DNA from: an uncultured bacterium | GTDB lineage: Bacteria > Babelota > Babeliae > Babelales > Vermiphilaceae | Assembly (NCBI GenBank): GCA_963698045.1 | Contig: OY969115.1 | Span: 843,467 to 907,466 of the forward strand | Length of the DNA: 64,000 nucleotides | Direction of reading: 5' to 3' | Notes under the pieces: model-generated | What the model was told of the DNA's origin: nothing | Seen by the model: the letters and a program-made list of their open reading frames with translations, nothing else | The model's database searches: none | Translations under genes and position numbers: made by a program | In this document: piece by piece, positions 1-64,000 of the stretch | Layout: each line of letters opens with the position of its first letter | How positions within the stretch are numbered: position 1 is the first letter of the stretch

Positions 1-368
1 TCAAAAAAAATCAGCCCCGTAACGCTCTTAGCGATCTCAACGCAATTCGAACTCAAATAAAGAACACTATTTGTGAAATAAATGAGACTAATCAAAAACA
101 AATTTTACTCCAAGTTGTTGGACTAATTAATGGACTAATAAAAAAATTGTCTGACGAAGAAGGTAGCGCTCCTGAAGCCCTTAGAGAAAAATTACGTGCA
201 GACGCTACTAGAAATAACCTAAAGGGAGCCTTACAAAATTGGAAGAAAATTGAAGTTGATGTGAACGCTTGTACAGAAAAAATAGTAACCGATTTAATAA
301 ATTTACTTCCTAGCGTGGATAATATTATCAATGCAGTACAATCAGACACATCACAACAAAAAAGATAA
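1..368 (+). CDS. 3' end of a hypothetical protein running in from the left window edge (helical, K/E/L-rich)
   Basis: The frame starting at nt 3 has no stop until TAA at 366-368. The ORF track shows only the TTG-initiated part (147..368). A hairpin terminator follows. Confidence 0.5.
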   Translation, partial: KKNQPRNALSDLNAIRTQIKNTICEINETNQKQILLQVVGLINGLIKKLSDEEGSAPEALREKLRADATRNNLKGALQNWKKIEVDVNACTEKIVTDLINLLPSVDNIINAVQSDTSQQKR

Positions 369-512
369 TAGAGTACTTAAAGCTGCTTGTACTCAGAAGA
401 TAAATCGATCTAAGATCTATAACCTAACCAATGGAAAGCAACATTCTTTCTCTTGGCTTAATGACTTCTTTATTTTGCACTTCCACAAATAGGTTGCGTC
501 CATATTTGAAAT

Positions 513-547
513 AAAAAAGGCCCAAGTTTTCTTGAGCCTTTTTTTAC
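513..547. terminator. Hairpin between convergent genes, flanked by an A-run and a T-run (bidirectional terminator candidate)
   Basis: aaaaaaGGCCCAAGttttCTTGAGCCttttttt, an 8-bp stem with one mismatch, lying between the stops at 368 (+) and 548 (-). Confidence 0.5.
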
Positions 548-1912
548 TTAAAGAACTCTATTAAAAGCAAAATAATAATTCCCATAAACAGGCCCAGCTG
601 AAGTTACTGGCAATGGTGCAGGGGAAAGGACGTTTATATTATAATTATTTGTAAACTTTGCTAAATTGTATGCAACATTCCCAAATATTGCTGAAGTTGC
701 TGATAATCCCTCATCATTAACGGCATATCCATTTCCTCCGCCATTAGCTTCTGCTCCCGTTTTTGCGATAATGCAATTACTCACTTCGGTGGTCATAGCT
801 CCCGCGACAATAGTAACACCATCTCCTCCATTCGCTGAGCCACCAGCAGTAGTCGTTAGACCAGCATCTGCACCAGAAATGGTTGAAAACTGAATCTTGC
901 AGTTTTGGCTAGTGCTATCAACGTATACACCACTACCTCCAACGCCACCGGTACCATTGTTACTTTCTCCACCATTACCTGCAGCTATTATGTTGTTTTT
1001 TATTTGTGCAGCAGTATTACTCCCAGATTCAGAAGATAATGTAATCCCATTGCCACCATTTCCTCCACCAAGAGTACCTGAAGGACTACTATCAAGACCC
1101 CCCATTCCGCCAATAATGCTATTGTTTAAAATTAAGGTATTAATGGTATCTGATACAAATATTCCATCACCACCAAAATTATAAAGTGAACCTCCTCCAT
1201 TACCATTACCCGCAGTAATTATGTTATTTTCTATAAGGATATTTCCCAGAACATTTAAATTTATACCGGTACCTCCCCTGCCGCCGTTGTCAGAAATAGT
1301 GCTACCTGCACTGCCACTACCCGCAATAATTTCACAATCAATAATCTTGACACCATTCGTTGCCAAAGAAGAACCCGCAATATCTATACCATCTCTTCCC
1401 GGAATACCACTACCACTTGCCCCCGCACTGCAATCTACAACGCAATTGGTTATAGAAACATAACCATTTTGAGTATTAATCAAGATACCAGCTGCGATAT
1501 CAGTAGCAGTTGACGGTGGAGTGGTAATAAAGCCATTTTTTAAATTAACGTGGTCAACGTTAAAGCCATTCACTAACCCATTAACGGTTCTATTATTAAG
1601 ATCCAAGGTAACGTCATTTGCGGTAATGGTAATGTTACCCGTAATGTCATTTGCTAAACAATAGTTACCGGCAAGACTTAGCGTGATGTTACCTGTGGTT
1701 ATAGCTGTGACAGAACATGCAGCAGAACTACTGCCACATGTGCAATCCAGAATACTACTTACAATATCTAAAATAGTATCCGTAGTTTCACCAATACGCT
1801 GATTTATGCACCATAAATTCTGCCCCGGTATAATGGGAGCAACCAATGCCTGTGCCGTACTGGCAATAAGACAAAATAGAAAAGAAATATAGACTATTTT
1901 TGCATATTTCAT
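548..1912 (-). CDS. Secreted Gly/Asn/Thr-rich repeat protein, probably a right-handed parallel beta-helix (adhesin or pectate-lyase-like fold)
   Basis: Signal peptide MKYAKIVYISFLFCLIASTAQA. Many short repeats such as GNITL / NDITGNITITANDVTLDL / GGxGGxG. AGGAGA RBS 6 nt upstream of the ATG. Confidence 0.7.
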   Translation of the reverse strand: MKYAKIVYISFLFCLIASTAQALVAPIIPGQNLWCINQRIGETTDTILDIVSSILDCTCGSSSAACSVTAITTGNITLSLAGNYCLANDITGNITITANDVTLDLNNRTVNGLVNGFNVDHVNLKNGFITTPPSTATDIAAGILINTQNGYVSITNCVVDCSAGASGSGIPGRDGIDIAGSSLATNGVKIIDCEIIAGSGSAGSTISDNGGRGGTGINLNVLGNILIENNIITAGNGNGGGSLYNFGGDGIFVSDTINTLILNNSIIGGMGGLDSSPSGTLGGGNGGNGITLSSESGSNTAAQIKNNIIAAGNGGESNNGTGGVGGSGVYVDSTSQNCKIQFSTISGADAGLTTTAGGSANGGDGVTIVAGAMTTEVSNCIIAKTGAEANGGGNGYAVNDEGLSATSAIFGNVAYNLAKFTNNYNINVLSPAPLPVTSAGPVYGNYYFAFNRVL

Positions 1913-2182
1913 GCTTCATCTCCTTTGTTTTCTTAATCACTAACAACTTCTCATATAATCAATAAGATAATTAATAGGGTTTAAATTGTACAAGAGTTAC
2001 TTGCAAGTAATCTTCAAATAAAGGAATTGCAAATCATACAACAGAAGTATTAAATTTTGTTTTATAGGGGCAATTAAAGCAGGTAGTGCTTTTAAAAATC
2101 TATTTTCTCTTCACCAATCGCTTACGCAACTGATATACTAAAGGCATAAGAATTAAAATCATAATCTGATTGTGACGCTAAT

Positions 2183-3376
2183 ATGAATTTGCACAATAAT
2201 GCCTGGATAGAACTGAACGCGGCTGCGCTAAACCATAATATTGCGCAATATAAAGCAGTAATAGGCGATCGCTTACTTGCACCAGTAATTAAAAGTAATG
2301 CCTATGGTCACGGTTTGCTGCCCATTGCACAACTCTGTAACCAAAATCCACAGGTTGGGTGGCTATGTGTTGCAAGCCTTTCTGACGCATTAAAACTCCG
2401 TGATCATGGCATCCAAAAGCCAATTATGGTAATGAGCTGCGTAGATGCAGACCTGTCACTGGCAATTGGCAAAAACATTGAATTTATAATAACCCATGAA
2501 GAACTTGCGCATGACCTTAATGAAATGGGTAAACGGTATAATGCCGTCTTTAATGTACATCTTAAAATAGATACCGGTCTTTCCCGTCTTGGGGTACCAA
2601 TAGCCCGTGCAATACCATTTGTGCACCAGCTGCTTTCATTACCCTATCTACAATTACATGGTCTTTGTACTCATTATGCAGAAACACAAAAAGAGGACCA
2701 AAGTTACGCCAACTATCAACTAGAACAATTTTACGCAATTCTGGACCAACTAGAAGCGCAAGGTATCACCATTCCTTTTATACATGCATCTAATTCTGCA
2801 GCAACTACCACGCTTAATTTAGCGCGGTGCAACCTGTTTAGGATTGGTATTGGTATATATGGAATTTGGCCATCTGCAGCAAATAAAGCAATGACCTTGG
2901 CAAACTACCCCGCCTTTACCCTACAGCCGGTAATGACCTGGAAAACACGGGTAATGGCTTTAAAAACCCTACCTGCCAACCAACCGGTAGGATATGACCG
3001 TACTACCTATACCACTAGAGAAACCAAAATAGCTATTGTTCCTATTGGCTATTATGACGGGTATGATTTTAGACTGTTTAATAAATCTGGGATGATAATA
3101 CAAGACTGTTTAGCACCCACTATTGGCCGTATTTCTATGAATGTTGCTACCTTAGACGTAACCAACATTCCCCACATTAAACGGGGTGATGAAGTAACTA
3201 TTTTAGGAAATCATCCGGACATTACAGTATATGCCTTGAGCACGTTAGCCGGTAATCCGAATGTACGGGAACTTATGATTAAAATTAACGCCACCATTCC
3301 CCGTATAATAGTACCGCATCAAGAAAAGGTATTAGTTGCAGCAGATCAATTACAATCTACTCCCAGTCCAAAATAA
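2183..3376 (+). CDS. alr: Alanine racemase
   Basis: PLP-lysine motif VIKSNAYGHG near the N-terminus. Length 397 aa. Conserved PVGYDRTTY segment in the C-terminal barrel. Confidence 0.9.
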   Translation: MNLHNNAWIELNAAALNHNIAQYKAVIGDRLLAPVIKSNAYGHGLLPIAQLCNQNPQVGWLCVASLSDALKLRDHGIQKPIMVMSCVDADLSLAIGKNIEFIITHEELAHDLNEMGKRYNAVFNVHLKIDTGLSRLGVPIARAIPFVHQLLSLPYLQLHGLCTHYAETQKEDQSYANYQLEQFYAILDQLEAQGITIPFIHASNSAATTTLNLARCNLFRIGIGIYGIWPSAANKAMTLANYPAFTLQPVMTWKTRVMALKTLPANQPVGYDRTTYTTRETKIAIVPIGYYDGYDFRLFNKSGMIIQDCLAPTIGRISMNVATLDVTNIPHIKRGDEVTILGNHPDITVYALSTLAGNPNVRELMIKINATIPRIIVPHQEKVLVAADQLQSTPSPK

Positions 3377-3382
3377 TAAGTA

Positions 3383-4156
3383 TTAACGCAAAAAGGTAAT
3401 ACCAAATTGTGTTTGCATCTGTTCTTTAGAAAGTAAGTGTGCACGCACCTGTTCTTCAGTATGCAATTCTTGAAGGGTAACTGCATGTTGCAGAGTTATG
3501 GCCCCAACAGAATACCGCGTTAGCTTTTGGGTAGTTGCATAATTACCCACCTTATGGGCAATGTCATTAAGAACAGAACGCACATATGTACCACAAGAAA
3601 CACACATATCTACGGTAAATTCCGGATTATTAAAATCTTGCAACTGTAACCTATATAATTTCACCAACCGTGCCTTTTGAGCAGCAATCTGTTGCAGCTC
3701 TTCTAATGAAGCAAGCTTGGAACGCGCCTGCTGGTATAAAGGCATTCCCTGATATTTAACTGCGGCATACACCGGGGGAACTTGTAGATACTCACTACCA
3801 AAAGAAGTAATTGCATCTGCGATCTGCTGACGGCTTATGTGCGCAGGATCTGCAGTACGCACTACTGCCCCTTCCGCATCTAATGAATCCGTAAGCACTC
3901 CCAATACCCCTGTAGCCCGGTAACATTTGGGCAATTGTCCAAAAACGGACAACTCCCGAGTAGCAACACGCCCAATAGCAACAATAAGTAACCCATCAGC
4001 TAATGGGTCTAAGGTACCGGCATGGCCAATGCGTAACCGCTTCTTACAAGTGCGCTTTATATGCCGTATTACATCATATGAACTTATGCCAACCGGCTTA
4101 TAGATTAATAAAAAACCGGAATAATCTACCCCCATTGACCCAATTATGCCTTCCAT
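3383..4156 (-). CDS. truB: tRNA pseudouridine(55) synthase
   Basis: Catalytic motif GHAGTLDPLADGLL, length ~250 aa, PUA-less TruB layout. Convergent with alr, only 6 nt apart. Confidence 0.9.
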   Translation of the reverse strand: MEGIIGSMGVDYSGFLLIYKPVGISSYDVIRHIKRTCKKRLRIGHAGTLDPLADGLLIVAIGRVATRELSVFGQLPKCYRATGVLGVLTDSLDAEGAVVRTADPAHISRQQIADAITSFGSEYLQVPPVYAAVKYQGMPLYQQARSKLASLEELQQIAAQKARLVKLYRLQLQDFNNPEFTVDMCVSCGTYVRSVLNDIAHKVGNYATTQKLTRYSVGAITLQHAVTLQELHTEEQVRAHLLSKEQMQTQFGITFLR

Positions 4157-4355
4157 TGGCCACTTCCCTTACAAATAATGATTATATTTCCCTATAAAAT
4201 ACCAGGATTCCTCTCTTATTAAAACTATTGATTTTAGGCCCCTTGGTTTGTTATATTTACAATTAGGAAATAATATCAAGGAAAAGGGTAGTAGTATAAA
4301 GGACTATAATATAGCCAAACGCGCTTACCAGAGCGCAAGATAAGGAGATTTTATA

Positions 4356-4628
4356 ATGAAGATTAATCGTTCATTAATTATTCTGGTTGTTTTGGCCGGC
4401 AGCAGCATTTGTGCAGCACGATATGCTAATTCACAATTAATGGCCTGCTCAGAACCTTCAGAAGGTACCTGCGCTTATAATGAAAGCCCGGCAACCAGTG
4501 ATGTGTCACGCAGACCAAGTTATCTTAGACGTGTTTCTCTTGATTACCATGGCAATGAATATAGCAAACGCATGACCAATGAACACTTTACCTATGATCC
4601 AGAAGAAGCGGGATTAACGGAACGTTAA
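4356..4628 (+). CDS. Small secreted hypothetical protein (90 aa)
   Basis: RBS AAGGAG upstream. Signal peptide MKINRSLIILVVLAGSSICAA. First of five co-oriented small signal-peptide ORFs. Confidence 0.6.
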   Translation: MKINRSLIILVVLAGSSICAARYANSQLMACSEPSEGTCAYNESPATSDVSRRPSYLRRVSLDYHGNEYSKRMTNEHFTYDPEEAGLTER

Positions 4629-4644
4629 AATAAGGAAGTTACAC

Positions 4645-5067
4645 ATGAAGATAAACTATTTATTTTTTATAGTATTAGCTCTGGTATTGCCCATTTCACT
4701 TGGCGCAATGCTTGACCCAAAGCCAATACAGCAAGCTCTGAAACTATTCGATAGCAATAAACCAACAAGTACACCTTCTAAACCAACACCCGCCTATTTA
4801 CAAGCTTTTAAAGACTTATTACAACCGTTTAAAAAGCAAGTTAATGACTATCGCCAATATCTAAAAGGTATAGATAAAGAGTCTAAGGAGCACAGTCTGG
4901 TATCCAACCTATTTAATGAATTCACAGAGATGGAAGACAATATAGATTTTTTAAAAAAATATTATGAAAATCCTGTGGCTCAAAAGCCCAGTAGTGGGAG
5001 CTTAAAACCATCACAAACACCATCAACACGTAGGGATGTAAATAGTAGCAGGTTGCAAAGAAGATAA
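4645..5067 (+). CDS. Small secreted hypothetical protein (140 aa)
   Basis: RBS AAGGAAG. Signal peptide MKINYLFFIVLALVLPISLGA. Ser/Pro/Thr-rich segments. Confidence 0.6.
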   Translation: MKINYLFFIVLALVLPISLGAMLDPKPIQQALKLFDSNKPTSTPSKPTPAYLQAFKDLLQPFKKQVNDYRQYLKGIDKESKEHSLVSNLFNEFTEMEDNIDFLKKYYENPVAQKPSSGSLKPSQTPSTRRDVNSSRLQRR

Positions 5068-5132
5068 AAAAATTGGTAGCCAAAGGAAGGTATCCGTTGG
5101 CAGATAATAACTCTAATTGAAGGAGAGAGAGT

Positions 5133-5663
5133 ATGAAGTTCAATAAATTAGCCGTGCTTACCTTAGCAGCTGGTTTAACTAACCTAGCACAGGCAGAATC
5201 AGCAGAACTGACTATACAAAAGCTAGAAGCTAAGCGCGCAGCGTTGGTTCAACGAGAAAAAGCATTAGAGCAAGAAAAACTAGCAGCGCATGACACAATC
5301 AGAAAGAACAATCTAGAAATACAAAAGCTTTCACAAGAACGTAGTCAATTGCGCCATAAGATTGCACAACTACGTGGTACTGCGGTGCCTGCAACCGCAG
5401 CAGTTGCTAGAAAAACAACCAAGTACCCAGCATCTACTATAGGTAAATCTACCAGATATCCTGCAACAAGAACTACAAGCACCGTATCTAAGAAACCTGC
5501 AACGGCAAAAACATCTGCTCCATTAAAAGCAGAAAAACAAGCTCCAGCAAAACCAGCAAAGCTGAATAAATATAAAGCAGAAACAGCTCAAGAAAGAGCA
5601 AATCGTCAAGCTAAAGCTAAACGATTAAAAGAAAAAGAATTAAAAGCAGAAGCTAAAAAATAA
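5133..5663 (+). CDS. Secreted Ala/Lys-rich coiled-coil protein (176 aa)
   Basis: RBS GAAGGAG. Signal peptide MKFNKLAVLTLAAGLTNLAQA. Heptad-like KLEAKRAALVQREKALEQEK region and a basic AKAK tail. Confidence 0.65.
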   Translation: MKFNKLAVLTLAAGLTNLAQAESAELTIQKLEAKRAALVQREKALEQEKLAAHDTIRKNNLEIQKLSQERSQLRHKIAQLRGTAVPATAAVARKTTKYPASTIGKSTRYPATRTTSTVSKKPATAKTSAPLKAEKQAPAKPAKLNKYKAETAQERANRQAKAKRLKEKELKAEAKK

Positions 5664-5686
5664 GTAATTACATAAGCGAGGAAATT

Positions 5687-6082
5687 ATGAAGTTTATACG
5701 TATATTAACCCTTCTTCTGGTCGTTGCTACTGCAGCGCCCGTGCTTGCACGTGGCGGACATGGCGGCGGTGGACATCACGGTGGTGGTGGACACCATGGC
5801 GGTGGGCATCACGGCGGTGGCGGTCATCATGGCGGTGGACACCGTGGTGGATACGGTCGTGGTGGATATGGCCGTGGTGGATATGGATATGGTCGCGGTG
5901 GCTATGGCTACGGCGGTGGTTATGGCGGTTGGGGCTGGGCTCCAGTAGCAGCCGTTGGTACCGGGTTAGCACTTGGTGCAGCAGCAAGCGCTGGTGATGG
6001 TGACACCATTATAAACGAAGGCGACCAAGTGTATGAAGAACCAATAGAAGAAGCAGTAACTTATTCCGATGAAGGCTATTAA
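5687..6082 (+). CDS. Secreted Gly/His- and Gly/Tyr/Arg-repeat protein with a hydrophobic segment and an acidic tail
   Basis: Signal peptide MKFIRILTLLLVVATAAPVLA, then GGHH repeats, RGGYG repeats, WAPVAAVGTGLALGAAASAG and an E/D-rich end. Locally GC-rich DNA. Confidence 0.7.
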   Translation: MKFIRILTLLLVVATAAPVLARGGHGGGGHHGGGGHHGGGHHGGGGHHGGGHRGGYGRGGYGRGGYGYGRGGYGYGGGYGGWGWAPVAAVGTGLALGAAASAGDGDTIINEGDQVYEEPIEEAVTYSDEGY

Positions 6083-6098
6083 TAAAAAGGGGATTGGT

Positions 6099-6356
6099 AT
6101 GAAACGTAACTGGTTAATGGTTGCACTGTTCACAGTAGCAACCCCAGCAATAGCATGGTATGGGGGGAGCAGTTATACCCCCTCTTACGAAGGTAGAGCA
6201 GGCGCAGGGTATATTACGCCCAGCAGATTTGCACCACGTGCATATAACAAGAACACCGGATGGAACTCCACCGACAAACATGGACGGTGCGCATACACTA
6301 ATGAGCAGACCTACACCGAAGGCACACGCAAAAAAAATAGTATAATTAAAAGATAA
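6099..6356 (+). CDS. Small secreted hypothetical protein (85 aa)
   Basis: Internal ATG at 6099 is preceded by AAGGGGA and gives signal peptide MKRNWLMVALFTVATPAIA. The track ORF 6069..6356 would overlap the upstream gene. Confidence 0.55.
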   Translation: MKRNWLMVALFTVATPAIAWYGGSSYTPSYEGRAGAGYITPSRFAPRAYNKNTGWNSTDKHGRCAYTNEQTYTEGTRKKNSIIKR

Positions 6357-6374
6357 TAAGAATAACCAAGATTA

Positions 6375-6422
6375 AAGGGCTGACGTTTTTGCACAGTATG
6401 CAAAACAAACAGCCCTTTTTTT
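6375..6422. terminator. Two-tier hairpin plus T-run between convergent genes
   Basis: Outer stem AAAGGGCT/AGCCCTTT and inner stem TTTTGCA/TGCAAAA, followed by a T-run. Lies between the stop at 6356 (+) and the tyrS stop at 6421 (-). Confidence 0.55.
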
Positions 6423-7617
6423 ACTTAATTTTATATATTCTATGCTTACCAACCTTAACAATCATACCAGAAACCCACGTTATCTCTGCTTTAAAGTCAG
6501 TAACGGGAATACCGTCAATATGTACAGCCCCAGATTCTATAAGTCTCCGCGCTTCTGATGAACTGGTTAAGGCTCCCAATGCTTTGAGCAAATCAACTAT
6601 CCAACAAGGATGCGCTACGGCAGCCAGCTCCACCTCTTGGGCATGGGAATAATCTTTTTTCTGGAACAGTTCTTCAAATTGTAACTGGGCTGCTTCAGCT
6701 TGATCCGGCGACCAAAACTTAGCTACAATGCCACGTGCCATTTGCTTTTTTAAATCCATAGGATGCACAATATTATTTGCAACAGCCACTTGCATCTCTT
6801 TTATCTGTTTTTCAGAAACTAATAACAGTAAATGGTAATAACGCCACATTAATTCATCAGAAATAGACATTAATTTACCAAATGCTTCTTGCGGCGGTTC
6901 TGCCAACCCAATCGCATTTCCCAAAGATTTTGACATCTTGTTAACGCCATCTAAACCCTCGAGTAATGGCGTAGTAATTATTACTTGTGCGGGTTGACCA
7001 TACTGCTCTTGTAAAAATCTGCCCATTAATAAGTTGAATGTTTGGTCTGTACCACCCAACTCTACATCTGCTTCTAATGCTACAGAATCATACCCTTGGA
7101 ACAGGGGATACAATAGTTCGTGAAAGCCTATAGGCTGGTTTTCTGCAAGACGTTTGGCAAAATCTTCCCGTTCAATAATGCGGGCAACGGTAACCTTGGC
7201 ACAGAGCTTTACCATGTTTTCTATGCTCAAAGCCCCCAACCACTCAGAATTGTATTTTATAATTACATGTGCGGGATCAAGAATTCTGCTTACCTGTTCA
7301 AAATAGGTTTGCATGTTACGCGTAATCTCTTCTTCTGTTAATGGCGGTCTTGTTTTTGAGCGTCCAGTTGGGTCCCCCACGCGAGCGGTAAAATCACCAA
7401 TCAAGAAAATTACCTGGTGCCCCAACTCTTGGAATTGCTTTAATTTGGAAAGCACTACCGCATGTCCCAAATGTAAGTCTGGAGCTGTGGGGTCCATGCC
7501 AAGCTTTATTTTAAGTTTTTTGCCACTGTCTAATTTTTTTTTCAGCTCTTCTGAAGGGGTTATTTGAACAGTTCCTTGCTCGATCTCTTTAAATATTTTC
7601 TCTGTTTCAGTTTTCAT
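6421..7617 (-). CDS. tyrS: Tyrosine--tRNA ligase
   Basis: Class I motifs HLGH (PDLHLGHAV) and KMSKS (KMSKSLGN). C-terminal S4-like RNA-binding domain. 398 aa. Confidence 0.92.
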
Positions 7618-7858
7618 ACTTGTTTCTTTATAACAGGTTACCGTAGTTACATTACGTTTTTAGCATATATAAGAGGAGAAAAAAAAATAGTGGGGGTTAG
7701 GAATAGGAGCTTTTCTGTTTTTATGCTTTTTGATTGCAATAGTTTATTTGCACAATAATCTTTTTGTAATTTCAAAATCTTTGATGCACCTCCCGTGCAG
7801 GGGTTAGGGTATTGTGAAACACCCTAACAACCCCCATTTAAGGGATAAACCCCTTAAA

Positions 7859-8068
7859 GATCCCCATACGCTTTGGATGCTAAAGGCCACCCCTATTTTT
7901 CCTATTCTTGCTGCTCAGTCCAATAACGCAAGGCGTTTTGTCCAGTTCGCTAGCAAGCATGGTAAAAACAGTGTGGCGTGCACTCGCCTTTCCATTTATT
8001 CACTCCGCAAGCTGCGTGAAAAATGGCGGCTCACTTCCATTCAAAGCTAGATCAGATTTTTATTTTAT
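7859..8068 (+). repeat. Left copy of a ~210-220-bp inverted repeat flanking the TA cassette
   Basis: Reverse-complement match to 8991..9210, with a near-identical ~45-nt core (GCTCAGTCCAATAACGCAAGGCGTTTTGTCCAGTTCGC) and a shared end TCAGATTTTTATTTTAT. Confidence 0.7.
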
Positions 8069-8427
8069 ATGGAGAGTAGGATGAAGTTGGCCTGGCCGGC
8101 CATGGAGGCCGTTTTTACAAAATCTTTATAAATTTCCTAATATGTTTATCCGACTACGCCATAGGGCTACGTCCCGACGGTGAGAACTTTGCAGAACATG
8201 GCAGTTTAGTATTTTAATAAATTAGAATAGGCTCCCCAGATGCGGGCTAGCTTTATTCAAAGCATTACGTAAATTACGGTTTTGTGAATTAAGAAATAAG
8301 AATGCCCTCTACAGCCGGGCGGGCTGGCTTCAATTACTACCCAGAAATATCTCTGCATTTATAAGATGTGTACTTCCGTAATTAGAAATTTCTGCAAAAC
8401 CAAACATGAATTACTTTTTTGATCGAT

Positions 8428-8739
8428 TTATTTTTTACGTTTAAAAACTTCTTGTGGTTCTTTACCAATTAAAGCAAGTAAATGTGCCAAACTTGAAAGA
8501 GTTAAGTTGGCCTCGCCACGTTGTATTTTAGCAACATGAGTTGGACTAGCATCTAAACGTCGCACCAGTTCATTAAATCCAATATCATTTGCTTTCATAT
8601 ATTCATTAATTGCTTTTGTTATTCCATATTGAATTGCTTTAAAGATTTTTACTTCAAGTTCTGCTTGCTCTTCTATTTCTGATATTTCTTTTTTGTTGAG
8701 AAGTTTTTCAAGATATGTTTGGAAACGTTTTGTTTTCAT
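8428..8739 (-). CDS. XRE-family helix-turn-helix antitoxin (HigA-like)
   Basis: HTH segment FNELVRRLDASPTHVAKIQRGEANLTLSSLAHLL. GGAGG RBS. Immediately downstream of a RelE/HigB-like toxin ORF. Confidence 0.75.
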   Translation of the reverse strand: MKTKRFQTYLEKLLNKKEISEIEEQAELEVKIFKAIQYGITKAINEYMKANDIGFNELVRRLDASPTHVAKIQRGEANLTLSSLAHLLALIGKEPQEVFKRKK

Positions 8740-8751
8740 AATTTTATCCTC

Positions 8752-8985
8752 CTAATTTTTTAATCGTTCTCGTGCAATCTTAATATCACTTTTTTGACTC
8801 TTTTTATTCCCGGCAACAACTAAGATAATTATATTATTATTTATAAATCCATAATAGATACGATATCCAAATCTCCGTTCTCTTAATTCAAAAAGGCCAT
8901 AGCCTAATGGTTTGCTGTGGGGTAATTTTAACTCATTTCCAGTTTTTTCAAGTATTTTAATTTCTTTGGCAACAGCTTTAACTAC
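8752..8985 (-). pseudogene. RelE/ParE-superfamily (Gp49/HigB-like) toxin, N-terminally truncated at the repeat boundary
   Basis: The C-terminal ~75 aa (KPLGYGLFELRERRFGYRIYYGF..IIILVVAGNKKSQKSDIKIARERLKN) fit the family. The usual first ~25 residues are missing. No ATG; upstream sequence is the inverted repeat. Confidence 0.6.
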
Positions 8986-8990
8986 TCTCA

Positions 8991-9210
8991 ATAAAATAAA
9001 AATCTGACTTAGCTTAGAAGCCTGCGTGAGCCGGAGCTTTTTTATTGAGCTTGCGTAAATAAAAAAATGTAGGCGAATGCTGACCCGAAATGTTTGCACC
9101 CTACTTGCTGCGAACTGGACAAAACGCCTTGCGTTATTGGACTGAGCTGCAAGGATAGGTAAAACATAAGGGGCGCCACTTATGGCGCGGGTCCTAAGCG
9201 TATAGGGATC
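8991..9210 (-). repeat. Right copy of the inverted repeat flanking the TA cassette
   Basis: Reverse complement of 7859..8068. It supplies the artefactual N-terminal half of track ORF 8752..9213. Confidence 0.7.
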
Positions 9211-9268
9211 CAAAGGAACTGTTGGTGTGTTGGATTTATAAGGGGTTGCACAAGCAATCCCTTATATG

Positions 9269-9432
9269 CTGCACGCATAGTGCATAAAAAGATATTGATA
9301 TTAAAAAAGGTGTATTGCGCCCATAAACTATCAAAAATAAAAAACAGAAAAATAAAAAGATTCCTATCCACTAACCACCTGCACGCATAGTGCATAAAAA
9401 GATATTGAACTAAAAAATGTATGTTGCGCAAA
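9269..9432. repeat. Two direct copies (~55 bp, 110-bp period) of a hairpin-containing motif
   Basis: CTGCACGCATAGTGCATAAAAAGATATTGA occurs at 9269 and 9379. It contains the palindrome TGCAC-GCATA-GTGCA. Non-coding. Confidence 0.6.
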
Positions 9433-9468
9433 TAATCTAGATAAAAGAAAAAAATATAGTAATTAACA

Positions 9469-10578
9469 TTACAACAAATACAACTTCTTCACGACCACCT
9501 CCACCCCCATCTTCTCCTTCCCATCCTTTGGCACCCGTTCCAAAATAGCCAACACCCGCACTTCTACCTTACGGTATATCCCAATAGAAAGCACAGAAAA
9601 ATAACGCGGTTCAAAAGTAGTACTTAATAATGGCTCTATCCCTTTTGGCAATGCAGCAAACGGCTTGCCCTGCCATTGATTAATACCCTTATCCCAATCT
9701 TGCGCCCATGATGCATATGGCTTAAAATTTTTCTCTAATGCTTTAATAAGCTCCTTACGACCTTGCACATCTCCCGCTTGTGTTGTTTTTAGCCCCAAGG
9801 CAGCTGCAAGAGAGTTAGACAATAACCACGGGTCAACATGGGTTTGGTCATTGTACACTGTAAATATATCTGTTAAATAGACCGGCATTTTAGCTTGTGG
9901 TGCTTGCGGTGCCGCAACCTCTTTTTTGCTACGGGACGGTTCAAAATACAGCTGATCTTTAAACACCTCAAATTCTGGAATGTACAATAATTCTGTTACC
10001 TCTTGAATTGGTTGCCCTTCAGCTTTATAAAATTTATCTAATGCTGCCACTATATTGCCGGTTCCTGATTGTTTTACAATGCCCGCAAGTAACGTTTCTA
10101 ACTGCTTTTTAAGTCCACCATCTTTATCTTTGGCACCCTTAAATTCTTTCTTTTTAAAATCATAAAAATTATTAGGATTAATTTTGCCCTCTTCACTCGT
10201 GATAATAATTTCTATGGTGCCATCTATGCCATCAGAAGCCTCTTTTAAGTTAAAGGTCTGCATTCTATTTAAATAGGGCAACACCTCTTCTAAAAAATAG
10301 ACGGTTCTTTTATCTAACGGAGACTGTTTTTCTTGGCCTGGTTGTGCAGCATCTGGTGCCTTTTTTTTATCTACCGGTTTTCCTGCTAAGCGTGCCGCAG
10401 CAATCTGAACTCCTGATAACGCAAGCATTTTCGCCTTCTGACGGGAAATAGCAATAGTAAATTCTGGTACAGCATAATATCCCCGGTTAACCATGTACGT
10501 AATAAGTAACATAGCCGCAGAAATAATAAGCATGGTAAGAACAATAATGTAACCGGGTTTGTTTGTAGATTGGTTCAT
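9469..10578 (-). CDS. GspK-like minor pseudopilin (type II secretion)
   Basis: N-terminal hydrophobic anchor GYIIVLTMLIISAAMLLITYM without the pilin Glu5. GspK-like EEGKINPNN motif. Size 369 aa. Same strand as the gspF-J-like genes. Confidence 0.6.
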   Translation of the reverse strand: MNQSTNKPGYIIVLTMLIISAAMLLITYMVNRGYYAVPEFTIAISRQKAKMLALSGVQIAAARLAGKPVDKKKAPDAAQPGQEKQSPLDKRTVYFLEEVLPYLNRMQTFNLKEASDGIDGTIEIIITSEEGKINPNNFYDFKKKEFKGAKDKDGGLKKQLETLLAGIVKQSGTGNIVAALDKFYKAEGQPIQEVTELLYIPEFEVFKDQLYFEPSRSKKEVAAPQAPQAKMPVYLTDIFTVYNDQTHVDPWLLSNSLAAALGLKTTQAGDVQGRKELIKALEKNFKPYASWAQDWDKGINQWQGKPFAALPKGIEPLLSTTFEPRYFSVLSIGIYRKVEVRVLAILERVPKDGKEKMGVEVVVKKLYLL

Positions 10579-10738
10579 AATATTTATTTTTTTGGATTAT
10601 TAGGTACAGAGCTGTAATTACCATACTACAAGCATAGGCAAACTACCAAGTTTTTACGCACCCCAATAAGTCTCAATAAAAAAAGGACCTGCTCAACACA
10701 TATCCTTTTCTTATAACGGTACATTTAAAATTAAATAA

Positions 10739-12202
10739 TTACTTCTTTATAAAAACCTGCACCATGCCTTTTTCTTCCAAGCGCTTTTGCAACCAAGCTG
10801 GTAACTTCTTAAGTAATGCTATTGCTTCTGGCTGGTACAATTTTAACGGTTCAGGTTTTTTTGGCTTACCGTTCTTGTCTTTATATGCTTTACTTTCAAA
10901 AATTTTATGCAACAACAAGAAGGTTTTTACCCCATCCGTATTTACATACAGTGATTGTATAAAGGTCGGTAGTTCAACAAAAGGAATAAGATTCCATAAT
11001 CTAACAGCGCCATCTGCAGATGCAGATGCAACGGTATTTCCAGCTGGGCTAAATGCAACTGAATATATTGGTGAAAGCTTAATATCTCCATTTAAGAATA
11101 AGGTAGCAATAAGTTTTTTACTAGAAACATCCCACAATTTAATGGTGCCATCCCAAGATCCAGAAATCAGTGTTTTACCGTTTGGACTAAAAGCTACAGA
11201 ATGTACATCTTTCGTATGCCCTTTTAAAGTATAAAGCAATTTCTGATCCGCTACATCCCACAGCTTAATGGTCTTATCATTTGATCCAGTAGCTATTATT
11301 TTACCATCCGGACTAAATGCTACTGAATTAACTATACTAGAATGACCATGCAAAGTGGTAATAAGTTGTTGAGAAGAAAGATCCCATAACTGAACGGTCA
11401 TTTGATAATTAGCAACCGCAATTTTTTTACCATCGGGGCTAAACGCTACTGATAATGCAGTTGCACCATGCAAAATTGCAACATTTTGTTTACTTGCAAT
11501 ATCCCATAATCTAACAGTATCATCATGTGAACCAGAAGCCAGCTGCTTACCATCGGGGCTAAATGCTACTGAATTTACATAACCGGTATGACCACTTAAA
11601 GTGGCAATAGGTTTGTTACTGGAAATATTCCAAAGTTCAATAGTAGTATCATGGTTACCACCAGCAACCATTTTACCATCTGGACTAAATGCTATTGAGT
11701 TTATTATATGGCCAAATGTTCCTACTGTATTTCCCAATTTTAACGTAGTAATAGGCTGTTTATTAAAAACATCAAATAATTTAAGGCCCAAATCTCCATG
11801 ACCTCCATAAGCAAGAATTTTGCCATCTGGACTAAATGCTACTGAATATACAGTACTGCCCTGACCTGGTAACATTATTGGATTTATATCTATAAGAGAT
11901 TTAATCTGTTGTATAAAAGTTGAATTCTGTCTTACACTTTGTGTTGCTGGATCAAATAAATACTGCCCAATAACACGCCTAAAAGCTTCTGCTTTTTCAA
12001 CATTGTCTAACTCTGGATAAAATGGCTTTCCTGTCTCCTGACTTGGTAATTTAACCTCTGCAAGCCCTTTAACAATTTCTTGTATCTGCTGTTCAATAGC
12101 AGTCTGATCACTTTCTTTGGATTCCATTGCAGACACGGATAATGGCACCACTATTGCCAACCCTGCAAAAATAAGAATTTTTTTAATTGTATTCATGGTC
12201 AA
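10739..12202 (-). CDS. Signal-peptide WD40 repeat protein (7 blades), paralog 1
   Basis: Signal peptide MTMNTIKKILIFAGLAIVVPLSVSA. Seven SVAFSPDGK...LWD units. Termini near-identical to the 12225..13706 product. Confidence 0.85.
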   Translation of the reverse strand: MTMNTIKKILIFAGLAIVVPLSVSAMESKESDQTAIEQQIQEIVKGLAEVKLPSQETGKPFYPELDNVEKAEAFRRVIGQYLFDPATQSVRQNSTFIQQIKSLIDINPIMLPGQGSTVYSVAFSPDGKILAYGGHGDLGLKLFDVFNKQPITTLKLGNTVGTFGHIINSIAFSPDGKMVAGGNHDTTIELWNISSNKPIATLSGHTGYVNSVAFSPDGKQLASGSHDDTVRLWDIASKQNVAILHGATALSVAFSPDGKKIAVANYQMTVQLWDLSSQQLITTLHGHSSIVNSVAFSPDGKIIATGSNDKTIKLWDVADQKLLYTLKGHTKDVHSVAFSPNGKTLISGSWDGTIKLWDVSSKKLIATLFLNGDIKLSPIYSVAFSPAGNTVASASADGAVRLWNLIPFVELPTFIQSLYVNTDGVKTFLLLHKIFESKAYKDKNGKPKKPEPLKLYQPEAIALLKKLPAWLQKRLEEKGMVQVFIKK

Positions 12203-12224
12203 CTTCCCTTTAATAATATTTTAC

Positions 12225-13706
12225 TTAATTAGTTGTTTTGCTCGGGTTATCTTCCTGCTTTTTCTTTATAAAAACCTGCACCATGCGTTTTTCTTGCAAA
12301 CGCTTTTGCAACCAAGCTGGTAACTTCTTAAGTAATGCTATCGCTTCCGGCTGGTACAATTTTAACGGTTCAGGTTTTTTTGGCTTACCGTTCTTGTCTT
12401 TATCTGCATTACTCTCAAAAATTTTATGCAACAATAAGAAAGTTTTTAAACCATCCGTATTTGCATATAGCGATTGTATAAATAAAGGTAGTTCAACAAA
12501 AGGAGTAAGATTCCATAATCTAATAAAGCCATCCTTAGATCCAGAAGCAAGAGTTTTACCATCTGGACTAAATGCTACTGAAAATATAGCTTCGGTATGA
12601 CCAGGTAAGGTAACATTAAGTTGTTTACTATTTACATCCCATAATTTAATGGTCCCATCGAAAGATCCAGATGCAAGAATTTTGCCATCTGGACTATATG
12701 CTACTGAAGTTACAGACTTTTTATGACCCATTAAAGTAGCAATAGGTTTTTTACTACTTACGTCCCATAAATTAATAGTGGCCCCCGATCCAAAAGCAAC
12801 TGTTTTGCCATCTGGACTAAATACTACTGAACTTTGTAAAGAATGAGCATTTATAGTATCAATAAGTTTTTTACTACTCACACCCCATAAATTAATAATA
12901 TTATCCACAGATCCAGAAGCAAGAGTTTTGCCATCTGGACTAAATGCTACTGAAAGTACCGGCCGAGTATGACTATTTATAGTGGCAATAGGCTGTTTAC
13001 TACTCACATCCCATAATTTAATAGAATCATCAGATCCAGAAGCCAATATTTTGCCATCAGGACTAAATACTACTGAATATACCTTTTCAGTATGGCCAGG
13101 CAAGGTAGCATTAAGTTGTTTACTACTTACATCCCATAATTTGATGGTCTTATCCAAAGATCCAGAAGCCAATGTTTTGCCATCTGGACTAAATGCTACT
13201 GAATATACCGTTTCAGTATGGCCAGGCAAAGTAGCAATGAGCGTATTTTTTTTGGTATCCCATAACTTAATGATACCAAGGGGATATCCCGAAGCCAATG
13301 TTTCGCCATCTGGACTAAACGCTACTGAACGTACTGAAAAGACGTCGTAACGTTCTGAAAAGACGTTGTATTTTAAATTTGTTGAATTTATATCTATAAG
13401 AGATTTAATCTGTTGTATAAAGGTTGAATTCTGTCTTACACTTTGTGTTGCTGGATCAAATAAATATTGCCCAATAACACGTCTTAAAGCCTCTGCTTTT
13501 TCAACATTATCTAACTCTGGATAAAACGGCTTTCCCACAAACTCACTTGGTATTTTGACATCTGCCATCCCTTTTACAATTTCTTGTATCTGCTGTTCAC
13601 TAGCAGTCTGATCACTTTCTTTGGATTCCATTGCAGACACAGATAATGGCACCACTAATGCCAACCCTGCAAAAATAAGAATTTTTTTAATTGTATTCAT
13701 GGTCAA
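12225..13706 (-). CDS. Signal-peptide WD40 repeat protein (7 blades), paralog 2
   Basis: Same signal peptide and N- and C-terminal modules as paralog 1. Seven SVAFSPDGKTLASGS..IKLWDV units. Confidence 0.85.
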   Translation of the reverse strand: MTMNTIKKILIFAGLALVVPLSVSAMESKESDQTASEQQIQEIVKGMADVKIPSEFVGKPFYPELDNVEKAEALRRVIGQYLFDPATQSVRQNSTFIQQIKSLIDINSTNLKYNVFSERYDVFSVRSVAFSPDGETLASGYPLGIIKLWDTKKNTLIATLPGHTETVYSVAFSPDGKTLASGSLDKTIKLWDVSSKQLNATLPGHTEKVYSVVFSPDGKILASGSDDSIKLWDVSSKQPIATINSHTRPVLSVAFSPDGKTLASGSVDNIINLWGVSSKKLIDTINAHSLQSSVVFSPDGKTVAFGSGATINLWDVSSKKPIATLMGHKKSVTSVAYSPDGKILASGSFDGTIKLWDVNSKQLNVTLPGHTEAIFSVAFSPDGKTLASGSKDGFIRLWNLTPFVELPLFIQSLYANTDGLKTFLLLHKIFESNADKDKNGKPKKPEPLKLYQPEAIALLKKLPAWLQKRLQEKRMVQVFIKKKQEDNPSKTTN

Positions 13707-13744
13707 CCTTTACAGAATTAAGAATTACTCAAATTAACGGTAAA

Positions 13745-14153
13745 ATAAAACCCACTTACATATATCCTAATTGATATATCCTAATTGAAATAATACCAAA
13801 TACTGTCCCATTAAATCAATAGTTTTTATAATGATTATTTAAGGTTAAATTGGCACAAAAAAGCCTTAGAATAGGGATTAAGATTTTTACTCAGTTAAAG
13901 TTCAGATTCTGCATGCTAAAAGCAGAAGAAGGCAGGTTAACCTCTAACCCCATGCCAGAAGGTTGCCCATAGATGGGTATGGATCTGTAAAGATAAAAAA
14001 CACTCTGCACAAATCGCGTTAGGACTTGCAACTGCCAAGATTTGGATACTGGATATTTATAAAAAAAAGAGACATGCGTTTTACAACCCTGTTCACCCAG
14101 CGCTAAGTCCAAGGTTTTGGAATAGCTTATTTGGTAAATTTGTAAAATAACAC
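13745..14153. repeat. Intergenic repeat, copy a (upstream of WD40 paralog 2)
   Basis: Aligns with 16745..17095 and 17705..17960. Shared core AATCAATAGTTTTTATAATGATTATTTAAGGTTAAATTGGCACAAAAAAGCCTTAGAAT and downstream blocks. Confidence 0.65.
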
Positions 14154-14186
14154 TAAAAAGAGAGGCACTCATTAGCATGTCTCTCT
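14154..14186 (-). terminator. Rho-independent terminator candidate after the 14221..14943 gene
   Basis: Minus-strand AGAGAGACA / TGCCTCTCT stem (8 of 9 pairs) followed by UUUU, 35 nt after the stop. Confidence 0.45.
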
Positions 14187-14220
14187 TTTGATTCTCTCTT
14201 CTATTTTAAAAATAACTCTT

Positions 14221-14943
14221 TTATTTTCTTTCCTTTACCTCTAACACCGGTTTAAAATCATCTTTAATAGTTATGTTTACAGACCAGTCTTTGTTTCTAT
14301 TTATAAGTTTCATAGATTCTGATGATTTGGATTTGAAGCTTGGTAAAGTACTACTTAATATAAGTTTATCTCCTTCTACTTTTAAATAGTAGGTGACATA
14401 TTCTTCTGATCCGCCACCAGATTTAATTTCTGATCCGCCATCAGATTTAATTTTTGAAATTAGAGCTAGAGTAAGAATTTTAAATGTTCCAGCTTTTAAA
14501 CTATCTGTTTGATCTTTCTTAAGAGCAAGTATTTCTTTTTTAAATATTTCACCGGGTTTAATTTGTTTATGTTCTAGTGAAATTCCTGCATGAATAGTAT
14601 TTTCTTCTGGCATGTCTTTTAATAACTCTTTGAAATATTCTGATCCCTGCATTACACAAACGGGATCCCCGAAAGGGTCGCGCACACAGCGAAATCCTGC
14701 CAAACTTGGATCTGACGAAAAGCCTTGCAACATTGGAGTTGACGACTTGCCTCCAATTGGCGACTGGCTCTTTTGAATATATGCAACCTCTAAATCACCA
14801 TGCTCTAGGGTAGTTTTTACACTTCCACCACCTCCGCTGCCAGGCTTCAGTTCATTTTTAATACTTTCAACATAAATTTGACCTTCTGCAAACCCCATCC
14901 CAACGCTGGTTAAAAGCACCAGTAATGATAAAAACCTCTTCAT
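14221..14943 (-). CDS. Small secreted protein, family member D (240 aa)
   Basis: Signal peptide MKRFLSLLVLLTSVGMGFA, whose first 16 residues are identical to those of the 17100..17690 product. Shares GQIYVESIKNE and C-terminal KDWSVNITIKDD motifs with three paralogs. Confidence 0.7.
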   Translation of the reverse strand: MKRFLSLLVLLTSVGMGFAEGQIYVESIKNELKPGSGGGGSVKTTLEHGDLEVAYIQKSQSPIGGKSSTPMLQGFSSDPSLAGFRCVRDPFGDPVCVMQGSEYFKELLKDMPEENTIHAGISLEHKQIKPGEIFKKEILALKKDQTDSLKAGTFKILTLALISKIKSDGGSEIKSGGGSEEYVTYYLKVEGDKLILSSTLPSFKSKSSESMKLINRNKDWSVNITIKDDFKPVLEVKERK

Positions 14944-14979
14944 AGATATTCTCCTTATAAATAATTAAATTAAGCCCCA

Positions 14980-15504
14980 TTATGATTTTTTAGCTCTCAC
15001 CACAAACTTAACATCAGAATCATTTACAGTTATTTCAACTTCCCAGTTTTTCGTTAGTAAATCCTTATTTTTAAATATCGGATTAGGAAATCCTAATATC
15101 TCTGGAGTTACCAATACCAGTTGATTGTTTTTCGAGTTGTTTTCATCTTTCTTGAATTCTAAATAAAAATCCGCCGTATCACTTTTACCTTTATTTTTAA
15201 TTTTAATCCTTATAACAAATCTGTAAGCTTTCTTACTATTTGTCTCATTATTATTTAAATCAATAGCCAAAATTTCTGTTTCAAATTTTTTTGTTTCGTT
15301 TGGTAGAATAGTGAATTCTTTGGGTGTAAACACCCTAAAGATAGGTGCATTTTCGCTTTCCTTAATATCATCAGTAAACGTATGCCCAGGTGTTGTATTA
15401 TTGGTAACACTCTTAACATAAACCATCCCTTTTTTTAGCTCCTCTGCAAAAAGCATGCCCATGTTGCTCATCAATAATGTCAGTAAAACCATATATTTCT
15501 TCAT
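14980..15504 (-). CDS. Small secreted protein, family member C (174 aa)
   Basis: Signal peptide. GMVYVKSVTNNTTPGH and C-terminal KNWEVEITVNDS motifs shared with paralogs. Confidence 0.7.
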   Translation of the reverse strand: MKKYMVLLTLLMSNMGMLFAEELKKGMVYVKSVTNNTTPGHTFTDDIKESENAPIFRVFTPKEFTILPNETKKFETEILAIDLNNNETNSKKAYRFVIRIKIKNKGKSDTADFYLEFKKDENNSKNNQLVLVTPEILGFPNPIFKNKDLLTKNWEVEITVNDSDVKFVVRAKKS

Positions 15505-15570
15505 AAAATCTTCCTAATAAATAATTTAATTTATCTATCCTTCATGACCTAACTTAGTCCAAGTCGCTCA

Positions 15571-15771
15571 TCAAAATCCTTCGTCTCGATTCCACACTAC
15601 CGTTTTTTTGACTTCCTTTATTTTTTTTTCTGCTGCTGCAATTCTCTTACTTTTTGCTTTCTTTGCTTGCTTCTTTGCCGTGCTAGCTTTATTTTCTTCC
15701 GAAAACATATTCGTGTTAATACCTGTTAAAAGCATGAGTGATGATAACAATGATACAAATCTGCTTTTCAT
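15571..15771 (-). CDS. Small secreted Lys-rich peptide (66 aa)
   Basis: Signal peptide MKSRFVSLLSSLMLLTG and a basic AKKQAKKAKSKR region. Short, so less certain. Confidence 0.45.
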   Translation of the reverse strand: MKSRFVSLLSSLMLLTGINTNMFSEENKASTAKKQAKKAKSKRIAAAEKKIKEVKKTVVWNRDEGF

Positions 15772-15806
15772 ACTATTTTCCTTTTTTTCAAATTTAAAAG
15801 ACTAAA

Positions 15807-16127
15807 TTACTTTTTAAGGTGTACAGCCCTTTTTCTCTTACGACCCTCAGTTCCAGCACTCTTAACAGATCCAGATTGCTTAGATTTCAATAATGCTTCT
15901 TGTGCAGCTAGATCTTCCACTGGTCCTGTTGCCGCAGGTGCAGCAAATGCAGGCATAACCCCAGCTTTATCACCTCCCCAATCAAGCATAACCCCAGCTT
16001 TATCCCAGATAGGTCCTTCAGCCTGATCATAATCAGAACTGGGTTGTGCAATTTCTTTAACTGCTGTACCTTGCAATAGTACACTGCTAGTTAAAAAAAC
16101 CAGCAAAATAACTAAATATTTCTTCAT
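15807..16127 (-). CDS. Small secreted hypothetical protein (106 aa)
   Basis: Signal peptide MKKYLVILLVFLTSSVLLQG. Internal DKAGVM duplication. Basic tail. Confidence 0.55.
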   Translation of the reverse strand: MKKYLVILLVFLTSSVLLQGTAVKEIAQPSSDYDQAEGPIWDKAGVMLDWGGDKAGVMPAFAAPAATGPVEDLAAQEALLKSKQSGSVKSAGTEGRKRKRAVHLKK

Positions 16128-16185
16128 AAGAAATTCTCCTTTTATAAATAATTAGAAGCATTCATTGCTCATTTTTTATGAATAT

Positions 16186-16722
16186 CTATCGCTTAAATAT
16201 CGAGGGTATAATTGAATCGGTAGACATTACTTTTAACTGAGGACCATTGTTAGTGAAAACTATATTCACCAACCAGTCTTTTTCTCTGAGTTTTGCATCT
16301 TCAAATGATCCCTCTATTTTTTCTTTCTCAAAGGTTTTTTCCAAATTATTTACGTTTTGCAAAATCAATTTATTATCTTTGATATCTATATTATAAATTG
16401 CGAAATATAAGAAGGGACCTGATGGGTATTGAACAAGATAATTTTGCGCTATGCTGAATTCCACAACATTTTTTTTCTCTTGATTCAAGTTAAGAACAAG
16501 TAGTGGCGGACTGAACTGGTATACTTCATCCTTATTAAGAGTAATTAATTTAGATCCACCTTCTTTAATCACAATAAAATTTGTTGCAGGTATCTTAATA
16601 CCTTTAGCAACTTCATGTCCCTTTGTTGTTCTATTTTCAACGCTAAAAACATAAATAAGCCCTTTTGCAGATAAGGGAACTACATAAGTCAAAAACATAA
16701 ATAAAATTAAATATCTCTTCAT
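16186..16722 (-). CDS. Small secreted protein, family member B (178 aa)
   Basis: Signal peptide. GLIYVFSVENRTTKGH and C-terminal KDWLVNIVFTNN motifs shared with paralogs. Confidence 0.7.
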   Translation of the reverse strand: MKRYLILFMFLTYVVPLSAKGLIYVFSVENRTTKGHEVAKGIKIPATNFIVIKEGGSKLITLNKDEVYQFSPPLLVLNLNQEKKNVVEFSIAQNYLVQYPSGPFLYFAIYNIDIKDNKLILQNVNNLEKTFEKEKIEGSFEDAKLREKDWLVNIVFTNNGPQLKVMSTDSIIPSIFKR

Positions 16723-16744
16723 TGCGGCTCTCTCTTTTTAAACA

Positions 16745-17095
16745 ATTTCATATCCTAATTGTAATAATAACAAAGTAAGGTCTCCAAAATCAATAGTTTT
16801 TATAATGATTATTTAAAGTTAAATTGGCACAAAAAGGCCTTAGAATATGAATTAAGACTATATACTCAGTTAAGCTTCATAGTATGCATACCAAAAGGTA
16901 AAGAAGGTAGATTACCCTCCTCTAGTTTGCGGCAAACATGCCAAAAGGCGTGCCTAAAGATGATATGGATCTGTACACTCTACATAAAGCGCACGAATAA
17001 CTTGCAACTGCCAAAATTTGGATTATGGATATTTATAAAAAAAAAGAGACATGCTTTTTACACATGCCTCTTGAATTTTGTAAGTGATGTGATGC
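16745..17095. repeat. Intergenic repeat, copy b (upstream of 16186..16722)
   Basis: Aligns with copies a and c. It includes the terminator of the upstream gene. Confidence 0.65.
17036..17071 (-). terminator. Rho-independent terminator after the 17100..17690 gene
   Basis: Minus-strand AGAGGCAUG / CAUGUCUCU 9-bp stem (one G-U pair) followed by a 9-nt U-run. Confidence 0.6.
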
Positions 17096-17099
17096 ACAC

Positions 17100-17690
17100 T
17101 TAATTGTTACTGAGAGGTCTTACTTTTATCTCTGTCTTTTTGTCTTTAATAACTAAATCAACTGCCCAGTCGTTGTTCATGAGATCTATACTTTTAGATT
17201 CAGATGATTTTATAGTGGCAGGTGCTTTAAATATTAATTTATCACCTTCAACTACTAATCCACCAAATGAATTATCATCAAATGTTGCACCTATATCACT
17301 AGCTATAATCTCTGAAGTCTGAACTCTCATCTGAATGGCAAATGTTCCATTTTGTAAACTATTTGTTAGACCTTCATTTAAATCAAGTGCAAGTATTTTC
17401 TTTCTAAAGGTACTTCCTTGTTGTACATTATATTGTTGTTGTACATTATATTGTTGTACATTATATTTCGAGGGTTTCTTCTGAGGATTTTTTTTCGAGG
17501 GTCTCTTCTGAGCTAAAGTACTTCCTCCAGCATTAAAGTTAGTATAAATCCTTATGTCGTGTTCCCCCTCTGCTAAAGTACTTCCACCCCCGCGGATCTC
17601 ATTCTGCACACTTTCAACATAAATACGTCCTTTTGCAGAAACCATCCCAACACTGGTTAAAAGCACCAGTAATGATAAAAACCTCTTCAT
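17100..17690 (-). CDS. Small secreted protein, family member A (196 aa)
   Basis: Signal peptide MKRFLSLLVLLTSVGMVSA. GRIYVESVQNE and C-terminal NNDWAVDLVIKDK motifs. Internal QQYNVQ micro-repeats. Confidence 0.7.
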   Translation of the reverse strand: MKRFLSLLVLLTSVGMVSAKGRIYVESVQNEIRGGGSTLAEGEHDIRIYTNFNAGGSTLAQKRPSKKNPQKKPSKYNVQQYNVQQQYNVQQGSTFRKKILALDLNEGLTNSLQNGTFAIQMRVQTSEIIASDIGATFDDNSFGGLVVEGDKLIFKAPATIKSSESKSIDLMNNDWAVDLVIKDKKTEIKVRPLSNN

Positions 17691-17704
17691 AAGAGTCTCC
17701 TTTA

Positions 17705-17960
17705 TTATATAAACAACTAAAGCATATCTCCTAATTGTAATAATAACAAAGCAAAGCCTCTAAAATCAATAGTTTTTACAATGATTATTTAAAACTAAAT
17801 TGGCACAAAAAGGCCTTAGAATGGGAATTTGGAGTATTACTCAGTTGGGCTTAATAGTATGCATGCTAAAAGGTGAAGACGGCAGCTTGTCCTCTAACCC
17901 CGCAAACATGCCAGAAGGCGGCCCATTAGACGGTCTAAAACGGGGGCCAATATGGGTTCC
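17705..17960. repeat. Intergenic repeat, copy c (overlaps the 3' end of the gspJ-like gene)
   Basis: Aligns with copies a and b. Here the distal part is in frame as the last ~40 codons of the 17841..19022 ORF. Confidence 0.65.
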
Positions 17961-19022
17961 CTCACGAATTCCAACTACTCCTGAAGCGCCAACATTTTTT
18001 GGAAATGCACCCGCAATTTGATGTGGCGGTCCGGAACTAACCGGAACATCTATTGAAGCCGGCTGCCCCTGTGCTTTATCTGTTTTGCTTGGTGTTGTTT
18101 CTGGTTTTTTTGCACTAGGCGGTGGTGGTGTTGGTGACTTTGGAGCAGATAATTGAGATGGTGGTAAAATTGGCACAGTAAATTTCCAGGTACTGTCCCG
18201 CTGATATGCGGCATCCCACAATACTAACGTAAATTCTGCAAAACGGGGCAATGGTGGCATGTCAGATTTTTGTTGGTCCTCTTTTTTTTGCTGACCCCAT
18301 TCTTTTGCTGTTTTATATTCTATCTTCTGCTCTTTAGGTTCTTCCTCTTTTTTTTCTCCCGGCTTTGCTGCAGCTTGTTTTTTTACTGGAACATAATAAT
18401 AGAGTACGGAAAGATTTTTTATGCCATCCAGCAGTTCATATGATCTGAACTCCTGTTTTTCTACCGGTATTTTAGGATCAAAAAATTCATACGCTAATTC
18501 ATCACCCTCTTGTCGCAGTAATTGGTAGGAATTTTTGTGCGCAGGGTCTGGCTGCAATCTATATACCATGCGCGCTAATTTAGGTTGTGGACGCCCCGCT
18601 TTTTTACTCCAGTACACCGGCATTGGATTATTGCTAATAAAGGTAAGCGTTTGCAAATTGGCACCTTTATTTTCACTAAAGAAAATTTTATCTACGGTTG
18701 GCTTTGGTTTTTCTGGCTCTTTCTTTTCTTCTTTTTTCTCTTCTTTTTTTGGCTCTTTTTTGTCACCCTCTTTTGCCTGTTCTTCTTTGGGTTCTTCTGC
18801 TTTTGCCGGTGGAGTTACCGGAACAAAGGCACCCATAAGATCATGTTCTAACTGATTCTGCGCTAACATAACACGGGATGTTTTATGAATAACGTTATCA
18901 AGATTTTTTTTGGTACGGTTTATTTGATATAAAGAAGTAAATAACGCAGCTAATAACATTCCGGAAATTACGGTTCCAATAAGCAGTTCTAATAAAGTAA
19001 AACCGGGAGTAGTATGCTTCAT
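17841..19022 (-). CDS. GspJ-like pseudopilin with a Lys/Glu-rich insert and a Pro-rich tail
   Basis: Prepilin-type N-terminus MKHTTPGFTLLELLIGTVISGMLLAALF. Position after the gspI-like gene. Low-complexity EEPKEEQAKEGDKKEPKKEEKKEEKKEPEKPKP insert. Confidence 0.6.
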   Translation of the reverse strand: MKHTTPGFTLLELLIGTVISGMLLAALFTSLYQINRTKKNLDNVIHKTSRVMLAQNQLEHDLMGAFVPVTPPAKAEEPKEEQAKEGDKKEPKKEEKKEEKKEPEKPKPTVDKIFFSENKGANLQTLTFISNNPMPVYWSKKAGRPQPKLARMVYRLQPDPAHKNSYQLLRQEGDELAYEFFDPKIPVEKQEFRSYELLDGIKNLSVLYYYVPVKKQAAAKPGEKKEEEPKEQKIEYKTAKEWGQQKKEDQQKSDMPPLPRFAEFTLVLWDAAYQRDSTWKFTVPILPPSQLSAPKSPTPPPPSAKKPETTPSKTDKAQGQPASIDVPVSSGPPHQIAGAFPKNVGASGVVGIREGTHIGPRFRPSNGPPSGMFAGLEDKLPSSPFSMHTIKPN

Positions 19023-19408
19023 TGTTTTATCTTTTCCGGTTTAAAAAGAAAATACAACGCCCGTTCTTTTTGCGGCCTATTTTCTTGCCGCCAACTATAC
19101 GTCACTTGCTCACGGTACATATCCGGAATTCCTTTAAGTGCAGACGCATCCCCAACGGGGCGTAGTTCATACGTAAACCCCTTCTCTTGCACTGTTGCTT
19201 GTTTTGCATCTTCTGGTTGCGTGCGGTGCATGGTTGCCAAAAACTGTTCAGCTTCTAATAATCTGCGCAAATGGTTTGCACGCTGAACTACTGATCGCAC
19301 TACTTGTGTTTGCAAGGCAAATAGTGGTGTTAGCACAATGCCCATTATGGCAACTGCAAGCATTACTTCTATAAGCATTTGACCAGAATTATTTTTGGAA
19401 TTCATCAT
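19019..19408 (-). CDS. GspI-like minor pseudopilin
   Basis: Start chosen at MMNSKNNSGQMLIEVMLAVAIMGIVL (prepilin-like G-x-x-L-I-E). Small size. 4-nt overlap with the downstream gene. Confidence 0.5.
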   Translation of the reverse strand: MMNSKNNSGQMLIEVMLAVAIMGIVLTPLFALQTQVVRSVVQRANHLRRLLEAEQFLATMHRTQPEDAKQATVQEKGFTYELRPVGDASALKGIPDMYREQVTYSWRQENRPQKERALYFLFKPEKIKQ

Positions 19409-19952
19409 ATATTTTAAACTGGGCCGTAAAAGGATTAAGTACCAAACCAACCGGATACGGCTTGCCTGCTTTTTTATCTTTAGTATCTACCAGATTAATA
19501 ATAACTTCTTGGGTTAAACCACCGGGCATAACAAAAAACCATGTAGAAAAATTTCTGGGATCATTATACCGTTTCATTTCATCAAAACGTTCAATTAAAA
19601 AATTCTTAATCACGTACCGGTCAGGAAATTTCATAATGGCATGGGCAGATTTTACCGGCACAGAAATTGGGTTACCATCACGATCTTTTTGTCCCGTTAC
19701 TTGTTGAACAGAAACAGTATTGTTATTTTTTTTAAAATCAAAAAGTACTTTAGTTGGCTTACCACTCACCATGGCCTGGCGCCATGCAAAACCAACTACG
19801 GTATTAAGCTGAGCCAAAAACTGCTCGCGCTCTTGACGGGGTTTGCGTGCTCCCAAATTAGGAAGCATCATAGAAGCAATAATACCAACCACCAATAACG
19901 CAAGCAGCAGTTCTATCAAGGTAAATGCGGGTGTATTATATTTCCCAGGCAT
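19389..19952 (-). CDS. GspH-like minor pseudopilin
   Basis: Prepilin N-terminus MPGKYNTPAFTLIELLLALLVVGIIASMM. 187 aa. Located between the gspG-like and gspI-like genes. Confidence 0.6.
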   Translation of the reverse strand: MPGKYNTPAFTLIELLLALLVVGIIASMMLPNLGARKPRQEREQFLAQLNTVVGFAWRQAMVSGKPTKVLFDFKKNNNTVSVQQVTGQKDRDGNPISVPVKSAHAIMKFPDRYVIKNFLIERFDEMKRYNDPRNFSTWFFVMPGGLTQEVIINLVDTKDKKAGKPYPVGLVLNPFTAQFKIYDEFQK

Positions 19953-20379
19953 CTATTTTATTCTTTCCTTTTTTACCACCAGACCCGTAAGAATACAGGT
20001 CATACGGATGCTGCCCGTCTGGTGTTAAACGATAGACTAATGGATTTCCCCATCCATCTTTTGGCGTACCTTTTTTATCTAGATATGGTCCACCCCAACC
20101 TTTACCCCGTTCGCCCTCTGGTTGTTTTATTAAATCTTGGAGAGTAGATGGATAGTTGTCTGTATCTGTTTGGAAAGAGTCTATACCACCTTTTACTGCA
20201 CGCAATATTGCAATAGTAGAAGTACGTTTAGCACGGTCCATTAATGTTTTTGCAATAAAGAAAGATCCGCCCAATAAAATACCACCAACGGCAATTACCA
20301 ACATTAACTCTATTAAGGTAAAGCCCTGTTTATTAGTGCGCAGTGAACGCCGCACCACTAATCGCTCTGCATACGTCAT
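19936..20379 (-). CDS. gspG: Type II secretion major pseudopilin
   Basis: KQGFTLIELMLVIAVGGIL cleavage/methylation motif. C-terminal GGPYL..DGWGNPLVY..YDLYSYGSGGK pattern typical of GspG. Confidence 0.75.
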   Translation of the reverse strand: MTYAERLVVRRSLRTNKQGFTLIELMLVIAVGGILLGGSFFIAKTLMDRAKRTSTIAILRAVKGGIDSFQTDTDNYPSTLQDLIKQPEGERGKGWGGPYLDKKGTPKDGWGNPLVYRLTPDGQHPYDLYSYGSGGKKGKNKIDAWEI

Positions 20380-20403
20380 GTAAACCCTTTCACATATAGT
20401 TTG

Positions 20404-21618
20404 TTAAACGCCAATACTTTGACTTAATTGCATCATTGGACTACCTATTGCATAGATAATAAAGCCAACCACTAGTGCCATAACTACTAACATTATAGGG
20501 CTAATTAAACTGGTGGCATTATCTATAAGTTCATTCAATTCAACTTCATAATTTTGTGCTACCAAGAGCAACATGCTGTCCAGCTGTCCGCTCTCTTCAC
20601 CTGTTTTAATTAAATGAATTGCAATAGGGGGGAACATATTTGTTTGTTTTAGATACTGCGCTATTTTACCCTGTTTTATTATTTTATCACGCGCATCAGA
20701 GAGTGTAGATGCTAAAATTCGATTATCTATTACCTTTACTACAATATCTAATGCTTCTGCTAAATTTACTCCGCCTTCTAATAACAACCCCAGCGTATAA
20801 CTAAACTGCACCACCGCATTAGTTTTGGTAACATACTTAATAACTGGCATACGAACTTTAAAGGTGTCCCACATGCGCCCACCAGAAGCAGAATTCTTCC
20901 AGTACCTAAATGCAATAATAGCAACAATTGGTATACCCAAAAAGAGATAAAAATATTTAGTGAGAGCGTCACCGGCACCAACTACAAAACGGGTTGCCCA
21001 CGGTAATTTGGTACCAATAGAAGTAAAGATGTCTGACATTTGGGGAATTACTACGGTAAGTAATACCACCACCACTAATGCCACAATAATTAATTGAATG
21101 AGCGGATATTGGAACGCACCTCTAATTTTTTTTGCGATCTCATCACGCCGTTCTAAATAACTGGTAAGGCGATCCAAAATAACTTCTAACCGGCCACTTG
21201 CTTCCCCCGCGCGCACTAGTTGAACGTAAATAGTGTCAAATATACTGGGATATTTTTTTAATGCTTCTGCAAAAGATGAACCTTGTTTAATGTCATCTTT
21301 AATAGTCACTACAATACTGCGCAATGTACCAGTAAACTGTTCTGTTAAGAGTTCCAGTGCTTCTACTAAGGGAATGCCAGACTTAAGTAATACCGCCAAT
21401 TGTTTGGTAAACAGAATTCTATCTTTGGGTTTAATTCCGCGTCTCAAAAGACGTTCAAAAAAACCACCTTGTGATGCTTGCGTGGTAGTGGTAACAGAGA
21501 TAACATACATACCCTGTTTAGAAAGCAATTCTTTAACGCTCGCTTGGCTGGGGGCATCTATAATGCCTTTTATCTTTTTGCCATCTTTGCCATACGCTTC
21601 ATAAGAATATAAAGCCAT
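20404..21618 (-). CDS. gspF: Type II secretion / type IV pilus platform protein (GspF/PilC family)
   Basis: ~400 aa, duplicated T2SS-F domain, three TM segments. N-terminus MALYSYEAYGKDGKK is typical. AAGGA RBS before the ATG at 21618. Confidence 0.85.
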   Translation of the reverse strand: MALYSYEAYGKDGKKIKGIIDAPSQASVKELLSKQGMYVISVTTTTQASQGGFFERLLRRGIKPKDRILFTKQLAVLLKSGIPLVEALELLTEQFTGTLRSIVVTIKDDIKQGSSFAEALKKYPSIFDTIYVQLVRAGEASGRLEVILDRLTSYLERRDEIAKKIRGAFQYPLIQLIIVALVVVVLLTVVIPQMSDIFTSIGTKLPWATRFVVGAGDALTKYFYLFLGIPIVAIIAFRYWKNSASGGRMWDTFKVRMPVIKYVTKTNAVVQFSYTLGLLLEGGVNLAEALDIVVKVIDNRILASTLSDARDKIIKQGKIAQYLKQTNMFPPIAIHLIKTGEESGQLDSMLLLVAQNYEVELNELIDNATSLISPIMLVVMALVVGFIIYAIGSPMMQLSQSIGV

Positions 21619-21744
21619 CCGCTTTTCCTTACAAAAAGCCACTAAAGTGGCAATGCTCTCATTTTCTCATTGAATAAATTTACTATTTCATGATAGGCTA
21701 TGCTGATGTTATATGTAACCACTGTATCACAAAGGGGATCTAAT

Positions 21745-22710
21745 ATGAAATCTCTCACAAAATATGCATTAATACTCCTTGTGCTGCCCACTGTAATAAT
21801 AGGCGCGGCACAAAAAGAACAAGCAAATATTCTTGCAAGCCAGGCATTGCAAGCATTACAAGACGAATTAAAAAATCCACGATATGTAAAAGAAATTTTA
21901 CCCAATGATTTTTCTTATCTTAAACAACTACTAGAATACAACAAACAAACTGACCAACCACGCACCTTTACCCGTTCAGTATTTAAACTGTTTACCAACT
22001 TGGTAAAAGGAGTGCGTTACATTAACGCCTATGCCTTCTCTGACTTGTTGGAACATATGCCAACATTACTGCAAAAATCTTTTGTAATGTACCGCACAGA
22101 AAATTTACTCCGCAATGTTACTATTTATGAATTAGACGCCTGTGACCGCTTTAAAAAGAGCGTCTCTACGCTGTTAATCTCTTCTTTTAATAATAACTAT
22201 CAAGAGTTCAAAAAAAATCCTCAAGGATTTTTGGATACCTTAAGTAATGAGATTTTAGATCTTAATGAAGAAGAAACCAAAGTAGAATTACTCCGCCAAT
22301 CCGTCATTCGCTTTTTAGAGATTGCATTAAATAAATTGGTGTGGAGCGTAGAAGACAAAGAAGAAAGTTGGAACTCTGTTAAGAAAATATCTAACCAACT
22401 TGCAGGCTTTATGGACAAAGCAATCTTGTGTGACGTAAATGATCTTGATGATCTGTATTGGACGTTAGTACACCGCTACTGCTATTTCTTAGAACTTAAC
22501 AGCTCAGAATTCACCTTAGAATTTTATGAAAAAATAAAAGCAGATATCTCTACATCACATTGCTTAATGCTTGAATTAGAAGAACAAGATTCTTTTATAG
22601 AAAAAAAGAGCAGCGTGTTTTTAAAAACTATTATGGCAAATGAAGCGCACCAACGTGCGTTGCTCTTAGCAATGCAAGAAAATGCCCAAACATCTGTAGT
22701 GCGTAATTAA
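21745..22710 (+). CDS. Secreted helical hypothetical protein (321 aa)
   Basis: ATG at 21745 preceded by AAGGGGA. Signal peptide MKSLTKYALILLVLPTVIIGAAQ. Divergent from gspF. Confidence 0.65.
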   Translation: MKSLTKYALILLVLPTVIIGAAQKEQANILASQALQALQDELKNPRYVKEILPNDFSYLKQLLEYNKQTDQPRTFTRSVFKLFTNLVKGVRYINAYAFSDLLEHMPTLLQKSFVMYRTENLLRNVTIYELDACDRFKKSVSTLLISSFNNNYQEFKKNPQGFLDTLSNEILDLNEEETKVELLRQSVIRFLEIALNKLVWSVEDKEESWNSVKKISNQLAGFMDKAILCDVNDLDDLYWTLVHRYCYFLELNSSEFTLEFYEKIKADISTSHCLMLELEEQDSFIEKKSSVFLKTIMANEAHQRALLLAMQENAQTSVVRN

Positions 22711-22761
22711 CGCCCTTTTTGGAATAAGAAGAAACCATTATAAACTCGTAAAAAAAAGCTA

Positions 22762-22984
22762 CAGTCCGTTCGTCCTGAGCCTGTCGAAGGATATGAACGG
22801 AAAAAGAGAATTGTTATGAAACATGCTTTTTTTAAAGAACTAGACTTTAACGAACCGTTCACACCCTTCGACTCCTTCGACGGGCTCAGGATGAGCGGAA
22901 GAAGGAGCGTTCCTGGTGAGCTTCCGACTACGCCAAAGCGCTTCGTCGCGACGGCGAGTGACGAACTATCAGGGCGAACGGACA
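22762..22984. repeat. GC-rich palindromic (MITE/REP-like) element
   Basis: Terminal inverted repeats GTCCGTTCGTCC / GGGCGAACGGAC. Internal inverted pair CGTTCGTCCTGAGCCTGTCGAAGG / CCTTCGACGGGCTCAGGATGAGCGG. GC far above the surroundings. Confidence 0.6.
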
Positions 22985-23070
22985 TTATTATTAAGTAAAA
23001 ATTTTCCAAAACTGCGTTAAGTTCTAAATATAGCTTTCAACTTAAAATATTTTTTATTCGTTAAGTTAAC

Positions 23071-23098
23071 GCCCCGGCGACAAACCGGGGCTTTTTTT
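23071..23098 (+). terminator. Rho-independent terminator (plus strand)
   Basis: GCCCCGG-cgacaaa-CCGGGGC followed by TTTTTTT. Confidence 0.6.
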
Positions 23099-23111
23099 GT
23101 ACGCAAATAAT

Positions 23112-25745
23112 TTATGCACAAATTGTTTTACTCATAGTCCACTTAGCGCCATGATGCAGCAAATGAGCTTCTTCCTCTTTTATTTTTTCCATTAATTCCC
23201 GTACAGAAGATTCTACCGGGTGCTCTATTTTTTGCATAATGGCCGTTGCAACCGTATGCATACTGGCAGGAATATCTTTAAGATCAAATTGCAGATTCTC
23301 TTTAAAAACAATAGGCGGAACAACCTGCAAATCTATATCTAACTCAAAAGAGAGCATTGGACTTTTACCCGCTTTTAAATCTTTACCGGTCACTTCTATT
23401 TTAGCTGTTTTTAGATTGATTGCGTCTAGCGCTCCCAATGCTACCGCTTCAAATATTTTTGCAATTTCCTGATAGCCTTCTTTTAACTTTTGCGTTACGT
23501 GCAGCTCATGGTTAATCTGTTCCACTTCACTAGCTACCGCATGCAATGCGTCATCAATTTTAGTTTCTGCTTCCCAAAACCCTTTTTCTATGCGGGCCAA
23601 AATGTGGAGCAACCCATGTTCTACAAACTGTTCACAACTTTTTGGAAATGGTTTACCATGTTTTCCGTGACTTGCTTCCCATAATGCATACGCAGGAATA
23701 TCCACAATTTTAAAATCCGCACGGCATACTTTAAACTGATCATTAGTTTGTTGCACAACTTCATTATAGAGCAGCAGTTGTTTAAAATTACTGTAGCGTT
23801 CATCTTGTAACACATTATCTAATGAAGCCTGCAGATGCTGTATTTTAGGTTCCAGCTCATCTTTAATTTTTACATTAGCAAGCGCATGTAACTCTCTGGC
23901 AATTGCTGCTTTAAAATCTTGCTGAAATTGCATGATTAAATAAAATTCTTCAAAGTGTGATGGTTCAACTTGCAAAGAGACCGTTGTGCTAAAGGCATTC
24001 GCTAACGTAAAGGTAAAGCCAACATCAAAACAACTGCTGCTTAAAATAAACTCTTGTACATCAACGGCAAGATCAATCAATGGCACTTCTACCTTAGCAG
24101 TAAACCCTAACAGATTGTTTGCAGGCTTGTTGCCATTAATGGTTAATTTACCGGTTAAGTTAGAGATGGAAATAACGGTGCTCTTAAATGGCGGCATAGT
24201 TACTTGACCAGAAATTAGATATGTTTCTGGATCTATAATTAATTGCAACTCCGCTTCTCTGTGTGCAATCTCTGCATCAAACTTACCCCAAAAACCTTGG
24301 GGAACATTAGTAGAACCCAATTGCGTACTTTCTGATGCAAAATAAATACCACTTCCTTTTTTTAACACTATCTCTGGCAAATTTCTGGTGTCTGTTGGGG
24401 AACTATCATGATCTATTTTATGTGCCATACGTGAAAACCATTCTACTAATGGAGAGAAATTAAGATCCCCTTCTAACTCTGTCCCAAATGCAATAATAGG
24501 CAGTCCACGAGATTCCAAAGAAACTAACCCTTCCATCATAAGATCAAACTCTTTTTCTTTACCTAATGAAAATTCACCCGCTAATCCAAACCCAGTGAAT
24601 GGAATGCCCATGGCAAGAACAACCCCTTCAAAGGCATAATCCACAATAATTTTTAGATTTACATTCCCTAAGCCCAACCAACTAATACCAAATGCAGGAT
24701 CCCACATACCTTGCATACCGGCAGTTATAGATACTTGCGTAGGACTAATATCACCTTCTAAGCTCAGCGTTAATGGTTCCAGTTGGCTTTTAATAGACAA
24801 CACCGTCTTACCAGACAATGCCAACTGCTGTTTAAGTGGATTAAAGGTAGCAGTTAAGTCTCCCATCATAATGGATCTTATTTTAAAAAAATGCTCATCA
24901 AACGCAGATATTTTTCCCTCTGACCGCAGCTGATCAAAATCTATGCCAAACTCAAAGGGCAGATCTACCTCTACAATTAAGCCATGCAAAATAGAACCAG
25001 ACAACGGGAATGAAACACCAATAGTTGCTGGTTTACCACTTGCCTTAAATGAACTGGTATGCCGCACTTTATCCACAAAACGTGCAGCCGCTTCAAAGGG
25101 ACCAGACAGTACGTTGCATTCTGCTGCAAGCGTTACGCCGGTATTAACTTTAACCGGTATGGTGGATGTAGTGGCAAAACTAAAAGAACTGGGAACTTGT
25201 GAAAAGAGAATATGTGCCGCAGGTAATTGAATATGCTGCAAAGAAGGATGGTTAGACGCATCTACATCTACCAAGGCAGTAAATTCAGCAAGATTATTGG
25301 TTTGACTAGCCTGGAACCCAATACCACGATAGAGTGTTCCATCATTCATTTGTATGGTAAAAAATTCACCGGTGCATTCCTCTCCCTCTATAATTAAACT
25401 TCCCATTGCCACATATCCTTGTGCAGAATTAGCGGGCATAGTGGTTGGTTTTACAATGCGCGGAGTAATTAATTGTATAAAGGGTTTATTGCATAATGTT
25501 ACAACGGTTGTTGTTTCTAATGAACTGAGCGCATTAAGTTCTGCTAATTTAAACCCTATATTGTCTAATGTATTTATAACCTCTGGCCCAAACTGGCTTG
25601 CCCCATCAGTAAAGAATGTAACCAGACTTTTGAACGCAGTAGTAACGGTAGAAGAGACCGTTGCCTGCACAGTTATACACGCAGCTAACAGTACCGTTGC
25701 AGCAAGCAGTTTAAACTTAGAAACAGGAAATTGGAAGGTCATCAT
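23112..25745 (-). CDS. Giant secreted protein family, member P1 (877 aa, short form)
   Basis: AGGAGA RBS. Signal peptide MMTFQFPVSKFKLLAATVLLAACITVQA. Shares blocks with P2/P3 (AQGY..GEFFT, GMWDPAFG.SWLGLGN, LPEIVLKKGSG). Confidence 0.8.
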   Translation of the reverse strand: MMTFQFPVSKFKLLAATVLLAACITVQATVSSTVTTAFKSLVTFFTDGASQFGPEVINTLDNIGFKLAELNALSSLETTTVVTLCNKPFIQLITPRIVKPTTMPANSAQGYVAMGSLIIEGEECTGEFFTIQMNDGTLYRGIGFQASQTNNLAEFTALVDVDASNHPSLQHIQLPAAHILFSQVPSSFSFATTSTIPVKVNTGVTLAAECNVLSGPFEAAARFVDKVRHTSSFKASGKPATIGVSFPLSGSILHGLIVEVDLPFEFGIDFDQLRSEGKISAFDEHFFKIRSIMMGDLTATFNPLKQQLALSGKTVLSIKSQLEPLTLSLEGDISPTQVSITAGMQGMWDPAFGISWLGLGNVNLKIIVDYAFEGVVLAMGIPFTGFGLAGEFSLGKEKEFDLMMEGLVSLESRGLPIIAFGTELEGDLNFSPLVEWFSRMAHKIDHDSSPTDTRNLPEIVLKKGSGIYFASESTQLGSTNVPQGFWGKFDAEIAHREAELQLIIDPETYLISGQVTMPPFKSTVISISNLTGKLTINGNKPANNLLGFTAKVEVPLIDLAVDVQEFILSSSCFDVGFTFTLANAFSTTVSLQVEPSHFEEFYLIMQFQQDFKAAIARELHALANVKIKDELEPKIQHLQASLDNVLQDERYSNFKQLLLYNEVVQQTNDQFKVCRADFKIVDIPAYALWEASHGKHGKPFPKSCEQFVEHGLLHILARIEKGFWEAETKIDDALHAVASEVEQINHELHVTQKLKEGYQEIAKIFEAVALGALDAINLKTAKIEVTGKDLKAGKSPMLSFELDIDLQVVPPIVFKENLQFDLKDIPASMHTVATAIMQKIEHPVESSVRELMEKIKEEEAHLLHHGAKWTMSKTICA

Positions 25746-25900
25746 GAATTCTCCTTTTTTTGTTTAGTTATATATGAACTCATGTAAAACCTACTAAATA
25801 GTTAACTAATTAGTAAAAGGATAGTGCAGCGTAGCGGATCTTAGCCATGAATATGCAGAAAATAGGACGGGGTAAAAAATGGTAAGTGTGCATCCGCTTT

Positions 25901-25931
25901 AAAAAAAAGGCCCCGGTGTTATCCAGGGCGC
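25901..25931 (-). terminator. Rho-independent terminator after 26009..26758
   Basis: Minus-strand CCCUGG / CCGGGG stem followed by U8. Duplicated at 28968..28997. Confidence 0.55.
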
Positions 25932-26008
25932 TTTGTATACGGTAATGAATACTTTTACTTGCAAATAGAGAAGACAAATCCCTCTACTATAAGATCATTA
26001 CTTGGTCA

Positions 26009-26758
26009 TTATCTTGGCTCGTGTGCTGCTTTAACCAATTCATTCACGAAGGCTTCCAGTTTTACAATTCTAATTCTTTGAGCAATCGGATCTACACCTT
26101 TTTGATCCTTTGTTTCTTGCAATAGTTTATTTACTTGCCCATGTAAGGTTAGTAATTCATCTTGTGGAATGAGAGCTAACAATAAACCTCTTGAAGTCCC
26201 GCGACTCTTTTCTAATGCTGATTTCACTGAAGCTTTTTCTAATTTGTTCTGACCACTTTGTAATATTCGCTTTCCTGGCTCAGAAGCATCAATCGTTGCT
26301 TTTCTGCCAATCGCCTTACCTAATTCAGCCCAAACATCACTAAACTGTTTAATAAGATCTGCATTTACGCCTCTTTGATTCTTTATATTTTCATTCTGTT
26401 TAATTGCTTCTTGCAGTAGATCGTATACCAGCAATTGAAGCGTCATTAATTCTTCTTTTGGTATAACTGCAAAGAACAAACTTTCCAGAGTCCAACTTCT
26501 ACTCGCTTCAAATACTTTTTCTAATTGTTTACTTCTATCATCCAGTAAGTTTCGCTTTACTGGTTCAGGAATAATTACTGGACCAGCTTGACTTACGCTT
26601 CCCCTTAGTCCAACCATTTCAGAACCTTTTACTACCGGATGATCTAATCCACCGCCACCCACACGAGCAAATTCCCTCACATATTCACTTGCTTGTAAAC
26701 TGGATGCAAATACAGTAACTAATGTCAAAGTTACTATTTTATTACACATATTCTTCAT
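26009..26758 (-). CDS. Secreted two-repeat protein, R family (249 aa)
   Basis: Start at MKNMCNKIVTLTLVTVFASSLQA (AAGGAG RBS), as in paralog 27038..27793. Contains an internal duplication of a ~85-aa module. Confidence 0.75.
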   Translation of the reverse strand: MKNMCNKIVTLTLVTVFASSLQASEYVREFARVGGGGLDHPVVKGSEMVGLRGSVSQAGPVIIPEPVKRNLLDDRSKQLEKVFEASRSWTLESLFFAVIPKEELMTLQLLVYDLLQEAIKQNENIKNQRGVNADLIKQFSDVWAELGKAIGRKATIDASEPGKRILQSGQNKLEKASVKSALEKSRGTSRGLLLALIPQDELLTLHGQVNKLLQETKDQKGVDPIAQRIRIVKLEAFVNELVKAAHEPR

Positions 26759-26886
26759 AAAAAAACACTCCTTAAGTAGTTTATTACATAAACTCTTCAT
26801 AATATCTTCGTTTTTTTATCTGCGTATACTGCTATTACAACAAACAAGAGGAGAAAAATTTCTCCCCTTGCTTTAAAAATAATCAC

Positions 26887-27019
26887 TTACTTAGTGCCAG
26901 CTACTTTTTCTTCTTGATCAGCGATAGCCTTATCTACGGCTTCGTCATCTATTTGTAAATCGCGAATATATCCTACTGACATGTGTTTATCTTTTGCAGT
27001 TTTTAACGCGTGTTTAATC
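26887..27019 (-). pseudogene. 3' fragment (~44 codons) of a copy of the 29948..30253 gene
   Basis: Near-identical to 29948..30080. Homology stops abruptly at ~27019, and the 27038..27793 gene follows. Confidence 0.7.
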
Positions 27020-27037
27020 AGTTCATTACTTGTGTCT

Positions 27038-27793
27038 TTACTTCTTTGCGATTGCTGCTTTACGCAGTTCAGTCACTAAGGCTTCCAGGTTTACAATTCT
27101 AAATCCTTTATCAATCGCATTTACCCCTTTTTGATTCTTTGTTTCTTGCAATAATTTGTTTACCTGCCCATGCATTTGTAGCAATTCCTGTTGTGGTATA
27201 AGCTCAAGGAATAGGCCCCTTAAAGTCCAACCACCTTTTTCTAATGCTTTTTCCACTGAAGCTTTTTCTAACTGTTCATTTGGTATTATTCGCTTTCCTG
27301 GCTCAGAAGCATCAATTGTTGCTTTGCTGCGAATCGCTTTACCCAATCCAGCCCAAATACCACTCAAGTGGTTAACGCGAGCTATTTGAATAGTTAGAAC
27401 TATTGGATTTACACCTTGTTTCATCATGTTATCTTTAGCTTTAGTAGCGTCTTGCAGTAGATCATATACTCGCAATTGAAGCGTCATTAATTCTTCTTTT
27501 GGAATAACTGCAAAGAACAAACTTTCCGAAGTCCAACTTCTACTCGCTTCAAATACTTTTTCTAATTGCTTACTTCTATCATCCAGTAAGTTTCGCTTTA
27601 CTGGTTCAGGAATAATTACTGGAGCAGCTTGACTTACGCTGCCCATTGCTCCAACCATTTCACCAGCTTGGAGGCCGCTTAACCTACCGCCACCCACACG
27701 AGCAAATCCCCTCACATATTCACTTGCTTGTAAACTGGATGCAAATACAGTAACTAATGTCAAAGTTACTATTTTATTACACATATTCTTCAT
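27038..27793 (-). CDS. Secreted two-repeat protein, R family (251 aa, diverged paralog)
   Basis: Same signal peptide and same two-module layout as 26009..26758 and 29076..29819. Confidence 0.75.
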   Translation of the reverse strand: MKNMCNKIVTLTLVTVFASSLQASEYVRGFARVGGGRLSGLQAGEMVGAMGSVSQAAPVIIPEPVKRNLLDDRSKQLEKVFEASRSWTSESLFFAVIPKEELMTLQLRVYDLLQDATKAKDNMMKQGVNPIVLTIQIARVNHLSGIWAGLGKAIRSKATIDASEPGKRIIPNEQLEKASVEKALEKGGWTLRGLFLELIPQQELLQMHGQVNKLLQETKNQKGVNAIDKGFRIVNLEALVTELRKAAIAKK

Positions 27794-28136
27794 AAAATCA
27801 CTCCTTTTTTGGATTACAAATATACACTTTCAATAATGAGAGGCTATTCTTTACAGCCCCTCATTATTAGAATAAACAATTTCTATTAGAAATATCAAGA
27901 GTTTGGGAATAAATGCTCTTAAAGTAGCCATAGATCGCTCTTTAGCTTAAAAAGCCCGTATTTCGCGGAAATTCTTTAACGCAATACCCTGTTTCCGTTT
28001 ATATTTGCATCTCTATTTATGCCTTCCCATTCTACTCAAGACATATGATCAATCTTTTAAAAAACCTAAGATAAATGAGCAAAGGGCAAAAGAAAAAATC
28101 TTCTGCCCTTTCACCAAATTACTCATATTTACGTTT

Positions 28137-28815
28137 CTACATCTTCTCTACTGCCGAACCAGGTCCCGCTTGTGTTGGGTAATCTTGATTCTTAGGTTTT
28201 GCTTCTGCCTTAGCAGTTGCCTTACCCGTCACTATTTTATACGGTAGAGAATTCGCAAAATCAGGATATTGCGCACGTACACGATCCGCTGTTCCCTTTG
28301 TACTTGCGTCTCTATTTATTCCGTCCCACTCTAATTGTGGAATAAATACGTTGTAGTATTTTTCTATATTAGATTTATTCTCTGCAGATAGGTTTCCACC
28401 ATTTAATATTAGGAACATTCCTAAACCATCAACCACTTCATTTCTTTGAGCCTCAGTCAATACTTTTTCTCTGGATCGAATATCCGGCATAACGGTAACC
28501 TTTCCTTCCAATTGGCTTTTGGGAACAAGTGTAACTTTACCATCCACCGGTTTTAACCCAGACTCAAGATAAACTGGGTAATCGGTAATTGCATAATTAG
28601 TATCTGAATATACATCAGCAATTACTCGCATTATTACCAATGGTGAACCACCACCTAAGCCAGCCTGAAGTCTTGGAATTATGTTTTTATTCAATTCTAC
28701 AATTACACTGTCCGCAGAAAGACCAACCTTTTTAGAATAGTTATCAGCGATTAATTTTTGCAATTCTTCTAATCTGGGCAATTTTGCGCCAAGGGAATTG
28801 GTAGGTCATCATGAA
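28137..28815 (-). pseudogene. Chimeric remnant: first ~6 codons of a P1-like gene fused out of frame to the last ~650 nt of a P2-like gene
   Basis: 28137..~28791 is near-identical to 31123..~31777. 28797..28815 matches the P1 start (ATGATGACCTACCAATTCC). Reading from that ATG hits a stop after ~22 codons. Confidence 0.75.
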
Positions 28816-28967
28816 TTCTCCTTTTTTTGTTTAGTTATATATGAACTCATGTAAAACCTACTAAATAGTTAACTAATTAGTAAAAGGATAGTGCAGCGTA
28901 GCGGATCTTAGCCATGAATATGCAGAAAATAGGACGGGGTAAAAAATGGTAAGTGTGCATCCGCTTT

Positions 28968-28997
28968 AAAAAAAAGGCCCCGGTGTTATCCAGGGCG
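28968..28997 (-). terminator. Duplicate of the 25901..25931 terminator
   Basis: Same hairpin and U-run, inside duplicated segment X. Confidence 0.55.
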
Positions 28998-29075
28998 CTT
29001 TGTATACGGTAATGAATACTTTTACTTGCAAATAGAGAAGACAAATCCCTCTACTATAAGATCATTACTTGGTCA

Positions 29076-29819
29076 TTATCTTAGCTCGTGTGCTGCTTTA
29101 ACCAATTCATTCACGAAGGCTTCCAGTTTTACAATTCTAATTCTTTGAGCAATCGGATCTACACCTTTTTGATCCTTTGTTTCTTGCAATAGTTTATTTA
29201 CTTGCCCATGTAAGGTTAGTAATTCATCTTGTGGAATGAGAGCTAACAATAAACCTCTTGAAGTCCCGCGACTCTTTTCTAATGCTGATTTCACTGAAGC
29301 TTTTTCTAATTTGTTCTGACCACTTTGTAATATTCGCTTTCCTGGCTCAGAAGCATCAATCGTTGCTTTTCTGCCAATCGCCTTACCTAATTCAGCCCAA
29401 ACATCACTAAACTGTTTAATAAGATCTGCATTTACGCCTCTTTGATTCTTTATATTTTCATTCTGTTTAATTGCTTCTTGCAGTAGATCGTATACCAGCA
29501 ATTGAAGCGTCATTAATTCTTCTTTTGGTATAACTGCAAAGAACAAACTTTCCAGAGTCCAACTTCTACTCGCTTCAAATACTTTTTCTAATTGCTTACT
29601 TCTATCATCCAGTAAGTTTCGCTTTACTGGTTCAGGAATAATTACTGGACCAGCTTGACTTACGCTTCCCCTTAGTCCACCCCTTTCACCACCTTGGAGT
29701 CCGCTTAACCTACCGCCACCCACACGAGCAAATTCCCTCACATATTCACTTGCTTGTAAACTGGATGCAAATACAGTAACTAATGTCAAAGTTACTATTT
29801 TATTACACATATTCTTCAT
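29076..29819 (-). CDS. Secreted two-repeat protein, R family (247 aa)
   Basis: Nearly identical to 26009..26758, apart from a short patch after the signal peptide that resembles 27038..27793. Confidence 0.75.
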   Translation of the reverse strand: MKNMCNKIVTLTLVTVFASSLQASEYVREFARVGGGRLSGLQGGERGGLRGSVSQAGPVIIPEPVKRNLLDDRSKQLEKVFEASRSWTLESLFFAVIPKEELMTLQLLVYDLLQEAIKQNENIKNQRGVNADLIKQFSDVWAELGKAIGRKATIDASEPGKRILQSGQNKLEKASVKSALEKSRGTSRGLLLALIPQDELLTLHGQVNKLLQETKDQKGVDPIAQRIRIVKLEAFVNELVKAAHELR

Positions 29820-29947
29820 AAAAAAACACTCCTTAAGTAGTTTATTACATAAACTCTTCATAATATCTTCGTTTTTTTATCTACGTATACTGCTATTACA
29901 ACAAACAAGAGGAGAAAAATTTCTCCCCTTGCTTTAAAAATAATCAC

Positions 29948-30253
29948 TTACTTAGTGCCAGCTACTTTTTCTTCTTGATCAGCGATAGCCTTATCTACGG
30001 CTTCGTCATCTATTTGTAAATCGCGAATATATCTTACTGACATGTGTTTATCTTTTGCATTTTTTAACGCGTGTTTAATCTGTTGATGTTCTTTTTTTGC
30101 TTTGGCTAACTTCATTGGCGTAATTGGTCCTTTAAGCTTTAATGCATCACTTGTTGGATGTGATTGTAGTACGGTTCCTGTTGCTGAATTTATTTCGATC
30201 GTTCCAAGAGTTATAGCCAAGCTTAAAACAATTGCTAAATTAATTTTATTCAT
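29948..30253 (-). CDS. Small secreted hypothetical protein (101 aa)
   Basis: Signal peptide MNKINLAIVLSLAITLGTIEINSA. Charged helical C-terminus. A truncated copy lies at 26887..27019. Confidence 0.6.
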   Translation of the reverse strand: MNKINLAIVLSLAITLGTIEINSATGTVLQSHPTSDALKLKGPITPMKLAKAKKEHQQIKHALKNAKDKHMSVRYIRDLQIDDEAVDKAIADQEEKVAGTK

Positions 30254-30286
30254 GTTATTTCCTCTAAAATTATAGTTCCTAATAAA

Positions 30287-30754
30287 TTACGCAGCATTCA
30301 TTTGTAATGCACCATAATCTGTTCCAACACATGCGTCATTGTTATGAATATTTTCTAATCGCACGCCTTGCGACGCAGGAATAGTTTTTTCTTCCCCGTT
30401 ATCATAAACGGCTTTTACATATATACGATATTCATAACTTGATCTTCCTCCACCCCAATCAAAAGAATACGTTTTACCTATTGTTGATAGTGTGTCACTT
30501 CCGCGGAAGGTTTCAGTACGCTCACTACTCCAAAGTGATTCAACACTTAAATACGCTTCTAGTTTTATACTTTTTACACGTTCTGCAAGTATGGGAACAA
30601 TTTTGACAGAACCACATAAACTACCTTGAGCAACAAGCTGTATATACTCTCTTCCAGATTCGTCGGTCGAAAACTTTGGATCAACCGAACGAGCTTGAAT
30701 TAAAGCGCCTGAGGTGATGCATAACAATGCACCTAAACGTAAAATATTCTTCAT
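30287..30754 (-). CDS. Small secreted hypothetical protein (155 aa)
   Basis: Signal peptide MKNILRLGALLCITSGALIQA. Beta-rich composition. Immediately downstream of P2. Confidence 0.6.
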   Translation of the reverse strand: MKNILRLGALLCITSGALIQARSVDPKFSTDESGREYIQLVAQGSLCGSVKIVPILAERVKSIKLEAYLSVESLWSSERTETFRGSDTLSTIGKTYSFDWGGGRSSYEYRIYVKAVYDNGEEKTIPASQGVRLENIHNNDACVGTDYGALQMNAA

Positions 30755-31122
30755 AAACCCTACTCCTTCTATGGTTTAATGAAATTATTAATATATATTT
30801 ATCCTGATCATACCCCCAACCTACAAGAGGTCATTCTCCTAACCCCTCGTTATTATAATAAATAATTTCTATTAGAAATATCAAGGGTTTGGGAATAAAT
30901 GCTCTTAAAGTAGCCATAGATCGCTCTTTAGCTTAAAAAAACCGTATTTCGCGGAAATTCTTTAAAGCAATACCCTGTTTCTGTTTATATTTGCATCTCT
31001 ATTTATGCCGTCCCATTCTACTTAAGACATATGATCAATCTTTTAAAAAACCTAAGATAAATGAGCAAAGAGCAAAAGATTTTTTCTTCTGCCCTTTCAC
31101 CAAATTACTCATATTTACGTTT

Positions 31123-34100
31123 CTACATCTTCTCTACTGCCGAACCAGGTCCCGCTTGTGTTGGATAATCTTGATTCTTAGGTTTTGCTACTTCTGGCTT
31201 AGCCATTGCCTTACCCGCCACTATTTTATATGGTTGAGAATTCGCAAAATCAGGGTACAGTCCACGCACACGATCCGCTGTTCCCTTTGTACTTGCGTCT
31301 CTATTTATTCCGTCCCACTCTAATTGTGGAATAAATACGTTGTAGTATTTTTCTATATTAGATTTATTCTCTGCAGATAGGTTTCCACCATTTAATATTA
31401 GGAACATTCCTAAACCATCAACCACTTCATTTCTTTGAGCCTCAGTCAGTACTTTTTCTCTGGATCGAATATCCGGCATAACGGTAACCTTTCCTTCCAA
31501 TTGGCTTTTGGGAACAAGTGTAACTTTACCATCCACTGGTTTTAACCCAGATTCAAGATAAACTGGGTAATCGGTAATTGCATAATTAGTATCTGAATAT
31601 ACATCAGCAATTACTCGCATTATTACCAATGGTGAACCACCACCTAAGCCAGCCTGAAGTCTTGGAATTATGTTTTTATTCAATTCTACAATTACACTGT
31701 CCGCAGAAAGACCAACCTTTTTAGAATAGTTATCAGCGATTAATTTTTGCAATTCTTCTAATCTTGGCAATTTTGCGCCATCAGCAACGCGTTGCAATGT
31801 TGTCAATACTCTTGCTTTAGCAGTTTCAGAAAGATTCTCTGCTGCAACCAGATCTGCTAGCCATTCATTAAATGGTTTTAATGATGCTTCTTTTTTAGCA
31901 CGTTTAGCTTCAGGTTCATTCATTATGCGATCGCGTTTTTGTTTTTCCATTCGTACTTGAGGAGCTAGTTTTTCAATTACGGTTTCTTCTTTAAAGCGCG
32001 CTCTCATATCTGTTGCTGATTGTCTAGAAACCGCTTCTTGCGCAACCATTGCATCATATTGTTCTTGAGTCAATGGGATATTAAGCACCAATTCAATTGC
32101 TTGCTTATCAATTGGTTTTCTAAGCAACTTTCTTAATTTGATTGCGTCTGCGCCCTTAAATCTTAAATTGGTTTCAGCAAGTACTTTTTGCGCGGCTATA
32201 TATTCTGCTGACGGTGGCGTTTCTGTTGCTGGTGCTTCACCAAATACTTTACCAGCAAGATCCTTTCTACCTTCTTCTTTTAAGGCTTTTGCAGCAAGAT
32301 CTTTCGCAAAGTTCAACAACGGATCTTTAATCTTATTCCAGATTTGTTCTGCAACATTTTTAATTGAATCTCCAACACTTTTAAAGTTAAATGATACGTC
32401 ATCAAACTTAAGCGGTATAATTCCGATATCTTTAGAGATAGCAGTAAGATCTATTTCTGCGTCCAGAGAAAGTGCTGGGCTTTGGCCTTCTTTTAACTTC
32501 TTGCCATCATAGACAACCTTACCGGACCTAACTTTGAATATTTTTAATGCACCGGCAATTACTTTGCTAATAAGGCCAATAGTGTCATTAATTACTTCGC
32601 TAAATTTCTCATCTACTTTCTCTTTTTCATACCAATCATCAACCTTGGTAACTGCAGATAACATTGCATCTGTTATTTTTTCCAAGATTAATGAATTTGC
32701 GGCCTCTAGTGAGCTTTTCAGCTCTAATACGTTTGCGCCAACAACTACTTTACATGCAGGCAATTCTTGATCCAAAATATACATAGCACCGGCGGCCAAT
32801 GCTGGGTTAGCCCAAGCAGCACCTATAGTTGCCCGTTCTATCCAAGAAAGATTATTGTATTGTTTTTTACAATCAACAAGGGCACGGTTAGCTTGTTCAT
32901 GACGCTTGTTAGCTTCTACCGCTGCAACATATTCCATATAAGCGTTAGCTTTTTTTGCTTTTTCCAATTCTGATTTAGCTGCATTAAGTAGCTGTTCAAT
33001 TTCCACTTTTACCTTTGTCTTACCCCAATCTTCCACTGCCTTAATAAGTGCATCTTGGAACTTTTGTTGAAATTTCATCATGACATACAGTTCATCTATC
33101 TTTTTAGGATTTATTTTAAGTTCAACGTCTGCATTAAACAGATCACTAATCGCAAATTCAAAGTCACCGTTAAAGCCGTCGTTGTTAATACCCAATTTTG
33201 CTTTCATAGAAAGATCAATTGCAGGTATTGCAACTTGACCGTCAAACTTAAATTCATCTTTAGAAACGTCGTTAAAATCTAAGAATAATCTCCCATTCAA
33301 TGGACCAGTTCCTGCGAAGTCAGAAATGTTTACAATTGGGGTGTTATTAATTTTTATTTTAACGGGACCAAGCTTACCATCAGGAAGCATTTGACCCAGA
33401 GATACTGCACCATCAAATTTTTTCTCATCAGTATCTAACATAGCCGCTATTTTGGCTTGGTAATCGTATATTACCGCATCTAACAACAGGTTAAACCCTT
33501 GTTTGTAGCTAGTATTACCAATGGCACCAGGACTTGTTGCAAATGCCAATCCACTGTTCTTTTTGATTAATATTTCTGGTAAATCTGTTGCCTGAATACT
33601 CTTTTTAAATACCTCTCTGCCTATCCACGCAATAAGTTCATCAATATGCATATCATTGTCTAAGTTACCGGCAAATCCAAATAATGGTGGTACCAGAGTA
33701 GTATCTATGTCACCATTAAGACTTATTTTAAATTCGTCATTGGTACCTAATGCGAGCGTTCCGGCAAATCCTAATTGGGTAAAGGGAACACCCGCTGTTG
33801 CAGCAACAAGCAGCGCCGTCTCATTAGTACTTTGACCAATAGTGAATCGCAAGTTTCCAATTCCTAACCAGTCAAGACCAAATGCAGGATCCCACATGCC
33901 ATCCATCATTGCTTGGAACTTCCATCCCTCTTTACCTAATTCACCCTCTGCGGCAAAATTAAGCGCTGGCTGTTTTGGATTAAGCATTTCTAAAGTAGCT
34001 TTTGCCCCTAGTGCTAATTGACCATTAGCGGGAGTTACCTTTAAGAATAAATCACCAAAATTAAATGATTTTAAATTAAGTTTTGTACTTAAGGAATTAT

Positions 34101-34962
34101 CTTTAAGCTTAGTAAAGTCAACCCCAAAACGCACTGCTAATGCAGCAGATATTGTAACTTTAGAGAGTGACATATTTTCTAACGGAGTCTGCACTGCCAA
34201 ATTAATAGAATCACCAGTAGCGGTAGCCGCTTGGCCTGTGACGCTATTCAAAAAATTTTGCAGGTATTGGAACGCACCAGTTAATGGAACAGTTGCAATA
34301 ATATTAATACCAGGCTTAATTTCTACTGTTTGATTAGTAGAAGTCTGATATTTAAATACATCAGATCCCGCTATTTTATCGTCAGCAAAGTTTTGGGTAA
34401 CTACAATACGAATGCCCGGCATTTGGAAATTTTTTAATGCATCCGGTGCAGAAATACCCATTGCAGTGACTAAATCATAAATAGTAGGTTGCGTTCCACT
34501 AGTGCCCAACTCTATACCAAAGCCACGGAACTTAATCCCGGACACATTACCGGCAGCATTTTTTGTTTCTAACGTAAAAAATTCACCACCAAATGTTTGT
34601 CCCGCAAACTCAACGGCACCACGTAAGATATAACCTTGCGCCATATTCCTAGGTAGTTCAGCAAACTTAACTAGATTAGGGTTAACCAATTTTATTGAAG
34701 GACTATCAAGAATAGTGATAGTTTGAGCGGGAATTTTTCCCACTACCTCAAATCCCAAATTATCTAACAATGAAGGTGTTTCTGCTTTAGGATTTGCTTT
34801 CCATTGGTTAAACGTATCTGTTACCAATGATTTAAGATCGGTAATCTTTTTCTTTATCTCTGCTACATCAATAGCTTGCAACGAACTACTTGCTGTAGTT
34901 AGTATAAGCAGCGCGCTCAACAGTACGTTGCGCAGTACGCTCATATTTTTATATATCTTCAT
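31123..34962 (-). CDS. Giant secreted protein family, member P2 (~1279 aa)
   Basis: ATG at 34962 (AAGGGA RBS). Signal peptide ending SSSLQA. Closely similar to P3 over the full length. N-terminal module shared with P1. Confidence 0.85.
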   Translation of the reverse strand: MKIYKNMSVLRNVLLSALLILTTASSSLQAIDVAEIKKKITDLKSLVTDTFNQWKANPKAETPSLLDNLGFEVVGKIPAQTITILDSPSIKLVNPNLVKFAELPRNMAQGYILRGAVEFAGQTFGGEFFTLETKNAAGNVSGIKFRGFGIELGTSGTQPTIYDLVTAMGISAPDALKNFQMPGIRIVVTQNFADDKIAGSDVFKYQTSTNQTVEIKPGINIIATVPLTGAFQYLQNFLNSVTGQAATATGDSINLAVQTPLENMSLSKVTISAALAVRFGVDFTKLKDNSLSTKLNLKSFNFGDLFLKVTPANGQLALGAKATLEMLNPKQPALNFAAEGELGKEGWKFQAMMDGMWDPAFGLDWLGIGNLRFTIGQSTNETALLVAATAGVPFTQLGFAGTLALGTNDEFKISLNGDIDTTLVPPLFGFAGNLDNDMHIDELIAWIGREVFKKSIQATDLPEILIKKNSGLAFATSPGAIGNTSYKQGFNLLLDAVIYDYQAKIAAMLDTDEKKFDGAVSLGQMLPDGKLGPVKIKINNTPIVNISDFAGTGPLNGRLFLDFNDVSKDEFKFDGQVAIPAIDLSMKAKLGINNDGFNGDFEFAISDLFNADVELKINPKKIDELYVMMKFQQKFQDALIKAVEDWGKTKVKVEIEQLLNAAKSELEKAKKANAYMEYVAAVEANKRHEQANRALVDCKKQYNNLSWIERATIGAAWANPALAAGAMYILDQELPACKVVVGANVLELKSSLEAANSLILEKITDAMLSAVTKVDDWYEKEKVDEKFSEVINDTIGLISKVIAGALKIFKVRSGKVVYDGKKLKEGQSPALSLDAEIDLTAISKDIGIIPLKFDDVSFNFKSVGDSIKNVAEQIWNKIKDPLLNFAKDLAAKALKEEGRKDLAGKVFGEAPATETPPSAEYIAAQKVLAETNLRFKGADAIKLRKLLRKPIDKQAIELVLNIPLTQEQYDAMVAQEAVSRQSATDMRARFKEETVIEKLAPQVRMEKQKRDRIMNEPEAKRAKKEASLKPFNEWLADLVAAENLSETAKARVLTTLQRVADGAKLPRLEELQKLIADNYSKKVGLSADSVIVELNKNIIPRLQAGLGGGSPLVIMRVIADVYSDTNYAITDYPVYLESGLKPVDGKVTLVPKSQLEGKVTVMPDIRSREKVLTEAQRNEVVDGLGMFLILNGGNLSAENKSNIEKYYNVFIPQLEWDGINRDASTKGTADRVRGLYPDFANSQPYKIVAGKAMAKPEVAKPKNQDYPTQAGPGSAVEKM

Positions 34963-35220
34963 ACCCATTTCCCTTTTACAGAGAATTAATACCTTCTATG
35001 AATCACTCCTTGTGACTCCTAATACCAGGGTACAATATTACAAATAGAAATATCAACAATCAAAAATATATAGGTAAAAAAATGCCCCTTTTAAAGGGAA
35101 AAAGCATGATATTGCTCAGGTTAATTACCTTTTAGCCAAGAATCTTTTTTAGGCAATTGCAAATAAAAAGACCCCAAGATATTTTCCTGGGACCTACTTT
35201 TGGGTCTATTATGTTATTTT

Positions 35221-35345
35221 GTTACTTTACCTGTAACTATTTTATATAATTGAGAATTCTCAAAATCAGGGTATAGTCCACGCACACGATCCGTTGTGGC
35301 ATTGGTATTGGCATCTCTATTTTATTATGCCGTCCCATTCTCCTT
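35221..35345 (-). pseudogene. Vestigial 3' end of another giant-gene copy
   Basis: Degenerate match to 35534..35662 (the P3 3' coding end), no open frame. Lies between the P3 terminator and the P2 promoter region. Confidence 0.55.
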
Positions 35346-35403
35346 AAGAAAATATGATCATCTTATCCTTAAAAAAACCTAAGGGTTAGGGTTAAATGTA
35401 ATG

Positions 35404-35436
35404 GTAAAAAGGGCAGAAGATTTTTTCTTCTGCCCT
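35404..35436 (-). terminator. Rho-independent terminator after P3
   Basis: Perfect 9-bp stem GGGCAGAAG / CTTCTGCCC followed by UUUUU on the minus strand. Confidence 0.7.
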
Positions 35437-35463
35437 TTTACCAAATTACTCATATTTACGTGA

Positions 35464-38400
35464 CTACATCTTCTCTACTGCCGAACCAGGTCCCGCTTGT
35501 GTTGGATAATCTTGATTCTTAGGTTTTGATACTTCTGACTTAGCCGTTACCTTACCCGCCACTATTTTATATGGTTGAGAATTCTCAAAATCAGGATATA
35601 GTCTACGCACACGTTCTGCTGTTGCATTTGTATTTGCATCTCTATTTATTGCGTCCCAATCTATTTGTGGAATAAATACGTTGTAATATTTTTCTATATT
35701 CGATTTATTCTCTGCAGATACGTTACCACCATTTAACACTAGGAACATTCCTAAACCATCAACCACTTCATCTCTTTGTGCACCAGTCAATACTTTTTCT
35801 GGGCGAACTTCAAGATAGTCTGGGTAATCGGTAATTGCATAGTTAGTATCTGAATATACATCCGCAATTACTCGCATAATTACTAATGGTGAACCACCTC
35901 CAAGCCCCTTCTGCAATCTTGGAATTATGCGTTGATTCATTTCTGCAATGATGGTGTCAGCAGAAAGACCACCAATTTTCTTAGAATAATTGTCAGCGAT
36001 TAGCTTTTGTAATTCTTGTACTGACGACAGCCTTGCCCCATCAGCAACACGTTGTAATGTAGCCAATACTCTTGCTTTGGAAGGCTCAGGTAGATTCTCT
36101 GCTGCAACCAGATCTGCGAGCCATTCATTAAACGGTTTTAGTGTTGCTTCTTTTTTAACTCCTTTAGCTTCTGACGATTTCGCCAGTTGATCACGTCTTT
36201 TCTTTTCCATCTGTACTTGAGGGGCTAGTTTTTCTATTGCAGTTTCTTCTTTAAAGCGCACTTTCATATCTGTCGCTGCTTGTTTAGAAAGAGCTTCTTG
36301 CCCTACCATTGCATCATATTGTGCTTGGGTTAATACGGTATTAAGTGCAGATTCTATTGCTCCCTTATCAAATGGTTTATTAAGAGATTTTCTTAAAGCT
36401 ATTTCTTCAGCACCATTGATTCTTAAATTAGTTTCAGCAAGTACTTTTTGAGCAGCTATATATTCTGCTGACGGTGGCGCTTCTGTTGCCGGTGCTTTAC
36501 CAAATACTTTATCAGCAAGATCCGCTCTACCTTCTTCTGTTAAGGCTTTTGCAGCAAGTTCTTTCGCAAAGTTCAACAACGGATCTTTAATCTTGTTCCA
36601 AATTTGTTCTGCAACATTCTTAATTGAATCGCCAACACTCTTGAAGTTAAATGATACGTCATCAAACTTAAGTGGTATTTTACCAATGTCTTTAGAGATA
36701 TCAGTAAGATCTATTTCTGCATCAAGTGAAAGCGCTGGGCTTTGGCCTTCTTTTAACTTCTTGCCATCATAGACAACCTTACCGGACCTAACCTTAAATA
36801 TTTTTAATGCACCAGCAACCACTTTGCTAATAAGACCAATAGTGTCATTAATTGCTTCGCTAAATTTCTCATCTACTTTCTCTTTTTCATACCAATCATC
36901 AACCTTGGTAACTGCAGATAACATTGCATCTGTTATTTTTTCCAAGATTAGTGAATTTGCAGCCTCTAATGAGCTTTTTAACTCTAATACGTTTGCGCCA
37001 ACAACTACTTTACATGCAGGCAATTCTTGATCCAAAATTAATAAAGCACCTGCAGTTCCAAATGGAGGAACCCAAGCAGCACTTATAGTTGCCTGTTCTA
37101 TCCAAGAAAGATTATTGTATTGTTTTTTACAATCAACAAGGGCACGGTTAGCTTGTTCATGACGCTTGTTAGCTTCTACCGCTGCAATGTATTCCATATA
37201 AGCGTTAGCTTTTTTTGCTTTTTCCAATTCTGATTTAGCTGCATTAAGTAGCTGTTCAATTTCCACTTTTACCTTTGTCTTACCCCAATCTTCCACTGCC
37301 TTAATAAGTGCATCTTGGAACTTTTGTTGGAATTTCATCATGACATACAGTTCATCTATCTTTTTAGGATTTATTTTAAGTTCAACGTCTGCGCTAAACT
37401 GATCACTGATCGCAAATTCAAAGTCACCATTAAAACCGTCATTGTTAATACCCAATTTTGCTTTCATGGAAAGATCAATTGCTGGGATTGCAACTTGACC
37501 GTCAAACTTAAACTCATCTTTAGAGGTATCATTAAAGTCTAGGAATAACCTACCATTCAATGCCCCAGTTCCTGCAAAATCAGAAATGTTTACAATCGGG
37601 GTATCATTAATTTTTATTTTAATGGGACCAAGTTTATTATCAGGCAACATTTCACCCAGCCAAACTTCGCCTTTAAATTTTTTCTCTTCGGTATCAACCA
37701 TGATGTCTAATTTTGCTTGGTACCCAGTGATTACCGCGTCAAACAACAGGTTAAACCCTTGTTTGTAGACCGTATTACCAATGGTACCTGGAGCCGTTGC
37801 GAATGCTAATCCACTATTCTTTTTGATAGTAATTTCTGGTAAGTCTGTTGCCTGAATACTCTTTTTGAATACATCTCTGCCTATCCATGCAATAATGTCG
37901 GCCATCTTTAGTTCATTGTCTAATTTACCGGCAAATCCAAATAATGGTGGTACCAGAGTAGTATCTATATCACCATTAAGACTTATTTTAAATTCGTCAT
38001 TGGTACCTAACGCAAGCGTTCCGGCAAATCCTAATTGGGTGAACGGAACACCGGCAACTGCAGCCACTTGTAATGCTACCGGATTAGTACTTTGACCAAT
38101 AGTGAATCGCAAGTTTCCAATCCCTAACCAGTCAATACCAAACGCCGGATCCCACATGCCATCCATCATTGCTTGGAACTTCCACCCCTCTTTACCAAGT
38201 TCACCATCGGCAGAAAAATTAAGTGCAGGTTGTTTTGGATTAAGCATTTCTAAAGTAGCTTTAGCTCCCAATGCTAATTGACCATTAGCCGGAGTTACTT
38301 TTAGTAAAAAATCACCAAAATTAAATGCTCTTAAATTAAGTTTTGTACTCAAAGAAGGATCTTTAAGCTTGGTAAAATCAATCCCAAAACGTACTGCTAA

Positions 38401-39222
38401 TGCAGCCGATATTGCAACTTTAGAAAGTGACATATTTTCTAATGGAGTCTGCACTGCCAAATTCATGGTGCCACCGGTAGCGGTAATTGGTTGCCCCGTC
38501 ACACTATTTATAAAGTTCTGCAGATATTCAAACGCGCCAGTTAATGGAACCGTTGCTACAATATTAAGACCGGGTTTAATTTCTACTGTTTGATTAGTAG
38601 AAGTCTGATATTTAAATACATCCGATCCCGCTATTTTATCGTCAGCAAAATTTTGCGTAACTACAATGCGAATGCCCGGCATTTGGAAATTTTTTAACGC
38701 ATCCGGCGCAGTAATACCCATTGCAGTGACTAAATCATAAATAGTAGGTTGCGTTCCACTAGTGCCCAACTCTATACCAAAGCCACGGAACTTAATCCCA
38801 GACACGTTACCAGCAGCATTTTTAGTTTCTAACGTAAAGAATTCACCACCAAATGTTTGTCCCGCAAACTCAACCGCACCACGCAAGATATACCCTTGTG
38901 CCATATTCTTGGGTAATTCTGCAAACTTAATTAGATTAGGGTTAACCAATTTTATTGAAGGACTATCAAGAATAGTGATAGTTTGAGCGGGAATTTTCCC
39001 CACTGCTTCAAAAGCTAAATTGTCTAATAATGCAGGTGTTTCTGCCTTAGGATTTTCTTTCCATTTCTTAAAGGTATCAGTTACTAATGTTTTAAGATCA
39101 GTAATCTTTTGTTTTATCTCATCTACACTAATAGCTTGCAACGAACTACTTACGGTACTTACTACAAGAAGCGCGCTCAGCAGTATGCGGCGTACCATGC
39201 TCCCCAATTTGTACGTCTTCAT
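35464..39222 (-). CDS. Giant secreted protein family, member P3 (~1252 aa)
   Basis: ATG at 39222 (GGGGAG RBS) aligns with the P2 start. Signal peptide ending SSSLQA. Same C-terminal tail KPKNQDYPTQAGPGSAVEKM as P2. Confidence 0.85.
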   Translation of the reverse strand: MKTYKLGSMVRRILLSALLVVSTVSSSLQAISVDEIKQKITDLKTLVTDTFKKWKENPKAETPALLDNLAFEAVGKIPAQTITILDSPSIKLVNPNLIKFAELPKNMAQGYILRGAVEFAGQTFGGEFFTLETKNAAGNVSGIKFRGFGIELGTSGTQPTIYDLVTAMGITAPDALKNFQMPGIRIVVTQNFADDKIAGSDVFKYQTSTNQTVEIKPGLNIVATVPLTGAFEYLQNFINSVTGQPITATGGTMNLAVQTPLENMSLSKVAISAALAVRFGIDFTKLKDPSLSTKLNLRAFNFGDFLLKVTPANGQLALGAKATLEMLNPKQPALNFSADGELGKEGWKFQAMMDGMWDPAFGIDWLGIGNLRFTIGQSTNPVALQVAAVAGVPFTQLGFAGTLALGTNDEFKISLNGDIDTTLVPPLFGFAGKLDNELKMADIIAWIGRDVFKKSIQATDLPEITIKKNSGLAFATAPGTIGNTVYKQGFNLLFDAVITGYQAKLDIMVDTEEKKFKGEVWLGEMLPDNKLGPIKIKINDTPIVNISDFAGTGALNGRLFLDFNDTSKDEFKFDGQVAIPAIDLSMKAKLGINNDGFNGDFEFAISDQFSADVELKINPKKIDELYVMMKFQQKFQDALIKAVEDWGKTKVKVEIEQLLNAAKSELEKAKKANAYMEYIAAVEANKRHEQANRALVDCKKQYNNLSWIEQATISAAWVPPFGTAGALLILDQELPACKVVVGANVLELKSSLEAANSLILEKITDAMLSAVTKVDDWYEKEKVDEKFSEAINDTIGLISKVVAGALKIFKVRSGKVVYDGKKLKEGQSPALSLDAEIDLTDISKDIGKIPLKFDDVSFNFKSVGDSIKNVAEQIWNKIKDPLLNFAKELAAKALTEEGRADLADKVFGKAPATEAPPSAEYIAAQKVLAETNLRINGAEEIALRKSLNKPFDKGAIESALNTVLTQAQYDAMVGQEALSKQAATDMKVRFKEETAIEKLAPQVQMEKKRRDQLAKSSEAKGVKKEATLKPFNEWLADLVAAENLPEPSKARVLATLQRVADGARLSSVQELQKLIADNYSKKIGGLSADTIIAEMNQRIIPRLQKGLGGGSPLVIMRVIADVYSDTNYAITDYPDYLEVRPEKVLTGAQRDEVVDGLGMFLVLNGGNVSAENKSNIEKYYNVFIPQIDWDAINRDANTNATAERVRRLYPDFENSQPYKIVAGKVTAKSEVSKPKNQDYPTQAGPGSAVEKM

Positions 39223-39290
39223 ACGTACTCCCCTTTTTTTAAATACATAATAAAACCCATAAGCCACTCCACTGTAGCTTCTATACCCAA

Positions 39291-39318
39291 TTTATATTAT
39301 TTCAAATAGAAATATCAA
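39291..39318 (-). promoter_or_regulatory. Sigma70-like promoter candidate for P3
   Basis: Minus strand TTGATA - 16 nt - TATAAA, ~70 nt upstream of the start codon. The -35 lies inside a motif repeated upstream of other secreted-protein genes. Confidence 0.45.
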
Positions 39319-39383
39319 TATAAGATAGAACTACCCACAAACAAATGTGTAATATAGGCACTTTTTACCCACTCATTGGGCGC

Positions 39384-39414
39384 AAAAAAGGGCCTTGTTG
39401 TTATCCAAGACCCT
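39384..39414 (-). terminator. Rho-independent terminator after 39438..39932
   Basis: Minus-strand GGGUCUUGG / CCAAGGCCC stem (one G-U pair) followed by a U-run. Confidence 0.6.
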
Positions 39415-39437
39415 TATATTATCTAATTACCATTACG

Positions 39438-39932
39438 TTATGGTTTTAAACCTTTAAATGAGGGAGCAGTATTAGTTAAGAAGGTAGAAAAGGCTTCTAA
39501 CTTAGCAACCGCTTCTTGCAATACCGCAATAGTAGTAGAAGACAATGGCTCTTTACCCATTAATTTAAGTATGGCATTAATTTCATCTAATGCGCCGGTT
39601 TCTTTATGCCCCAACACGTCTGCTTTGCTAGACCCCACTAAACGTTCTAATACAGGAGCAATTTGATTTAACCCCATCGCCAAATCTACAAATTTGTCAC
39701 TATAATCCTTGGTTGGATCACTAACAACAGCACTAACACGTGCAACTTCATTAGAAAGCTTTAAGATTACTTCATCAGAAAGTTTGTCAAACTGTGCACG
39801 CAATGCGGCAATTGCTTTTGGTAACTCTTCATTTAACTGAGCTACAGACAAGGCACCGCTGCAGGCAGCTGCATTAGAAATGCCATGCACACCAAATCCC
39901 AACATTATAACCCCTATAACCACCTTCTTCAT
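39438..39932 (-). CDS. Secreted helical hypothetical protein (164 aa)
   Basis: Signal peptide MKKVVIGVIMLGFGVHGISNAAA. Ala/Leu-rich helical body. Confidence 0.6.
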   Translation of the reverse strand: MKKVVIGVIMLGFGVHGISNAAACSGALSVAQLNEELPKAIAALRAQFDKLSDEVILKLSNEVARVSAVVSDPTKDYSDKFVDLAMGLNQIAPVLERLVGSSKADVLGHKETGALDEINAILKLMGKEPLSSTTIAVLQEAVAKLEAFSTFLTNTAPSFKGLKP

Positions 39933-40150
39933 AAACCCTCCTTACTTGGTTTATACACATTAACAATAAAAACCTATACTATAGCAGTTAATACACCAAA
40001 TACATACCATAATGCTCCCTGCTACTTACAGGTTAAATTATTTACAAATAGAAAATCAAGAAAATTGATTATTAAGGATACTTAACACAAATTTTATTCT
40101 TTAGGTACAGGCATATATTTCCAAACCTGCACCTAAAAAATCTATCTATC

Positions 40151-40567
40151 CTACTGGGCTTGAGCACCTATTCCTAATTGCTCATTCACCATGTTGAGAA
40201 ATTGTTGCAATTTGGATTCACCTTTTTTTTCTTCTTCCATTGTTTTAGCGCTCGTGTCACCAAGCTTTTGTTGCTCTGTTAAATTACTTTCTGTACCAGC
40301 TATCATGTTTTTAACTTTTTCTTTCCACATATCAAGCTGTTGCAGCAACTTTTCTTTTTGTTCAGGAGATACTGCACTCTTTAGCTTTTCTAAAAGATCA
40401 TTACCCTTCTTTTGTAAGTCTTGTACCAAAGCTGAGGTATTTGTACCTGAAAAATATTCTGACAATTTAGCTTTAGCGTCGTCCCACAAAGTTGCAGATA
40501 TTGTAGAAACCGCAAACACTAATGATGTTGCAATCAAACTATTCTTTATATTAAATAAGTTCTTCAT
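40151..40567 (-). CDS. Secreted coiled-coil hypothetical protein (~138 aa)
   Basis: Signal peptide MKNLFNIKNSLIATSLVFAVSTISA. K/E/Q-rich heptad-like body. Confidence 0.6.
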   Translation of the reverse strand: MKNLFNIKNSLIATSLVFAVSTISATLWDDAKAKLSEYFSGTNTSALVQDLQKKGNDLLEKLKSAVSPEQKEKLLQQLDMWKEKVKNMIAGTESNLTEQQKLGDTSAKTMEEEKKGESKLQQFLNMVNEQLGIGAQAQ

Positions 40568-40648
40568 AAACACTCCTTTAGTGGTTATATAAGATTATTA
40601 AAATAGCACTCGCTTATACCCTTCACCACTAAATAGAATGGTAACTAA

Positions 40649-41161
40649 CTACTCTATTTCTTCTTCTTCCATATCCATTATTATTACTTTATTTTCATCA
40701 TCTTCACCGGGTTGATCACTCACCGTAAACGTTTCTTGTTTGTTCTCTTCTGCCACAGGTTCTGCAACTACTGATGGCGCCATAGCCGGTTTTACAACAG
40801 GAGTGCTCACCGATGGTTCAGAAACAGTACTGGTTACTTCTGCAAATTGTTCTGCAGTAGCTGGTTGCACTGTTGAACCTGGCGCAACTATAGCACCTGT
40901 TCCTTGTACCACACCTTCTGTAGCCGTTGCCAAACCTTGTCCGGCACCTTCAACTGCAGTGGCCACACCTTGTACCGGTTGACCGGTTACCACTTCACCT
41001 GCACCTTGCACTGCGCCTTCAGCAACTTGGCCTGCGCCTTGCACCGCACCACCCACAATGTTACCAACGCCTTCAAAAAGACCCGGTCGCGTGGTAGTGG
41101 CGACTGTTAACAACGCAATTACAAGAAACATCTTGTTCTTTGGAATACGTACATTCTTCAT
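40649..41161 (-). CDS. Secreted Gly/Val/Gln-repeat protein with an acidic tail (~170 aa)
   Basis: Start at MKNVRIPKNKMFLVIALLTVATT. Repeats GAVQGAGQVAEGAVQGAGEVV.. and tail DDENKVIIMDMEEEEIE. Confidence 0.6.
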   Translation of the reverse strand: MKNVRIPKNKMFLVIALLTVATTTRPGLFEGVGNIVGGAVQGAGQVAEGAVQGAGEVVTGQPVQGVATAVEGAGQGLATATEGVVQGTGAIVAPGSTVQPATAEQFAEVTSTVSEPSVSTPVVKPAMAPSVVAEPVAEENKQETFTVSDQPGEDDENKVIIMDMEEEEIE

Positions 41162-41177
41162 ACAATCTCTCCTTTTT

Positions 41178-41564
41178 TTAATCATTATAATAATTTGGAC
41201 TTAACGGGTTATCTTCCTCTTTCAATTTTTTTAATTGATCAGTTAATAATTCAATTTTACGATTTAACCTGGTTAACTGACTATTTATTGCCATAGAACG
41301 TTTATATAATGGCGCCATCTCATGGGCAGATCTCCTTACATGATCACTATGCATTTTAAGCAATTCATCATTCTGAGCAATTAACTGCTCTCTTAACGCT
41401 TCACTTTCTTCTAACTGTTGATTAAGCTCTGCGAGACTCATTTTAGCCAATTCAGCAGCTCCTAAATCAGCTGCCGTTAGCCAAGCAGCTTGCAACCCAA
41501 CTGGTGCCATGACAACCAATAGCACGCCCGCGAGAAAACTGTTTTTAAACAATACATAGTTCAT
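41178..41564 (-). CDS. Secreted coiled-coil hypothetical protein (128 aa)
   Basis: Signal peptide MNYVLFKNSFLAGVLLVVMAPVGLQA. Heptad-rich LEESEALREQLIAQNDELLK. Confidence 0.6.
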   Translation of the reverse strand: MNYVLFKNSFLAGVLLVVMAPVGLQAAWLTAADLGAAELAKMSLAELNQQLEESEALREQLIAQNDELLKMHSDHVRRSAHEMAPLYKRSMAINSQLTRLNRKIELLTDQLKKLKEEDNPLSPNYYND

Positions 41565-41731
41565 ATGTCTACTCCTTGTAGTAGTTAAAACCTTTATTTT
41601 AGAGGAAAAACCAGGGTGATTAGCTCTACTATCAGACTAGCAATTACTATTTCTAATTGTCAATAATAAGTAGGTAAAAAAAAGGAGATAAAGCCAATTT
41701 CTAAGGGATAAATAGGGTTTACAGGACCCTT

Positions 41732-41760
41732 AAAAAAAATAAGCCCTATCTCTAGGGCTT
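41732..41760 (-). terminator. Rho-independent terminator after 41790..43049
   Basis: Perfect 8-bp stem AAGCCCTA / TAGGGCTT followed by U8 on the minus strand. Confidence 0.7.
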
Positions 41761-41789
41761 AAAGCAATGAATTCTTTGGACTATATTAT

Positions 41790-43049
41790 TTAGAAATTAA
41801 GCGTTAACCCTATACCAAACGTAGCCAACATAGCGGATCTCTTGCCATTAAACGGCAAACGGGTAAACAAAGACAACTGCGGACGAACCGGCGCTTGATC
41901 AGTAAGATGTTCGGCAAAGTCATAATCAAAGCGTACAAATACTTGGTGCATGGTAAAATCTTTTAAGCTCTGCGCGGAATTTGCGGCCACACTAGAAAAG
42001 TCATTTGCATATAACGATATTTCATTATCACCACGTTTTATATATTGGTAACCCGCCATACAAGACGCGCCTTTGTAAAACTTCCATAGTTGCAAGTACA
42101 AGCTATATTGCTGCCATAATCCATAATCAATATAAGATTTTGCCTGCTGCAGTAACAACAAATCTGTTTGTGCAATATCTGTTTTAATTCTTCTGCAGAG
42201 CGTATTGCCAAAGGTATGTATTAACAACACGTCTAACCCTGCTTTAACACAAGACCCTAACGTTAGATCTAAGCCAACTTCAAAAGGGAGCGCCCATGCG
42301 CCATTAGTACCAAAGGGAATAGCAAATAATTTATTTACGTCTTCTTTAAGACCGGTTGGTATAATTACACCGGTACGCCAGTTAACGCGCACATTCTTAA
42401 GAAATGGTTTGTACTGTCTAAAATCTTTAAACCACTCTATCATAAGCGTTAAATCACCCACGCCACGACGGTGCCAACCACGCAAATCAAGGCCACCACC
42501 CATCTGATCCGCAATACAAAACAGATTATTGGTTAAATATTCTTTAGTCCGTAAATCTGCTGCAGTTACCTCTTGGGTTAAATCTGTCCAGCGTACATTT
42601 TTAAGGTGCATATCAAAAAAAGGAAGATAGGCTGCTATTGCCCAATCTTGGTAAAATGACCAACGGGCAGCTAAGCCAAGGTCAATAGGCATAGACAAGT
42701 CGCCACATACATTAAGATGACCACGCACGCCGTCATCAGTTGCGTCTATAAGATTACGTAATTTACCCAATGCAGAATCTTCGGGGAACCCTTCTAACAT
42801 GGCAAGAGCATTTTGATTTGATTGCCAAATCTGTAACGGATTTACCGAACACCCTTCACTGTTATAATTTTTGTTGGCAATAGATGTTTCTGCATAAAGC
42901 GTTACTGTTCCTTCATCACACACATTGTAATACGGCCGCAATAAAGGGTTATATGGTTGCAATAAGTTCATTGCTATGCTTCTTGCAGGCAACAGTATTA
43001 AACATGCAATCACAACAAGAAATGGTAACTTATATATTCTAGATATCAT
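41790..43049 (-). CDS. Putative outer-membrane beta-barrel protein (419 aa)
   Basis: Signal peptide. Alternating-hydrophobic strands with many aromatic girdle residues. C-terminal FGIGLTLNF ends in Phe, the typical OMP signature. Confidence 0.6.
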   Translation of the reverse strand: MISRIYKLPFLVVIACLILLPARSIAMNLLQPYNPLLRPYYNVCDEGTVTLYAETSIANKNYNSEGCSVNPLQIWQSNQNALAMLEGFPEDSALGKLRNLIDATDDGVRGHLNVCGDLSMPIDLGLAARWSFYQDWAIAAYLPFFDMHLKNVRWTDLTQEVTAADLRTKEYLTNNLFCIADQMGGGLDLRGWHRRGVGDLTLMIEWFKDFRQYKPFLKNVRVNWRTGVIIPTGLKEDVNKLFAIPFGTNGAWALPFEVGLDLTLGSCVKAGLDVLLIHTFGNTLCRRIKTDIAQTDLLLLQQAKSYIDYGLWQQYSLYLQLWKFYKGASCMAGYQYIKRGDNEISLYANDFSSVAANSAQSLKDFTMHQVFVRFDYDFAEHLTDQAPVRPQLSLFTRLPFNGKRSAMLATFGIGLTLNF

Positions 43050-43183
43050 TACGTTATTCCTAAATTAATTCCAAATTTCACAAGCAGCACCACTAAATCT
43101 TTTTCAGCATCTTGAGTCTTAAAAAAAAGCCTGCACGTGATAATACAAAGAACTTATGTTTCTTCCTACTCCAAAACCAACTT

Positions 43184-46126
43184 TTAACCCTGCAGGTACA
43201 TACCAAAATCACCCACAATCATTCTATTTCCCAATGCACTGTTCTGTAACAGCGCCACGGGAATTTTGCCATCTATCTTAAGTTGCATTTCTATACTTTG
43301 GGTAGCTATTGCCTTATTAGCTATTCTACCCGTTATAATTTCTATAGGAGTAGTAAATATGGCTGCCTGCCCTTCATCTTTAAACCCAACATGCAAATAC
43401 ATAATGCCATCAGTAGTAAACAACGTACGGTAGCCACCAAAATTTAAAAAGGATGATGCCGTTTCTTTAATGTACGCATCTGCAAACGGCACTACCGTGT
43501 TAGCGGTAATTGCGGTCTTTGTTGGCTCTATAATAATACGGTGCACTTTGGATAACCCTTTTCCACGGTAGCCATTTAATGCATACACCATGCCGCCCAC
43601 ACCGCGCGCAACATCTTGCATTCTACCGGTTTGACTTACTACCGTTAATTGGCGTACCGCTGCAAAACCTTCTGTTAATGGTACTGCAGTCCAACATGCA
43701 TCTGTTGTGTTTAGAGCGGTGCTAATACTAGCACCATTCCCTACGCGTACTAATCCTTCACTAGTTCCCAATAACGCAAGCTGATCAGATATAACCAAAT
43801 CATAAAATATACCCGGATTGGTTCCCATTAATGCAGGCACAGTTGCCACAGTAACCGGTGTTAATGCCGGGTTAGAAAGATCAATACGATCAAGTTGCTG
43901 GTCGGTAAGCACATATAACATGCCGTTATCACAGATTAACTTACGTACAAATTTATAGTTCCCTATTTTCTTAAAAGACATACATTCTGGTAATTGGCAA
44001 AATGCAGTACCAACTCCCTTTTCTGCAGACCACCAACTACCGTCTGGTGCCGTAAGCATGGCAAGACCATACACGCCACCAACCATAAGGGTTGCACTTG
44101 GTCCATTGCAGATTATTTCTGCAGCAGTTATTGGTCCCAATTCAGCAAGTGCGCCACCGGTAATTGACTGCAGATAGGCTGGTTTTTTAGTAATAGTTCC
44201 ATTAGTATGCACCGCACATTCAGCATGTACCAGGTCATAGGGAACAAAAGACCCATTTTTAAGAGAACTGCTTTGCATAAGCAATACAGAACCTAACCCG
44301 GTAAGCACCTGCATTGAACAATCGGGCAAACCAGGACTGCAGGCAGGAATATCTGCTATACCATGCACGCCTGCTTTTTCTTTAGGAAACAGCGTAGAAA
44401 TTTGAGCAGCTAATAATTGCGCGTCATCTTTGGAAAGCCAGCTGGTATATTTAACTTGAGTAGCATTGCCCTGCGCGTCTGCACACAGCAATAAAAAGTC
44501 CCCCGTATTACTATTTAATGCCGCATCAATAATTTTTTCTGGCACACCGGCTTCTGTAAACGGTGTAACGGCTCTGCGCCAATTGGTCCACCCTTTAATA
44601 ACCCCCGTCCCGGAAAGCAGTGCTTGTGAACAGAACAGACCAGATTGTAATGGATCATGCGCATCTACTACCACAAATACCGTGTCCCCCCGCACAAAGG
44701 TATTACGGACAACCCCTGCCGGCAATGAACCACCACCAACACGTGCCGCTGCATCTGACGCAGTTACTATATGCTCCGGTTGCGTTGCTGCTTGATCAAA
44801 ATGACGTATACTTGGATTATTTTTTTGAGGAGTAACTTTTGGTGCAATGTCAGAACGTGCAATCTGCCCGTTATAGTTGGGCATATTCTCTTTTACATTA
44901 TCACGCACTAATGGAGCGGCATAAACAGAAGTACCTTTTACCACAATAAGATAGTTAAGCATGGTGCTCGTTAATAGGGTACGTACTTTATCTATAGCAA
45001 TATGGGACGCGGCACCGCGTGCTGCAAAGATACCGCCAGAACCAAGTGCATCATCTGCAACGGCAACTGGCAACAGTTGTAATTTTTGGTCTTTAAACCG
45101 ACCAACCACCACACCACGCACACCACCTTCTGAATCATTGGCACCCGTTGCATTGACTGCAATATATAAACAACTGTTTTCTGGTGACCAATACATATCC
45201 GTAATAGTAAGCTGTTGTAACGGTTTGCTGCCCATTGCTACACAGGCTGAAGTTACATCTAAGGGCACTGCACGAGCTGGAATTTCTGCAGGCTCTACAC
45301 TTTTATCTTTTTTACTTTTTTTTACATTATATTTGGTCAGGGAAGATGGCCCATCTATAGGAGTAAACACCGCACGTTTTTGGGGATTAAGCGGATCGGG
45401 ATTTTCTACTTCTATAGGAATGGTTCCTAACACGGTCATGGCAATACCGCTACCCGGCTCACCAAACGGTTTATCTTTAGGCGCAACCGCCGTAAACACC
45501 ACTGCATGACTTGCAGTCATAGCAACAATAGATCCATAATTACCCACTGCATCACGGGCAGTAGACGTAACAAATTCTATAAGTGCTTCTGGCTTTTTGT
45601 TCTTATTCTCTTCTTCAATGCGGGCACGTTCCTGTTCCGTTGCCCCTTTTTCTTCTTCTTTAATTACTTTTTTAGTGTAGCTATTAATTAAATAGATGGT
45701 GCTGGGTTCTTTACGGGTTACCACAACTAATCGGCCTTCAGATGGACCAACGTCATTAACGCCGTCCATAAGTGCTGCATAGGCTATTGATTGGTCATAC
45801 AACAAATTTTTTTTAACTGCTTGAGCATCTTTGTCCACCATTGCGCGTGTGGGTGTTAAGGGCATCCAGTCGCTGCCAGATGCTTTGCTCATAACCATTG
45901 CCCCATATTCTTTGGTATCTGCGTCTTGTGCAGCAGTTGCAAAAATTAATGACCCCGCATTATTTACAAACCAATGGCGAATTATGGGGTCTACGGGAGC
46001 GCTGGTAGCGAGTGTTTGGGAATCTATAGAGGGTTGCTTAACTAATTTGGCTGCCAAGATATCACCGGTAATTGCCGCACAGGAGCTTGCAATACACAGT
46101 GCATAGAACATTCTTTTTTGTGCCAT
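43184..46126 (-). CDS. Large secreted hypothetical protein (~980 aa)
   Basis: ATG at 46126 with AAGGA RBS gives signal peptide MAQKRMFYALCIASSCAAITG. Long uninterrupted frame, no family recognised. Confidence 0.7.
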   Translation of the reverse strand: MAQKRMFYALCIASSCAAITGDILAAKLVKQPSIDSQTLATSAPVDPIIRHWFVNNAGSLIFATAAQDADTKEYGAMVMSKASGSDWMPLTPTRAMVDKDAQAVKKNLLYDQSIAYAALMDGVNDVGPSEGRLVVVTRKEPSTIYLINSYTKKVIKEEEKGATEQERARIEEENKNKKPEALIEFVTSTARDAVGNYGSIVAMTASHAVVFTAVAPKDKPFGEPGSGIAMTVLGTIPIEVENPDPLNPQKRAVFTPIDGPSSLTKYNVKKSKKDKSVEPAEIPARAVPLDVTSACVAMGSKPLQQLTITDMYWSPENSCLYIAVNATGANDSEGGVRGVVVGRFKDQKLQLLPVAVADDALGSGGIFAARGAASHIAIDKVRTLLTSTMLNYLIVVKGTSVYAAPLVRDNVKENMPNYNGQIARSDIAPKVTPQKNNPSIRHFDQAATQPEHIVTASDAAARVGGGSLPAGVVRNTFVRGDTVFVVVDAHDPLQSGLFCSQALLSGTGVIKGWTNWRRAVTPFTEAGVPEKIIDAALNSNTGDFLLLCADAQGNATQVKYTSWLSKDDAQLLAAQISTLFPKEKAGVHGIADIPACSPGLPDCSMQVLTGLGSVLLMQSSSLKNGSFVPYDLVHAECAVHTNGTITKKPAYLQSITGGALAELGPITAAEIICNGPSATLMVGGVYGLAMLTAPDGSWWSAEKGVGTAFCQLPECMSFKKIGNYKFVRKLICDNGMLYVLTDQQLDRIDLSNPALTPVTVATVPALMGTNPGIFYDLVISDQLALLGTSEGLVRVGNGASISTALNTTDACWTAVPLTEGFAAVRQLTVVSQTGRMQDVARGVGGMVYALNGYRGKGLSKVHRIIIEPTKTAITANTVVPFADAYIKETASSFLNFGGYRTLFTTDGIMYLHVGFKDEGQAAIFTTPIEIITGRIANKAIATQSIEMQLKIDGKIPVALLQNSALGNRMIVGDFGMYLQG

Positions 46127-46369
46127 AAAAATCCTTTTTATTTCATCACAGTATTTATGCATTTCCATAATATACCCTAAAAATCTTATTTCTGGTACGT
46201 GTTTTACTAAAATTAATTTTAAGAAAAAAGAACACAAAAGGCCTAAAATGCCGCAGAAATAAGGCTTTTAACCCTTTTAAATGGCAAAAAATATGGCATA
46301 CTGAAGATAAATTAAATTAAAATTTTGGTTAAATTATTGTTTTTTAAAAATTTTTAACGTGAACATGGT

Positions 46370-47914
46370 ATGCATAGTAAAATATATTCCGCAACAACCA
46401 TTGGTGTTGATGCCCATTTAGTCCAAGTAGAAGTAGACGTTTCTTTTGGGATGATTAACTTTCATATTGTTGGCCTCCCAGACACCGGTATTAAAGAAAG
46501 CACCAAGCGAATACAGGCGGCATTAAAGAACTGTGGATTCACGCTCCCCGCAAAACGTATTACCGTAAACTTAGCTCCTGCAGATTTAAAAAAGATTGGT
46601 ACCGTCTTTGATCTTCCCATTGCATTGGGTATTTTACATGCGGCGGAATATATAGAAATTCCCAAAGAGTTTTTAGAAGAGACTCTATTTATGGGTGAAC
46701 TGTCATTAGATGGCGGTATTCGCTTTATTAAAGGGGCTCTGGCAATTGCAGTAGATGCACAAAAACTGGGCAAAAAACGTATTATACTTCCGGCTGCTAA
46801 TGCCGCAGAAGCAGCATTAATAGATTCTTTAGAAATTATTGGCGTTGAACATCTTACCCAACTGATTGCCTACTTGCGACGTGAACACCACATTGAACCC
46901 ACCAAAAACTCATTCGCTAATGTACCAACCACCCGTGATCTGTCATTAGATTTTGCACACGTTAAAGGCCAAGCACAGGCAAAACGAGCATTACAAATTG
47001 CAGCAGCAGGCAGACACAATATTCTCTTTATTGGGCCCCCTGGGTCTGGCAAAACCATGCTGGCAAAACGTATTGCATCTATTATGCCCGCCATGACCTT
47101 TAATGAAGTTTTGGAAAGTTCCAAAATATATTCCGTAAGTGGCAAGCTTAATGCACAACATCCACTAGTACTGCAACGACCATTCCGCAATCCCCACCAT
47201 TCTATTTCCCAAGCAGGTTTAATTGGCGGCGGATCTTATCCCCAACCGGGAGAGATTAGTTTGTCCCACCACGGCATTCTCTTTTTGGATGAGTTAACAG
47301 AATTTAAACGGGACACCTTGGAAGGACTGCGCCAACCACTAGAAAATAAAACCGTAGCTATTGCACGCGTGTTACAATCTATTAGCTTTCCAGCAAATTT
47401 ACTGCTAGTTGCTGCACTTAATCCCTGCCCTTGTGGATTTTTGGGAGACAAGAAAAAATCATGCACCTGCACCCAACAACAAATTGCTAAATATTTAGCC
47501 AAGCTTTCTGGCCCCTTATTGGACCGTATAGACCTGCAGATTAGTATTCAGTCAGTTGATTATGATACTATTAAGTCACTCAATAGTGATGCAATAAGTT
47601 CGGGAGTACTCTATGAAGGTGTACAGAAAGCATTAGATGCCCAAAAAGAACGGTTTGGCACAGATGCAGTATTTAACAATGCAATGCAACCACATGAAAT
47701 TGACCAACACTGCATACTAACGCCAGAAGCAGAAGCGTTACTTAAAAAAGCATTTGAACGGCTAAACTTGAGCATGCGCGGGTACCACAAAACATTAAAA
47801 GTTGCCCGTACCATTGCAGACTTAAGCAACAGCACAGACATAGATGTGCCCCATATTCAAGAAGCAATTTTATACCGTTCGTTAGATAATTACCGGGAGC
47901 AATTACGCCTATGA
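46370..47914 (+). CDS. comM: YifB/ComM family Mg-chelatase-like AAA+ ATPase
   Basis: N-terminal Lon-like domain. Walker A GPPGSGKTMLAKR. ILFLDELTEF Walker B. CPCG zinc motif. 514 aa. Confidence 0.88.
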   Translation: MHSKIYSATTIGVDAHLVQVEVDVSFGMINFHIVGLPDTGIKESTKRIQAALKNCGFTLPAKRITVNLAPADLKKIGTVFDLPIALGILHAAEYIEIPKEFLEETLFMGELSLDGGIRFIKGALAIAVDAQKLGKKRIILPAANAAEAALIDSLEIIGVEHLTQLIAYLRREHHIEPTKNSFANVPTTRDLSLDFAHVKGQAQAKRALQIAAAGRHNILFIGPPGSGKTMLAKRIASIMPAMTFNEVLESSKIYSVSGKLNAQHPLVLQRPFRNPHHSISQAGLIGGGSYPQPGEISLSHHGILFLDELTEFKRDTLEGLRQPLENKTVAIARVLQSISFPANLLLVAALNPCPCGFLGDKKKSCTCTQQQIAKYLAKLSGPLLDRIDLQISIQSVDYDTIKSLNSDAISSGVLYEGVQKALDAQKERFGTDAVFNNAMQPHEIDQHCILTPEAEALLKKAFERLNLSMRGYHKTLKVARTIADLSNSTDIDVPHIQEAILYRSLDNYREQLRL

Positions 47915-48312
47915 TACTAGGAATTGGAATAGATACTGTAGAAGTGGTTCGTTTTGGTGATTGGCACAGCCGTTTTGACCTGCAACGTCTTTTTTCTGAA
48001 TCAGAAATTGCCTATTGCCGCAGCAATCTGGATCTAAGCGCTCAACGTTTTGCCGCACGTTACGCCGCACGGGAAGCCCTGTTTAAGGCCCTCACTAGCG
48101 CCTATGCTACCCATACCATTCCCTTCTTGACCCTGTGCACTGCAGTGAGCGTTGACAAAGCAATTAGTGGAGCGCCTTCACTGCATATAGACTGGAACCT
48201 ATTAAGCTCTTATTTACCAGAAAAAATAAGCAATAACATGATCCGCAGCCACCTGTCACTAAGCCACACCCCTTCACTGGCAACTACTATTGTGATCTTA
48301 GAGCGGGCATAA
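47911..48312 (+). CDS. acpS: Holo-[acyl-carrier-protein] synthase
   Basis: N-terminal MILGIGIDTVEVVRF motif, FAAREALFKA motif, ~130 aa. 4-nt ATGA overlap with comM. Confidence 0.8.
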   Translation: MILGIGIDTVEVVRFGDWHSRFDLQRLFSESEIAYCRSNLDLSAQRFAARYAAREALFKALTSAYATHTIPFLTLCTAVSVDKAISGAPSLHIDWNLLSSYLPEKISNNMIRSHLSLSHTPSLATTIVILERA

Positions 48313-48346
48313 CCGGCAAATTATACCGACAATTAGGGAATAAACA

Positions 48347-48375
48347 TTGACAAAGCTAGAGAAAGCTTTAAAGTT
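48347..48375 (+). promoter_or_regulatory. Sigma70-like promoter candidate for tRNA-fMet
   Basis: TTGACA (48347..48352), 16-nt spacer, TAAAGT. ~57 nt upstream of the tRNA 5' end. Confidence 0.35.
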
Positions 48376-48432
48376 CTTTATGTAAGAAACACATAAGTTC
48401 TTACTTCTTCTATAGCATTTCTTTGCAATGAT

Positions 48433-48509
<77 letters not shown>

Positions 48510-48510
48510 G

Positions 48511-48990
48511 CTTACGCCAAGGCTTCAGCTGGCGGAGCCAATTGCTAATGAGGTTACAAATAAATTTTAAGAGAGAAATTCGTAAGCTGTCCGCTCCTTC
48601 GATAAACTCAGGATAAACTCCGCTTGCCTAATTGGTGGGACCTGTCCTCCGTAGCTTTAGCGTAGGAGGATAAGCGTAGGCTGGACCTTCGCAACGATAT
48701 GCATTTGTTATTCTTACGCCAAGGCTTCAGCTGGCAGGGCCAACGTCTAATGTGGTTATAAATAAAATATTTGTAGAAAATGTGTAAGCTGTCCGCTCCT
48801 TCGATAAACTCAGGATAAACTCCGCTTGCCTAATTGGTGGGACCTGTCCTCCGTAGCTTTAGCGTAGGAGGATAAGCGTAGGCTGGACCTTCGCAACAAT
48901 ACGCATTTATTATTCTTACGCCAAGGCTTCAGCTGGCGGAGCCATAAACTTGATGTGGTTACAAATAAATTTTAAGAGAGAAATTCGTAA
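48511..48990 (+). repeat. Tandem repeat, 202-bp unit, about 2.4 copies
   Basis: Units start at 48511, 48713 and 48915 (CTTACGCCAAGGCTTCAGCTGGC...). Long identical stretches such as GCTGTCCGCTCCTTCGATAAACTCAGGATAAACTCCGCTTGCC. Starts 2 nt after the tRNA. Confidence 0.85.
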
Positions 48991-49010
48991 ACTTGATTCC
49001 ATAGAACTAA

Positions 49011-49265
49011 ATGCACTACATATATATTATTCAATCAATTAAATATCCAGACAAAATTTATATCGGGCAAACAGGATATTTAAAAAAACGTTTCGCTGAA
49101 CACAACCGAGGGACAACAACGCATACTAAAAAATATGGACCTTGGAAGTTGATTGTTTATTTAGGATTTAATGATACCTACGTGGCTATAGCATTTGAGA
49201 AGTATTTAAAGTCTGGAACAGGTCGCGCAATGATTGCAAAAAGATTTCTCAAAAAAATAGAATAA
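49011..49265 (+). CDS. GIY-YIG nuclease superfamily protein (stand-alone, 84 aa)
   Basis: YIYIIQS...KIYIGQTGYLKKRFAEHN matches the GIY-(x10)-YIG core with the conserved Arg and Glu. Confidence 0.8.
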   Translation: MHYIYIIQSIKYPDKIYIGQTGYLKKRFAEHNRGTTTHTKKYGPWKLIVYLGFNDTYVAIAFEKYLKSGTGRAMIAKRFLKKIE

Positions 49266-49332
49266 TATTTCATATATAACTAGAGCTTAAAAATAAGACA
49301 GCGTAGTTAATTAAATTAAACTATCAGAATAT

Positions 49333-49359
49333 AAAAAAAGCCGGTCTACAAAACCGGCC
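49333..49359 (-). terminator. Rho-independent terminator after 49387..50733
   Basis: GCCGGT-ctacaaa-ACCGGC hairpin followed by U7 on the minus strand. Confidence 0.6.
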
Positions 49360-49386
49360 TTAATTGTTTCTTAACTATTTAATGCA

Positions 49387-50733
49387 TTAGTTTTTTCTTT
49401 GATCGTTAAAAACTAATTTCTGAAAATCTTCCCAATTATTAGTTATATACGGACAATTAACAAATTCATCTGCCTTAACCGAAGTGATGTAGTTGTTCTT
49501 TAAATCGACCTTTAACATTGGACAATTTTTAAATACTGCTGTGCCAAGCCACCTAATCTGATTGTAAGACAAATCAACCAGCATCAACTCCTGATAATTA
49601 CTAAATAATCCTGAGCCAAGTGAACTAAGCTGGTTATAAACCAACCAAACCCATTTCAATTCAGTACAGTTACTAAATACATCTACTGGCAGTGAACTAA
49701 TTTGGTTATGTGATAAATCAACATCTTGCAACTGAGGACAATTGCTAAATGCCCCTGCCGCAATTGAACTAATCTGGTTAAACGACAACCTAACCTCTAT
49801 CAACTCGGGACAATTACTAAATACTCCTGATGCAAGTGAACTAATATTGTTATCATACAAATCAATTACCAGCTTATTATCTTTTATCTGGTCACCAGCA
49901 TGCTCTTTTAACACATCCATGCATCCTGTAATATCTGACAAATTTAATTTTGTTAAATCTATTCCCAAGGAGCCATTTAAATTTTTCTTTATTCTTGATT
50001 TTAAAACATCACGATTATGCTTAGCCCAGTCTTTCAATAAAATATTGATTTTAACTGGACTACCCTTACTGTCATTTGGTATTACAAAGTTTTTATTTAG
50101 AATTTTAAGCCAAGAAACTACTGCAGATATAATCGTAGGATTAATCCCTTCTGTTTTAGCAAACTCTGCTACATCAAAATCTACATCTTTAACCAATAAA
50201 ACAAAGCGTTCTGCCAACGGTGATATCTCTTTGGGATCTGCACTCCACATGAGCGTCTTTTCCATAAGATCCAAAATAATTTGGGGATCTTGCAAAGACA
50301 ATATCAATGCATTTTGCTCTTCTTTAATCTGTTCAATAGGGAACTGTAATTTATTAAGTAGATCGTTCTTATTTTTTACCAACATATAAGGAACAAAAAA
50401 AGCAAGATCGGCAGAATTTAAGTCTTGCAACGTCACATGGCCTTCTTCTTGCTTGGCTGTCATACTCTGCACCGTCTTCCAGTGCTCGGGAACCATATCA
50501 AGTGCAAATCTAAACGTCTTGCCATCATTAGTTTTAAAGCGAATACAATCTGGACAGCTATTATTTAATGGCTTATTTGCCTTGCTATCTGCCATGCAGG
50601 TGGGGCAATAAATACCCTTCTGTTGGTTAGATACAGAAAATTGCTGTAATTGGTTAACAACACCTTGCTCCATGGGGAAAGCATGATTAGACAGTAAAAA
50701 TAAGGCCAAAGTAACCCATTGTAACTTATTCAT
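49387..50733 (-). CDS. Signal-peptide leucine-rich repeat protein with a Cys4 knuckle (LRR-1, 448 aa)
   Basis: Signal peptide. CPTC-x12-CPDC. Conserved middle module. C-terminal 24-residue LRRs (L..N.IS.L..G.FSNC..L). Confidence 0.8.
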   Translation of the reverse strand: MNKLQWVTLALFLLSNHAFPMEQGVVNQLQQFSVSNQQKGIYCPTCMADSKANKPLNNSCPDCIRFKTNDGKTFRFALDMVPEHWKTVQSMTAKQEEGHVTLQDLNSADLAFFVPYMLVKNKNDLLNKLQFPIEQIKEEQNALILSLQDPQIILDLMEKTLMWSADPKEISPLAERFVLLVKDVDFDVAEFAKTEGINPTIISAVVSWLKILNKNFVIPNDSKGSPVKINILLKDWAKHNRDVLKSRIKKNLNGSLGIDLTKLNLSDITGCMDVLKEHAGDQIKDNKLVIDLYDNNISSLASGVFSNCPELIEVRLSFNQISSIAAGAFSNCPQLQDVDLSHNQISSLPVDVFSNCTELKWVWLVYNQLSSLGSGLFSNYQELMLVDLSYNQIRWLGTAVFKNCPMLKVDLKNNYITSVKADEFVNCPYITNNWEDFQKLVFNDQRKN

Positions 50734-50760
50734 AAAACCTCCGTTTAATTAAGATTCAAA

Positions 50761-51906
50761 TTACAGTGCTTGTGCAGGATTAAAGTTAACTTGTTGTAAG
50801 CATTTAAAAGAGAGCGTATTAGCTGGGTCATAATTAAATGTTTTGCCTTGCCGTAACTCTTCACGAACCAACATTAATAAACGCCCTAAATGATTATCCC
50901 CTTGCCCATTTGCTCCAGCACCCCAAGAAGCATCATTAGCTCCCGCATTTTCTACTAAAATCTTATTGCCCGTTCCTAACAATAACTGTTGTAATTGAAG
51001 ATTTTGGAATTTAGCACGCAATGCCGTTAACATAACCTGGTATTTTTGCGTAGTATGCCAGTTTGCAGGTAATACGGCTTTTTTTGCATAATCAAATGCT
51101 TGGCGCGGTGTTTGCAACTTTCTGACTGTTTCTTGATCTTGCACATTAGAAAATTTCTGCGCTTGGAAATAATGTTCTGTTGTTGGCCAAGTTTTGCCAC
51201 CAATATTCACTTGTGCTTGGTAAAAGTTAGTGAATTCATAATATGGTTGCCCAGCATTGTAGAACAATACTGCACCGTTAATGTTCAACCAATTAGATGC
51301 TGGTTGGTTGGTAATTATTGTTGTAGTAGCTTGCTGATTCTGCTGAGACTGTTGTCCGGAATGCAATTTTTGCTGCACTTGTGGCCATGCCTCACGGAAT
51401 CTTCTTAAAAACCCACGATCAACATTGGTTCCTTTTTCACAAACGTCCCCCTGTCCCAAGAATGTCTGTACGGGGCGCCAGATATAATCCACATTTCCAC
51501 TGGTATTGCCAACTTGTTTTACTGCAAAGGTATAAATATCTGGTCCAGAGACATATTTAACCGGAACTATAAATAACGTATCTTGTGATATGTTATCAAA
51601 ATAACTTACTGCATTCTGCCAAAAAACATTGTTTTTAGATGATTGATACACTGCATTATCTGCTTTACCCGTATTAACTTTAAGCGCTAACTTTGCAGTA
51701 TCAATAGCCGCTATACCCTGCTTCTTTTGCAATGATAATGCATTCCAATAACTACCACGACTTAGCAACATATTCCATTGATTGGTTTGGTTATTAAAAG
51801 CAACAGGAATTACGCGAACGTACTCAGTTGGCGCCATTGCAGTAAGCAATGATGTGCTCGCTAACGCAGCTGCACATAATAGTTGTTTGAAAAAAGATTG
51901 TTTCAT
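50761..51906 (-). CDS. Secreted protein with a C-terminal NADAR (YbiA/DUF1768) domain
   Basis: Signal peptide MKQSFFKQLLCAAALASTSLLTA. C-terminal half FYNAGQPYYEFTNFY..TTEHYFQAQKF..ALRAKF..LLLGTGNKILVE..DASWGAG..G.N.LGRLLMLVREEL matches the NADAR consensus. Confidence 0.8.
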   Translation of the reverse strand: MKQSFFKQLLCAAALASTSLLTAMAPTEYVRVIPVAFNNQTNQWNMLLSRGSYWNALSLQKKQGIAAIDTAKLALKVNTGKADNAVYQSSKNNVFWQNAVSYFDNISQDTLFIVPVKYVSGPDIYTFAVKQVGNTSGNVDYIWRPVQTFLGQGDVCEKGTNVDRGFLRRFREAWPQVQQKLHSGQQSQQNQQATTTIITNQPASNWLNINGAVLFYNAGQPYYEFTNFYQAQVNIGGKTWPTTEHYFQAQKFSNVQDQETVRKLQTPRQAFDYAKKAVLPANWHTTQKYQVMLTALRAKFQNLQLQQLLLGTGNKILVENAGANDASWGAGANGQGDNHLGRLLMLVREELRQGKTFNYDPANTLSFKCLQQVNFNPAQAL

Positions 51907-51977
51907 AAAAAAACCTCCCTATTTTAAATTAATACTCTATTTATTTTAATCATACACATAAAACAATCTTAATTTAC

Positions 51978-53345
51978 TTAATATTGTTTGTTTTGACTGT
52001 ATAAAACAACTGCTTTGAATGCTTCCCAATTATTGGTAATTAGCGGACAATTACTAAATACTTCCGGTTGTAATGCACTTATCTTATTGTCACCTAAATG
52101 TACTTCTTTCAACTGGGGACAATTACTAAATATTCCCGGTTGTAATTCATTTATCTGATTGTAAGATAACCAAACTACATTCAACTGGGGACAATTACCA
52201 AATACTCCCGGTTGTAACACCCTTATCTGATTATTATATAACCAAACTGTATTCAACTTAGGACAATTACTAAATATTCCCGGTTGTAATCCACTTATCT
52301 GATTATTAATTAAACTAATTTCTTTCAGCTTGGGACAATTACTAAATATTCCCGGTTGTAATGCCCTTATCTGATTGCAAGATAAATCAACTATTCGCAA
52401 CTGAGGACAATTACTAAATACCCCTGGTTGTAAAATACTTATCTGATTTCCACCTAAATTAACTTGTCGCAACTGCGGATAATTACAAAATACTCCCGGT
52501 TGTAATGCACTTATATAATTGTTAGATAAATCAATACTGATGATTTTCGATCCATGTTTTTCTAAGAAATCTGCTAATCCTTCAATATCAGATAAGCCAA
52601 TATCAGAAAGATTAAGAATAGAGCCCTGTATTATTTTTTTTGTTGCATCATTGTACTTTGACCAATCTTTGAATGAAATATTAGTTTTAACCGGTGTCTT
52701 TCCATCTGAACTCACTGGTATTTTTAAATCTTTATTGAAGATCGTTAACCATGATACAACTGCTGATACAATTTCTGGCGATATATCTGGATTTTTTGCA
52801 AATTCTATTAGATCAAAACTTTGGTCTTCTTTTATCAACAAGGCAAGCGGTTCTGCAATAGCAGATAGGGCTTTTCTTTCTAATCCCCATAACAATCCTT
52901 TTTCCATAAGGTTTATTAATTCTTGTGCATCTTGTAGAGACAATAAGTTTGCATCCAATTCTTCTTGTATTTCCTCAGTGCTTAATCCAAGCTTTGCACA
53001 GATATTATCTTTATTTTGTGCTAATACTGATCCCGTAAATAACGCAAGATCTTTTGAACTAAAGTCTGGTAGTGGAACATAGTTATTTTCTTGCTTTGCA
53101 AGCATATTTTTTGATTGTTGCCACTGCACAGGAACCAGATCCTTTGCGATCCTAAATTTCTTGCGGTCATTAGTGATAAACCTTAGGCAATTAAGGCAAC
53201 TATCCTGCCGAACGGTGCTACAGGTTGAGCAATAAATAGTTTCTGCCTGATCTTCTTGCTTTAATGCAGTAACAATGTTTGATTCCATTGCGTGCACCGC
53301 AATGTTGGCAATCGCTAAAACAATAAAAAATAGTATCTTTTTCAT
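51978..53345 (-). CDS. Signal-peptide LRR protein with a Cys4 knuckle (LRR-2)
   Basis: Start at MKKILFF (GGAG RBS). CSTC-x6-CLNC. Nine or more 24-residue LRRs (LQPGVFSNCPQL). Confidence 0.8.
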   Translation of the reverse strand: MKKILFFIVLAIANIAVHAMESNIVTALKQEDQAETIYCSTCSTVRQDSCLNCLRFITNDRKKFRIAKDLVPVQWQQSKNMLAKQENNYVPLPDFSSKDLALFTGSVLAQNKDNICAKLGLSTEEIQEELDANLLSLQDAQELINLMEKGLLWGLERKALSAIAEPLALLIKEDQSFDLIEFAKNPDISPEIVSAVVSWLTIFNKDLKIPVSSDGKTPVKTNISFKDWSKYNDATKKIIQGSILNLSDIGLSDIEGLADFLEKHGSKIISIDLSNNYISALQPGVFCNYPQLRQVNLGGNQISILQPGVFSNCPQLRIVDLSCNQIRALQPGIFSNCPKLKEISLINNQISGLQPGIFSNCPKLNTVWLYNNQIRVLQPGVFGNCPQLNVVWLSYNQINELQPGIFSNCPQLKEVHLGDNKISALQPEVFSNCPLITNNWEAFKAVVLYSQNKQY

Positions 53346-53366
53346 ACATAACTCCATTATTGATTA

Positions 53367-64000: not shown

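What the first reader, a model, noticed from the sequence alone, without database searches (positions are those of the whole stretch)
9469..21618. Pseudopilin operon gspF-G-H-I-J-like is split from its gspK-like gene by a ~7-kb island of secreted proteins
On the minus strand the order is gspF, gspG, gspH-like, gspI-like, gspJ-like (21618 down to 17841). Six small signal-peptide genes and two signal-peptide WD40 genes follow. Only then comes a GspK-like gene (10578..9469; hydrophobic anchor, EEGKINPNN motif). In canonical operons K directly follows J. Either the island inserted into the operon, or these secreted proteins are co-transcribed cargo or accessory factors of the machine. No gspC, D, E, L or M is present in the window, and gspF is preceded by a divergent gene.
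Basis: partly seen in the sequence, partly recalled or inferred. Interest (0 to 1): 0.7.

Follow-up and report, generated by a model that had tools for sequence, protein, structure and literature searches.

The report
Secreted-protein genes inserted into pseudopilin operon
In one uncultured Dependentiae (TM6) bacterium, a 7.3-kb block of fast-evolving secreted-protein genes has landed and multiplied between the last two genes of an otherwise tightly conserved type II secretion-like pseudopilin operon; this looks like ordinary, lineage-specific genome churn rather than a new part of the machine.

Summary
On the minus strand lie gspF, gspG, three pilin-like genes (H/I/J by position), six small signal-peptide genes, two signal-peptide WD40 genes, then a gene whose predicted fold matches only GspK/XcpX. 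No gspC/D/E/L/M is in the window.

The window is from a Dependentiae (TM6/Babeliales) genome. In 59 related loci with J upstream of K on the same strand, 57 have them overlapping or at most 21 nt apart. The two closest relatives (K 70-74% identical) also have J and K adjacent. The 7,262-nt island is therefore a lineage-specific insertion.

It grew in place. The last ~90 nt of J plus a ~124-nt promoter-like leader occur three times, heading three units: s1; s2-s6; WDa-WDb. Each unit ends in a terminator-like hairpin.

Four small proteins form an ORFan family. Its other members, in this genome and one other, sit beside tandem secreted-WD40 arrays, away from gsp genes.

The "inserted island" alternative is supported. 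"Conserved accessory factors" is not. Type II secretion of these proteins cannot be excluded, but about 60% of genes in the window carry signal peptides. Ordinary; low to moderate interest.

The parts
20404..21618 (-). gspF-like inner-membrane platform gene (404 aa from the ATG at 21618; the ORF extends to a GTG at 21642)
   Evidence: Pfam T2SSF 1.7e-55 with two domains. TIGR02120 GspF 3e-105, 352.7 bits, below the equivalog cutoff of 424. Relatives encode 404 aa.
19936..20379 (-). gspG-like major pseudopilin
   Evidence: Pfam T2SSG 1.2e-18 and N_methyl 7e-9. TIGR01710 4.7e-22.
19389..19952 (-). Minor pseudopilin, GspH-like by position. It has Ala instead of Gly at -1 of the prepilin site (NTPA|FTLIE).
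   Evidence: N_methyl 2e-4. ComGD 2.4e-10 and GspH 8e-8, both below cutoff. The family profile matches only pilin N-terminal helices in the PDB.
19019..19408 (-). Minor pseudopilin, GspI-like by position and size. The likely start is MMNSKNNSG|QMLIE; the ORF extends to 19450.
   Evidence: N_methyl 3.7e-4. Weak XpsI hit, 2e-3. The profile hits only pilin N-termini.
17841..19022 (-). Minor pseudopilin, GspJ-like (393 aa, with Lys/Glu-rich and Pro-rich disordered inserts). Its C-terminus is native.
   Evidence: N_methyl 1.9e-4. The core of the AF2 model has pLDDT >85. The top Foldseek hit is the EpsI:EpsJ entry 3cfi_H, E 2.4e-3, probability 1.0; the next hit is 0.42. The protein aligns end to end with J of L069 and L070.
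17717..17840 (-). Leader copy 1: ~124 nt directly after the J stop, carrying a promoter-like TTGATT-N18-TATTAT with an upstream TG
   Evidence: There are three copies in the window and none expected by chance.
17100..17690 (-). s1, a small secreted protein (196 aa) of the ORFan 's-family'
   Evidence: Signal peptide MKRFLSLLVLLTSVGMVSA|K. Paralogous to s2, s5 and s6 (phmmer 1e-5 to 1e-21).
17044..17072 (-). Terminator-like hairpin (11-bp stem plus a U9 run) after s1
   Evidence: Fold -16.9 kcal/mol, z -3.1.
16741..16954 (-). Relic of the J 3' end (~90 nt, relic stop at 16865-16867) plus leader copy 2 (16741-16864)
   Evidence: (D6). The local alignment of the relic to the J tail has z = 24.8 against shuffles. 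The relic translates to ...LPSLPFGMHTMKLN*, against ...LPSSPFSMHTIKPN* for J.
14221..16722 (-). Unit 2: s2 (16186-16722), s3 (15807-16127), s4 (15571-15771), s5 (14980-15504) and s6 (14221-14943). Intergenic gaps are 35-66 nt.
   Evidence: All have Sec-type signal peptides. s2, s5 and s6 belong to the s-family. s3 and s4 have no relatives. No Pfam or NCBIfam family passes its cutoff.
14050..14190 (-). Terminator-like long stem (15 bp enclosing a ~95-nt insert) plus a U8 run after s6. It is homologous to the hairpin after s1.
   Evidence: D13, D20. Fold -38.7 kcal/mol, z -4.0.
13767..13980 (-). Second relic of the J 3' end (relic stop at 13891-13893; it forms the tail of the spurious 95-aa ORF 13891-14178) plus leader copy 3 (13767-13890)
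   Evidence: z = 23.1. The relic translates to ...GQPSGMGLEVNLPSSAFSMQNLNFN*.
12225..13706 (-). WDa: a secreted 7-blade WD40 protein with a specific ~115-aa N-terminal region and a ~90-aa C-terminal region
   Evidence: WD40 7.9e-85. 58% identical to WDb. The 5' 326 nt are 92.6% identical to WDb.
10739..12202 (-). WDb: the tandem paralogue of WDa
   Evidence: WD40 9.5e-77.
10640..10738 (-). WDb-K spacer containing a terminator-like A/U-rich hairpin. The remaining ~95 nt upstream of K must hold K's own promoter (inferred).
   Evidence: Fold -23.4 kcal/mol, z -2.7. No similarity to the leader or to the J 3' end.
9469..10578 (-). Divergent GspK-like minor pseudopilin (369 aa). Its prepilin-like N-terminus is KPG|YIIVL with no Glu at +5, and it carries the SEEGKINPN motif.
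   Evidence: Foldseek finds only XcpX/GspK: 9a1f_T 5.8e-9, 6utu_C, 5vtm_X, 3ci0_K 2.3e-5. It belongs to a family of 51 proteins confined to Dependentiae and retains all family-invariant residues.
21700..22710 (+). Conserved divergent neighbour of gspF ('div', 336 aa, signal peptide or TM segment, no known family)
   Evidence: Found divergently adjacent to gspF in 49 of the loci. No Pfam or NCBIfam hit.

Best explanation
The window comes from a Dependentiae (TM6/Babeliales) genome. Across that phylum the conserved cluster is div<- gspF-G-H-I-J-K, usually followed by an MlaD-domain gene, with J and K translationally coupled (their coding sequences overlap).

In this lineage only, a cassette encoding a secreted ORFan protein, with its own promoter-like leader and terminator, became inserted exactly between J and K. 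The cassette was then amplified in place by tandem duplications whose upstream end lay inside J. This left two relics of the J 3' end, each fused to a copy of the leader.

The copies diverged and gained further genes: s2-s5 and a pair of secreted WD40 genes from the genome's WD40 superfamily. The result is three autonomous transcription units: leader-s1-T, leader-s2..s6-T and leader-WDa-WDb-T.

K is intact and conserved. It is now separated from J by three terminator-like hairpins, so it must be expressed from its own promoter in the ~95 nt upstream of it.

The island genes are most likely members of the large, fast-turning-over pool of Sec-exported, host-directed proteins typical of Dependentiae. 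They are not components of the pseudopilus machine.

Shown: gene identities, the phylum-wide J-K adjacency, absence of the island in the nearest relatives, the J relics and triplicated leader, and paralogues elsewhere beside WD40 arrays. Inferred: the promoters and terminators, the order of duplication events, independent K expression, and a host-directed role.
For: - Phylum-wide J-K adjacency. In the 59 loci with J upstream of K on the same strand, the median J-K distance is -4 nt and 57 are at most 21 nt.
- Nearest relatives. L069 and L070 (K 74% and 70% identical) have J-K adjacent, with conserved upstream synteny.
- J is complete. It aligns to its native C-terminus.
- Triplicated element. 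The J 3' end plus leader occurs three times (D6). The J relics score z = 23-25 against shuffles. Leader copies are 80-86% identical, against 62-72% for the relics. The same promoter-like hexamers sit upstream of s1, s2 and WDa.
- Terminator-like hairpins follow s1, s6 and WDb.
- The s-family. Its four island members are paralogues. No homologue lies near K in any of the other loci. Only three other relatives were found among 1.84 billion representative proteins. Two lie on a contig of the same 1,731,632-nt length as the one carrying K, taken to be the same genome.
- Their contexts: one at the end of five tandem secreted WD40 genes (L073/L074), one alone between NurA and NifU genes (L072), and one in another assembly inside a six-gene WD40 array beside ftsY (L071).
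- Composition. Island GC is 34.1%, like the LRR array (34.7%). F-J is 40.1% and K is 40.2%.
- K can work apart from J. It is separated from F-J in L011, L015 and L045, whose K proteins are only 30-37% identical to one another, so these are independent events.
- The arrangement is reproduced in independent assemblies.
Against: - There is no transcript data. The promoter scan as a whole is not enriched over shuffles (44 sites found against 44.2 expected), so the promoter call rests on its triplication and position.
- No terminator lies between J and s1. s1 could therefore be read through from the pseudopilin operon.
- All eight island genes are on the operon strand and all carry Sec signal peptides. 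That is what T2SS cargo would look like.
- No integrase, transposase, tRNA or flanking direct repeat explains how the first cassette arrived.
- Synteny downstream of K is also broken relative to L069 and L070. Relocation of K, rather than insertion, cannot be formally excluded.
- The genome's closest sampled relatives are still fairly distant (K 70-74%), so the insertion cannot be dated.
Confidence: 0.75

Rival explanations
1. The island proteins are dedicated substrates (cargo) or accessory factors of this type II secretion-like machine. They would have been recruited into the operon so that they are co-expressed with the pseudopilins.
For: - They are on the same strand as the operon, between J and K.
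- All eight have Sec-type signal peptides.
- No terminator-like structure lies between the J stop and s1, and the leader is unstructured (z -1.0). s1 at least could be co-transcribed.
- From my own knowledge: T2SS operons with embedded or adjacent substrates exist, for example pulA next to pulC-O and sslE/yghJ upstream of gspC-M in E. coli.
Against: - The island is absent from 57 of 59 related loci and from the two nearest relatives.
- s-family paralogues and related WD40 genes lie elsewhere, unlinked to gsp genes.
- Three terminator-like hairpins and three promoter-like leaders break the region into separate units.
- Signal peptides are not discriminating. About 60% of genes in this window have one (by eye), and 44% of CDS do in another Dependentiae (PMC6561590).
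Confidence: 0.15
2. K, not the island, moved. The secreted-protein genes were already downstream of the operon, and a local rearrangement placed K beyond them.
For: - Synteny downstream of K also differs from L069 and L070, and the MlaD-domain gene that follows K in most Dependentiae is missing.
- K is flanked downstream by a toxin-antitoxin cassette with ~190-nt inverted repeats.
- The J|K junction has broken independently in L011, L015 and L045.
Against: - L069 and L070 have no s-family or closely related WD40 genes downstream of K.
- The K 5' end is intact, and no relic of K or of the J-K overlap lies after J.
- The net outcome, a lineage-specific separation, would be the same.
Confidence: 0.07
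3. The split is an assembly artefact caused by repeats (WD40 repeats, duplicated leaders).
For: The island is rich in internal repeats, and short-read contigs break at the WD40 genes.
Against: - An independent ENA contig of 17.8 kb covers gspF to beyond K at 99.88% identity, with the same order.
- One Logan contig (L067) spans the WDb-K junction at 100% identity, and a second (L068) covers K and most of its upstream spacer at 100%.
- The J relics are diverged (62-72%), so they would not collapse in assembly.
Confidence: 0.02

Closest known systems
Canonical type II secretion pseudopilin block gspF-G-H-I-J-K (for example Klebsiella pul, E. coli gsp, P. aeruginosa xcp; tip complex GspK-I-J, PDB 3CI0/5VTM)
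   Same: The gene order is F, G, three small or minor pilins, then K. G carries the T2SSG domain. K has the GspK fold, including the helical insertion, and like GspK lacks Glu+5. J-K coupling is the rule in the phylum.
   Different: - H, I, J and K are too diverged for the curated HMM cutoffs.
- gspC, D, E, L, M and O are not in the neighbourhood.
- A conserved divergent gene of unknown family sits next to gspF, and in most relatives an MlaD-domain gene follows K.
- In this genome J and K are 7.26 kb apart.
T2SS loci with substrates encoded in or beside the operon (pulA with pulC-O; sslE/yghJ-pppA-yghG-gspC-M in E. coli). This comparison rests on my own knowledge.
   Same: Genes for Sec-exported proteins are physically linked to T2SS genes on the same strand.
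   Different: In those systems the linkage is conserved among relatives and the substrate is co-regulated. Here the linkage is unique to one lineage, the units have their own leaders and terminators, and paralogues sit elsewhere.
Tandem arrays of eukaryote-like repeat proteins (ankyrin, WD40, LRR, F-box) and signal-peptide ORFans in Dependentiae and other amoeba-associated bacteria (PMC4776705, PMC6561590, PMC4378268)
   Same: - Secreted WD40 paralogues lie in tandem, with lower GC than the core genes.
- Their signal peptides and ends are conserved while the middles are variable.
- An LRR array of the same style is present in the same window at 49387-57576.
- WD40 arrays with an s-family gene occur at L071 and L073.
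   Different: This array sits inside a core operon, and it preserves relics of the neighbouring core gene that document in-situ duplication.
Classical genomic islands and integrative elements
   Same: A lineage-specific block with deviant GC interrupts conserved synteny.
   Different: There is no integrase or transposase, no tRNA target (the only tRNA is at 48433) and no flanking direct repeats. Growth by local tandem duplication is documented instead.

Membership tests
GspK (T2SS minor pseudopilin K) | Prepilin-type N-terminus: a short leader ending in Gly, followed by a hydrophobic helix | tested here: met
   MNQSTNKPG|YIIVLTMLIISAAMLLITYMV. The model has one long N-terminal helix, residues 8-65.
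GspK (T2SS minor pseudopilin K) | Lacks the Glu+5 that is conserved in the other pseudopilins | tested here: met
   Position +5 is Leu in the window. The family consensus GYILxLT has no Glu. G, H, I and J all have E at +5.
GspK (T2SS minor pseudopilin K) | Passes the curated sequence models (Pfam T2SSK; NCBIfam NF037980) | tested here: not met
   No Pfam hit at E<=0.1. NF037980 gives E 8e-4, 19 bits, against a cutoff of 130. The family profile finds no PDB sequence.
GspK (T2SS minor pseudopilin K) | GspK fold: a pilin core with a large helical insertion domain | tested here: met
   The AF2 model has pLDDT 84.6. The only four Foldseek PDB hits with E<1 are XcpX or GspK chains (5.8e-9 to 2.3e-5, probability 1.0).
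GspK (T2SS minor pseudopilin K) | Encoded directly after gspJ | tested here: met
   Met for the family: 57 of the 59 loci with J upstream of K on the same strand have them within 21 nt, as do L069 and L070. Not met in this window, where the distance is 7,262 nt.
GspK (T2SS minor pseudopilin K) | Forms the K-I-J tip complex that primes pseudopilus assembly | not testable with these tools
   Needs complex modelling or biochemistry.
GspJ (minor pseudopilin J) | Sequence or fold match to GspJ/EpsJ | tested here: inconclusive
   TIGR01711 gives E 0.015. The Foldseek top hit is 3cfi_H (EpsI:EpsJ entry), E 2.4e-3, TM 0.45 on the target, on a model with mean pLDDT 63. I did not verify that chain H is EpsJ.
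GspH / GspI (minor pseudopilins) | A specific match beyond the shared pilin N-terminus | tested here: inconclusive
   Only N_methyl and sub-threshold GspH, ComGD and XpsI hits. Family profiles align only to pilin N-terminal helices in the PDB. The assignment rests on order and size.
Complete type II secretion system | Secretin GspD, ATPase GspE, platform proteins GspC/L/M and prepilin peptidase GspO present | tested here: not met
   None found among ORFs of at least 150 aa in the 64-kb window. The rest of the genome could not be searched. The literature reports T2SS components and two gspD copies as core in TM6 (PMC4776705).
T2SS substrate or accessory protein (the island genes) | Conserved genetic linkage or co-occurrence with the T2SS genes | tested here: not met
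   No s-family gene and no WD40 gene with the WDa/WDb-specific terminal regions lies near K in L001-L065, L069 or L070. Their relatives lie at WD40 arrays or alone.
T2SS substrate or accessory protein (the island genes) | Sec or Tat signal peptide for periplasmic export | tested here: met
   By inspection all eight have a basic n-region, a hydrophobic core and an AxA-like site. No signal-peptide predictor was available, and the base rate in the window is about 60%.
Mobile genomic island | Integrase or transposase, tRNA or att target, flanking direct repeats | tested here: not met
   No such Pfam hits. The only tRNA is at 48433. No repeats flank 10579-17840.

The most novel reading that the evidence does not exclude
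The s-family/WD40 module would be a genuine substrate set of the Dependentiae type II-like machine. Its capture directly behind gspJ would put at least s1 under read-through control of the pseudopilin operon. The repeated 'J-tail plus leader' segment would act as a recombination substrate that keeps adding secreted-protein genes at this site. If so, this would be a natural cargo-to-machine linkage in a phylum where no secretion substrate is known.
Probability: 0.12. Interest if true: 0.55.

Novelty: new member of a known kind. Interest (0 to 1): 0.3.

Why it matters
The result corrects an attractive reading. The split is a lineage-specific insertion, not a new architecture of the secretion machine.

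Three things are useful to keep.

1. Dependentiae have a phylum-wide conserved cluster: a divergent gene of unknown family, then gspF-G-H-I-J-K, usually followed by an MlaD-domain gene. Its sixth gene is a GspK that the curated sequence models miss, so it is currently left as "hypothetical".

2. K tolerates being uncoupled from J. This has happened at least four times independently, which bears on how tip-complex stoichiometry is set.

3. The relics of J inside the island are a clean, datable record of how arrays of secreted, probably host-directed proteins grow by in-situ duplication in these obligate intracellular bacteria.

None of this is very surprising to a specialist.

Tried and rejected
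An 11-sequence alignment worked.
- The K family profile against PDB sequences found nothing. The fold search was needed.
- H, I and J family profiles against PDB sequences gave only the generic pilin N-terminal helix.
I spent the last homologue search on J to get an admissible alignment.
- The word-indexed search of the s-family in 5.8 billion proteins returned only self hits. The exhaustive search of representatives found three relatives. The weak fourth hit, P0059 (E 2.9e-4, a repeated 'GDWVVEITV' motif), was not pursued.
- The exact look-up of P0057 found no contig. Its cluster mate P0082 gave the context.
- The WDa/WDb-specific N- and C-terminal regions have no relatives in the K neighbourhoods. 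They match the WD40 arrays only weakly at the C-terminus (E 1e-4). The WD40 genes 2-8 kb downstream of K in about 11 loci are only distant WD40 relatives, so I rejected them as orthologues.
- I searched for a relic of the J 3' end or of the leader upstream of K and found none.
- The leader was searched for in the 72 loci held at that point and occurs only in the same-strain contig L066. Rfam finds nothing in the island, and the leader is not significantly structured.
- I looked for the hallmarks of a classical mobile island and found none.
- The metagenome DNA scan was not used, because the protein searches already covered those sources.

Full report
**1. What is in the sequence**

- gspF is secure: Pfam T2SSF 1.7e-55 and TIGR02120 3e-105. 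The ATG at 21618 gives the 404 aa seen in relatives.
- gspG is secure: T2SSG 1.2e-18.
- The next three genes carry only the prepilin N-methylation motif plus sub-threshold hits to GspH/ComGD, XpsI and GspI/J.
- Family profiles built from relatives match the PDB only through the generic pilin N-terminal helix.
- For the J-like gene, an AlphaFold model from 21 homologues has a confident core but a mean pLDDT of 63, because of Lys/Glu-rich and Pro-rich inserts. Its single non-noise Foldseek hit is the EpsI:EpsJ entry 3cfi_H (E 2.4e-3; next hit 0.42).
- H, I and J are therefore pilin-like proteins in the right order and size. J has moderate fold support.

**2. The K-like gene**

The product of 9469-10578 has no Pfam hit and only a 19-bit NCBIfam GspK hit against a cutoff of 130.
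- It belongs to a family of 51 proteins, all unnamed. The family has an invariant E-x-G-K...N motif and a prepilin-like N-terminus that lacks Glu+5.
- Its model (pLDDT 84.6, pTM 0.81) matches four PDB chains, all XcpX/GspK (E 5.8e-9 to 2.3e-5, probability 1.0). Nothing else has E below 2.
- It is a divergent GspK by fold, N-terminal features and genomic position, although it fails the curated sequence thresholds.

**3. Where the window comes from and what the normal arrangement is**

A scan of species-representative genomes with the K alignment gave 65 loci. Nearly all are labelled Dependentiae, TM6 or Babeliales. I mapped the window's proteins onto ORFs of those loci.
- The conserved layout is a divergent gene of unknown family ('div'), then F, G, H, I, J, K.
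- In the 59 loci with J upstream of K on the same strand, the median J-to-K distance is -4 nt, and 57 are at most 21 nt apart.
- The exceptions are L017 (376 nt), L059 (163 nt), L045 (the div-F..J block inverted next to K), and L011 and L015 (no F-J within 10 kb upstream).
- The K proteins of L011, L015 and L045 are only 30-37% identical to one another. In all three, K stays attached to a downstream MlaD-domain gene that follows K in most loci. These are independent breaks at the same junction.
- The two nearest relatives of the window, from Logan assemblies (K 74% and 70% identical), share the upstream synteny. Their J and K overlap as ATGA or TAATG.
- The 7,262-nt interval in the window is therefore a lineage-specific insertion.

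**4. It is not an artefact**
- An independent ENA contig covers gspF to beyond K with the same order at 99.88% identity. The differences are 5 mismatches and 8 small indels, which explain the split gene calls there.
- Short-read contigs from two other runs are 100% identical to the window around K. One (L067) reaches into the WDb 3' end, so it spans the WDb-K junction.

**5. Anatomy of the island**

All eight genes have Sec-type signal peptides.
- s1, s2, s5 and s6 are paralogues (phmmer 1e-5 to 1e-21). They share the start of the mature protein, G-x-I-Y-V-x-S-V-x-N, and a C-terminal KDW-x-V-x-I motif.
- s3 and s4 have no relatives.
- WDa and WDb are 58% identical seven-blade WD40 proteins. 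Their 5' ends are 92.6% identical and their 3' ends 82% identical at the DNA level, while the blades are more diverged.
- A ~124-nt leader directly follows the J stop. It carries TTGATT-N18-TATTAT preceded by TG.
- The leader recurs upstream of s2 and upstream of WDa, each time preceded by a relic of the last ~90 nt of J, including its stop context.
- The relics are highly significant (z = 23-25 against shuffles). They still translate to J-like tails...LPSLPFGMHTMKLN* and ...LPSSAFSMQNLNFN*, against ...LPSSPFSMHTIKPN* in J.
- J's own tail is native, because it aligns with the relatives.
- s1 and s6 are each followed by homologous terminator-like stems with U-runs. A third hairpin follows WDb.
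- The structure is therefore J | leader-s1-T | J'-leader-s2-s3-s4-s5-s6-T | J'-leader-WDa-WDb-T | K.
- A T-J' joint is exactly what a tandem duplication produces when one end lies inside J and the other just past the terminator. Two such joints imply at least two rounds.
- The leaders are better conserved (80-86%) than the J relics (62-72%), and far better than the coding regions at the protein level (28-41% amino-acid identity). This fits constraint or gene conversion on the promoter and signal-peptide part, with free divergence of the mature proteins.

**6. Where the island genes belong**
- None of the other loci has an s-family gene, or a WD40 gene with the WDa/WDb-specific termini, near K.
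- The word-indexed search of 5.8 billion proteins found only self hits.
- The exhaustive search of 1.84 billion representatives found three further relatives.
- Two of them lie on a contig of the same 1,731,632-nt length as the one carrying K, so I take them to be in the same genome, outside this window. One sits at the end of five tandem secreted WD40 genes (L073/L074). The other stands alone between NurA and NifU genes (L072).
- The third is in another assembly, inside a six-gene WD40 array next to ftsY (L071).
- Those WD40 proteins share with WDa/WDb a signal peptide ending AME(T/S) and, weakly (E 1e-4), a C-terminal LP-x-x-LQ...V-x-F motif.
- The recurrent association is therefore s-family with secreted WD40 arrays, not s-family with gsp genes.
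- Island GC is 34.1%. That matches the LRR array elsewhere in the window (34.7%) and differs from F-J (40.1%) and K (40.2%).

**7. Interpretation**

The best explanation (confidence about 0.75) is this: a secreted-protein cassette was inserted at the J|K junction, then amplified and diversified in place. That yields three self-contained units and leaves K to be expressed on its own.
- The literature fits this reading. T2SS components are core in TM6. WD40 and other eukaryote-like repeat proteins are proposed host-interaction factors (PMC4776705). Signal-peptide ORFans make up a large part of a Dependentiae proteome (44% of CDS, PMC6561590).
- The cargo/accessory reading (about 0.15) is not excluded for cargo. 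s1 has no terminator between it and J, and all products enter the periplasm.
- However, there is no conserved linkage, and signal peptides are the rule here: about 60% of the window's genes by eye.
- Relocation of K rather than insertion (about 0.07) remains possible, because the downstream synteny is also broken.
- Misassembly is effectively excluded.

**8. Limits**
- Promoters and terminators are predictions. The promoter scan as a whole is not enriched over shuffles.
- No signal-peptide predictor, transcript data or whole-genome access was available.
- I did not verify the identity of 3cfi chain H as EpsJ.
- The nearest relatives are still 26-30% diverged in K, so the age of the insertion is unknown.

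**9. Verdict**

The 'insertion' alternative is supported, and the 'part of the machine' alternative is not. This is a divergent but recognisable type II-like pseudopilin operon with an incidental, lineage-specific expansion of secreted-protein genes: a new member of a known kind, with interest about 0.3.

Noticed in passing
L001-L065 at about 11,000-12,800 (for example L011:11132-12739); absent from the window: A conserved MlaD-domain gene of about 535-570 aa (Pfam MlaD 3e-16) directly follows the GspK-like gene in most of the 65 Dependentiae loci. It stays attached to K in the three loci where K is separated from F-J. It is missing after K in the window and in its two nearest relatives.
   Followed up: partly
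window 21700-22710 (+): A 336-aa protein with a signal peptide or TM segment and no Pfam or NCBIfam family lies divergently next to gspF in the window and in 49 of the related loci. It could be an unrecognised component of the assembly platform (C/L/M-like).
   Followed up: partly
window 23112-25745, 31123-34968, 35464-39267 (-): Three paralogous large secreted proteins (877, 1281 and 1267 aa) with no known domain. One or two homologues sit upstream of 'div' in L069, L070, L018, L027, L036, L040 and L053. The family is therefore a conserved neighbour of the gsp cluster, and it is expanded in this genome.
   Followed up: partly
window 7890-9172: A RelE/Gp49-type toxin gene (8752-8991) and an HTH antitoxin gene (8428-8739) are bracketed by ~190-nt inverted repeats (7890-8079 and 8982-9172; the core 55 nt are 95% complementary), directly downstream of K. 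This may be a mobile or invertible toxin-antitoxin cassette.
   Followed up: no
window 8149-8184 and 22923-22958 (also 22760-22800): Short GC-rich repeats (86% identical) lie on either side of the whole div-gsp-island-K-TA segment. They are embedded in GC-rich patches that give spurious ORFs. No Rfam match.
   Followed up: no
window 49387-57576 (-): A run of five signal-peptide genes. Four carry LRR repeats (49387-50733, 51978-53357, 53367-54458, 54458-55660) and three of those have near-identical N-termini (MELCMKKILFFI...AMES), which resemble the WD40 signal peptides (KKILIFAGLA...SAMES). The 633-aa gene at 55675-57576 has no Pfam domain, and a NADAR-domain protein is interleaved at 50761-51906. 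GC is 34.7%.
   Followed up: partly
window 19389-19952 (-): The H-like pseudopilin has Ala rather than the near-universal Gly at -1 of the prepilin peptidase site (NTPA|FTLIE). The consensus of the aligned relatives has Gly there.
   Followed up: no
L017:9594-9971 and L059:9726-9890: Two other Dependentiae loci have unusually long J-K spacers (376 and 163 nt). I did not examine them for small ORFs or relics.
   Followed up: no
window 10739-13706: WDa and WDb have near-identical 5' ends (92.6% over 326 nt) and similar 3' ends (82%), but more diverged WD40 blades (about 75%). Within the blades, the repeat consensus SVAFSPDGK-LASGS-D-TIKLWD is highly uniform. The pattern suggests gene conversion at the ends, or diversification and shuffling of the blades.
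   Followed up: no

What the first reader, a model, noticed from the sequence alone, without database searches (positions are those of the whole stretch)
10739..13706. Tandem signal-peptide WD40 propellers with near-identical termini and diverged blades
Both proteins have seven SVAFSPDGK-type blades, a composition more typical of eukaryotic or cyanobacterial WD40 proteins. Both carry a cleavable-looking signal peptide, which is unusual for WD40 proteins. The first ~105 residues and the last ~85 residues are almost identical between the paralogs, and the corresponding DNA is too. The propeller blades differ substantially. This pattern fits either gene conversion homogenising the ends or diversifying selection on the binding surface. 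Candidate exported host-interaction proteins.
Basis: partly seen in the sequence, partly recalled or inferred. Interest (0 to 1): 0.6.

Follow-up and report, generated by a model that had tools for sequence, protein, structure and literature searches.

The report
Mosaic tandem secreted WD40 paralogs
Two neighbouring genes of an uncultured Babeliales (Dependentiae) parasite encode signal-peptide-bearing seven-bladed WD40 proteins whose ends are kept alike by recombination while the propellers differ. They are the youngest pair of a roughly 31-gene family private to this lineage, which is an ordinary kind of gene family for this phylum.

Summary
Genes A (10739-12196, minus strand) and B (12225-13700, minus strand) each encode a Sec-type signal peptide, an ~82-aa N-module, seven SVAFSPDGK-type WD40 blades and an ~80-aa C-module. 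The ends are 92% identical in DNA and the propellers 65%. The breakpoints fall at the domain borders.

Synonymous divergence also differs: dS is 0.17 and 0.28 in the ends and 0.77 in the propeller. Codon identity at unchanged residues is 0.91 and 0.85 against 0.62 (p=9e-8). Selection alone cannot explain this, so recombination is needed. The most likely form is gene conversion confined to the ends. Gene B's blades have also been homogenised among themselves. Diversifying selection could not be shown (omega is below 1 and the sites are saturated).

The pair belongs to a family of about 31 genes in this 1.73-Mb genome that share the C-module. That module has no Pfam, PDB-sequence or Foldseek match and is almost absent from 40 relatives.

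The pair sits in a ~7-kb insertion inside the type II secretion pseudopilin operon. Signal peptides on eukaryote-like repeat proteins are normal in Dependentiae. The blades are of the bacterial type.

The likely function is exported host-binding proteins; this was not tested.

The parts
12225..13700 (-). Gene B (491 aa from the ATG; the ORF from the TTG reaches 13706): signal peptide, N-module, 7-blade WD40, C-module and an 11-aa tail
10739..12196 (-). Gene A (485 aa from the ATG; the ORF from the TTG reaches 12202): same architecture, ending right after the C-module
13632..13700 (-). B signal peptide, residues 1-23, MNTIKKILIFAGLALVVPLSVSA | ME
   Evidence: hand-applied -3/-1 rule; no SignalP
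12128..12196 (-). A signal peptide, residues 1-23
13386..13631 (-). B N-module (residues 24-105), helical, with no known family; part of the 5' high-identity tract (92.4% nt)
11882..12127 (-). A N-module (residues 24-105)
12501..13385 (-). B propeller (residues 106-400), seven blades that are homogenised among themselves (codon identity 0.78; B2-B3 90% nt)
10982..11881 (-). A propeller (residues 106-405), seven more degenerate blades (codon identity among blades 0.57)
12261..12500 (-). B C-module (residues 401-480): helix-helix-strand-helix-helix-strand, confident model, no fold match
10742..10981 (-). A C-module (residues 406-485)
12203..12224 (-). 22-nt spacer between the B stop and the A ORF, carrying the AAGGGAAG ribosome-binding motif for A. 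The pair is probably one transcript.
10579..17840 (-). ~7.2-kb lineage-specific insertion between the gspJ-like gene (17841-19022) and the gspK-like gene (9469-10578). It holds four small secreted paralogs and the WD40 pair. In relatives G009 and G006 the two pseudopilin genes abut.

Best explanation
A and B are the most closely related pair of a lineage-specific family of about 31 genes in an uncultured Babeliales (Dependentiae) bacterium.

Architecture. Each protein is built as Sec signal peptide, N-module, seven-bladed WD40 propeller, C-module.

Origin of the mosaic. The pattern of alike ends and different middle comes from recombination, not from selection alone. Most likely the two tandem paralogs have old, separately evolving propellers. 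Gene B's propeller was in addition homogenised blade-to-blade. The 5' tract (signal peptide plus N-module) and the 3' tract (C-module) were later overwritten by two separate gene-conversion events that stopped at the domain borders. Conversion is tolerated in the end modules because they do the same job in every family member. It is not retained in the propeller, which carries each protein's specificity.

Inferred function, not shown here. The proteins cross the inner membrane by Sec and are cut after VSA by signal peptidase I. They leave the cell through the type II secretion system, the only dedicated secretion machine I found in the genome. The pair is inserted into that system's pseudopilin operon. 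Each propeller then binds a different host (protist) protein with its top face, while the end modules provide a shared targeting or docking function.
For: Mosaic:
- Nucleotide identity is 92.4 / 65.1 / 92.0% for the N tract, propeller and C tract. The breakpoints lie at codons 109 and 409 (chi2 141).
- dS is 0.175 / 0.767 / 0.281.
- The same codon is used at unchanged residues in 87/96 cases (N), 93/149 (propeller) and 61/72 (C); Fisher p=8.9e-8. The four-fold sites give p=0.004.
- Trees make A and B sisters at 99/99 (N-module) and 100/100 (C-module), but only 73/76 with branch lengths 0.73 and 1.13 for the propeller.
- Propeller identity between A and B is 57%, no higher than to other paralogs (40-61%). 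N-module identity is 87% against at most 44% to others, and C-module identity 91% against at most 68%.

Order of events: dS among B's own blades (0.34 in the core, 0.50 overall) exceeds the A-B dS of the ends.

Precedent in the same family: F1125671 against F1128023 has dS 0.58 (N), 0.56 (propeller) and 0.11 (C).

Family:
- The C-module profile hits the own genome 36 times, in about 31 reading frames. It gives one weak hit in 40 relatives and 40 proteins among 1.84 billion.

Export route:
- The signal-peptide features are shared by all members.
- The genome has two SPase I genes and two secretins, and neither VirB4 nor FHIPEP.
- GspF and pseudopilin genes flank the pair.
- T2SS is core in TM6 (PMC4776705), and signal peptides on repeat proteins are usual in the phylum (PMC6561590).

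Binding face: the hypervariable blade positions 2, 3, 4, 6, 22 and 24 are the known top-face positions of WD40 blades (the assignment to the top face is from established WD40 structural knowledge).

A distant relative carries a RING finger after the C-module (PF13639, 38.4 bits against a cut-off of 27.3). This points to action in a eukaryotic cell.
Against: - No orthologues from a sister species were available, so neither the direction nor the date of the conversions can be fixed. L011 is the same strain at 99.7% identity.
- Blades of A and B show no positional correspondence (67.5% against 66.5% nt). Part of the propeller dS may therefore come from aligning non-orthologous blades, which would favour the rival reading of a recent duplication plus blade turnover.
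- The dS estimates rest on 80-290 codons.
- Export, cleavage, T2SS dependence and host binding are all inferred.
- Family members in other organisms do not lie near T2SS genes, so the operon position may be incidental.
Confidence: 0.55

Rival explanations
1. The whole gene was duplicated recently, at the age of the ends (dS about 0.2). The propeller of one or both copies was then rebuilt by blade-to-blade conversion, blade duplication and loss. This erased positional orthology and inflated the apparent divergence. On this reading the ends are simply the unscrambled part.
For: - There is no positional blade correspondence between A and B.
- B's blades share codons with each other (0.78) more than with A's blades (0.62-0.65). 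B2 and B3 are 90% identical in DNA.
- F680047 shows that strong concerted evolution of blades happens in this family (89% mean nt identity among blades).
- The best propeller tree still pairs A with B.
Against: - Synonymous divergence among B's own blades (0.34-0.50) is larger than the A-B divergence of the ends (0.17-0.28). B's present propeller therefore looks older than the common ancestor of the ends.
- A's blades show no homogenisation (0.57), yet they are just as far from B's.
- No blade of A is more than 78% identical to any blade of B.
Confidence: 0.25
2. The two genes have the same age along their whole length. Strong purifying selection keeps the ends alike, and relaxed or diversifying selection lets the blades diverge.
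For: Omega is lower in the ends (0.29 and 0.18) than in the propeller (0.49). Variation among blades concentrates at top-face positions.
Against: Selection on the protein cannot explain the 3-4-fold lower synonymous divergence. Nor can it explain why unchanged residues use the same codon in 91% and 85% of cases in the ends but only 62% in the propeller (p=9e-8). Even the conserved core strands have dS 0.71.
Confidence: 0.03
3. Functional rival: the proteins stay with the bacterium. They would be periplasmic or surface scaffolds, or parts or cargo adaptors of the pseudopilus or pilus encoded around them, rather than released host-binding effectors.
For: The pair is inserted between the gspJ-like and gspK-like genes on the same strand, next to four small secreted paralogs. 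The C-module ends in a strand plus a basic tail and can occur in tandem copies, as anchoring modules sometimes do.
Against: The island is absent from relatives that keep the pseudopilin genes adjacent. Homologues elsewhere lie in unrelated contexts. About 31 paralogs with hypervariable faces fit a target-recognition repertoire better than a machine part. One relative carries a RING finger.
Confidence: 0.15
4. The hydrophobic N-terminus is not a cleaved signal. Either translation starts at the conserved inner Met (Met24), giving a cytoplasmic protein, or the segment is an uncleaved anchor.
For: A Met directly follows the hydrophobic segment in every family member. Gene callers started several database homologues at that Met (P0009, P0019, P0024 and P0026).
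Against: - The upstream 23 codons are kept open in all paralogs, with n-, h- and c-region features.
- An AAGG motif precedes Met1 and none precedes Met24.
- The h-region has only 13 residues with a Pro, which is too short for an anchor.
- The same motif follows about 190 signal-like N-termini genome-wide.
Confidence: 0.05

Closest known systems
Signal-peptide-bearing eukaryote-like repeat proteins of Dependentiae/TM6 (ankyrin, WD40, F-box, LRR; Chromulinavorax destructans, Babela massiliensis)
   Same: Same phylum-level lifestyle. The genome is small, with Sec plus T2SS as the apparent export route. There are large lineage-specific expansions of protein-interaction repeats carrying ordinary signal peptides, presumed to act on the protist host (PMC6561590, PMC4776705).
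   Different: Here the repeat is WD40 rather than ankyrin. It is framed by two conserved end modules that have no Pfam model and no fold match. That framing has not, as far as I could find, been described.
Bacterial highly repetitive WD40 propellers (PDB 5yzv, Thermomonospora; PDB 2ymu, 'highly repetitive propeller structure', recalled as from Nostoc punctiforme)
   Same: Seven-bladed propeller with consensus-like SVAFSPDG...LWD blades. Identity is 46%, target TM-score 0.97 and rmsd 0.9 A.
   Different: Those propellers are domains of large cytoplasmic multidomain (STAND/kinase-type) proteins, as I recall. These are small exported proteins with their own end modules.
Fungal NLR WD40 domains (Podospora HNWD/NWD: het-e, het-d, het-r)
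   Same: Blades are kept similar within a gene by concerted evolution, while a few top-face positions vary freely.
   Different: Gene A shows no such homogenisation, and omega above 1 was not demonstrable for this pair. The organism, localisation and presumed role are different.
Eukaryotic WD40 substrate receptors with a terminal adaptor box (WSB1 with SOCS box; F-box/WD40 proteins)
   Same: A propeller plus a short conserved helical terminal module. The motif PLxLYQPEAI...LPxWLQKxL superficially recalls a BC box plus Cul box.
   Different: No Pfam SOCS_box, F-box or U-box hit appears even at E<=10. The BC-box consensus fails at its sixth position. The confident C-module model has no Foldseek match in the PDB. 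The pair is not a member.
Multigene families with conserved ends and variable cores maintained by segmental gene conversion (for example Anaplasma msp2/p44, Neisseria pilE/pilS)
   Same: Near-identical 5' and 3' segments flank a diverged central, specificity-bearing segment, and the family shows mosaic divergence among its members.
   Different: Both genes here are complete and probably expressed. There is no sign of an expression site with silent donor cassettes or of programmed variation.

Membership tests
WD40 repeat propeller (Pfam PF00400) | Repeated WD40 units scoring above the Pfam gathering cut-off | tested here: met
   A scores 250.7 bits in 6 stretches and B 276.2 bits in 7 stretches, against a cut-off of 27. 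Seven blade anchors are present in each.
WD40 repeat propeller (Pfam PF00400) | Closed seven-bladed beta-propeller fold | tested here: met
   The AlphaFold2 model of B has pLDDT 83.8, with 93-98 in the blades. The top Foldseek hit is 5yzv_B, E 1.3e-33, target TM 0.97.
Sec/SPase I secretory signal peptide | Basic n-region, 10-15-residue hydrophobic h-region, small residues at -3 and -1, no lipobox Cys | tested here: met
   MNTIKK / ILIFAGLA(I/L)VVPL / SVSA|ME, applied by hand. The same layout occurs in all family members. Two SPase I genes are present in the genome.
Sec/SPase I secretory signal peptide | Actual cleavage and export | not testable with these tools
Type II secretion substrate | T2SS-dependent release of the folded periplasmic protein (no sequence signature is known) | not testable with these tools
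   Only context is available. The pair lies inside the pseudopilin operon. The genome has two secretins and neither VirB4 nor FHIPEP.
SOCS-box / BC-box adaptor | Match to the Pfam SOCS_box model, or the BC-box consensus [APST]Lxxx[CSA]xxx[AILV] followed by a Cul box | tested here: not met
   No Pfam hit at E<=10 for A or B, nor at E<=1 for 23 family C-modules. Position 6 of the candidate box is Q, D or H. The consensus is quoted from memory.
SOCS-box / BC-box adaptor | Three-helix SOCS-box fold | tested here: not met
   The C-module model (pLDDT 91.7) has no PDB match; the best E-value is 3.4. Small domains are hard for Foldseek, so this is a weak negative.
F-box / U-box / RING E3 modules | Pfam match in A or B | tested here: not met
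   There is none in A or B. Only the distant relative P0030 has zf-RING_2.
Gene-conversion mosaic between paralogs | Significantly lower synonymous divergence in bounded tracts than in the rest of the same gene pair | tested here: met
   dS is 0.175 and 0.281 against 0.767. The codon-identity Fisher test gives p=8.9e-8 and the chi2 scan gives breakpoints at codons 109 and 409.
Gene-conversion mosaic between paralogs | Phylogenetic proof with orthologues (paralogs within a species grouping together in the tracts only) | not testable with these tools
   No sister-species genome was found. The genus has a single representative, and the only other contig found is the same strain.

The most novel reading that the evidence does not exclude
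The family is an evolvable repertoire of secreted 'adaptor' proteins. The N-module and C-module meet at the propeller's closure. The C-module is a new fold that can be multiplied and, in a relative, is followed by a RING finger. Together the two modules would form one undescribed docking unit for a host machine such as a ubiquitin ligase, while blade turnover re-aims the propeller at new host targets and gene conversion keeps the docking unit uniform.

Linked to this, the signal-peptide class ending in [A/G/S/C] | Met-[Glu/Asp/Gln] would mark host-destined cargo. About 190 proteins in this genome carry it, including every family member. After cleavage it leaves a Met-acidic N-terminus that is stable in eukaryotic cytosol. 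One of the two tandem SPase I paralogs might process this class.
Probability: 0.12. Interest if true: 0.7.

Novelty: new member of a known kind. Interest (0 to 1): 0.35.

Why it matters
Dependentiae are widespread, almost uncultured parasites of protists. How they act on their hosts without type III or IV injection systems is unknown.

This pair gives a clean, quantified example of how their effector-like repertoires evolve. The steps are tandem duplication, end-restricted gene conversion and blade-level turnover within a propeller.

It also defines a compact, confidently folding ~80-aa C-terminal module of unknown fold shared by about 31 exported proteins. That module is a concrete handle for finding the family's common partner. 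None of this changes what is known about the kind of system, so the value is descriptive rather than conceptual.

Tried and rejected
1. SOCS-box or BC-box reading of the C-module. This was my own lead from the motif PLxLYQPEAI..LPxWLQK. It was rejected: no Pfam hit, no PDB profile hit and no Foldseek match in PDB or BFVD.
2. Recent replacement of a propeller from another paralog. blastn of both genes against the genome found no stretch at 80% identity or more that was longer than 76 nt outside the pair. The propeller tree still weakly pairs A with B.
3. Word-indexed homologue search with the C-module region found nothing.
A single-module scan found no relative.
5. Looking for orthologues to date the conversions. 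The only related contig (L011, ENA ERZ25039473) is the same strain, 99.7% identical with indel errors.
6. Promoter and terminator scans gave no more sites than shuffled sequence.
8. A large-sample Pfam census of the 'A|ME' signal-peptide class was abandoned because the sequence list was too long to pass. Only 10 proteins of each class were scanned.
9. dN/dS above 1 among B's blades at hypervariable positions (1.57) is not used as evidence. The positions were chosen by their variability and dS is saturated.
Full report
**What is there.** The window lies at 843467-907466 of a single-contig 1.73-Mb genome. The closest Lon protease relatives are uncultured MAGs, one of them titled 'Candidatus Babeliales bacterium', at 62-70% identity. 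Earlier notes also call the genome Dependentiae-like.

On the minus strand, two intact ORFs lie 22 nt apart, at 10739-12202 (gene A) and 12225-13706 (gene B). The real start is most likely the ATG two codons further in, at 12196 and 13700. It follows an AAGG motif, and nothing like a ribosome-binding site precedes the inner Met24.

Each protein (485 and 491 aa) has four parts:
- a 23-residue N-terminal segment, MNTIKK-ILIFAGLA(I/L)VVPL-SVSA|ME;
- an ~82-residue N-module;
- seven blades of the SVAFSPDGK...LWD type;
- an ~80-residue C-module. Gene B adds an 11-residue tail.

Pfam WD40 scores are 250.7 bits for A and 276.2 bits for B. An AlphaFold2 model of B, built with a 14-sequence family alignment, is a seven-bladed propeller. 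Its mean pLDDT is 83.8, with 93-98 in the blades, 75-85 in the core of the N-module, 83-90 in the C-module and below 50 for residues 1-34.

**Checking the observation.** The proteins are 66% identical overall. DNA identity is 92.4% over codons 1-109, 65.1% over codons 110-409 and 92.0% over codons 410-496. A two-breakpoint maximum chi-square scan places the breaks at codons 109 and 409, which are the N-module/blade 1 and blade 7/C-module borders. Differences are 34.9% inside and 7.7% outside (chi2 141).

The N-terminal segment has the features of a cleavable SPase I signal: two Lys in the n-region, a 13-residue h-region with Pro at -6, Val at -3, Ala at -1 and no Cys. I could apply this rule only by hand. 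The genome encodes two SPase I paralogs.

**Is the mosaic selection or recombination?** By Nei-Gojobori, dS/dN are 0.175/0.051 for the N tract, 0.767/0.376 for the propeller and 0.281/0.049 for the C tract. I then restricted the comparison to residues that are identical in both proteins:
- The same codon is used in 87/96 cases (N tract), 93/149 (propeller) and 61/72 (C tract). Fisher's test of ends against propeller gives p=8.9e-8.
- Four-fold sites are identical in 48/61 cases in the ends and 42/77 in the propeller (p=0.004).
- Even the conserved core strands of the blades have dS 0.71.

Protein-level selection cannot produce this, so the segments have different histories.

Module trees agree. 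A and B are sisters with 99/99 support (N-module) and 100/100 support (C-module) on near-zero branches. For the propeller they are joined only at 73/76, on branches of 0.73 and 1.13 substitutions per site.

Propeller identity between A and B (57%) is no higher than to other paralogs (40-61%). N-module identity is 87% against at most 44% to others, and C-module identity is 91% against at most 68%.

**Blade level.** Blade i of A is no closer to blade i of B (67.5% nt) than to B's other blades (66.5%). B's blades resemble one another: 76% nt identity on average, with B2-B3 at 90%. Codon identity at shared residues is 0.78 among B's blades. The corresponding value is 0.57 among A's blades and 0.62-0.65 between the two genes. 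So B's propeller has undergone concerted evolution and A's has not.

Synonymous divergence among B's blades (0.34 in the core, 0.50 overall) is larger than the A-B divergence of the end tracts. For this reason I place the homogenisation of the ends last.

No donor for either propeller exists elsewhere in the genome: no stretch at 80% identity or more is longer than 76 nt.

Other tandem members show other mosaics. For example, F1125671 against F1128023 has dS 0.58 (N), 0.56 (propeller) and 0.11 (C). Segmental conversion is therefore a habit of this family.

My reading is two end-restricted conversions between older tandem paralogs (about 0.55). The main rival is a recent duplication followed by blade turnover (about 0.25).

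Diversifying selection could not be shown. Omega is 0.49 over the propeller and 0.70 at the six most variable blade positions, with saturated dS.

**The family.** A tblastn search and a profile of 23 C-modules find the module 36 times in this genome, in about 31 reading frames. Nearly all of these have WD40 or WD40-like blades in front, and about 12 have a recognisable N-module. The members include:
- tandem arrays at genome positions 1125671-1132369 (5 genes), 910873-916201 (3 genes) and 622893-641379 (10 genes with a divergent module);
- one protein with four tandem C-modules and one with two.

Among 40 genomes of the same family and order, only one gives a weak hit (E 2e-5). Among 1.84 billion representative proteins, only 40 match at E<=1e-3. 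Some of these come from other uncultured organisms, in unrelated gene neighbourhoods.

One relative (P0030) has a RING finger after the C-module (38.4 bits against a cut-off of 27.3). Others carry repeats of the module without a propeller.

Neither end module matches Pfam or PDB sequences. The C-module folds confidently on its own (pLDDT 91.7; helix-helix-strand-helix-helix-strand). It has no structural match in PDB or BFVD; the best E-values are 3.4 and 1.1. My SOCS-box lead is therefore rejected.

Across 87 family blades, entropy peaks at positions 2, 3, 4, 6, 22 and 24 of the blade unit. From general WD40 structural knowledge, these are top-face positions.

**Surroundings.** GspF (20404-21642) lies upstream on the same strand, followed by GspG/H-like (19389-19952) and GspI/J-like (17841-19022) pseudopilin genes. 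A weak GspK-like gene (9469-10578) lies downstream. The GspK-like gene is conserved in all 25 genomes searched. In G009 and G006 it directly abuts the GspJ-like gene.

The ~7.2 kb between these two genes here holds four small secreted paralogs and the WD40 pair. It is therefore a lineage-specific insertion into the pseudopilin operon.

A ~185-nt unit upstream of B recurs upstream of two other secreted-protein genes in the island. Promoter and terminator scans were uninformative.

The genome has two secretins and two SPase I genes, and lacks VirB4 and FHIPEP. This fits published work in which T2SS is the core secretion system of TM6 (PMC4776705).

**Comparison with what is known.** WD40, F-box, LRR and ankyrin proteins have been noted in TM6 genomes as presumed host-interaction factors (PMC4776705). 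In Chromulinavorax destructans, 44% of CDS and 78% of the 98 ankyrin proteins carry signal peptides (PMC6561590). A signal peptide on a WD40 protein is thus typical of the phylum.

The blades are of the bacterial highly repetitive type: 5yzv and 2ymu are 46% identical, against about 33% for WDR5.

This genome is the richest in WD40 among the 25 compared. It has at least 150 repeat hits (capped), against 0-102 elsewhere.

What is specific here is the pair of conserved end modules of unknown fold and the well-resolved recombination mosaic. I file it as a new member of a known kind.

**Limits.** The following are inferred, not shown: export, cleavage, T2SS dependence, host targets, and the direction and date of the conversions. 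No sister-species orthologues were found.

Noticed in passing
whole genome; in the window e.g. genes at 51978-57576 (-) and both WD40 genes: There is a distinct signal-peptide class ending in [A/G/S/C] | Met-[Glu/Asp/Gln]. Of 670 signal-like N-termini (ORFs of 100 aa or more), 193 carry it. Met is about 7 times more frequent at that place than any other residue. In a sample of 10 non-WD40 members, 8 had no Pfam match, 1 was an ankyrin protein and 1 a phosphoribosyltransferase. A sample of 10 signal-like proteins without the Met included the periplasmic ZnuA, a GDPD and a glycosyltransferase. The Met-acidic mature N-terminus might serve stability or sorting in the host.
   Followed up: partly
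genome C1:1469625-1470443 and 1471606-1472487 (outside the window): Two tandem signal peptidase I paralogs (339- and 343-aa frames) in a reduced genome. One could be specialised for the Met-acidic class of signal peptides.
   Followed up: no
genome C1:680077-681498 (outside the window): Family member F680047 has seven blades with 89% mean and 96% maximum nucleotide identity to each other. They differ almost only at top-face positions, which is a strong case of concerted evolution with hypervariable sites.
   Followed up: partly
genome C1:622893-641379 (outside the window): A ten-gene tandem array of 570-630-aa signal-peptide proteins with divergent WD40-like blades ('SSDNKTLF...IWNVS') and a divergent version of the same C-module.
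   Followed up: partly
genome C1:913721-916201 and 1279250-1281091 (just outside the window): The C-module can be multiplied. There are four full tandem copies plus a partial one after one propeller, and two copies after another.
   Followed up: no
window 13767-13951, 16741-16925, 17717-17901: A ~185-nt intergenic unit (62-78% identical) recurs immediately upstream of three minus-strand secreted-protein genes, including gene B. It is possibly a shared promoter or leader.
   Followed up: partly
window 14221-17690: Four small signal-peptide paralogs without Pfam matches share the island with the WD40 pair. Their signal peptides end in FAE or SAK and so lack the Met.
   Followed up: no
locus L011 (ENA ERZ25039473 contig_148817): A 4.2-kb metagenome contig carries the same locus at 99.7% identity with 8 indels. 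The indels split both genes into fragments in the public gene calls, most likely long-read assembly errors rather than pseudogenes.
   Followed up: partly
protein P0030 (other organism): A signal peptide, WD40 blades, the C-module and a RING-H2 finger in one protein (PF13639, 38.4 bits). This is an E3-ligase-like architecture linked to this family's C-module.
   Followed up: partly

Follow-up and report, generated by a model that had tools for sequence, protein, structure and literature searches.

Four small genes predicted to encode secreted proteins lie between gspJ and gspK, the tip pseudopilin genes of a type II secretion system (T2SS), in a Dependentiae bacterium (Babeliales) with a genome of 1.73 Mb. 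Their placement raises the question of whether such proteins serve the secretion apparatus, pass through it as cargo, or stand in no functional relation to it. We approached this question computationally from a 64,000-nucleotide stretch of the genome, referred to here as the window, whose numbering is used below.

A Family of Small Secreted Proteins

The four open reading frames are present on the minus strand as listed in a preliminary description of the locus: A (17100..17690; 196 aa), B (16186..16722; 178 aa, the most compact of the members), C (14980..15504; 174 aa), and D (14221..14943; 240 aa). They had been proposed to be related secreted proteins whose terminal strands are conserved and whose middles vary, a proposal borne out by leave-one-out HMMs built from the mature parts only. 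Among 5,226 genome ORFs, the member left out was recovered with E-values of 3e-17 (A), 1e-21 (B), 9e-21 (C), and 7e-14 (D), and no ORF outside the family scored at E<10. Resemblance among the four greatly exceeds chance expectation and, since mature parts alone suffice to recover each member, does not depend on the signal peptides. The original count of four proved too low: searching the genome with a family HMM raised it to six clear members and a marginal one, with another in a sister strain. The additional clear paralogs lie at C1:631768-632313 (plus strand) and C1:1567553-1568095 (minus strand), and the marginal paralog at C1:714465-715199 (minus strand); mature family proteins measure ~155-225 aa.

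Both sequence motifs originally reported are found in the four proteins. The first, a strand of the form G-x-(I/V)-Y-V-x-S located at the start of the mature protein, appears as GRIYVESVQN, GLIYVFSVEN, GMVYVKSVTN, and GQIYVESIKN, the last with SI instead of SV; the second, a strand of the form (K/N)(D/N)W-x-V-x-(I/L) close to the C-terminus, appears as NDWAVDLVI, KDWLVNIVF, KNWEVEITV, and KDWSVNITI. The basic end said to follow it is a property of B, C, and D, whereas A terminates in ...RPLSNN. The low-complexity inserts are equally real, comprising GSGGGGS and SGGGSE in D, which also carries a two-Cys insert, and the YNVQQ-type stretch KYNVQQYNVQQQYNVQQ in A.

Each of the four begins with a Sec-type signal peptide that has an A-x-A-like end (VSA/KG, LSA/KG, LFA/EE, and GFA/EG). 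In A, the peptide MKRFLSLLVLLTSVGMVSA is followed by KGRIYVESVQN; D has the same signal peptide, including the common start MKRFLSLLVLLTSVGM already recognized, and the first 15 codons of the two genes are 98% identical in DNA. The signal peptides end without a lipobox Cys, the N-termini being of the classical SPase-I type; Cys is wholly absent from seven of the eight members and occurs in no signal peptide or mature N-terminus. The mature parts are hydrophilic (GRAVY -0.2 to -0.7), pI is ~9 in six of eight members (exceptions: D, 7.9, and P0002, 5.2), and a Shine-Dalgarno-like AGGAG stands 6-9 nt upstream of most starts. Our own signal-peptide heuristic flagged 51% of all genes and, being non-discriminating, was left out of the evidence. 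Two further minus-strand genes for signal-peptide proteins are interspersed with the family. One, between B and C (15807..16127; 106 aa, with the shared MKKYL..LLVFLTS-type signal peptide), is also a gene call in L008, a contig of the same strain with 99.9% nucleotide identity, and was rejected as a member for want of both motifs and of any HMM match; the other (15571..15771; 66 aa, Lys-rich) is likewise not a member.

An Inserted Island With Its Own Promoter Cassettes

The genes had been described as lying inside a pseudopilin operon. Their position is indeed there, but it is derived: they lie in a 7.26-kb lineage-specific insertion that splits gspJ from gspK and is absent from 70 of 70 relatives, the two genes having adjoined each other in 7 of 8, then 70 of 70, Babeliales loci compared. 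The upstream border of the island is formed by a gspJ-like minor pseudopilin gene (17841..19022, minus strand) whose product has an N_methyl match, and the downstream border by a gspK-like gene (9469..10578, minus strand) conserved in 41 of 41 relatives searched. The island also contains, on the same strand, genes for two signal-peptide WD40 proteins, WD1 (12225..13706) and WD2 (10739..12202).

Three copies of a promoter cassette and two terminator-like hairpins punctuate the insertion, all on the minus strand. The first cassette (17691..17926) runs into the gspJ-like 3′ end and has the hexamers TTGATT-18-TATTAT at 17769-17740, then TTATTACAATTAGG. Between A and B (16723..17099), a hairpin with a T-run (17072-17044) precedes the second cassette (hexamers 16793-16764) upstream of B; between D and WD1 (13707..14220), a second hairpin and T-run (~14085-14050) precedes the third (hexamers 13819-13790) upstream of WD1. 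The full cassette was found ahead of duplicated units only. A genome-wide regulon centered on its -35 region was considered and rejected, as AACTATTGATTT with at most one mismatch occurs 41 times versus ~34 expected, and an Rfam scan of 13600-18000 gave no credible match. The gspJ tail is non-conserved and of low complexity in all relatives; either the repeat unit may have copied the gspJ 3′ end, or gspJ may read into the unit. With promoter cassettes and terminator-like hairpins of its own, the island gives no evidence for membership of the pseudopilus, and operon position alone therefore does not imply functional coupling.

The pattern of divergence is suggestive of how such a family might grow. 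In a sign of mosaic evolution, A and D share, besides their near-identical first 15 codons, ~77% nucleotide identity in the 3′ non-coding flanks, but pS in the mature part is 0.58. Values of dN/dS range from 0.34 to 1.0, which cannot show positive selection because dS (at least 0.9) is saturated. On L009, the sister-strain metagenome contig that carries the sole outside member, flanking housekeeping proteins are 94-99% identical to those of this genome; the family protein encoded there reaches only 35-43% identity with any copy in this genome and occupies a different slot of the WD40 array, which points to fast turnover. Growth would have proceeded by segmental duplication of units, each comprising a promoter cassette, an exon-like 5′ end encoding the signal peptide, and the gene; one cluster, together with two secreted WD40 genes, would then have inserted between gspJ and gspK and split an otherwise universally contiguous operon.

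An Orphan Family and Its Predicted Fold

Outside this genome, the family is nearly invisible. An HMM search of 1.84 billion representative proteins returned no homologs apart from those of the same strain and the sister contig, and word-indexed searches of 5.8 billion found only L008 and L009, the second of these, queried with the sister-strain protein, returning that protein alone. Members are also absent from 260 other genomes of the order. Judged by sequence, the family is thus a species-level orphan, found only in this Dependentiae bacterium and one sister strain.

Curated resources are consistent with the earlier statement that no named family bears this signature: nothing exceeded curated or significance thresholds in Pfam, NCBIfam, PHROGs, PADLOC, or PDB sequences, and the best matches reached 13-17 bits, each in one member alone. 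A profile search had been named as a check on the proposal; it matched no characterised domain, and the structures do not indicate that the members are non-homologous either. Several individual candidates were weighed and set aside. The match to GspC (NCBIfam NF041616, T2SS_C_SYNERG) involves A alone, at 16.9 bits against a cut-off of 200, over residues 32-105, a low-complexity, non-conserved insert. Pfam DUF3845, Spore_YtfJ, and the gyrase beta-propeller each matched one member at 13-15 bits. A Bacteroidota OB-fold repeat protein (P0008) reached E 1.4e-6 among the representative proteins, a value that reflects a chance motif resemblance added up across six repeats; hhalign aligned 18 columns (the GTIYVYSVENK motif) with a probability of 44%, and no family member matched the OB-fold PF01336. 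The prepilin model PF07963, which describes a leader with a G|F/M-x-x-x-E methylation motif and a hydrophobic helix, matches the neighbouring GspH, GspI, and GspJ-like proteins and none of the four.

AlphaFold2 models, whose prediction had also been suggested, are all-beta with a fold consistent between A and B. The model of B has 11 strands (pLDDT 80, pTM 0.76) and that of A a pLDDT of 69, both built on just 6-8 sequences. The N-terminal strand and two C-terminal strands reach pLDDT ~90, from which we infer that these conserved strands belong to the core of the predicted fold; the variable, partly low-complexity stretches sit in the middle of the protein. Foldseek searches of PDB with the two models, and of BFVD, found nothing with E<1e-3 and TM above ~0.3. 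The best E-value was 0.01, TM-scores were 0.15-0.33 on the query, and the top, insignificant neighbours were TssJ1 (a type VI secretion lipoprotein), transthyretin/HIUase, CDC domain 4, and Bacteroides type V fimbrial proteins. These generic beta-sandwich proteins are also all-beta, but none is a match, and the family lacks a lipobox as well as the lipoprotein precursor that usually characterises TssJ and type V pilins. A pilotin- or TssJ-like lipoprotein was accordingly rejected (lipobox Cys missing; TssJ1 at E 0.027, TMq 0.33), as was an outer-membrane beta-barrel of OmpX/OmpW size, given that a C-terminal aromatic beta-signal is lacking and that the 50 Foldseek matches listed for each model include no OMP barrel.

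Candidate Functions and Their Rivals

The reading that we favour, with a probability of roughly one half, is that of a lineage-restricted, Sec-exported, fast-diversifying effector-like family, spread by segmental duplication and possibly carried by type II secretion. Dependentiae, in which a T2SS is conserved, are inferred to parasitise protists, and proteins of the WD40 type have been proposed as their tools for host interaction (PMC4776705). The genome encodes GspF-K, two secretins, and two T2SSE ATPases, and the four proteins have the Sec signal peptide that is a trait of type II substrates. We know of no sequence signature for such substrates. Released by Sec into the periplasm, the proteins might cross the outer membrane via the type II machinery and, in an intracellular protist parasite, act as effectors or at the cell surface; as a candidate function deduced from sequence, they are probably fast-changing host-interaction proteins.

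The same proteins might instead never leave the cell, being periplasmic or outer-membrane-associated envelope components, for example small structural or binding beta-sandwiches whose expansion reflects surface or envelope variation. The Sec signal peptide is the only export feature demonstrable, the models show an all-beta fold, most members are basic, and the best, insignificant Foldseek neighbours (TssJ1, transthyretin, Bacteroides fimbrial proteins) are sandwich proteins. The lipobox is missing, however, as is a C-terminal aromatic beta-signal (members end in N, R, S, K, K, P, and K), and housekeeping proteins of the envelope tend to be shared throughout an order, whereas none of 260 related genomes contains this family; we regard an envelope role as unlikely. 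An apparatus role, in which the proteins are tip-associated factors of the pseudopilus or fibre subunits polymerising through their terminal strands, draws on the exact placement between gspJ and gspK and on a putative resemblance of conserved termini and variable middles to strand-exchange pilins. It is very improbable, considering that the prepilin or N-methylation motif of GspH, I, and J is lacking, that 70 of 70 relatives have the same apparatus and no insertion, that three paralogs lie elsewhere in the genome, that the GspC-type match falls far below its cut-off in a low-complexity stretch, and that the island has its own promoters.

The recurrent neighbours of the family are signal-peptide WD40 genes, not pseudopilins. 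Such a gene lies 515 nt and 115 nt from family genes at two of the four loci in the genome, and at a third the distance is 2.3 kb. The share expected under random non-overlapping placement is 2.2% for distances up to 600 nt and 8.4% for those up to 2.5 kb; the sister-strain member has WD40 genes on both sides. As these neighbours come from different WD40 subfamilies, a single composite duplication does not explain the proximity, and the small proteins could be co-effectors, adaptors, chaperones, or inhibitors that bind the propeller encoded next to them. Yet 60 WD40 paralogs against 7 small genes would leave most propellers partnerless, the member at C1:1567553 is 14 kb from the nearest WD40 gene, and the L009 locus is syntenic with one locus here and so adds no independent observation. 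Both families being multi-copy, shared recombination-prone regions may suffice, and we consider a partnership rather doubtful. A bolder extension is a long shot: an undescribed two-part exported module in which the terminal strands would dock or polymerise on the propeller, with a shared mobile promoter cassette, wired into the tip-pseudopilin operon such that gspK is co-transcribed with its cargo. At the opposite extreme, the ORFs might be decaying or non-functional by-products of duplication in a plastic region. A, B, and D are frameshifted in L008, 8 of the 13 difference events over 17 kb fall within this 3.5-kb stretch, and apparent dN/dS is high; should these frameshifts be genuine variants and not errors of assembly, part of the population may be able to do without the genes or may be losing them. 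Against general decay, which we think very improbable, seven intact ORFs retain signal peptides, ribosome-binding sites, and both motifs despite saturated synonymous divergence, the sister strain has an intact member, and the AF2 fold is consistent.

An effector-like family of this kind would have a parallel in NttA-NttG of Legionella pneumophila, genus-restricted T2SS substrates needed in amoebae (PMC7325957). Both sets consist of small Sec-signal proteins without recognisable domains, nearly confined in sequence to one genus, in an organism that has a T2SS and lives inside amoebae, presumably so in the present case. They differ in that type II dependence and an infection role, putative here, have been demonstrated for the Ntt proteins; there is no similarity of sequence or predicted fold (NttA is a helical bundle), and the Ntt genes are neither tandem paralogs nor inserted in the gsp operon. 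Another parallel is offered by rapidly evolving, expanded families of secreted or surface paralogs in obligate intracellular bacteria, such as chlamydial Pmp proteins and, in this genome, the giant arrays of beta-sheet, LRR, and WD40 proteins; these too bear signal peptides and are multi-copy, clustered, and strongly lineage-restricted, with mosaic or concerted evolution of gene ends and divergent middles. The family described here is far smaller, has one ~155-aa domain without autotransporter or repeat architecture, and shows no homology to them.

Dependentiae parasitise protists, occur widely, and are for the most part uncultured; to our knowledge, hardly any of their host-manipulation proteins have been characterised. 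The present result, which will not surprise specialists, supplies a well-defined list of functional candidates: an exported, confidently predicted all-beta orphan family that has no structural neighbour in PDB and was apparently expanded through a promoter-carrying duplicated unit. It also documents that gspJ and gspK, whose translationally coupled junction is preserved in 70 of 70 relatives, can be separated by an inserted island of putative cargo genes. Should the products prove to be T2SS cargo or partners of the WD40 propellers, they would offer a way to study the delivery of eukaryote-like proteins by these bacteria.

A lineage-restricted family of signal-peptide proteins

The four small ORFs on which the preliminary description was based are present on the minus strand: A (17100-17690, 196 aa), B (16186-16722, 178 aa), C (14980-15504, 174 aa) and D (14221-14943, 240 aa). 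In their alignment, the N-terminal motif G-x-(I/V)-Y-V-x-S-(V/I)-x-N comes directly after an A-x-A-type signal-peptide end, much as proposed, except that D carries SI rather than SV. The C-terminal motif, (K/N)(D/N)W-x-V-x-(I/L)-x-(I/F/V), is likewise present and is followed by one further strand, while the basic end ascribed to all four is lacking in A. The low-complexity inserts are real, and A and D do share their first 16 residues (the first 15 codons are 98% identical in DNA). Because pairwise BLASTP scores (38–63 bits) include the signal peptides, these were cut before HMMs were built from all members minus one and searched against every ORF of 50 aa or more in the 1.73-Mb genome (5,226 in all). 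The mature part of each left-out member was recovered (A, 3e-17; B, 1e-21; C, 9e-21; D, 7e-14), with zero non-family ORFs at E<10 among the 5,226. The similarity is far greater than chance would give, and A–D are homologous across their mature parts.

The family is not confined to four members. An HMM of the four retrieves two further paralogs in the same genome (coordinates C1), P0002 (C1:1567553-1568095, 180 aa, E = 7e-15) and P0005 (C1:631768-632313, 181 aa, E = 1e-13), and six-frame searches add P0009 (C1:714465-715199, 244 aa), in which the motifs are recognisable (GGLVYLDKIVNN and KKNWSVSLTF) but which is marginal once its signal peptide is removed (E 0.02). The metagenomic profile search that the preliminary description proposed, across 1.84 billion representatives, matched no characterised domain; it returned only the paralogs of this genome, fragments from a near-identical contig (L008), a new 185-aa member, P0007 (E 9e-34), and one protein from Bacteroidota that is unrelated: its match covers 18 columns and is a chance resemblance to an OB-fold repeat, TGTIYVYSVENK. 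With 99.9% identity to the window across 17 kb, L008 is the same strain. The contig encoding P0007, L009, comes from a sister strain or species: the flanks of P0007 show 90–96% DNA identity to C1:621-645 kb, and the housekeeping proteins encoded there, FtsY among them, are 94–99% identical to those of this genome. A further 260 genomes from this GTDB order contained no credible match, and word-indexed searches of 5.8 billion clusters yielded no additional members.

Pfam, NCBIfam, PHROGs, PADLOC and PDB sequences give single-member matches only (13–17 bits), in keeping with the earlier statement that no named family bears this signature. One such match, to GspC_SYNERG, is tempting in this genomic setting, but it reaches 16.9 bits where the cut-off is 200, falls within the low-complexity insert of A and was rejected. 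The AlphaFold2 models of A (pLDDT 69) and B (pLDDT 80, pTM 0.76, eleven strands) are all-beta, as had been anticipated; in both, pLDDT is about 90 for the N-terminal and the final two strands. Foldseek against PDB and BFVD found no match at E<1e-3, the best neighbours being generic sandwiches (TM 0.15–0.33). The family is new in the sense of being unnamed and without detectable relatives, its fold having been compared against PDB and BFVD only.

The signal peptides are of the n-h-c type, with ends VSA↓KG, LSA↓KG, LFA↓EE and GFA↓EG, and neither a lipobox nor a prepilin motif was present when both were looked for. The mature proteins are hydrophilic (154–225 aa), have a pI of about 9 in six of eight members (D, 7.9; P0002, 5.2), and contain no cysteines apart from two in the insert of D. 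AGGAG-like ribosome-binding sites precede most starts. These properties are ordinary for Sec-exported soluble proteins.

An insertion between gspJ and gspK

The minus-strand gene order is gspF, G, H, I, J, A, B, a 106-aa ORF, a 66-aa ORF, C, D, two WD40 genes (WD1, 12225-13706; WD2, 10739-12202) and gspK. Relatives found via GspF are Candidatus Dependentiae/Babeliales (TM6) MAGs, Vermiphilus among them; all 41 searched have a gspK-like gene, which immediately follows gspJ in seven of the eight inspected. Among the Babeliales loci that have both genes, gspK directly follows gspJ in 70 of 70, with a gap of −42 to 277 nt, mostly an overlap of a few nucleotides. The 7.26-kb spacing here (gspJ and gspK included, the region covers 9469-19022 of the window) occurs only in this genome among the loci compared, and is therefore lineage-specific. 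The reported location inside a pseudopilin operon is correct as to position, and reflects a derived insertion.

Three copies of a non-coding unit of ~200–310 nt lie in the island, one each behind gspJ, A and D. The latter two start with a hairpin and then a T-run (17072-17044 after A, as listed by the scan; about 14085-14050 after D, a sequence copy of it). All three end in a highly conserved ~110 nt containing TTGATT-18-TATTAT, with an upstream TG, then TTATTACAATTAGG. The same promoter core stands upstream of P0005, P0009 and a 90-aa secreted-protein gene; as a genome-wide motif it was rejected. The predicted transcription units are [gspF-J]-A, B-106-66-C-D and WD1-WD2-gspK, so that a place in the operon is no indication of shared regulation with the pseudopilins, and gspK now probably depends on the third cassette of the island.

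Several further features were observed in the window. In the region 4223-4628 (+), the promoter core (AACTATTGATTT ... TATTTACAATTAGG) stands before the 90-aa gene already mentioned, a Cys-containing signal-peptide ORF at 4356-4628. In all of the Babeliales compared, the GspJ-like protein has long Lys/Glu/Pro-rich inserts and a low-complexity tail that is not conserved; here (17841-19022, minus) the tail extends into the repeated promoter cassette. Just downstream of gspK, where relatives have an MlaD/Mce-like gene, lies a Gp49/HigB-like and XRE/HigA-like pair, surrounded by 55-nt inverted repeats (7896-7950 and 9110-9164, 95% complementary). Between B and C are the Ala/Gly/Pro-rich 106-aa ORF with a basic tail (15807-16127, minus) and the Lys-rich 66-aa ORF (15571-15771, minus), both with signal peptides; no homologs of either were found, and the latter has a weak match (22 bits, cut-off 75) to the SP0191 lipoprotein model, in its signal region.

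Variation and the WD40 neighbourhood

A and D are 98% alike in their signal-peptide codons and about 77% in their 3′ non-coding flank, whereas their mature coding regions have a pS of 0.58 and an unalignable middle. The ends have therefore either been homogenised by recombination or been kept by selection, and the middles are old or fast-evolving. Family dN/dS is 0.34–1.0, unreliable because dS is saturated. P0007 is only 35–43% identical to the members here, far more diverged than its neighbours. Eight of 13 difference events between the window and L008 fall within 14221-17690 (family genes and spacers); they include 1–2-nt indels, and the resulting frameshifts, by which A, B and D are cut short in L008, may stem from misassembly or be genuine variants in the population.

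The island WD40 proteins have 60 paralogs in the genome, together ~5% of its 1.73 Mb, most with hydrophobic, signal-peptide-like N-termini and many in tandem arrays of 5–10 genes (e.g., C1 622926-641475, 1059959-1069496 and 1125689-1132369). The nearest WD40 gene lies 515 nt from the window cluster, 115 nt from P0005, 2.3 kb from P0009 and 14 kb from P0002; random non-overlapping placement puts 2.2% within 600 nt. P0007 has WD40 genes on both sides, but its locus is syntenic with that of P0005; within the rearranged array it occupies a different position. The propellers adjoining family genes belong to different WD40 subfamilies. The association is nominally significant and could equally come from shared recombination-prone regions. 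L009 1-19072 and C1:621278-644833 hold the same array with fewer, reordered and far more diverged propeller genes in L009 (55–90% aa identity) between flanking housekeeping genes that are 94–99% identical, and the array is a rearrangement hotspot. WD1 and WD2 share the small family's pattern of conserved ends and a variable middle: their ends are 89–91% identical over 300 nt (10743-11042/12262-12561 and 11870-12169/13374-13673), their blades only 60–80% alike.

Candidate roles

The initial observation is thereby confirmed and extended, and its interpretation partly supported: this is a real lineage-restricted paralog family, Sec-signal-bearing and predicted to be all-beta, which segmental duplication has spread together with a promoter cassette of its own, and its place in the gsp operon results from an insertion. 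Of the secretion machinery, the genome has genes for GspF-K, two secretins and two ATPases; the T2SS belongs to the core of Dependentiae, a group in which WD40-type proteins have been proposed as host-interaction tools (PMC4776705). On the favoured reading, the family proteins would serve in host interaction, as effector-like or surface proteins of a bacterium that parasitises protists from inside the cell, and the T2SS would possibly export them. The closest functional parallel is offered by the Ntt substrates of the Legionella T2SS, a genus-restricted set with several members that are required in amoebae (PMC7325957). Competing readings would make them envelope residents, partners of the WD40 proteins, accessories of the apparatus, or decaying ORFs. 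The family is still a further instance of a familiar kind, the orphan secreted paralog families of reduced intracellular bacteria.

Follow-up and report, generated by a model that had tools for sequence, protein, structure and literature searches.

Three giant genes, separated by small genes whose products also begin with signal-peptide-like segments, occupy 16 kb of the window (the whole 64,000-nucleotide stretch of DNA analyzed here). A preliminary description took this recurrence of giant and small genes for a candidate secreted system with dedicated small partners. We asked what the giants are and whether the small genes belong with them. The giant genes, designated P, and the hairpin that bounds them are listed below.

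23112..25745, minus strand: P1, 877 aa, core only, the shortest paralogue
31123..34968, minus strand: P2, 1279–1281 aa, core plus a ~380-aa C-terminal module
35464..39222, minus strand: P3, 1252 aa from the annotated Met and up to 1267 aa, the ORF reaching 39267
23071..23091, no strand: GC-rich hairpin where P1 and g336 converge, likely a bidirectional terminator

By their alignments, P1, P2, and P3 are true paralogues. The P2 and P3 proteins are 85% identical, and P1 aligns with them at 26–27% identity across 913–919 aa (protein alignment; E = 2e-88 and 2e-92). With a dN/dS of 0.22 between P2 and P3, both genes appear to be under purifying selection; their synonymous divergence is mosaic (0.07–0.46). 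The paralogy had been proposed in the preliminary description from shared blocks (NMAQGYILRG/NSAQGYVAMG, GEFFT, GMWDPAFG..WLG.GN, and LPEI..KK.SG), all present in the translations. Its further proposal, that P2 and P3 add a coiled-coil center and a C-terminal module, holds for the module but not for the center: P1 aligns through the helical center to its residue 861, leaving the helical C-terminal module of ~360–380 aa as the only extra part of P2 and P3. Apart from a family-conserved pair (C700/C739 in P2), P2 and P3 contain no Cys. A long helix precedes the C-terminal ends of P1–P3, which read ...TICA or, where the P2/P3 module finishes, ...AVEKM.

All locus ORFs lie on the minus strand where they had been placed, and all products start with an n-region, a hydrophobic h-region, and a small-residue cleavage site (SLQA, VQA, IQA), in line with the Sec signal peptides first reported. 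In P1 the segment carries a lipobox-like LAAC (Cys23) followed by VQA. These calls are heuristic; the same scan detected no hydrophobic segment besides the N-terminal one in any locus product. Because signal peptides occur in 44% of Chromulinavorax destructans CDS (PMC6561590) and are thus common in the phylum, a wholly secreted locus is less remarkable than it appears.

The P family was defined by full-length match to a profile, A2, with a core of ~830 positions. P1, P2, and P3 match profile positions 4–832 (E = 1e-189 to 1e-196), and a search with the P-core profile recovered 183 representatives (50%-identity clusters) at E ≤ 1e-3, 111 of them at E ≤ 1e-10. Family hallmarks are the signal peptide, a GMWDPAFG..WLxLGN-type block, a Cys pair in a helical hairpin, and terminal strands followed by a helix; nearly all full-length members begin with a signal-peptide-like segment. 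The giants had been described as unassignable, and Pfam, NCBIfam, PDB sequence search, and Foldseek indeed gave no named family for the core, with zero Pfam matches to P1–P3 at E ≤ 1. Identity between the window and its close relative L005 is 88% for GspF, 82% for p419, and 80% for g336 but just 34% for P, which evidently evolves fast relative to its neighbors. On our best reading, the broad family to which P1–P3 belong has no name, evolves fast, consists of exported beta-sheet proteins, and is found in relatives of Dependentiae (TM6/Babelota). The phylum assignment is based on a single labeled MAG, that of locus L002 ("Candidatus Babeliales"; GspF 57% identity, synteny in common); loci L003 and L004 are labeled "uncultured Pseudomonadota."

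An AlphaFold model, together with the Foldseek search that the preliminary description had proposed, gave a fold without a significant match among structures outside the AlphaFold DB. In the model (pLDDT 76.7, core near 90), ~33–36 strands run up and down one after another, with short turns between them, to form a meander sheet. A helical hairpin of 170 residues interrupts the sheet ahead of the last three strands, and the core closes with a ~50-residue helix; the A2 consensus has an internal QFDF-type strand ahead of that terminal helix. The weak top matches were nearly all transmembrane beta-barrels—VDAC1 (E = 1.4e-3, prob 0.96), SprA, LptD, TonB-dependent transporters, FimD, and Tom40—together with the ApoB100 beta-belt (E = 1.8e-3). 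All had E ≥ 1.4e-3 and TM-scores of 0.04–0.33 (TMq 0.12–0.15, TMt ≤ 0.33), values so low that no closed barrel of known size was matched.

The genes flanking the locus place P in a recurrent setting, for which the window supplies the following members.

17841..21642, minus strand: gspF, gspG, and further N-methyl pseudopilin-like genes
19936-20379, minus strand: gspG pseudopilin
20404-21642, minus strand: gspF/pilC-like platform gene
21700..22710, plus strand: g336, conserved helical protein of 320–336 aa with a signal peptide
41790..43049, minus strand: p419, conserved, 420 aa
43184..46237, minus strand: p1017, conserved, ~950–1017 aa, with a signal peptide

The usual slot of the family reads comM, then p1017-p419-P, then g336, then gspF-gspG-pseudopilins. 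The order P, g336-like gene, gspF-gspG recurs in 9 of 11 informative contexts (the window, L001, L004, L005, L007/8, L010/11, L013, L016, and L017), and P follows the p1017-p419 pair in five contexts. Upstream of P there is a p419-like gene, immediately adjacent in L006, L007/8, and L017 and with intervening small genes in L005 and the window; in relatives the p1017 and p419 genes overlap. Every p419 orthologue ends in Φ-x-Φ-x-F, with a terminal Phe, and p419 is therefore likely an outer-membrane beta-barrel; p1017 matched no known family. The g336 gene always sits between a P gene and gspF and is divergently transcribed, so that in most loci it splits P and gspF into separate transcription units; in L013 the P genes lie directly upstream of gspF in the same direction. 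No P gene was found near gspF in L002 and L003, and no gspF within reach of P in L006 and L014. Neither the spread of the P family nor its positional linkage to the T2SS/pilin cluster and to p1017-p419 figured in the preliminary description; both are new here.

In the 35 relatives searched against Pfam (E ≤ 1e-3), the sole partner domain was DnaJ. These are bona fide HPD J domains, always located N-terminal to the core and after the signal peptide (P0010, P0017, P0020, P0023, and P0055). A J domain requires Hsp70 and ATP, neither of which is expected in the periplasm; a signal peptide combined with an HPD J domain would imply that some relatives act on host Hsp70. P1–P3 contain no J domain and no other host-directed domain recognizable by Pfam.

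We give about even chances to the reading that P1–P3 are Sec-exported, host-facing surface or secreted proteins tied to the T2SS/pilus cluster, a function we infer. They would represent a lineage-specific tandem expansion of a single ancestral gene. The signal peptides suggest export by Sec, after which P would fold outside the cytoplasm as the large ~33-strand meander sheet of the AlphaFold model, with the hairpin before the last three strands presumably stapled by a disulfide between the conserved Cys. Synteny suggests that the neighboring T2SS/pilus-type machinery may deliver P to the surface or medium, possibly assisted by p419. There P would contact the host—an option already among those first listed, and plausible for exported giants—and its amphipathic sheet may associate with a membrane, while variable end modules (J domains in relatives, the ~380-aa C-terminal module in P2/P3) would be shown to the host. 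To our knowledge, T2SS substrates cannot be recognized from sequence, no motif defining the class; they bear a Sec or Tat signal, fold in the periplasm, and depend on a T2SS, and the signal peptide, the Cys pair, and the gspF-gspG adjacency are compatible with such a substrate. The putative link of the family to secretion comes from genome position rather than homology.

P might instead stay in the outer membrane as an integral protein, a very large beta-barrel or porin-like translocon that is not released and that forms, with p419 and p1017, an envelope complex in a phylum without LPS. We regard this as unlikely. The barrels topping the weak Foldseek list and the run of up-and-down strands with short turns are what it would predict, but the TM-scores are too low for a match to any closed barrel of known size. 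P also retains its place beside an OMP-like gene in what looks like an operon, and just one P gene was seen in each of L004, L005, L006, L007/8, L016, and L017; its 34% identity beside neighbors at 80–88% would nevertheless be unusual for a structural envelope component. BAM-dependent barrels close with a beta-signal whose last residue is aromatic, usually Phe. Whereas p419 ends in Phe, P has no terminal beta-signal and finishes in the ~50-residue helix or the helical module. N-terminal J domains would, moreover, have to cross the outer membrane.

It seems to us quite improbable that the P proteins serve as adhesins on a pilus or pseudopilus, functional analogues of PilY1/PilC that attach to a protist host via the gspF-gspG-minor-pilin machinery. 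They are large, beta-rich, Sec-dependent, and fast-evolving and are encoded beside platform, major, and minor pseudopilin genes in the 9 of 11 contexts, co-directionally with gspF in L013, but a divergent gene usually separates them from the pilin operon. Pfam detected no PilC/PilY1 domain, no beta-propeller appeared among the Foldseek results, and the J-domain fusions would go unexplained.

A lipid-binding or scavenging role, in which an apolipoprotein-like amphipathic sheet and helices extract host lipids for bacteria unable to make them, we consider very unlikely. The ApoB100 match is joined by weak profile matches of the helical region to apolipoproteins A-I and A-IV (E = 4e-4 to 0.05), yet none of these matches reaches significance, and all are of the kind that shared composition or coiled coils commonly produce. 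In L007 and L016 the pseudopilin genes are followed by an MlaD gene, and C. destructans, for which no lipid biosynthesis is evident, is considered to draw on the lipids of its host (PMC6561590). Against this, LLTP, AsmA/TamB, and Lpt families turned up neither by sequence in Pfam nor by fold in Foldseek, and the lipid role, too, leaves the J-domain fusions unaccounted for.

The small genes on which the initial proposal turned are listed here with the gene remnants and four further small genes upstream of P3.

26009..26800, minus strand: Ra, R family, two repeats; likely true start Met15 at 26758
26887..27026, minus strand: remnant of the s101 3' end (aa 59–101, 95% identity) within the duplicated block
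27038..27793, minus strand: Rb, older R-family paralogue; 72–74% protein identity to Ra/Rc, dN/dS ~0.6
28137..28812, minus strand: duplication scar, an orphan fragment (28137-28781) plus the P1 start
29076..29861, minus strand: Rc, R family, 96% identical to Ra
29948..30253, minus strand: s101, small Lys-rich orphan with a signal peptide
30287..30754, minus strand: s155, small orphan with a signal peptide, 33 nt upstream of s101
35184..35341, minus strand: degenerate short remnant of the P2/P3 3' end, downstream of P3
39438..41564, minus strand: s164, s140, s178, and s128, four small signal-peptide genes between p419 and P3

One recent tandem duplication of ~3 kb evidently lies behind most of the small-gene recurrence and the orphan fragment. 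Positions 25725-27026 match 28792-30087 at 98%, and 27857-28791 match 30843-31780 at 96%. The junction (28791/28792) fuses the last ~655 nt of P2 to the start of P1, comprising its promoter region, its RBS, and 21 nt of the gene; the P1 ATG is out of frame at the scar and meets a stop after 22 codons. The orphan fragment, 96% identical to the P2 C terminus, is thus the near-identical rather than polymorphic copy first described. The two-fold repeat reported for the three R proteins is likewise genuine (local score 81–86 vs. 25–28 for shuffles, sd ~5). The R family had no homologue among 5.8 billion proteins, and R, s101, and s155 had none in the related loci or P-family members searched. L001, L009, L010, L013, and L014 have tandem P genes with no small genes among them, and in L001, L013, and L014 two or three P genes follow one another with nothing in between. 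Terminator-like hairpins lie 3' of P3, P2, the orphan fragment, Rc, Ra, and s101, each giant gene having its own. R, s101, and s155 are best read as young orphan genes caught in the duplication, not conserved partners. A multicomponent system in which each giant works with R, s101, and s155 as cargo/chaperone or toxin/immunity partners, with orphan cassettes, is accordingly hard to credit at all: small signal-peptide genes do lie between the giants, and in L005 the equivalent position upstream of P holds homologues of s164 and s178, but the repetition is duplicated sequence, R, s101, and s155 are absent from the relatives searched, each gene ends in its own hairpin, VENN, RTX, YD, and toxin domains are lacking, and the small products carry signal peptides, whereas immunity proteins are normally cytoplasmic.

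Among known systems, polymorphic toxins (CDI/Rhs) resemble the locus superficially, as the preliminary description had judged: a giant gene is followed by small genes and a 3' fragment. In such systems a variable C-terminal toxin domain comes after a conserved pre-toxin motif (VENN, PxxxxDPxGL, or YD repeats), and a cognate gene for a cytoplasmic immunity protein and divergent orphan cassettes are present. In P1–P3, VENN and YD motifs are absent and Pfam shows no toxin domain, the fragment is a copy with a mapped junction instead of a divergent cassette, and the small genes downstream are orphans with signal peptides. AsmA/TamB-like, RTX, and Pmp homologies had been named as findings that would overturn the initial proposal; P1–P3 show the marks of none. 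AsmA/TamB-like proteins have an N-terminal membrane anchor, a beta-taco fold, and AsmA or DUF490/TamB domains. P1–P3 had no such Pfam or NCBIfam match, the one hydrophobic segment that they have looks like a signal peptide that can be cleaved, and no TamB/AsmA appeared among the Foldseek matches. RTX proteins carry GGxGxD repeats (PF00353) and a C-terminal T1SS signal but no N-terminal signal peptide; P1–P3 have 0 GGxGxD motifs, no Pfam match, and an N-terminal signal peptide.

PilY1/PilC adhesins are likewise large, beta-rich, fast-evolving, and Sec-dependent, with P also near minor pilin genes, but their C-terminal beta-propeller domain (PF05567) is absent from the Pfam results, a propeller is absent from the Foldseek results, and P is in a different transcription unit. 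PulA is reportedly encoded next to the pul T2SS and SslE/YghJ next to gsp in E. coli; like them, P is a Sec-signal protein encoded beside gsp genes, and this adjacency is why its secretion is proposed. P has neither homology to them nor an enzymatic domain, is linked just to gspF-gspG and pseudopilins, across a divergent gene, and its secretion is putative. VDAC/Tom40, LptD, SprA, and the ApoB100 beta-belt, the only structures that Foldseek ranked for P, resemble it in their extended series of antiparallel strands that alternate up and down over short turns; P differs in lacking a terminal beta-signal and in the hairpin before its last three strands. Exported J-domain proteins are known in intracellular parasites, such as the exported Hsp40s of Plasmodium. 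Some P relatives similarly combine a signal peptide with an HPD J domain, although there it is fused to the large P core and P1–P3 have none.

The polymorphic membrane proteins (Pmp) of chlamydiae and similar expanded surface-protein families of obligate intracellular bacteria differ in fold, a beta-helix against the predicted meander sheet of P. P1–P3 contain 0 GGA[ILV] and 0–1 FxxN motifs where many would be expected of a type V autotransporter, and neither PF02415 nor the beta-domain PF03797 was found; the 35 relatives gave no Pmp/autotransporter Pfam domain either (E ≤ 1e-3; E ≤ 1 for P1–P3). With these families P has in common large Sec-dependent proteins in tandem paralogous arrays, rapid divergence, a host-dependent bacterium, and a presumed role in host contact.

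Three genes of the window are an expansion within a family of β-sheet proteins, predicted to be exported, that has not been described before, extends across the phylum, and is linked to T2SS/pilus genes. Between 23.1 and 39.3 kb the minus strand carries all sizeable ORFs: three giant genes (P1–P3), three small two-repeat genes (the R family: Ra, Rb, and Rc), two further small genes (s101 and s155), and a fragment of P2.

Features of the locus, in window coordinates
35464-39222 (or to 39267), minus strand: P3, giant protein of 1252-1267 aa
31123-34968, minus strand: P2, giant protein of 1281 aa
30287-30754, minus strand: s155, small protein of 155 aa
29948-30253, minus strand: s101, small protein of 101 aa
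29076-29861, minus strand: Rc, R-family protein of 261 aa
28137-28781, minus strand: C-terminal fragment of P2, 214 aa
27038-27793, minus strand: Rb, R-family protein of 251 aa
26009-26800, minus strand: Ra, R-family protein of 263 aa
23112-25745, minus strand: P1, giant protein of 877 aa

The giants are paralogous, as a preliminary description had claimed: BLASTP aligned P1 with P3 at 27% identity over 919 aa (E 2e-92) and with P2 at 26% over 913 aa (E 2e-88), and P2 with P3 at 85%; the shared sequence blocks quoted there were also found in the translations. P2 and P3 had been credited with two additions, a helical centre and a C-terminal module. Only the module (~360-380 aa) is extra, since P1 remains alignable through the helical centre, up to residue 861. 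This module recurs only in close relatives (a partial gene in locus L001, P0009), and in P2 it carries a 28-aa insertion with a GKVT(L/V)xP mini-repeat. The overall dN/dS of 0.22 between P2 and P3 indicates that both are constrained, and they form an older tandem pair. Their synonymous divergence is a mosaic, from 0.07 (aa 601-675) to 0.46 (aa 1051-1124), a pattern that suggests gene conversion between the tandem copies.

Sec signal peptides, previously proposed for all genes, are predicted in every locus product from an n-region followed by 12-20 hydrophobic residues and a cleavage site of small residues (SLQA, VQA, IQA), with no further hydrophobic segment in any of them. The P1 signal peptide (residues 1-23; window 25677-25745) contains a lipobox-like L-A-A-C ending at Cys23, unlike the SLQA-type signal peptidase I sites of P2, P3, and the R proteins; P1 is therefore a candidate lipoprotein. 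A 100-aa ORF with a TTG start lies between P1 and the neighboring gene g336 (22707-23009, minus strand), where it takes in the final bases of g336 and stops ~60 nt before an intergenic terminator hairpin; it is probably no gene.

None of these proteins could be assigned to a named family, as had been noted before. Across all ten locus proteins, Pfam and NCBIfam returned only noise and left P1–P3 empty; PDB sequence searches of P1–P3 were likewise empty, and PDB sequence/profile searches with the P core, the C-terminal module, s155, R, p419, and p1017 (the last two being conserved neighbors) gave nothing or coiled-coil noise. Membership tests rejected the AsmA/TamB, Pmp, and RTX kinships named earlier as alternatives, together with the polymorphic-toxin cassette reading. 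A word-indexed protein search recovered at least three relatives of P, and an exhaustive HMMER search with the core profile recovered 183 cluster representatives at E ≤ 1e-3, of which 111 reach ≤1e-10 and 37 reach ≤1e-30; the family thus has at least 183 clusters at 50% identity. Matches mostly cover profile positions ~200-880, and a signal-peptide-like segment opens the sequence of nearly every full-length member. The P core had no match when GTDB representative genomes, where the source genome is apparently absent, and JGI metagenome contigs were scanned by pattern, and our literature search found nothing specific to the family.

The sole Pfam domain in P relatives is DnaJ, always placed after the signal peptide and N-terminal to the core. 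Some of these J domains have a true HPD motif (P0010, P0017, P0023), and roughly ten other relatives have a degenerate J-like N-terminus without HPD, an insertion replacing the HPD loop. Bona fide HPD-bearing DnaJ domains following a signal peptide were also noted at L010 10001-12724 and L012 16-2886, and in P0017, P0020, and P0055.

Genomic context ties the family to a fixed neighborhood. In the flanks of the window lie comM, genes for WD40 and LRR proteins, and, at 17841-21642, gspF, gspG, and pseudopilin-like genes; the closest labeled fragment, from a 'Candidatus Babeliales' MAG, has gene order in common with the window (GspF 57% and ComM 70% identity). The source organism thus most likely belongs to the Dependentiae, and its genome is apparently a 1.73-Mb contig. 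Thirteen independent P-family contexts were compared, two contigs being too short to judge. P followed by a divergent g336-like gene and then gspF-gspG-pseudopilins occurs in 9/13 (the window, L001, L004, L005, L007/8, L010/11, L013, L016, and L017), with two extra genes in L010/11 and, in L013, the g336-like gene upstream between P paralogues and the P genes co-directional with gspF. No gspF lies within reach of P in L006 and L014/15. A p419-like gene sits directly upstream of P in L006, L007/8, and L017 and, with intervening small genes, in L005 and the window; wherever the contig extends far enough, p1017 then p419 are found (window, L006, L007, L017). These shared layouts imply an ancestral order comM | p1017-p419-P | g336 | gspF-gspG-..., and the window's 23-41.6 kb is that one P slot in expanded form. 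Identities between the window and L005 reach 88% for GspF, 82% for p419, and 80% for g336, and only 34% for P; by this sequence measure, P evolves much faster than its neighbors.

The neighbors are themselves unfamiliar. p1017-p419 (41790-46237, minus strand) is a conserved pair in the fetched relatives, its genes overlapping in L002 and L007, and in most relatives it is apparently in one operon with the P gene. Neither protein has a Pfam or PDB match, and hhalign of the P profile shows both to be unrelated to P. Every p419 orthologue ends in ...Φ-x-Φ-x-F with a terminal Phe, which we take to be the classical outer-membrane β-signal; p419 is thus probably a novel outer-membrane barrel. g336 (21700-22710, plus strand) encodes a helical signal-peptide protein of 320-336 aa and no known family, placed between P and gspF and divergent from gspF in almost all of the related loci compared, with 34-80% identity among loci. 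Two MAG contigs labeled 'uncultured Pseudomonadota', L003 (CAYTRW010000012.1) and L004 (CAZYJE010000037.1), have g336-gspF-gspG synteny in common with the Babeliales MAG and the window, and L004 also has the P family; these labels may be wrong. Farther out, the window encodes two tandem WD40 β-propeller genes, an LRR_8 protein, and a NADAR-domain protein (10739-13706, 49387-51906); eukaryote-like repeat proteins of the WD40 and LRR types are typical of host-associated bacteria.

An AlphaFold2 model of P from a 35-sequence alignment reached pLDDT 76.7 and pTM 0.58, with the β core (~270-620) near 90; a run on a 4-sequence alignment (pLDDT 43) was discarded. The model predicts N-terminal helices, a run of ~33 up-and-down strands (81-607), lower-confidence long helical hairpins (609-775), three strands (776-819), and a final long helix. 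Two family-conserved Cys lie in the helical region, P2 and P3 having no other Cys, and the pair fits a disulfide made outside the cytoplasm. Foldseek against PDB and BFVD gave no match at E < 1e-3, and as modeled the fold is a large meander sheet with no solved relative in either database. The weak top matches are nearly all large membrane β-barrels (VDAC1, SprA, LptD, TonB-dependent transporters, FimD, Tom40) or the ApoB100 β-belt; no propeller is among them, and a β-propeller fold is rejected.

These likenesses bear on what P might be. A giant integral outer-membrane barrel is the rival closest to most of the weak matches, whose TM-scores are 0.04-0.33 throughout; a pilus-associated adhesin would agree with the pseudopilin neighborhood; and an apolipoprotein-like lipid scavenger would draw on the ApoB100 resemblance, in the same low range of scores.

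The weakest rival is the system of giants with recurrent small secreted partners proposed in the preliminary description, and the evidence largely refutes it. Self-BLASTN of the window showed 25725-27026 to match 28792-30087 (98.0% over 1302 nt) and 27857-28791 to match 30843-31780 (96.2% over 938 nt), the two duplicated blocks meeting at 28791/28792. Read on the coding strand, this junction joins the promoter region, RBS, and initial 21 nt of P1 (ATGATGACCTACCAATTCCCT) to P2 codon ~1063, as expected if the unit duplicated in tandem reached from a point within the 3' end of P2 to P1 codon 7. On this sequence evidence, recent tandem duplication accounts for both the recurrence of the small genes and the orphan fragment. 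The fragment is rejected as a functional gene: the P1 ATG at the junction is not in the reading frame of the P2 part and meets a stop after 22 codons, and translation of the 214-aa ORF would have to begin at a TTG that lacks an evident RBS. The middles of the two copies differ (s155 and the s101 5' part in one, Rb in the other), implying secondary rearrangement afterwards; further scars are what is left of an s101 3' end (26887-27026) and, in short and degenerate form, of a P 3' end (35184-35341).

Terminator-like hairpins lie 3' of P3, P2, the fragment, Rc, Ra, s101, and P1, which suggests that each giant is transcribed on its own; close spacing (33 nt) is confined to s155 and s101. The internal two-fold repeat of the R proteins is genuine, as first described (score 81-86 vs. 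25-28 for shuffles, sd 5), and dN/dS between Ra/Rc and Rb is ~0.6. Among 5.8 billion proteins, R-family homologues were confined to this genome's own copies, and R, s101, and s155 had no match in the fetched loci or P-family members. Relatives do carry arrays of two or three tandem P genes (L001, L009, L010, L013, L014), none with interspersed small genes. The original observation was mostly right, its recurrent partners excepted. Four other small signal-peptide genes (s164, s140, s178, and s128; 39438-41564, minus strand) lie between p419 and P3; in the close relative L005 the corresponding position is occupied by homologues of s164 (42% identity) and s178, and none was found in more distant relatives. 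For annotation, the lesson is that recent tandem duplication can pass for a modular architecture of giant gene, partner, and orphan cassette.

Protists are the hosts of the Dependentiae (TM6/Babelota), a widespread phylum of obligate parasites, and the P family offers a concrete starting point for learning how these bacteria act on them. Under the role we propose, P proteins would be exported by Sec, delivered to the surface or medium by the neighboring T2SS/pilus-type machinery or by p419, and would face the host. The host-facing part is suggested by the J-domain fusions, which would need host Hsp70, by rapid divergence with repeated tandem expansion, and by the biology of the phylum, which includes intracellular parasites of protists, many exported proteins, and the replication of C. 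destructans in the host cytoplasm (PMC6561590; PMC4776705). A bolder version, which we consider improbable, is that P, p1017, OMP-like p419, g336, and the T2SS/pilus-type genes form a Dependentiae-specific host-contact apparatus, in which the P sheet would insert in a host membrane or span the bacterial surface and present variable modules to the host cytosol, J domains in the case of relatives and the C-terminal module for P2/P3. If true, it would be an effector-presentation route not recognized before, built on a protein fold without a solved relative; a comparative study of the phylum names just a T2SS and a possible type IV pilus (PMC4776705).

The analysis itself demonstrates paralogy, family breadth, synteny, the duplication mechanism, the lack of a known domain, and J-domain fusions in relatives. 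Large, unannotated, predicted to be exported, evolving several times faster than its neighbors, tandem-expanding, and sometimes J-fused, the P family is a candidate main host-interface factor whose fixed place adjoins the only recognized secretion/pilus machinery, and it could be tested in the few cultured species; p1017, OMP-like p419, and g336 are flagged as further conserved unknowns in the same neighborhood. A categorically new apparatus is an unlikely possibility. The family is new and unnamed, and its behavior resembles that of expanded families of surface or secreted proteins already known from intracellular bacteria.

Follow-up and report, generated by a model that had tools for sequence, protein, structure and literature searches.

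Amongst the closest described systems is YbiA of Escherichia coli (PDB 2B3W; COG3236/TIGR02464), an N-glycosidase acting on riboflavin intermediates and a single-domain, cytoplasmic NADAR protein of about 160 aa from a riboflavin-making host. YbiA-type NADARs hydrolyse guanosine-ADP-ribose and cytidine-ADP-ribose on DNA and RNA in vitro (PMC11125620, PMC12945103). A catalytic Glu/Lys pair is conserved in NADAR proteins, for example as E43 and K50 in Phytophthora nicotianae NADAR and as E88 and K95 in E. coli C7 NADAR (PMC11543638). The YbiA subfamily carries Glu at the site equivalent to P. nicotianae E125, a site occupied by Asp in the BC4488/DarG1 subfamily and by His in phage NADARs. In giant viruses and RNA viruses, NADAR and Macro domains have been proposed to counter host ADP-ribose-based defence (PMC9503650). 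Nudix folds provide a second point of reference. The inactive Nudix sensors NrtR, AraR, CFIm25/CPSF5 and mL46 carry a degenerate Nudix box and are found inside cells, in DNA-binding fusions or in RNA-processing and ribosomal complexes. Secreted Nudix effectors of eukaryote parasites and pathogens, such as Melampsora AvrM14, Phytophthora Avr3b and Ralstonia RipN, are active hydrolases.

The protein described here combines elements of both groups. It is encoded within a 64,000-nt stretch of DNA (the window) from the 1.73-Mb, single-contig genome of a bacterium of the order Babeliales (phylum Dependentiae) that lives as a parasite inside protist cells. The 381-aa gene corresponds to the ORF at 50761-51906 on the minus strand and was called real, with a strong ribosome-binding site. 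Its product carries, in one reading frame, a predicted signal peptide, a Nudix-like domain with a decayed Nudix box, a flexible linker and a YbiA-type NADAR domain (Table 1). We consider it somewhat better than even (probability roughly 0.55) that this protein is a two-domain, Babeliales-specific, exported ribosyl or ADP-ribosyl N-glycosidase that is aimed by its dead Nudix module. The combined features suggest that an enzyme of a normally cytoplasmic, ADP-ribose-removing family is active beyond the bacterial cell, with host molecules as its probable targets.

Table 1. Features of the NADAR gene, its product and its surroundings (window coordinates).
Feature	Position	Strand	Basis or remark
Shine-Dalgarno AGGGAGG	51914..51920	-	Precedes the ATG at 51906 by 7 nt; read straight from the sequence
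Predicted signal peptide, residues 1-23 (MKQSFFKQLLCAAALASTSLLTA)	51838..51906	-	Heuristic n-/h-/c-region scan; AF2 helix
Pseudo-Nudix domain, residues 26-185	51352..51831	-	AF2, Foldseek, HMM matches
Decayed Nudix box, residues 54-80 (WNALSLQKKQGIAAIDTAKLALKVNTG)	51667..51747	-	Alignment with intact-box relatives and canonical Nudix
Flexible Q/T-rich linker, residues 186-204	51295..51351	-	AF2 pLDDT <50 at 189-201
YbiA-type NADAR catalytic domain, residues 205-356	50839..51294	-	Pfam, TIGR02464, profile, Foldseek
E244	51175-51177	-	Key NADAR residue, codon checked
K251	51154-51156	-	Key NADAR residue, codon checked
W283, W328		-	Further key NADAR residues
E319	50950-50952	-	Key NADAR residue, codon checked
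D325	50932-50934	-	Key NADAR residue, codon checked
C-terminal tail, residues 357-381, plus stop codon	50761..50838	-	pLDDT low
Flanking signal-peptide LRR gene	49387..50733	-	Pfam LRR_8 E 1e-39; lineage-specific insert, outside the conserved unit
Three signal-peptide LRR genes (51978-53357, 53367-54458, 54458-55660) and a 633-aa ORFan	51978..57576	-	Inserted between the canonical Nudix and NADAR genes
Upstream syntenic anchor: MurJ (58087-59649) and canonical cytoplasmic Nudix (57663-58094)	57663..59649	-	Pfam
Downstream syntenic anchor: ComM/Mg-chelatase-like (46370-47914) and ACPS (47911-48312)	46370..48312	+	Pfam

The initial annotation had matched the C-terminal part of the protein to the NADAR/YbiA consensus, and profile searches bore this out. 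Pfam NADAR (PF08719) matched residues 215-352 with an E-value of 4.8e-30 and 105.4 bits against a cut-off of 35.1, spanning profile positions 2-163 of 163, and TIGR02464 scored 102.8 bits against a cut-off of 73.7. Foldseek aligned the model to 2b3w with a TMt of 0.78 and 43% identity. Inspection of the catalytic residues, which had been proposed as a check, found all of those examined to be intact: E244, K251, W283, E319 and D325 do not vary amongst the family members, position 328 is W, F or Y, and E244/K251/W283/E319/D325/W328 align with E43/K50/W89/E125/D130/W133 of P. nicotianae NADAR. E244 and K251, both invariant in 21/21 family members, lie within TEHYFQAQK, and E319, likewise invariant, lies within LVENAGAND. 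The Glu at position 319 and the match of the family profile to E. coli YbiA (2b3w, E 1e-51), compared with E 5e-18 for the P. nicotianae structure 8bau, placed the domain in the YbiA subfamily. Outside the catalytic domain, the linker is of variable length and low complexity across the family, and the tail is confined to the closest orthologues, with the motif TxxYDPxxTLSxxxLxxxNF common to the members P0001 and P0002. Membership of a known anti-phage defence family was rejected, as scores fell far under the cut-offs (48.9 bits against an equivalog cut-off of 240 for the anti-phage NADAR DS32_2, NF053876, and only 36 bits for PADLOC PDC-M42C).

The roughly 190-aa N-terminal domain, previously listed as unknown, could be given an identity once its structure was predicted, as the annotation had recommended. 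The core of the domain was modelled by AF2 with a pLDDT of about 90, and the Foldseek matches in the PDB that followed YbiA were all Nudix folds (Dcp2, NrtR, CFIm25, AraR and AvrM14; E about 1e-4, probability 1.00), with NrtR matched both with and without ADP-ribose. TMt values of 0.5-0.6 to isolated Nudix domains agreed with the Nudix alpha/beta/alpha sandwich, and the relative placement of the pseudo-Nudix and NADAR domains was uncertain in the model (pTM 0.51). The domain has no Pfam (NUDIX) match of its own in the window protein, and single-sequence phmmer returned 11 matches only, indicating that it is too divergent for such searches and that profiles are needed. Its HMM matched a canonical Nudix protein of the same genome (E 8e-5) and signal-peptide-bearing Nudix proteins of relatives (E 1e-9 to 1e-13), of which the two with the strongest Pfam matches exceed the Pfam NUDIX cut-off. 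A weak sequence match to mitoribosomal mL46 was also seen.

The Nudix box itself (GX5EX7REUXEEXGU) has decayed. The canonical REUxEE reads LALKVN, in a register with which hhalign was concordant; the window protein has AKLALKVNTG where the family consensus is xALxxQTN, and all three Glu are replaced. The loss of these metal-binding glutamates means that a Nudix-fold domain of this kind could not hydrolyse pyrophosphate bonds. The N-terminal domain is thus, as judged from alignment and model, a degenerate and catalytically dead Nudix module, and its profile matches trace it to the signal-peptide-bearing Nudix proteins of the same order, in which the box is intact. The idea that the module arose as a copy of the canonical Nudix gene nearby was discarded, since an hhalign E-value of just 0.09 gives it no specific support. 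No ligand-binding residues could be identified in the pseudo-Nudix domain.

Full-length relatives number at least 20, with 31-43% identity across 85-97% of the protein, and the full architecture of signal peptide, pseudo-Nudix domain, flexible linker and NADAR domain is conserved. Of 201 genomes sampled from the phylum, about 17 encode both domains in one frame, and the architecture was seen nowhere else sampled. Outside the phylum scan, sequence searches found the N-domain only together with NADAR (7/7 full-length matches). None of the 81 viral NADAR ORFs and none of the bacterial NADAR ORFs from loci outside Dependentiae carried it, and ordinary NADARs outside Dependentiae are about 150 aa long. 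In a FastTree phylogeny, the signal-peptide-bearing Babeliales NADARs and the fusion family formed one clade (support 0.82; 35 tips, namely 34 Dependentiae and 1 other bacterium), and L117 (162 aa), the only NADAR to lack a signal peptide, grouped with ordinary bacterial YbiA. A transfer of the complete fusion between these bacteria and giant viruses was rejected, as the viral contigs have the NADAR domain only and no specific viral sister appeared in the tree.

The start of the reading frame bears directly on where the protein acts. The N-terminus of the window protein (MKQSFFKQ-LLCAAALASTSLL-TA/MAP, the slash marking the presumed cut) has n-, h- and c-regions in an uncalibrated heuristic scan, with two Lys and a 13-residue uncharged hydrophobic core followed by LTA/M, so that LTA/MA is a probable SPase I cleavage site. 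The AF2 model has a helix at residues 2-22 and its first strand from residue 29. One alternative is an ordinary YbiA-like housekeeping enzyme that keeps an uncleaved membrane anchor, or starts at M24, and has its task within the bacterial cell, such as dealing with damaged ribosylamine metabolites or helping to repair nucleic acids of the bacterium itself. It could draw on the cytoplasmic location of E. coli YbiA and on the in-frame Met immediately after the hydrophobic segment, seen in this protein and in 8/21 relatives, at which one gene caller placed the start of the member P0010; genome-wide, a Met follows signal-peptide-like h-regions in 28% of cases against 12% expected, and dual starts are possible. 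The Shine-Dalgarno sequence before M1, with nothing comparable before the ATG of M24, speaks against it and against the earlier concern that the true start might lie downstream of the hydrophobic segment. By the same uncalibrated heuristic, 19/21 full-length family members have a comparable N-terminus, many without a following Met, and the sole Babeliales NADAR lacking a signal peptide is L117, a separate protein of the ordinary YbiA type. An intracellular housekeeping role is therefore improbable, and more so given the metabolic background discussed below.

The signal peptide noted in the initial annotation was thus recovered across the family and on most other NADAR proteins of the order (L118, L119, L120, L122, L123 and others), as far as the heuristic goes. 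The weight that had been placed on finding it before a cytoplasmic-type domain did not hold up to the same degree, as such N-termini are commonplace in the lineage: about 40-46% of the ORFs of the source genome look signal-peptide-bearing in the heuristic scan, and 44% of CDS were reported to be so in Chromulinavorax destructans (PMC6561590). The signal peptide alone is therefore not special and says little about a specific effector role. Components F and G of a type II secretion system (T2SS) are encoded inside the window, and two secretins are present in the genome.

The window protein has no lipobox (the pattern [LVI][ASTVI][GAS]C closing the h-region). Possible lipoboxes occur in the family members P0005, P0007, P0011, P0014 and P0018, and also in L119, which suggests that some copies remain in the envelope and do not reach the host. 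These observations can also be accommodated by a salvage enzyme of the periplasm or surface, which would cleave N-glycosidic bonds of host ribosyl, NAD or ADP-ribose-type metabolites for import of the pieces by a metabolically dependent parasite, the pseudo-Nudix domain holding the dinucleotide. A parallel logic is known from NAD auxotrophs, in which periplasmic enzymes such as NadN of Haemophilus process NAD. A signal peptide is predicted and a host-targeting signal is not obvious, and the intact-box, signal-peptide-bearing Nudix sister group of the same order could represent extracytoplasmic pyrophosphatases. Additionally, Dependentiae have incomplete biosynthetic pathways and import nucleosides and ATP (PMC6561590). 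However, an N-glycosidase would destroy, not free, the useful nucleoside moiety of NAD or NMN, and the family is present in a minority of the sampled genomes of the phylum (the count above, also given as about 20%), unlike core nutrition. Identity across the family is 55% in the NADAR domain versus 25% in the N-domain, and such fast evolution is more like that of a conflict or recognition module. A further argument came from genome G025 of the same GTDB family, where one protein joins a signal peptide, two copies of the pseudo-Nudix domain and a RING finger (zf-C3HC4_3, 37.4 bits; cut-off 27). To our knowledge, a RING finger is of use only in the eukaryotic cytosol, and this fusion points to host-directed use of the module. 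Taken together, these points make a salvage function unlikely, although less so than a housekeeping one.

Neither of the known NADAR roles fits this genome, given that RibA and RibD are absent and DarT went undetected. A riboflavin damage-control role was rejected: neither RibA (PF00925) nor RibD_C (PF01872) was found in the 1.73-Mb genome, in searches that did detect these families in 10 and 14, respectively, of the 14 control genomes. A housekeeping YbiA would hence have no riboflavin pathway to service, and an extracytoplasmic, non-canonical role becomes plausible. As for DarT, the earlier remark that no DarT-like partner is visible nearby was upheld, with no DarT or ART gene found amongst the neighbours (LRR, ORFan, Nudix, MurJ, GIY-YIG, ACPS and ComM); nor was a DarT or ART gene found beside the NADAR gene in five other loci inspected. 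Genome-wide, DarT (PF14487) and ADPrib_exo_Tox (PF03496) gave no match, and this absence is suggestive only, because the controls were likewise silent, PF14487 in every control genome. A DarT-NADAR or other ART-antitoxin pair was accordingly set aside.

The same data bear on a variant of that idea, in which the protein would be the envelope-located immunity partner of an unrecognised exported ART toxin of the same bacterium, by analogy with DarT-NADAR and YarT-YbiA pairs. The silent controls leave room for such a toxin, and the characterised non-metabolic roles of NADARs are all antitoxin-like (PMC11543638, PMC11125620). The syntenic neighbours of the gene are housekeeping genes, and no ART-like gene adjoins it at any of the loci inspected. 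The gene of an immunity protein normally adjoins that of its toxin. We regard this variant as the least probable of the alternatives.

The gene order ABC-MurJ-Nudix-NADAR-ACPS-ComM is conserved. In L085, a locus from another family of the order, the upstream anchors MurJ and Nudix have the same order and orientation as in the window, and the downstream anchors ComM and ACPS the same order. The four LRR genes that flank the NADAR gene had been read as a meaningful array in which it is embedded. This gained no support from the comparison, as L085 has WD40 genes at the site where the window has LRR genes; a functional link to the LRR array was rejected as unproven, and the NADAR gene appears as a conserved resident amongst lineage-specific LRR or WD40 inserts.

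As a whole, the promoter and terminator scan was not informative, with 29 promoter-like sites where 39.7 were expected. The motif TTGATTTTCTATTTG was absent upstream of the NADAR gene and of its block, and its count in the window was not above chance. The entire block of minus-strand genes nevertheless lies between a strong promoter-like site (57632-57605) and a terminator-like hairpin (49361-49337).

From these features we infer export, a final location beyond the cytoplasm, a nucleotide-type ligand and a ribosyl-type substrate, which can be joined into one mechanism. The predicted Sec signal peptide would take the protein out of the cytoplasm, and the T2SS components and secretins may allow further transport. 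In the mature protein, the disordered linker would tether the dead Nudix fold to a fully equipped NADAR domain, predicted to act as a ribosyl N-glycosidase or as a hydrolase taking ADP-ribose off nucleic-acid bases. By comparison with NrtR, CFIm25 and AraR, the dead Nudix module may recognise a nucleotide-type ligand or target and would aim the NADAR domain at ribosyl or ADP-ribosyl N-glycosidic substrates beyond the bacterial cytoplasm. The likeliest targets would be host-derived ADP-ribose adducts or signals within the infected protist.

A bolder version, which we put forward tentatively and find doubtful though a little more credible than salvage, is that of a secreted effector in the protist host, in which the dead Nudix module recognises a nucleotide-bearing target and the NADAR domain erases ADP-ribose marks or signals used in defence. 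Candidate targets would be capped, NAD-capped or ADP-ribosylated RNA or DNA, and such an effector would be a bacterial counterpart of viral macrodomains. The pseudo-Nudix domain would then be a reusable targeting module, coupled in relatives also to a RING ubiquitin ligase.

Altogether, the results suggest that obligate intracellular parasites of protists systematically export a whole clade of NADARs. This would be the first indication of NADAR chemistry deployed outside the producing cell, and the protein offers a concrete, expressible candidate for testing it. The secreted pseudo-Nudix domain would be a new lineage-specific module, and from its ligand one could learn what the parasites sense or target in the host. 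If the function were periplasmic salvage instead, it would add a new step to the processing of host nucleotides by energy parasites.

Compared with the described systems, the window protein is closest to YbiA in its C-terminal domain, where the hallmark Glu (E319) and the E/K pair (E244, K251) are kept. What sets it apart is a predicted signal peptide, a pseudo-Nudix domain of 160 aa and a genome without RibA or RibD. With DarG1 (DarT1-associated) and P. nicotianae NADAR (PDB 8BAU) it has in common the fold, the catalytic E/K and the residues that contact ADP-ribose, and on this sequence likeness it likely shares their chemistry, the hydrolysis of N-glycosidic ADP-ribosyl-base bonds. The 8BAU match is much weaker than that to YbiA, and the protein differs from this group in its predicted export (versus a cytoplasmic location), in the lack of a found ART partner and in having Glu instead of the BC4488/DarG1 Asp. 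NADARs of giant viruses of amoebae (Tupanvirus, Hokovirus and marseillevirus) are 40-44% identical, are the top viral structural matches and likewise come from parasites of protists; they differ in lacking the pseudo-Nudix module, any requirement for a signal peptide and a specific sister relation in the tree. The inactive Nudix sensors share the degenerate Nudix box and, in NrtR, AraR and CFIm25, provide some of the best structural matches of the N-domain, whereas the module of the window protein is placed after a predicted signal peptide and before a hydrolase. Secreted Nudix effectors such as AvrM14, whose AvrM14-B form was amongst the Foldseek matches, offer the parallel of a signal-peptide-bearing Nudix fold from a parasite of eukaryotes, but in those proteins the Nudix fold is the active hydrolase, whereas the window protein, whose signal peptide is a predicted one, has a dead Nudix box and a fused NADAR domain as its catalytic part.

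A signal peptide, a pseudo-Nudix domain, a linker and a NADAR domain make up, with a probability that we place near 0.9, the protein encoded by the NADAR gene of the window. The NADAR domain was matched by Pfam at residues 215-352 (E 4.8e-30, 105 bits against a cut-off of 35.1) and by NCBIfam TIGR02464, the YbiA-type N-glycosidase domain (102.8 bits against 73.7), both above cut-off, and the initial annotation was right about the ORF, the domain and the LRR flanks. For a profile of the fusion family, the pseudo-Nudix-NADAR proteins of Babeliales, the match to E. coli YbiA (2b3w) had an E of 1e-51, compared with 5e-18 for the P. nicotianae NADAR (8bau), and the AF2 model of the window protein (mean pLDDT 84; NADAR blocks 94-98) was superposed on 2b3w by Foldseek with a TMt of 0.78 and 43% identity. 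In the P. nicotianae enzyme, E43, K50, W89, E125, D130 and W133 touch ADP-ribose or serve catalysis, and the YbiA subfamily is recognised by a Glu in the place of E125 (PMC11543638). The equivalents in the window protein, in the same order, are E244, K251, W283, E319, D325 and W328; the family varies at none of the first five and always has an aromatic residue at the W328 position. Loss of catalytic residues, raised in the initial annotation as an argument against its own proposal, is thus not the case, and from its sequence the domain looks catalytically competent. In vitro, YbiA-type NADARs take ADP-ribose off guanosine and cytidine of DNA and RNA (PMC11125620; PMC12945103).

The N-terminal domain (N-domain), previously called unknown, was identified as a dead Nudix fold by Foldseek, HMM comparison and alignment of the Nudix box. 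Residues 29-190 were modelled with a core pLDDT of ~90 (AF2), and all significant Foldseek matches in the PDB after YbiA were Nudix folds (E ~1e-4, probability 1.00), amongst them Dcp2, NrtR (with and without ADP-ribose), AraR, CFIm25, AvrM14, DIPP1 and MutT1. Additionally, the family profile weakly matched the mitoribosomal protein mL46, which we take to be of Nudix fold. Pfam finds no match in the N-domain of the window protein; the N-domain HMM matched a canonical Nudix protein of the same genome (E 8e-5) and signal-peptide-bearing proteins of other Babeliales (E 1e-9 to 1e-13), which keep an intact Nudix box (W.DFGG...GE...TA.REF.EET) and of which the two strongest Pfam-matching ones pass the Pfam NUDIX cut-off. 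The aligned region reads xALxxQTN in the NADAR-fused clade and LALKVNTG in the window protein, where all three metal-binding glutamates are missing. Because fold and homology are those of Nudix proteins, yet these glutamates are gone, the N-domain is a Nudix homologue unable to act as a Nudix hydrolase. It also changes much faster than the NADAR domain (25% versus 55% identity of the window protein to its relatives).

Table. Features of the NADAR gene neighbourhood and of related loci
Feature	Position	Strand	Description
ABC-ATPase	59690-60406
MurJ	58087-59649
Canonical Nudix	57663-58094	-	143 aa, no signal peptide, Ap4A-hydrolase-like; overlaps MurJ gene end
Promoter-like site	57632-57605	-	best sigma-70-like match of the region, 11/12 positions; upstream of 633-aa gene
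633-aa ORFan and three LRR genes			between canonical Nudix and NADAR gene
NADAR gene	50761-51906	-	381 aa
C-terminal tail motif	50764-50838	-	T.NYDP..TLSF..L...NF.....L
LRR gene			with GIY-YIG gene between NADAR gene and ACPS
Terminator-like hairpin	49361-49337	-	11-bp stem, after last LRR gene
GIY-YIG	49011-49265	+	lone 84-aa domain ORF between ACPS and LRR/NADAR block; weak PADLOC PDC-S14 matches
ACPS	47911-48312
ComM-like	46370-47914
L105 (genome G025, window's GTDB family)	557-1834	-	425 aa: signal peptide, two tandem pseudo-Nudix, C-terminal RING
L112 (genome G162)	984-2078	-	reciprocal layout: signal peptide, intact-box Nudix, truncated/degenerate NADAR-like C-terminus
L109 (genome G061)	88-1590	+	pseudo-Nudix-NADAR with C-terminal CxxC...CxxC motif

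Export of the window protein is likely. The motif AGGGAGG lies 7 nt ahead of the ATG at 51906, and no such motif was found at M24, the next in-frame Met, immediately past the hydrophobic segment; a cytoplasmic role through a start at M24 is therefore less likely. The export signal proposed in the initial annotation is made more probable by this motif and by a signal-peptide-like N-terminus in 19 of 21 aligned family members; the signal peptide alone carries little weight, since a crude, uncalibrated scan places such N-termini on 40-46% of the ORFs of 100 aa or longer in the window's genome, and one on a "cytoplasmic" domain is not remarkable by itself. Other Babeliales NADARs with N-terminal regions that differ or are absent also carry signal peptides (L118, L119 with a lipobox, L120, L122 and L123). 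In a FastTree of 171 NADAR domains, which is short, single-domain and indicative only, the signal-peptide-bearing Babeliales proteins formed one clade (support 0.82; 35 tips, 34 from Dependentiae and one from another bacterium) with the fusion family nested in it (0.84), and L117, a 162-aa Babeliales NADAR with no signal peptide, clustered with ordinary bacterial YbiA. These groupings suggest that export characterises this Babeliales NADAR clade. T2SS F and G genes within the window and two secretins in the genome provide, in principle, a route past the periplasm.

Across the whole genome, a Met lies within 8 residues past the hydrophobic core in 28% of 576 signal-peptide-like candidates versus 12% expected (e.g., ...VHA/ME, ...VQA/ME, ...LTA/MA), window genes 49387-57576 included. 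The excess may come from a preference at the cleavage site, or else from alternative starts within the gene that give cytoplasmic isoforms.

Four signal-peptide LRR genes flank the NADAR gene, so that its description as embedded in an LRR array holds by position; a functional link does not follow, as WD40 genes occupy the conserved site in OY970332, a 1.2-Mb relative genome of another GTDB family. There the order ABC-MurJ-Nudix-NADAR-WD40-ACPS-WD40-ComM matches that of the window, and the canonical Nudix gene directly precedes the NADAR gene, both being on one strand. The NADAR gene is an old resident of the site, and the repeat-protein genes are lineage-specific arrivals. Comparison by hhalign (E 0.09) gave no specific support for kinship of the window's canonical Nudix with the pseudo-Nudix domain. 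The GIY-YIG ORF, which borders the variable region, may be what is left of a mobile endonuclease. The promoter-like site and the hairpin bracket a six-gene minus-strand block including the NADAR gene, which may thus be a single transcription unit.

The window's genome, a single contig of 1.73 Mb, belongs to Babeliales in the phylum Dependentiae (TM6). Cultivated members of the phylum are obligate intracellular protist parasites with no complete metabolic pathways, and signal peptides are predicted for 44% of the CDS of Chromulinavorax destructans, most ankyrin-repeat proteins among them (PMC6561590). The known NADAR roles do not fit the window protein. Neither GTP cyclohydrolase II nor the RibD reductase domain was found in the genome, although positive controls worked, so the riboflavin-intermediate substrates of YbiA are not made and that role is ruled against. 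An immunity role against an unseen ART is less likely than the reading we favour; as the initial annotation had observed for DarT, no ART/DarT gene adjoins the NADAR gene, here or at the relatives' loci inspected, and genome-wide DarT and ADPrib_exo_Tox searches gave no match, yet their controls were equally silent.

A protein search gave more than 20 full-length relatives, 31-43% identical to the query across 85-97% of its length, all sharing a hydrophobic N-terminus, a ~160-aa domain, a low-complexity linker of variable length and NADAR. Some match was present in 43 of 201 sampled genomes of the phylum and both domains in one frame in about 17, the latter belonging to several GTDB families. 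Outside this phylum scan, the N-domain was seen by sequence in NADAR proteins only (7/7 full-length phmmer matches); it was found in none of 81 viral NADAR ORFs and in no bacterial NADAR locus from outside Dependentiae; the median length of NADAR proteins there is 152-157 aa. L015 (CAYTRW010000003.1), labelled "uncultured Pseudomonadota", carries the N-domain and was counted as Dependentiae; the label is probably wrong, and the record and L127 (G022:C3, window's GTDB family) seem to be one 92,252-bp contig, with two tandem pseudo-Nudix-NADAR genes of 444 and 393 aa. Parts of the window protein recur at 95-98% identity in two short database proteins, P0122 and P0123, which appear to be pieces of this gene, broken by frameshifts, in a different assembly of this organism or of one very close to it. 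Apart from the window protein, only P0001 and P0002, the two relatives closest to it, keep the tail motif; P0001 has no pseudo-Nudix but a signal peptide and a second hydrophobic segment ahead of NADAR. The fusion gene at G198:C3:18314-19403 appears pseudogenised: its N-domain part contains three TGA and two TAA stops, and the NADAR frame, which is intact, stands apart from it.

Within the order, the pseudo-Nudix module also occurs alone, often in tandem with a fusion gene (L099, L100), and duplicated. The RING finger of L105 (zf-C3HC4_3, 37.4 bits against a Pfam cut-off of 27) is a domain that, to our knowledge, is meaningful in the eukaryotic cytosol only, and thus forms a separate line of evidence for the host as the target of proteins containing this module; the L105 protein is a candidate host-directed E3 ligase. 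The CxxC...CxxC motif of L109 weakly matched the RanBP2-type zinc finger, another eukaryote-type domain (17 bits, below cut-off). The NADAR-like part of L112 scored 32 bits, below cut-off, and does not keep the catalytic Lys position. Signal-peptide-bearing Nudix proteins with intact boxes were located at L101, L102, L103, L104, L108 and L111 (genomes G130, G003, G001, G198, G119 and G115, respectively), L104 having a second, degenerate Nudix copy. Judged by sequence, they are candidates for Nudix hydrolases that Dependentiae export in active form, and the pseudo-Nudix module appears to descend from them.

Altogether, the best-supported reading is an exported two-domain enzyme, in which the dead Nudix module would serve as a recognition domain flexibly linked to an active YbiA-type NADAR hydrolase acting on ribosyl/ADP-ribosyl N-glycosidic bonds outside the bacterial cytoplasm. 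Its substrates would most likely be host-derived molecules; host ADP-ribose adducts in particular are a tentative and rather doubtful assignment. In the main rival reading, the protein would salvage nucleotide-type metabolites of the host in the periplasm or at the cell surface. The sister group of signal-peptide-bearing active Nudix proteins and the possible lipoboxes of a few family members (none in the window protein) speak for it, whereas the patchy distribution of the family, the fast-evolving N-domain and the RING fusion argue against it. In the searchable literature, neither a signal-peptide NADAR nor a pseudo-Nudix-NADAR fusion was found described, nor were secreted Nudix/pseudo-Nudix modules in Dependentiae. 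The family of the catalytic domain is known, and the domain is an ordinary representative of it; the novelty lies in the architecture, in the location that it implies and in the lineage-specific module.
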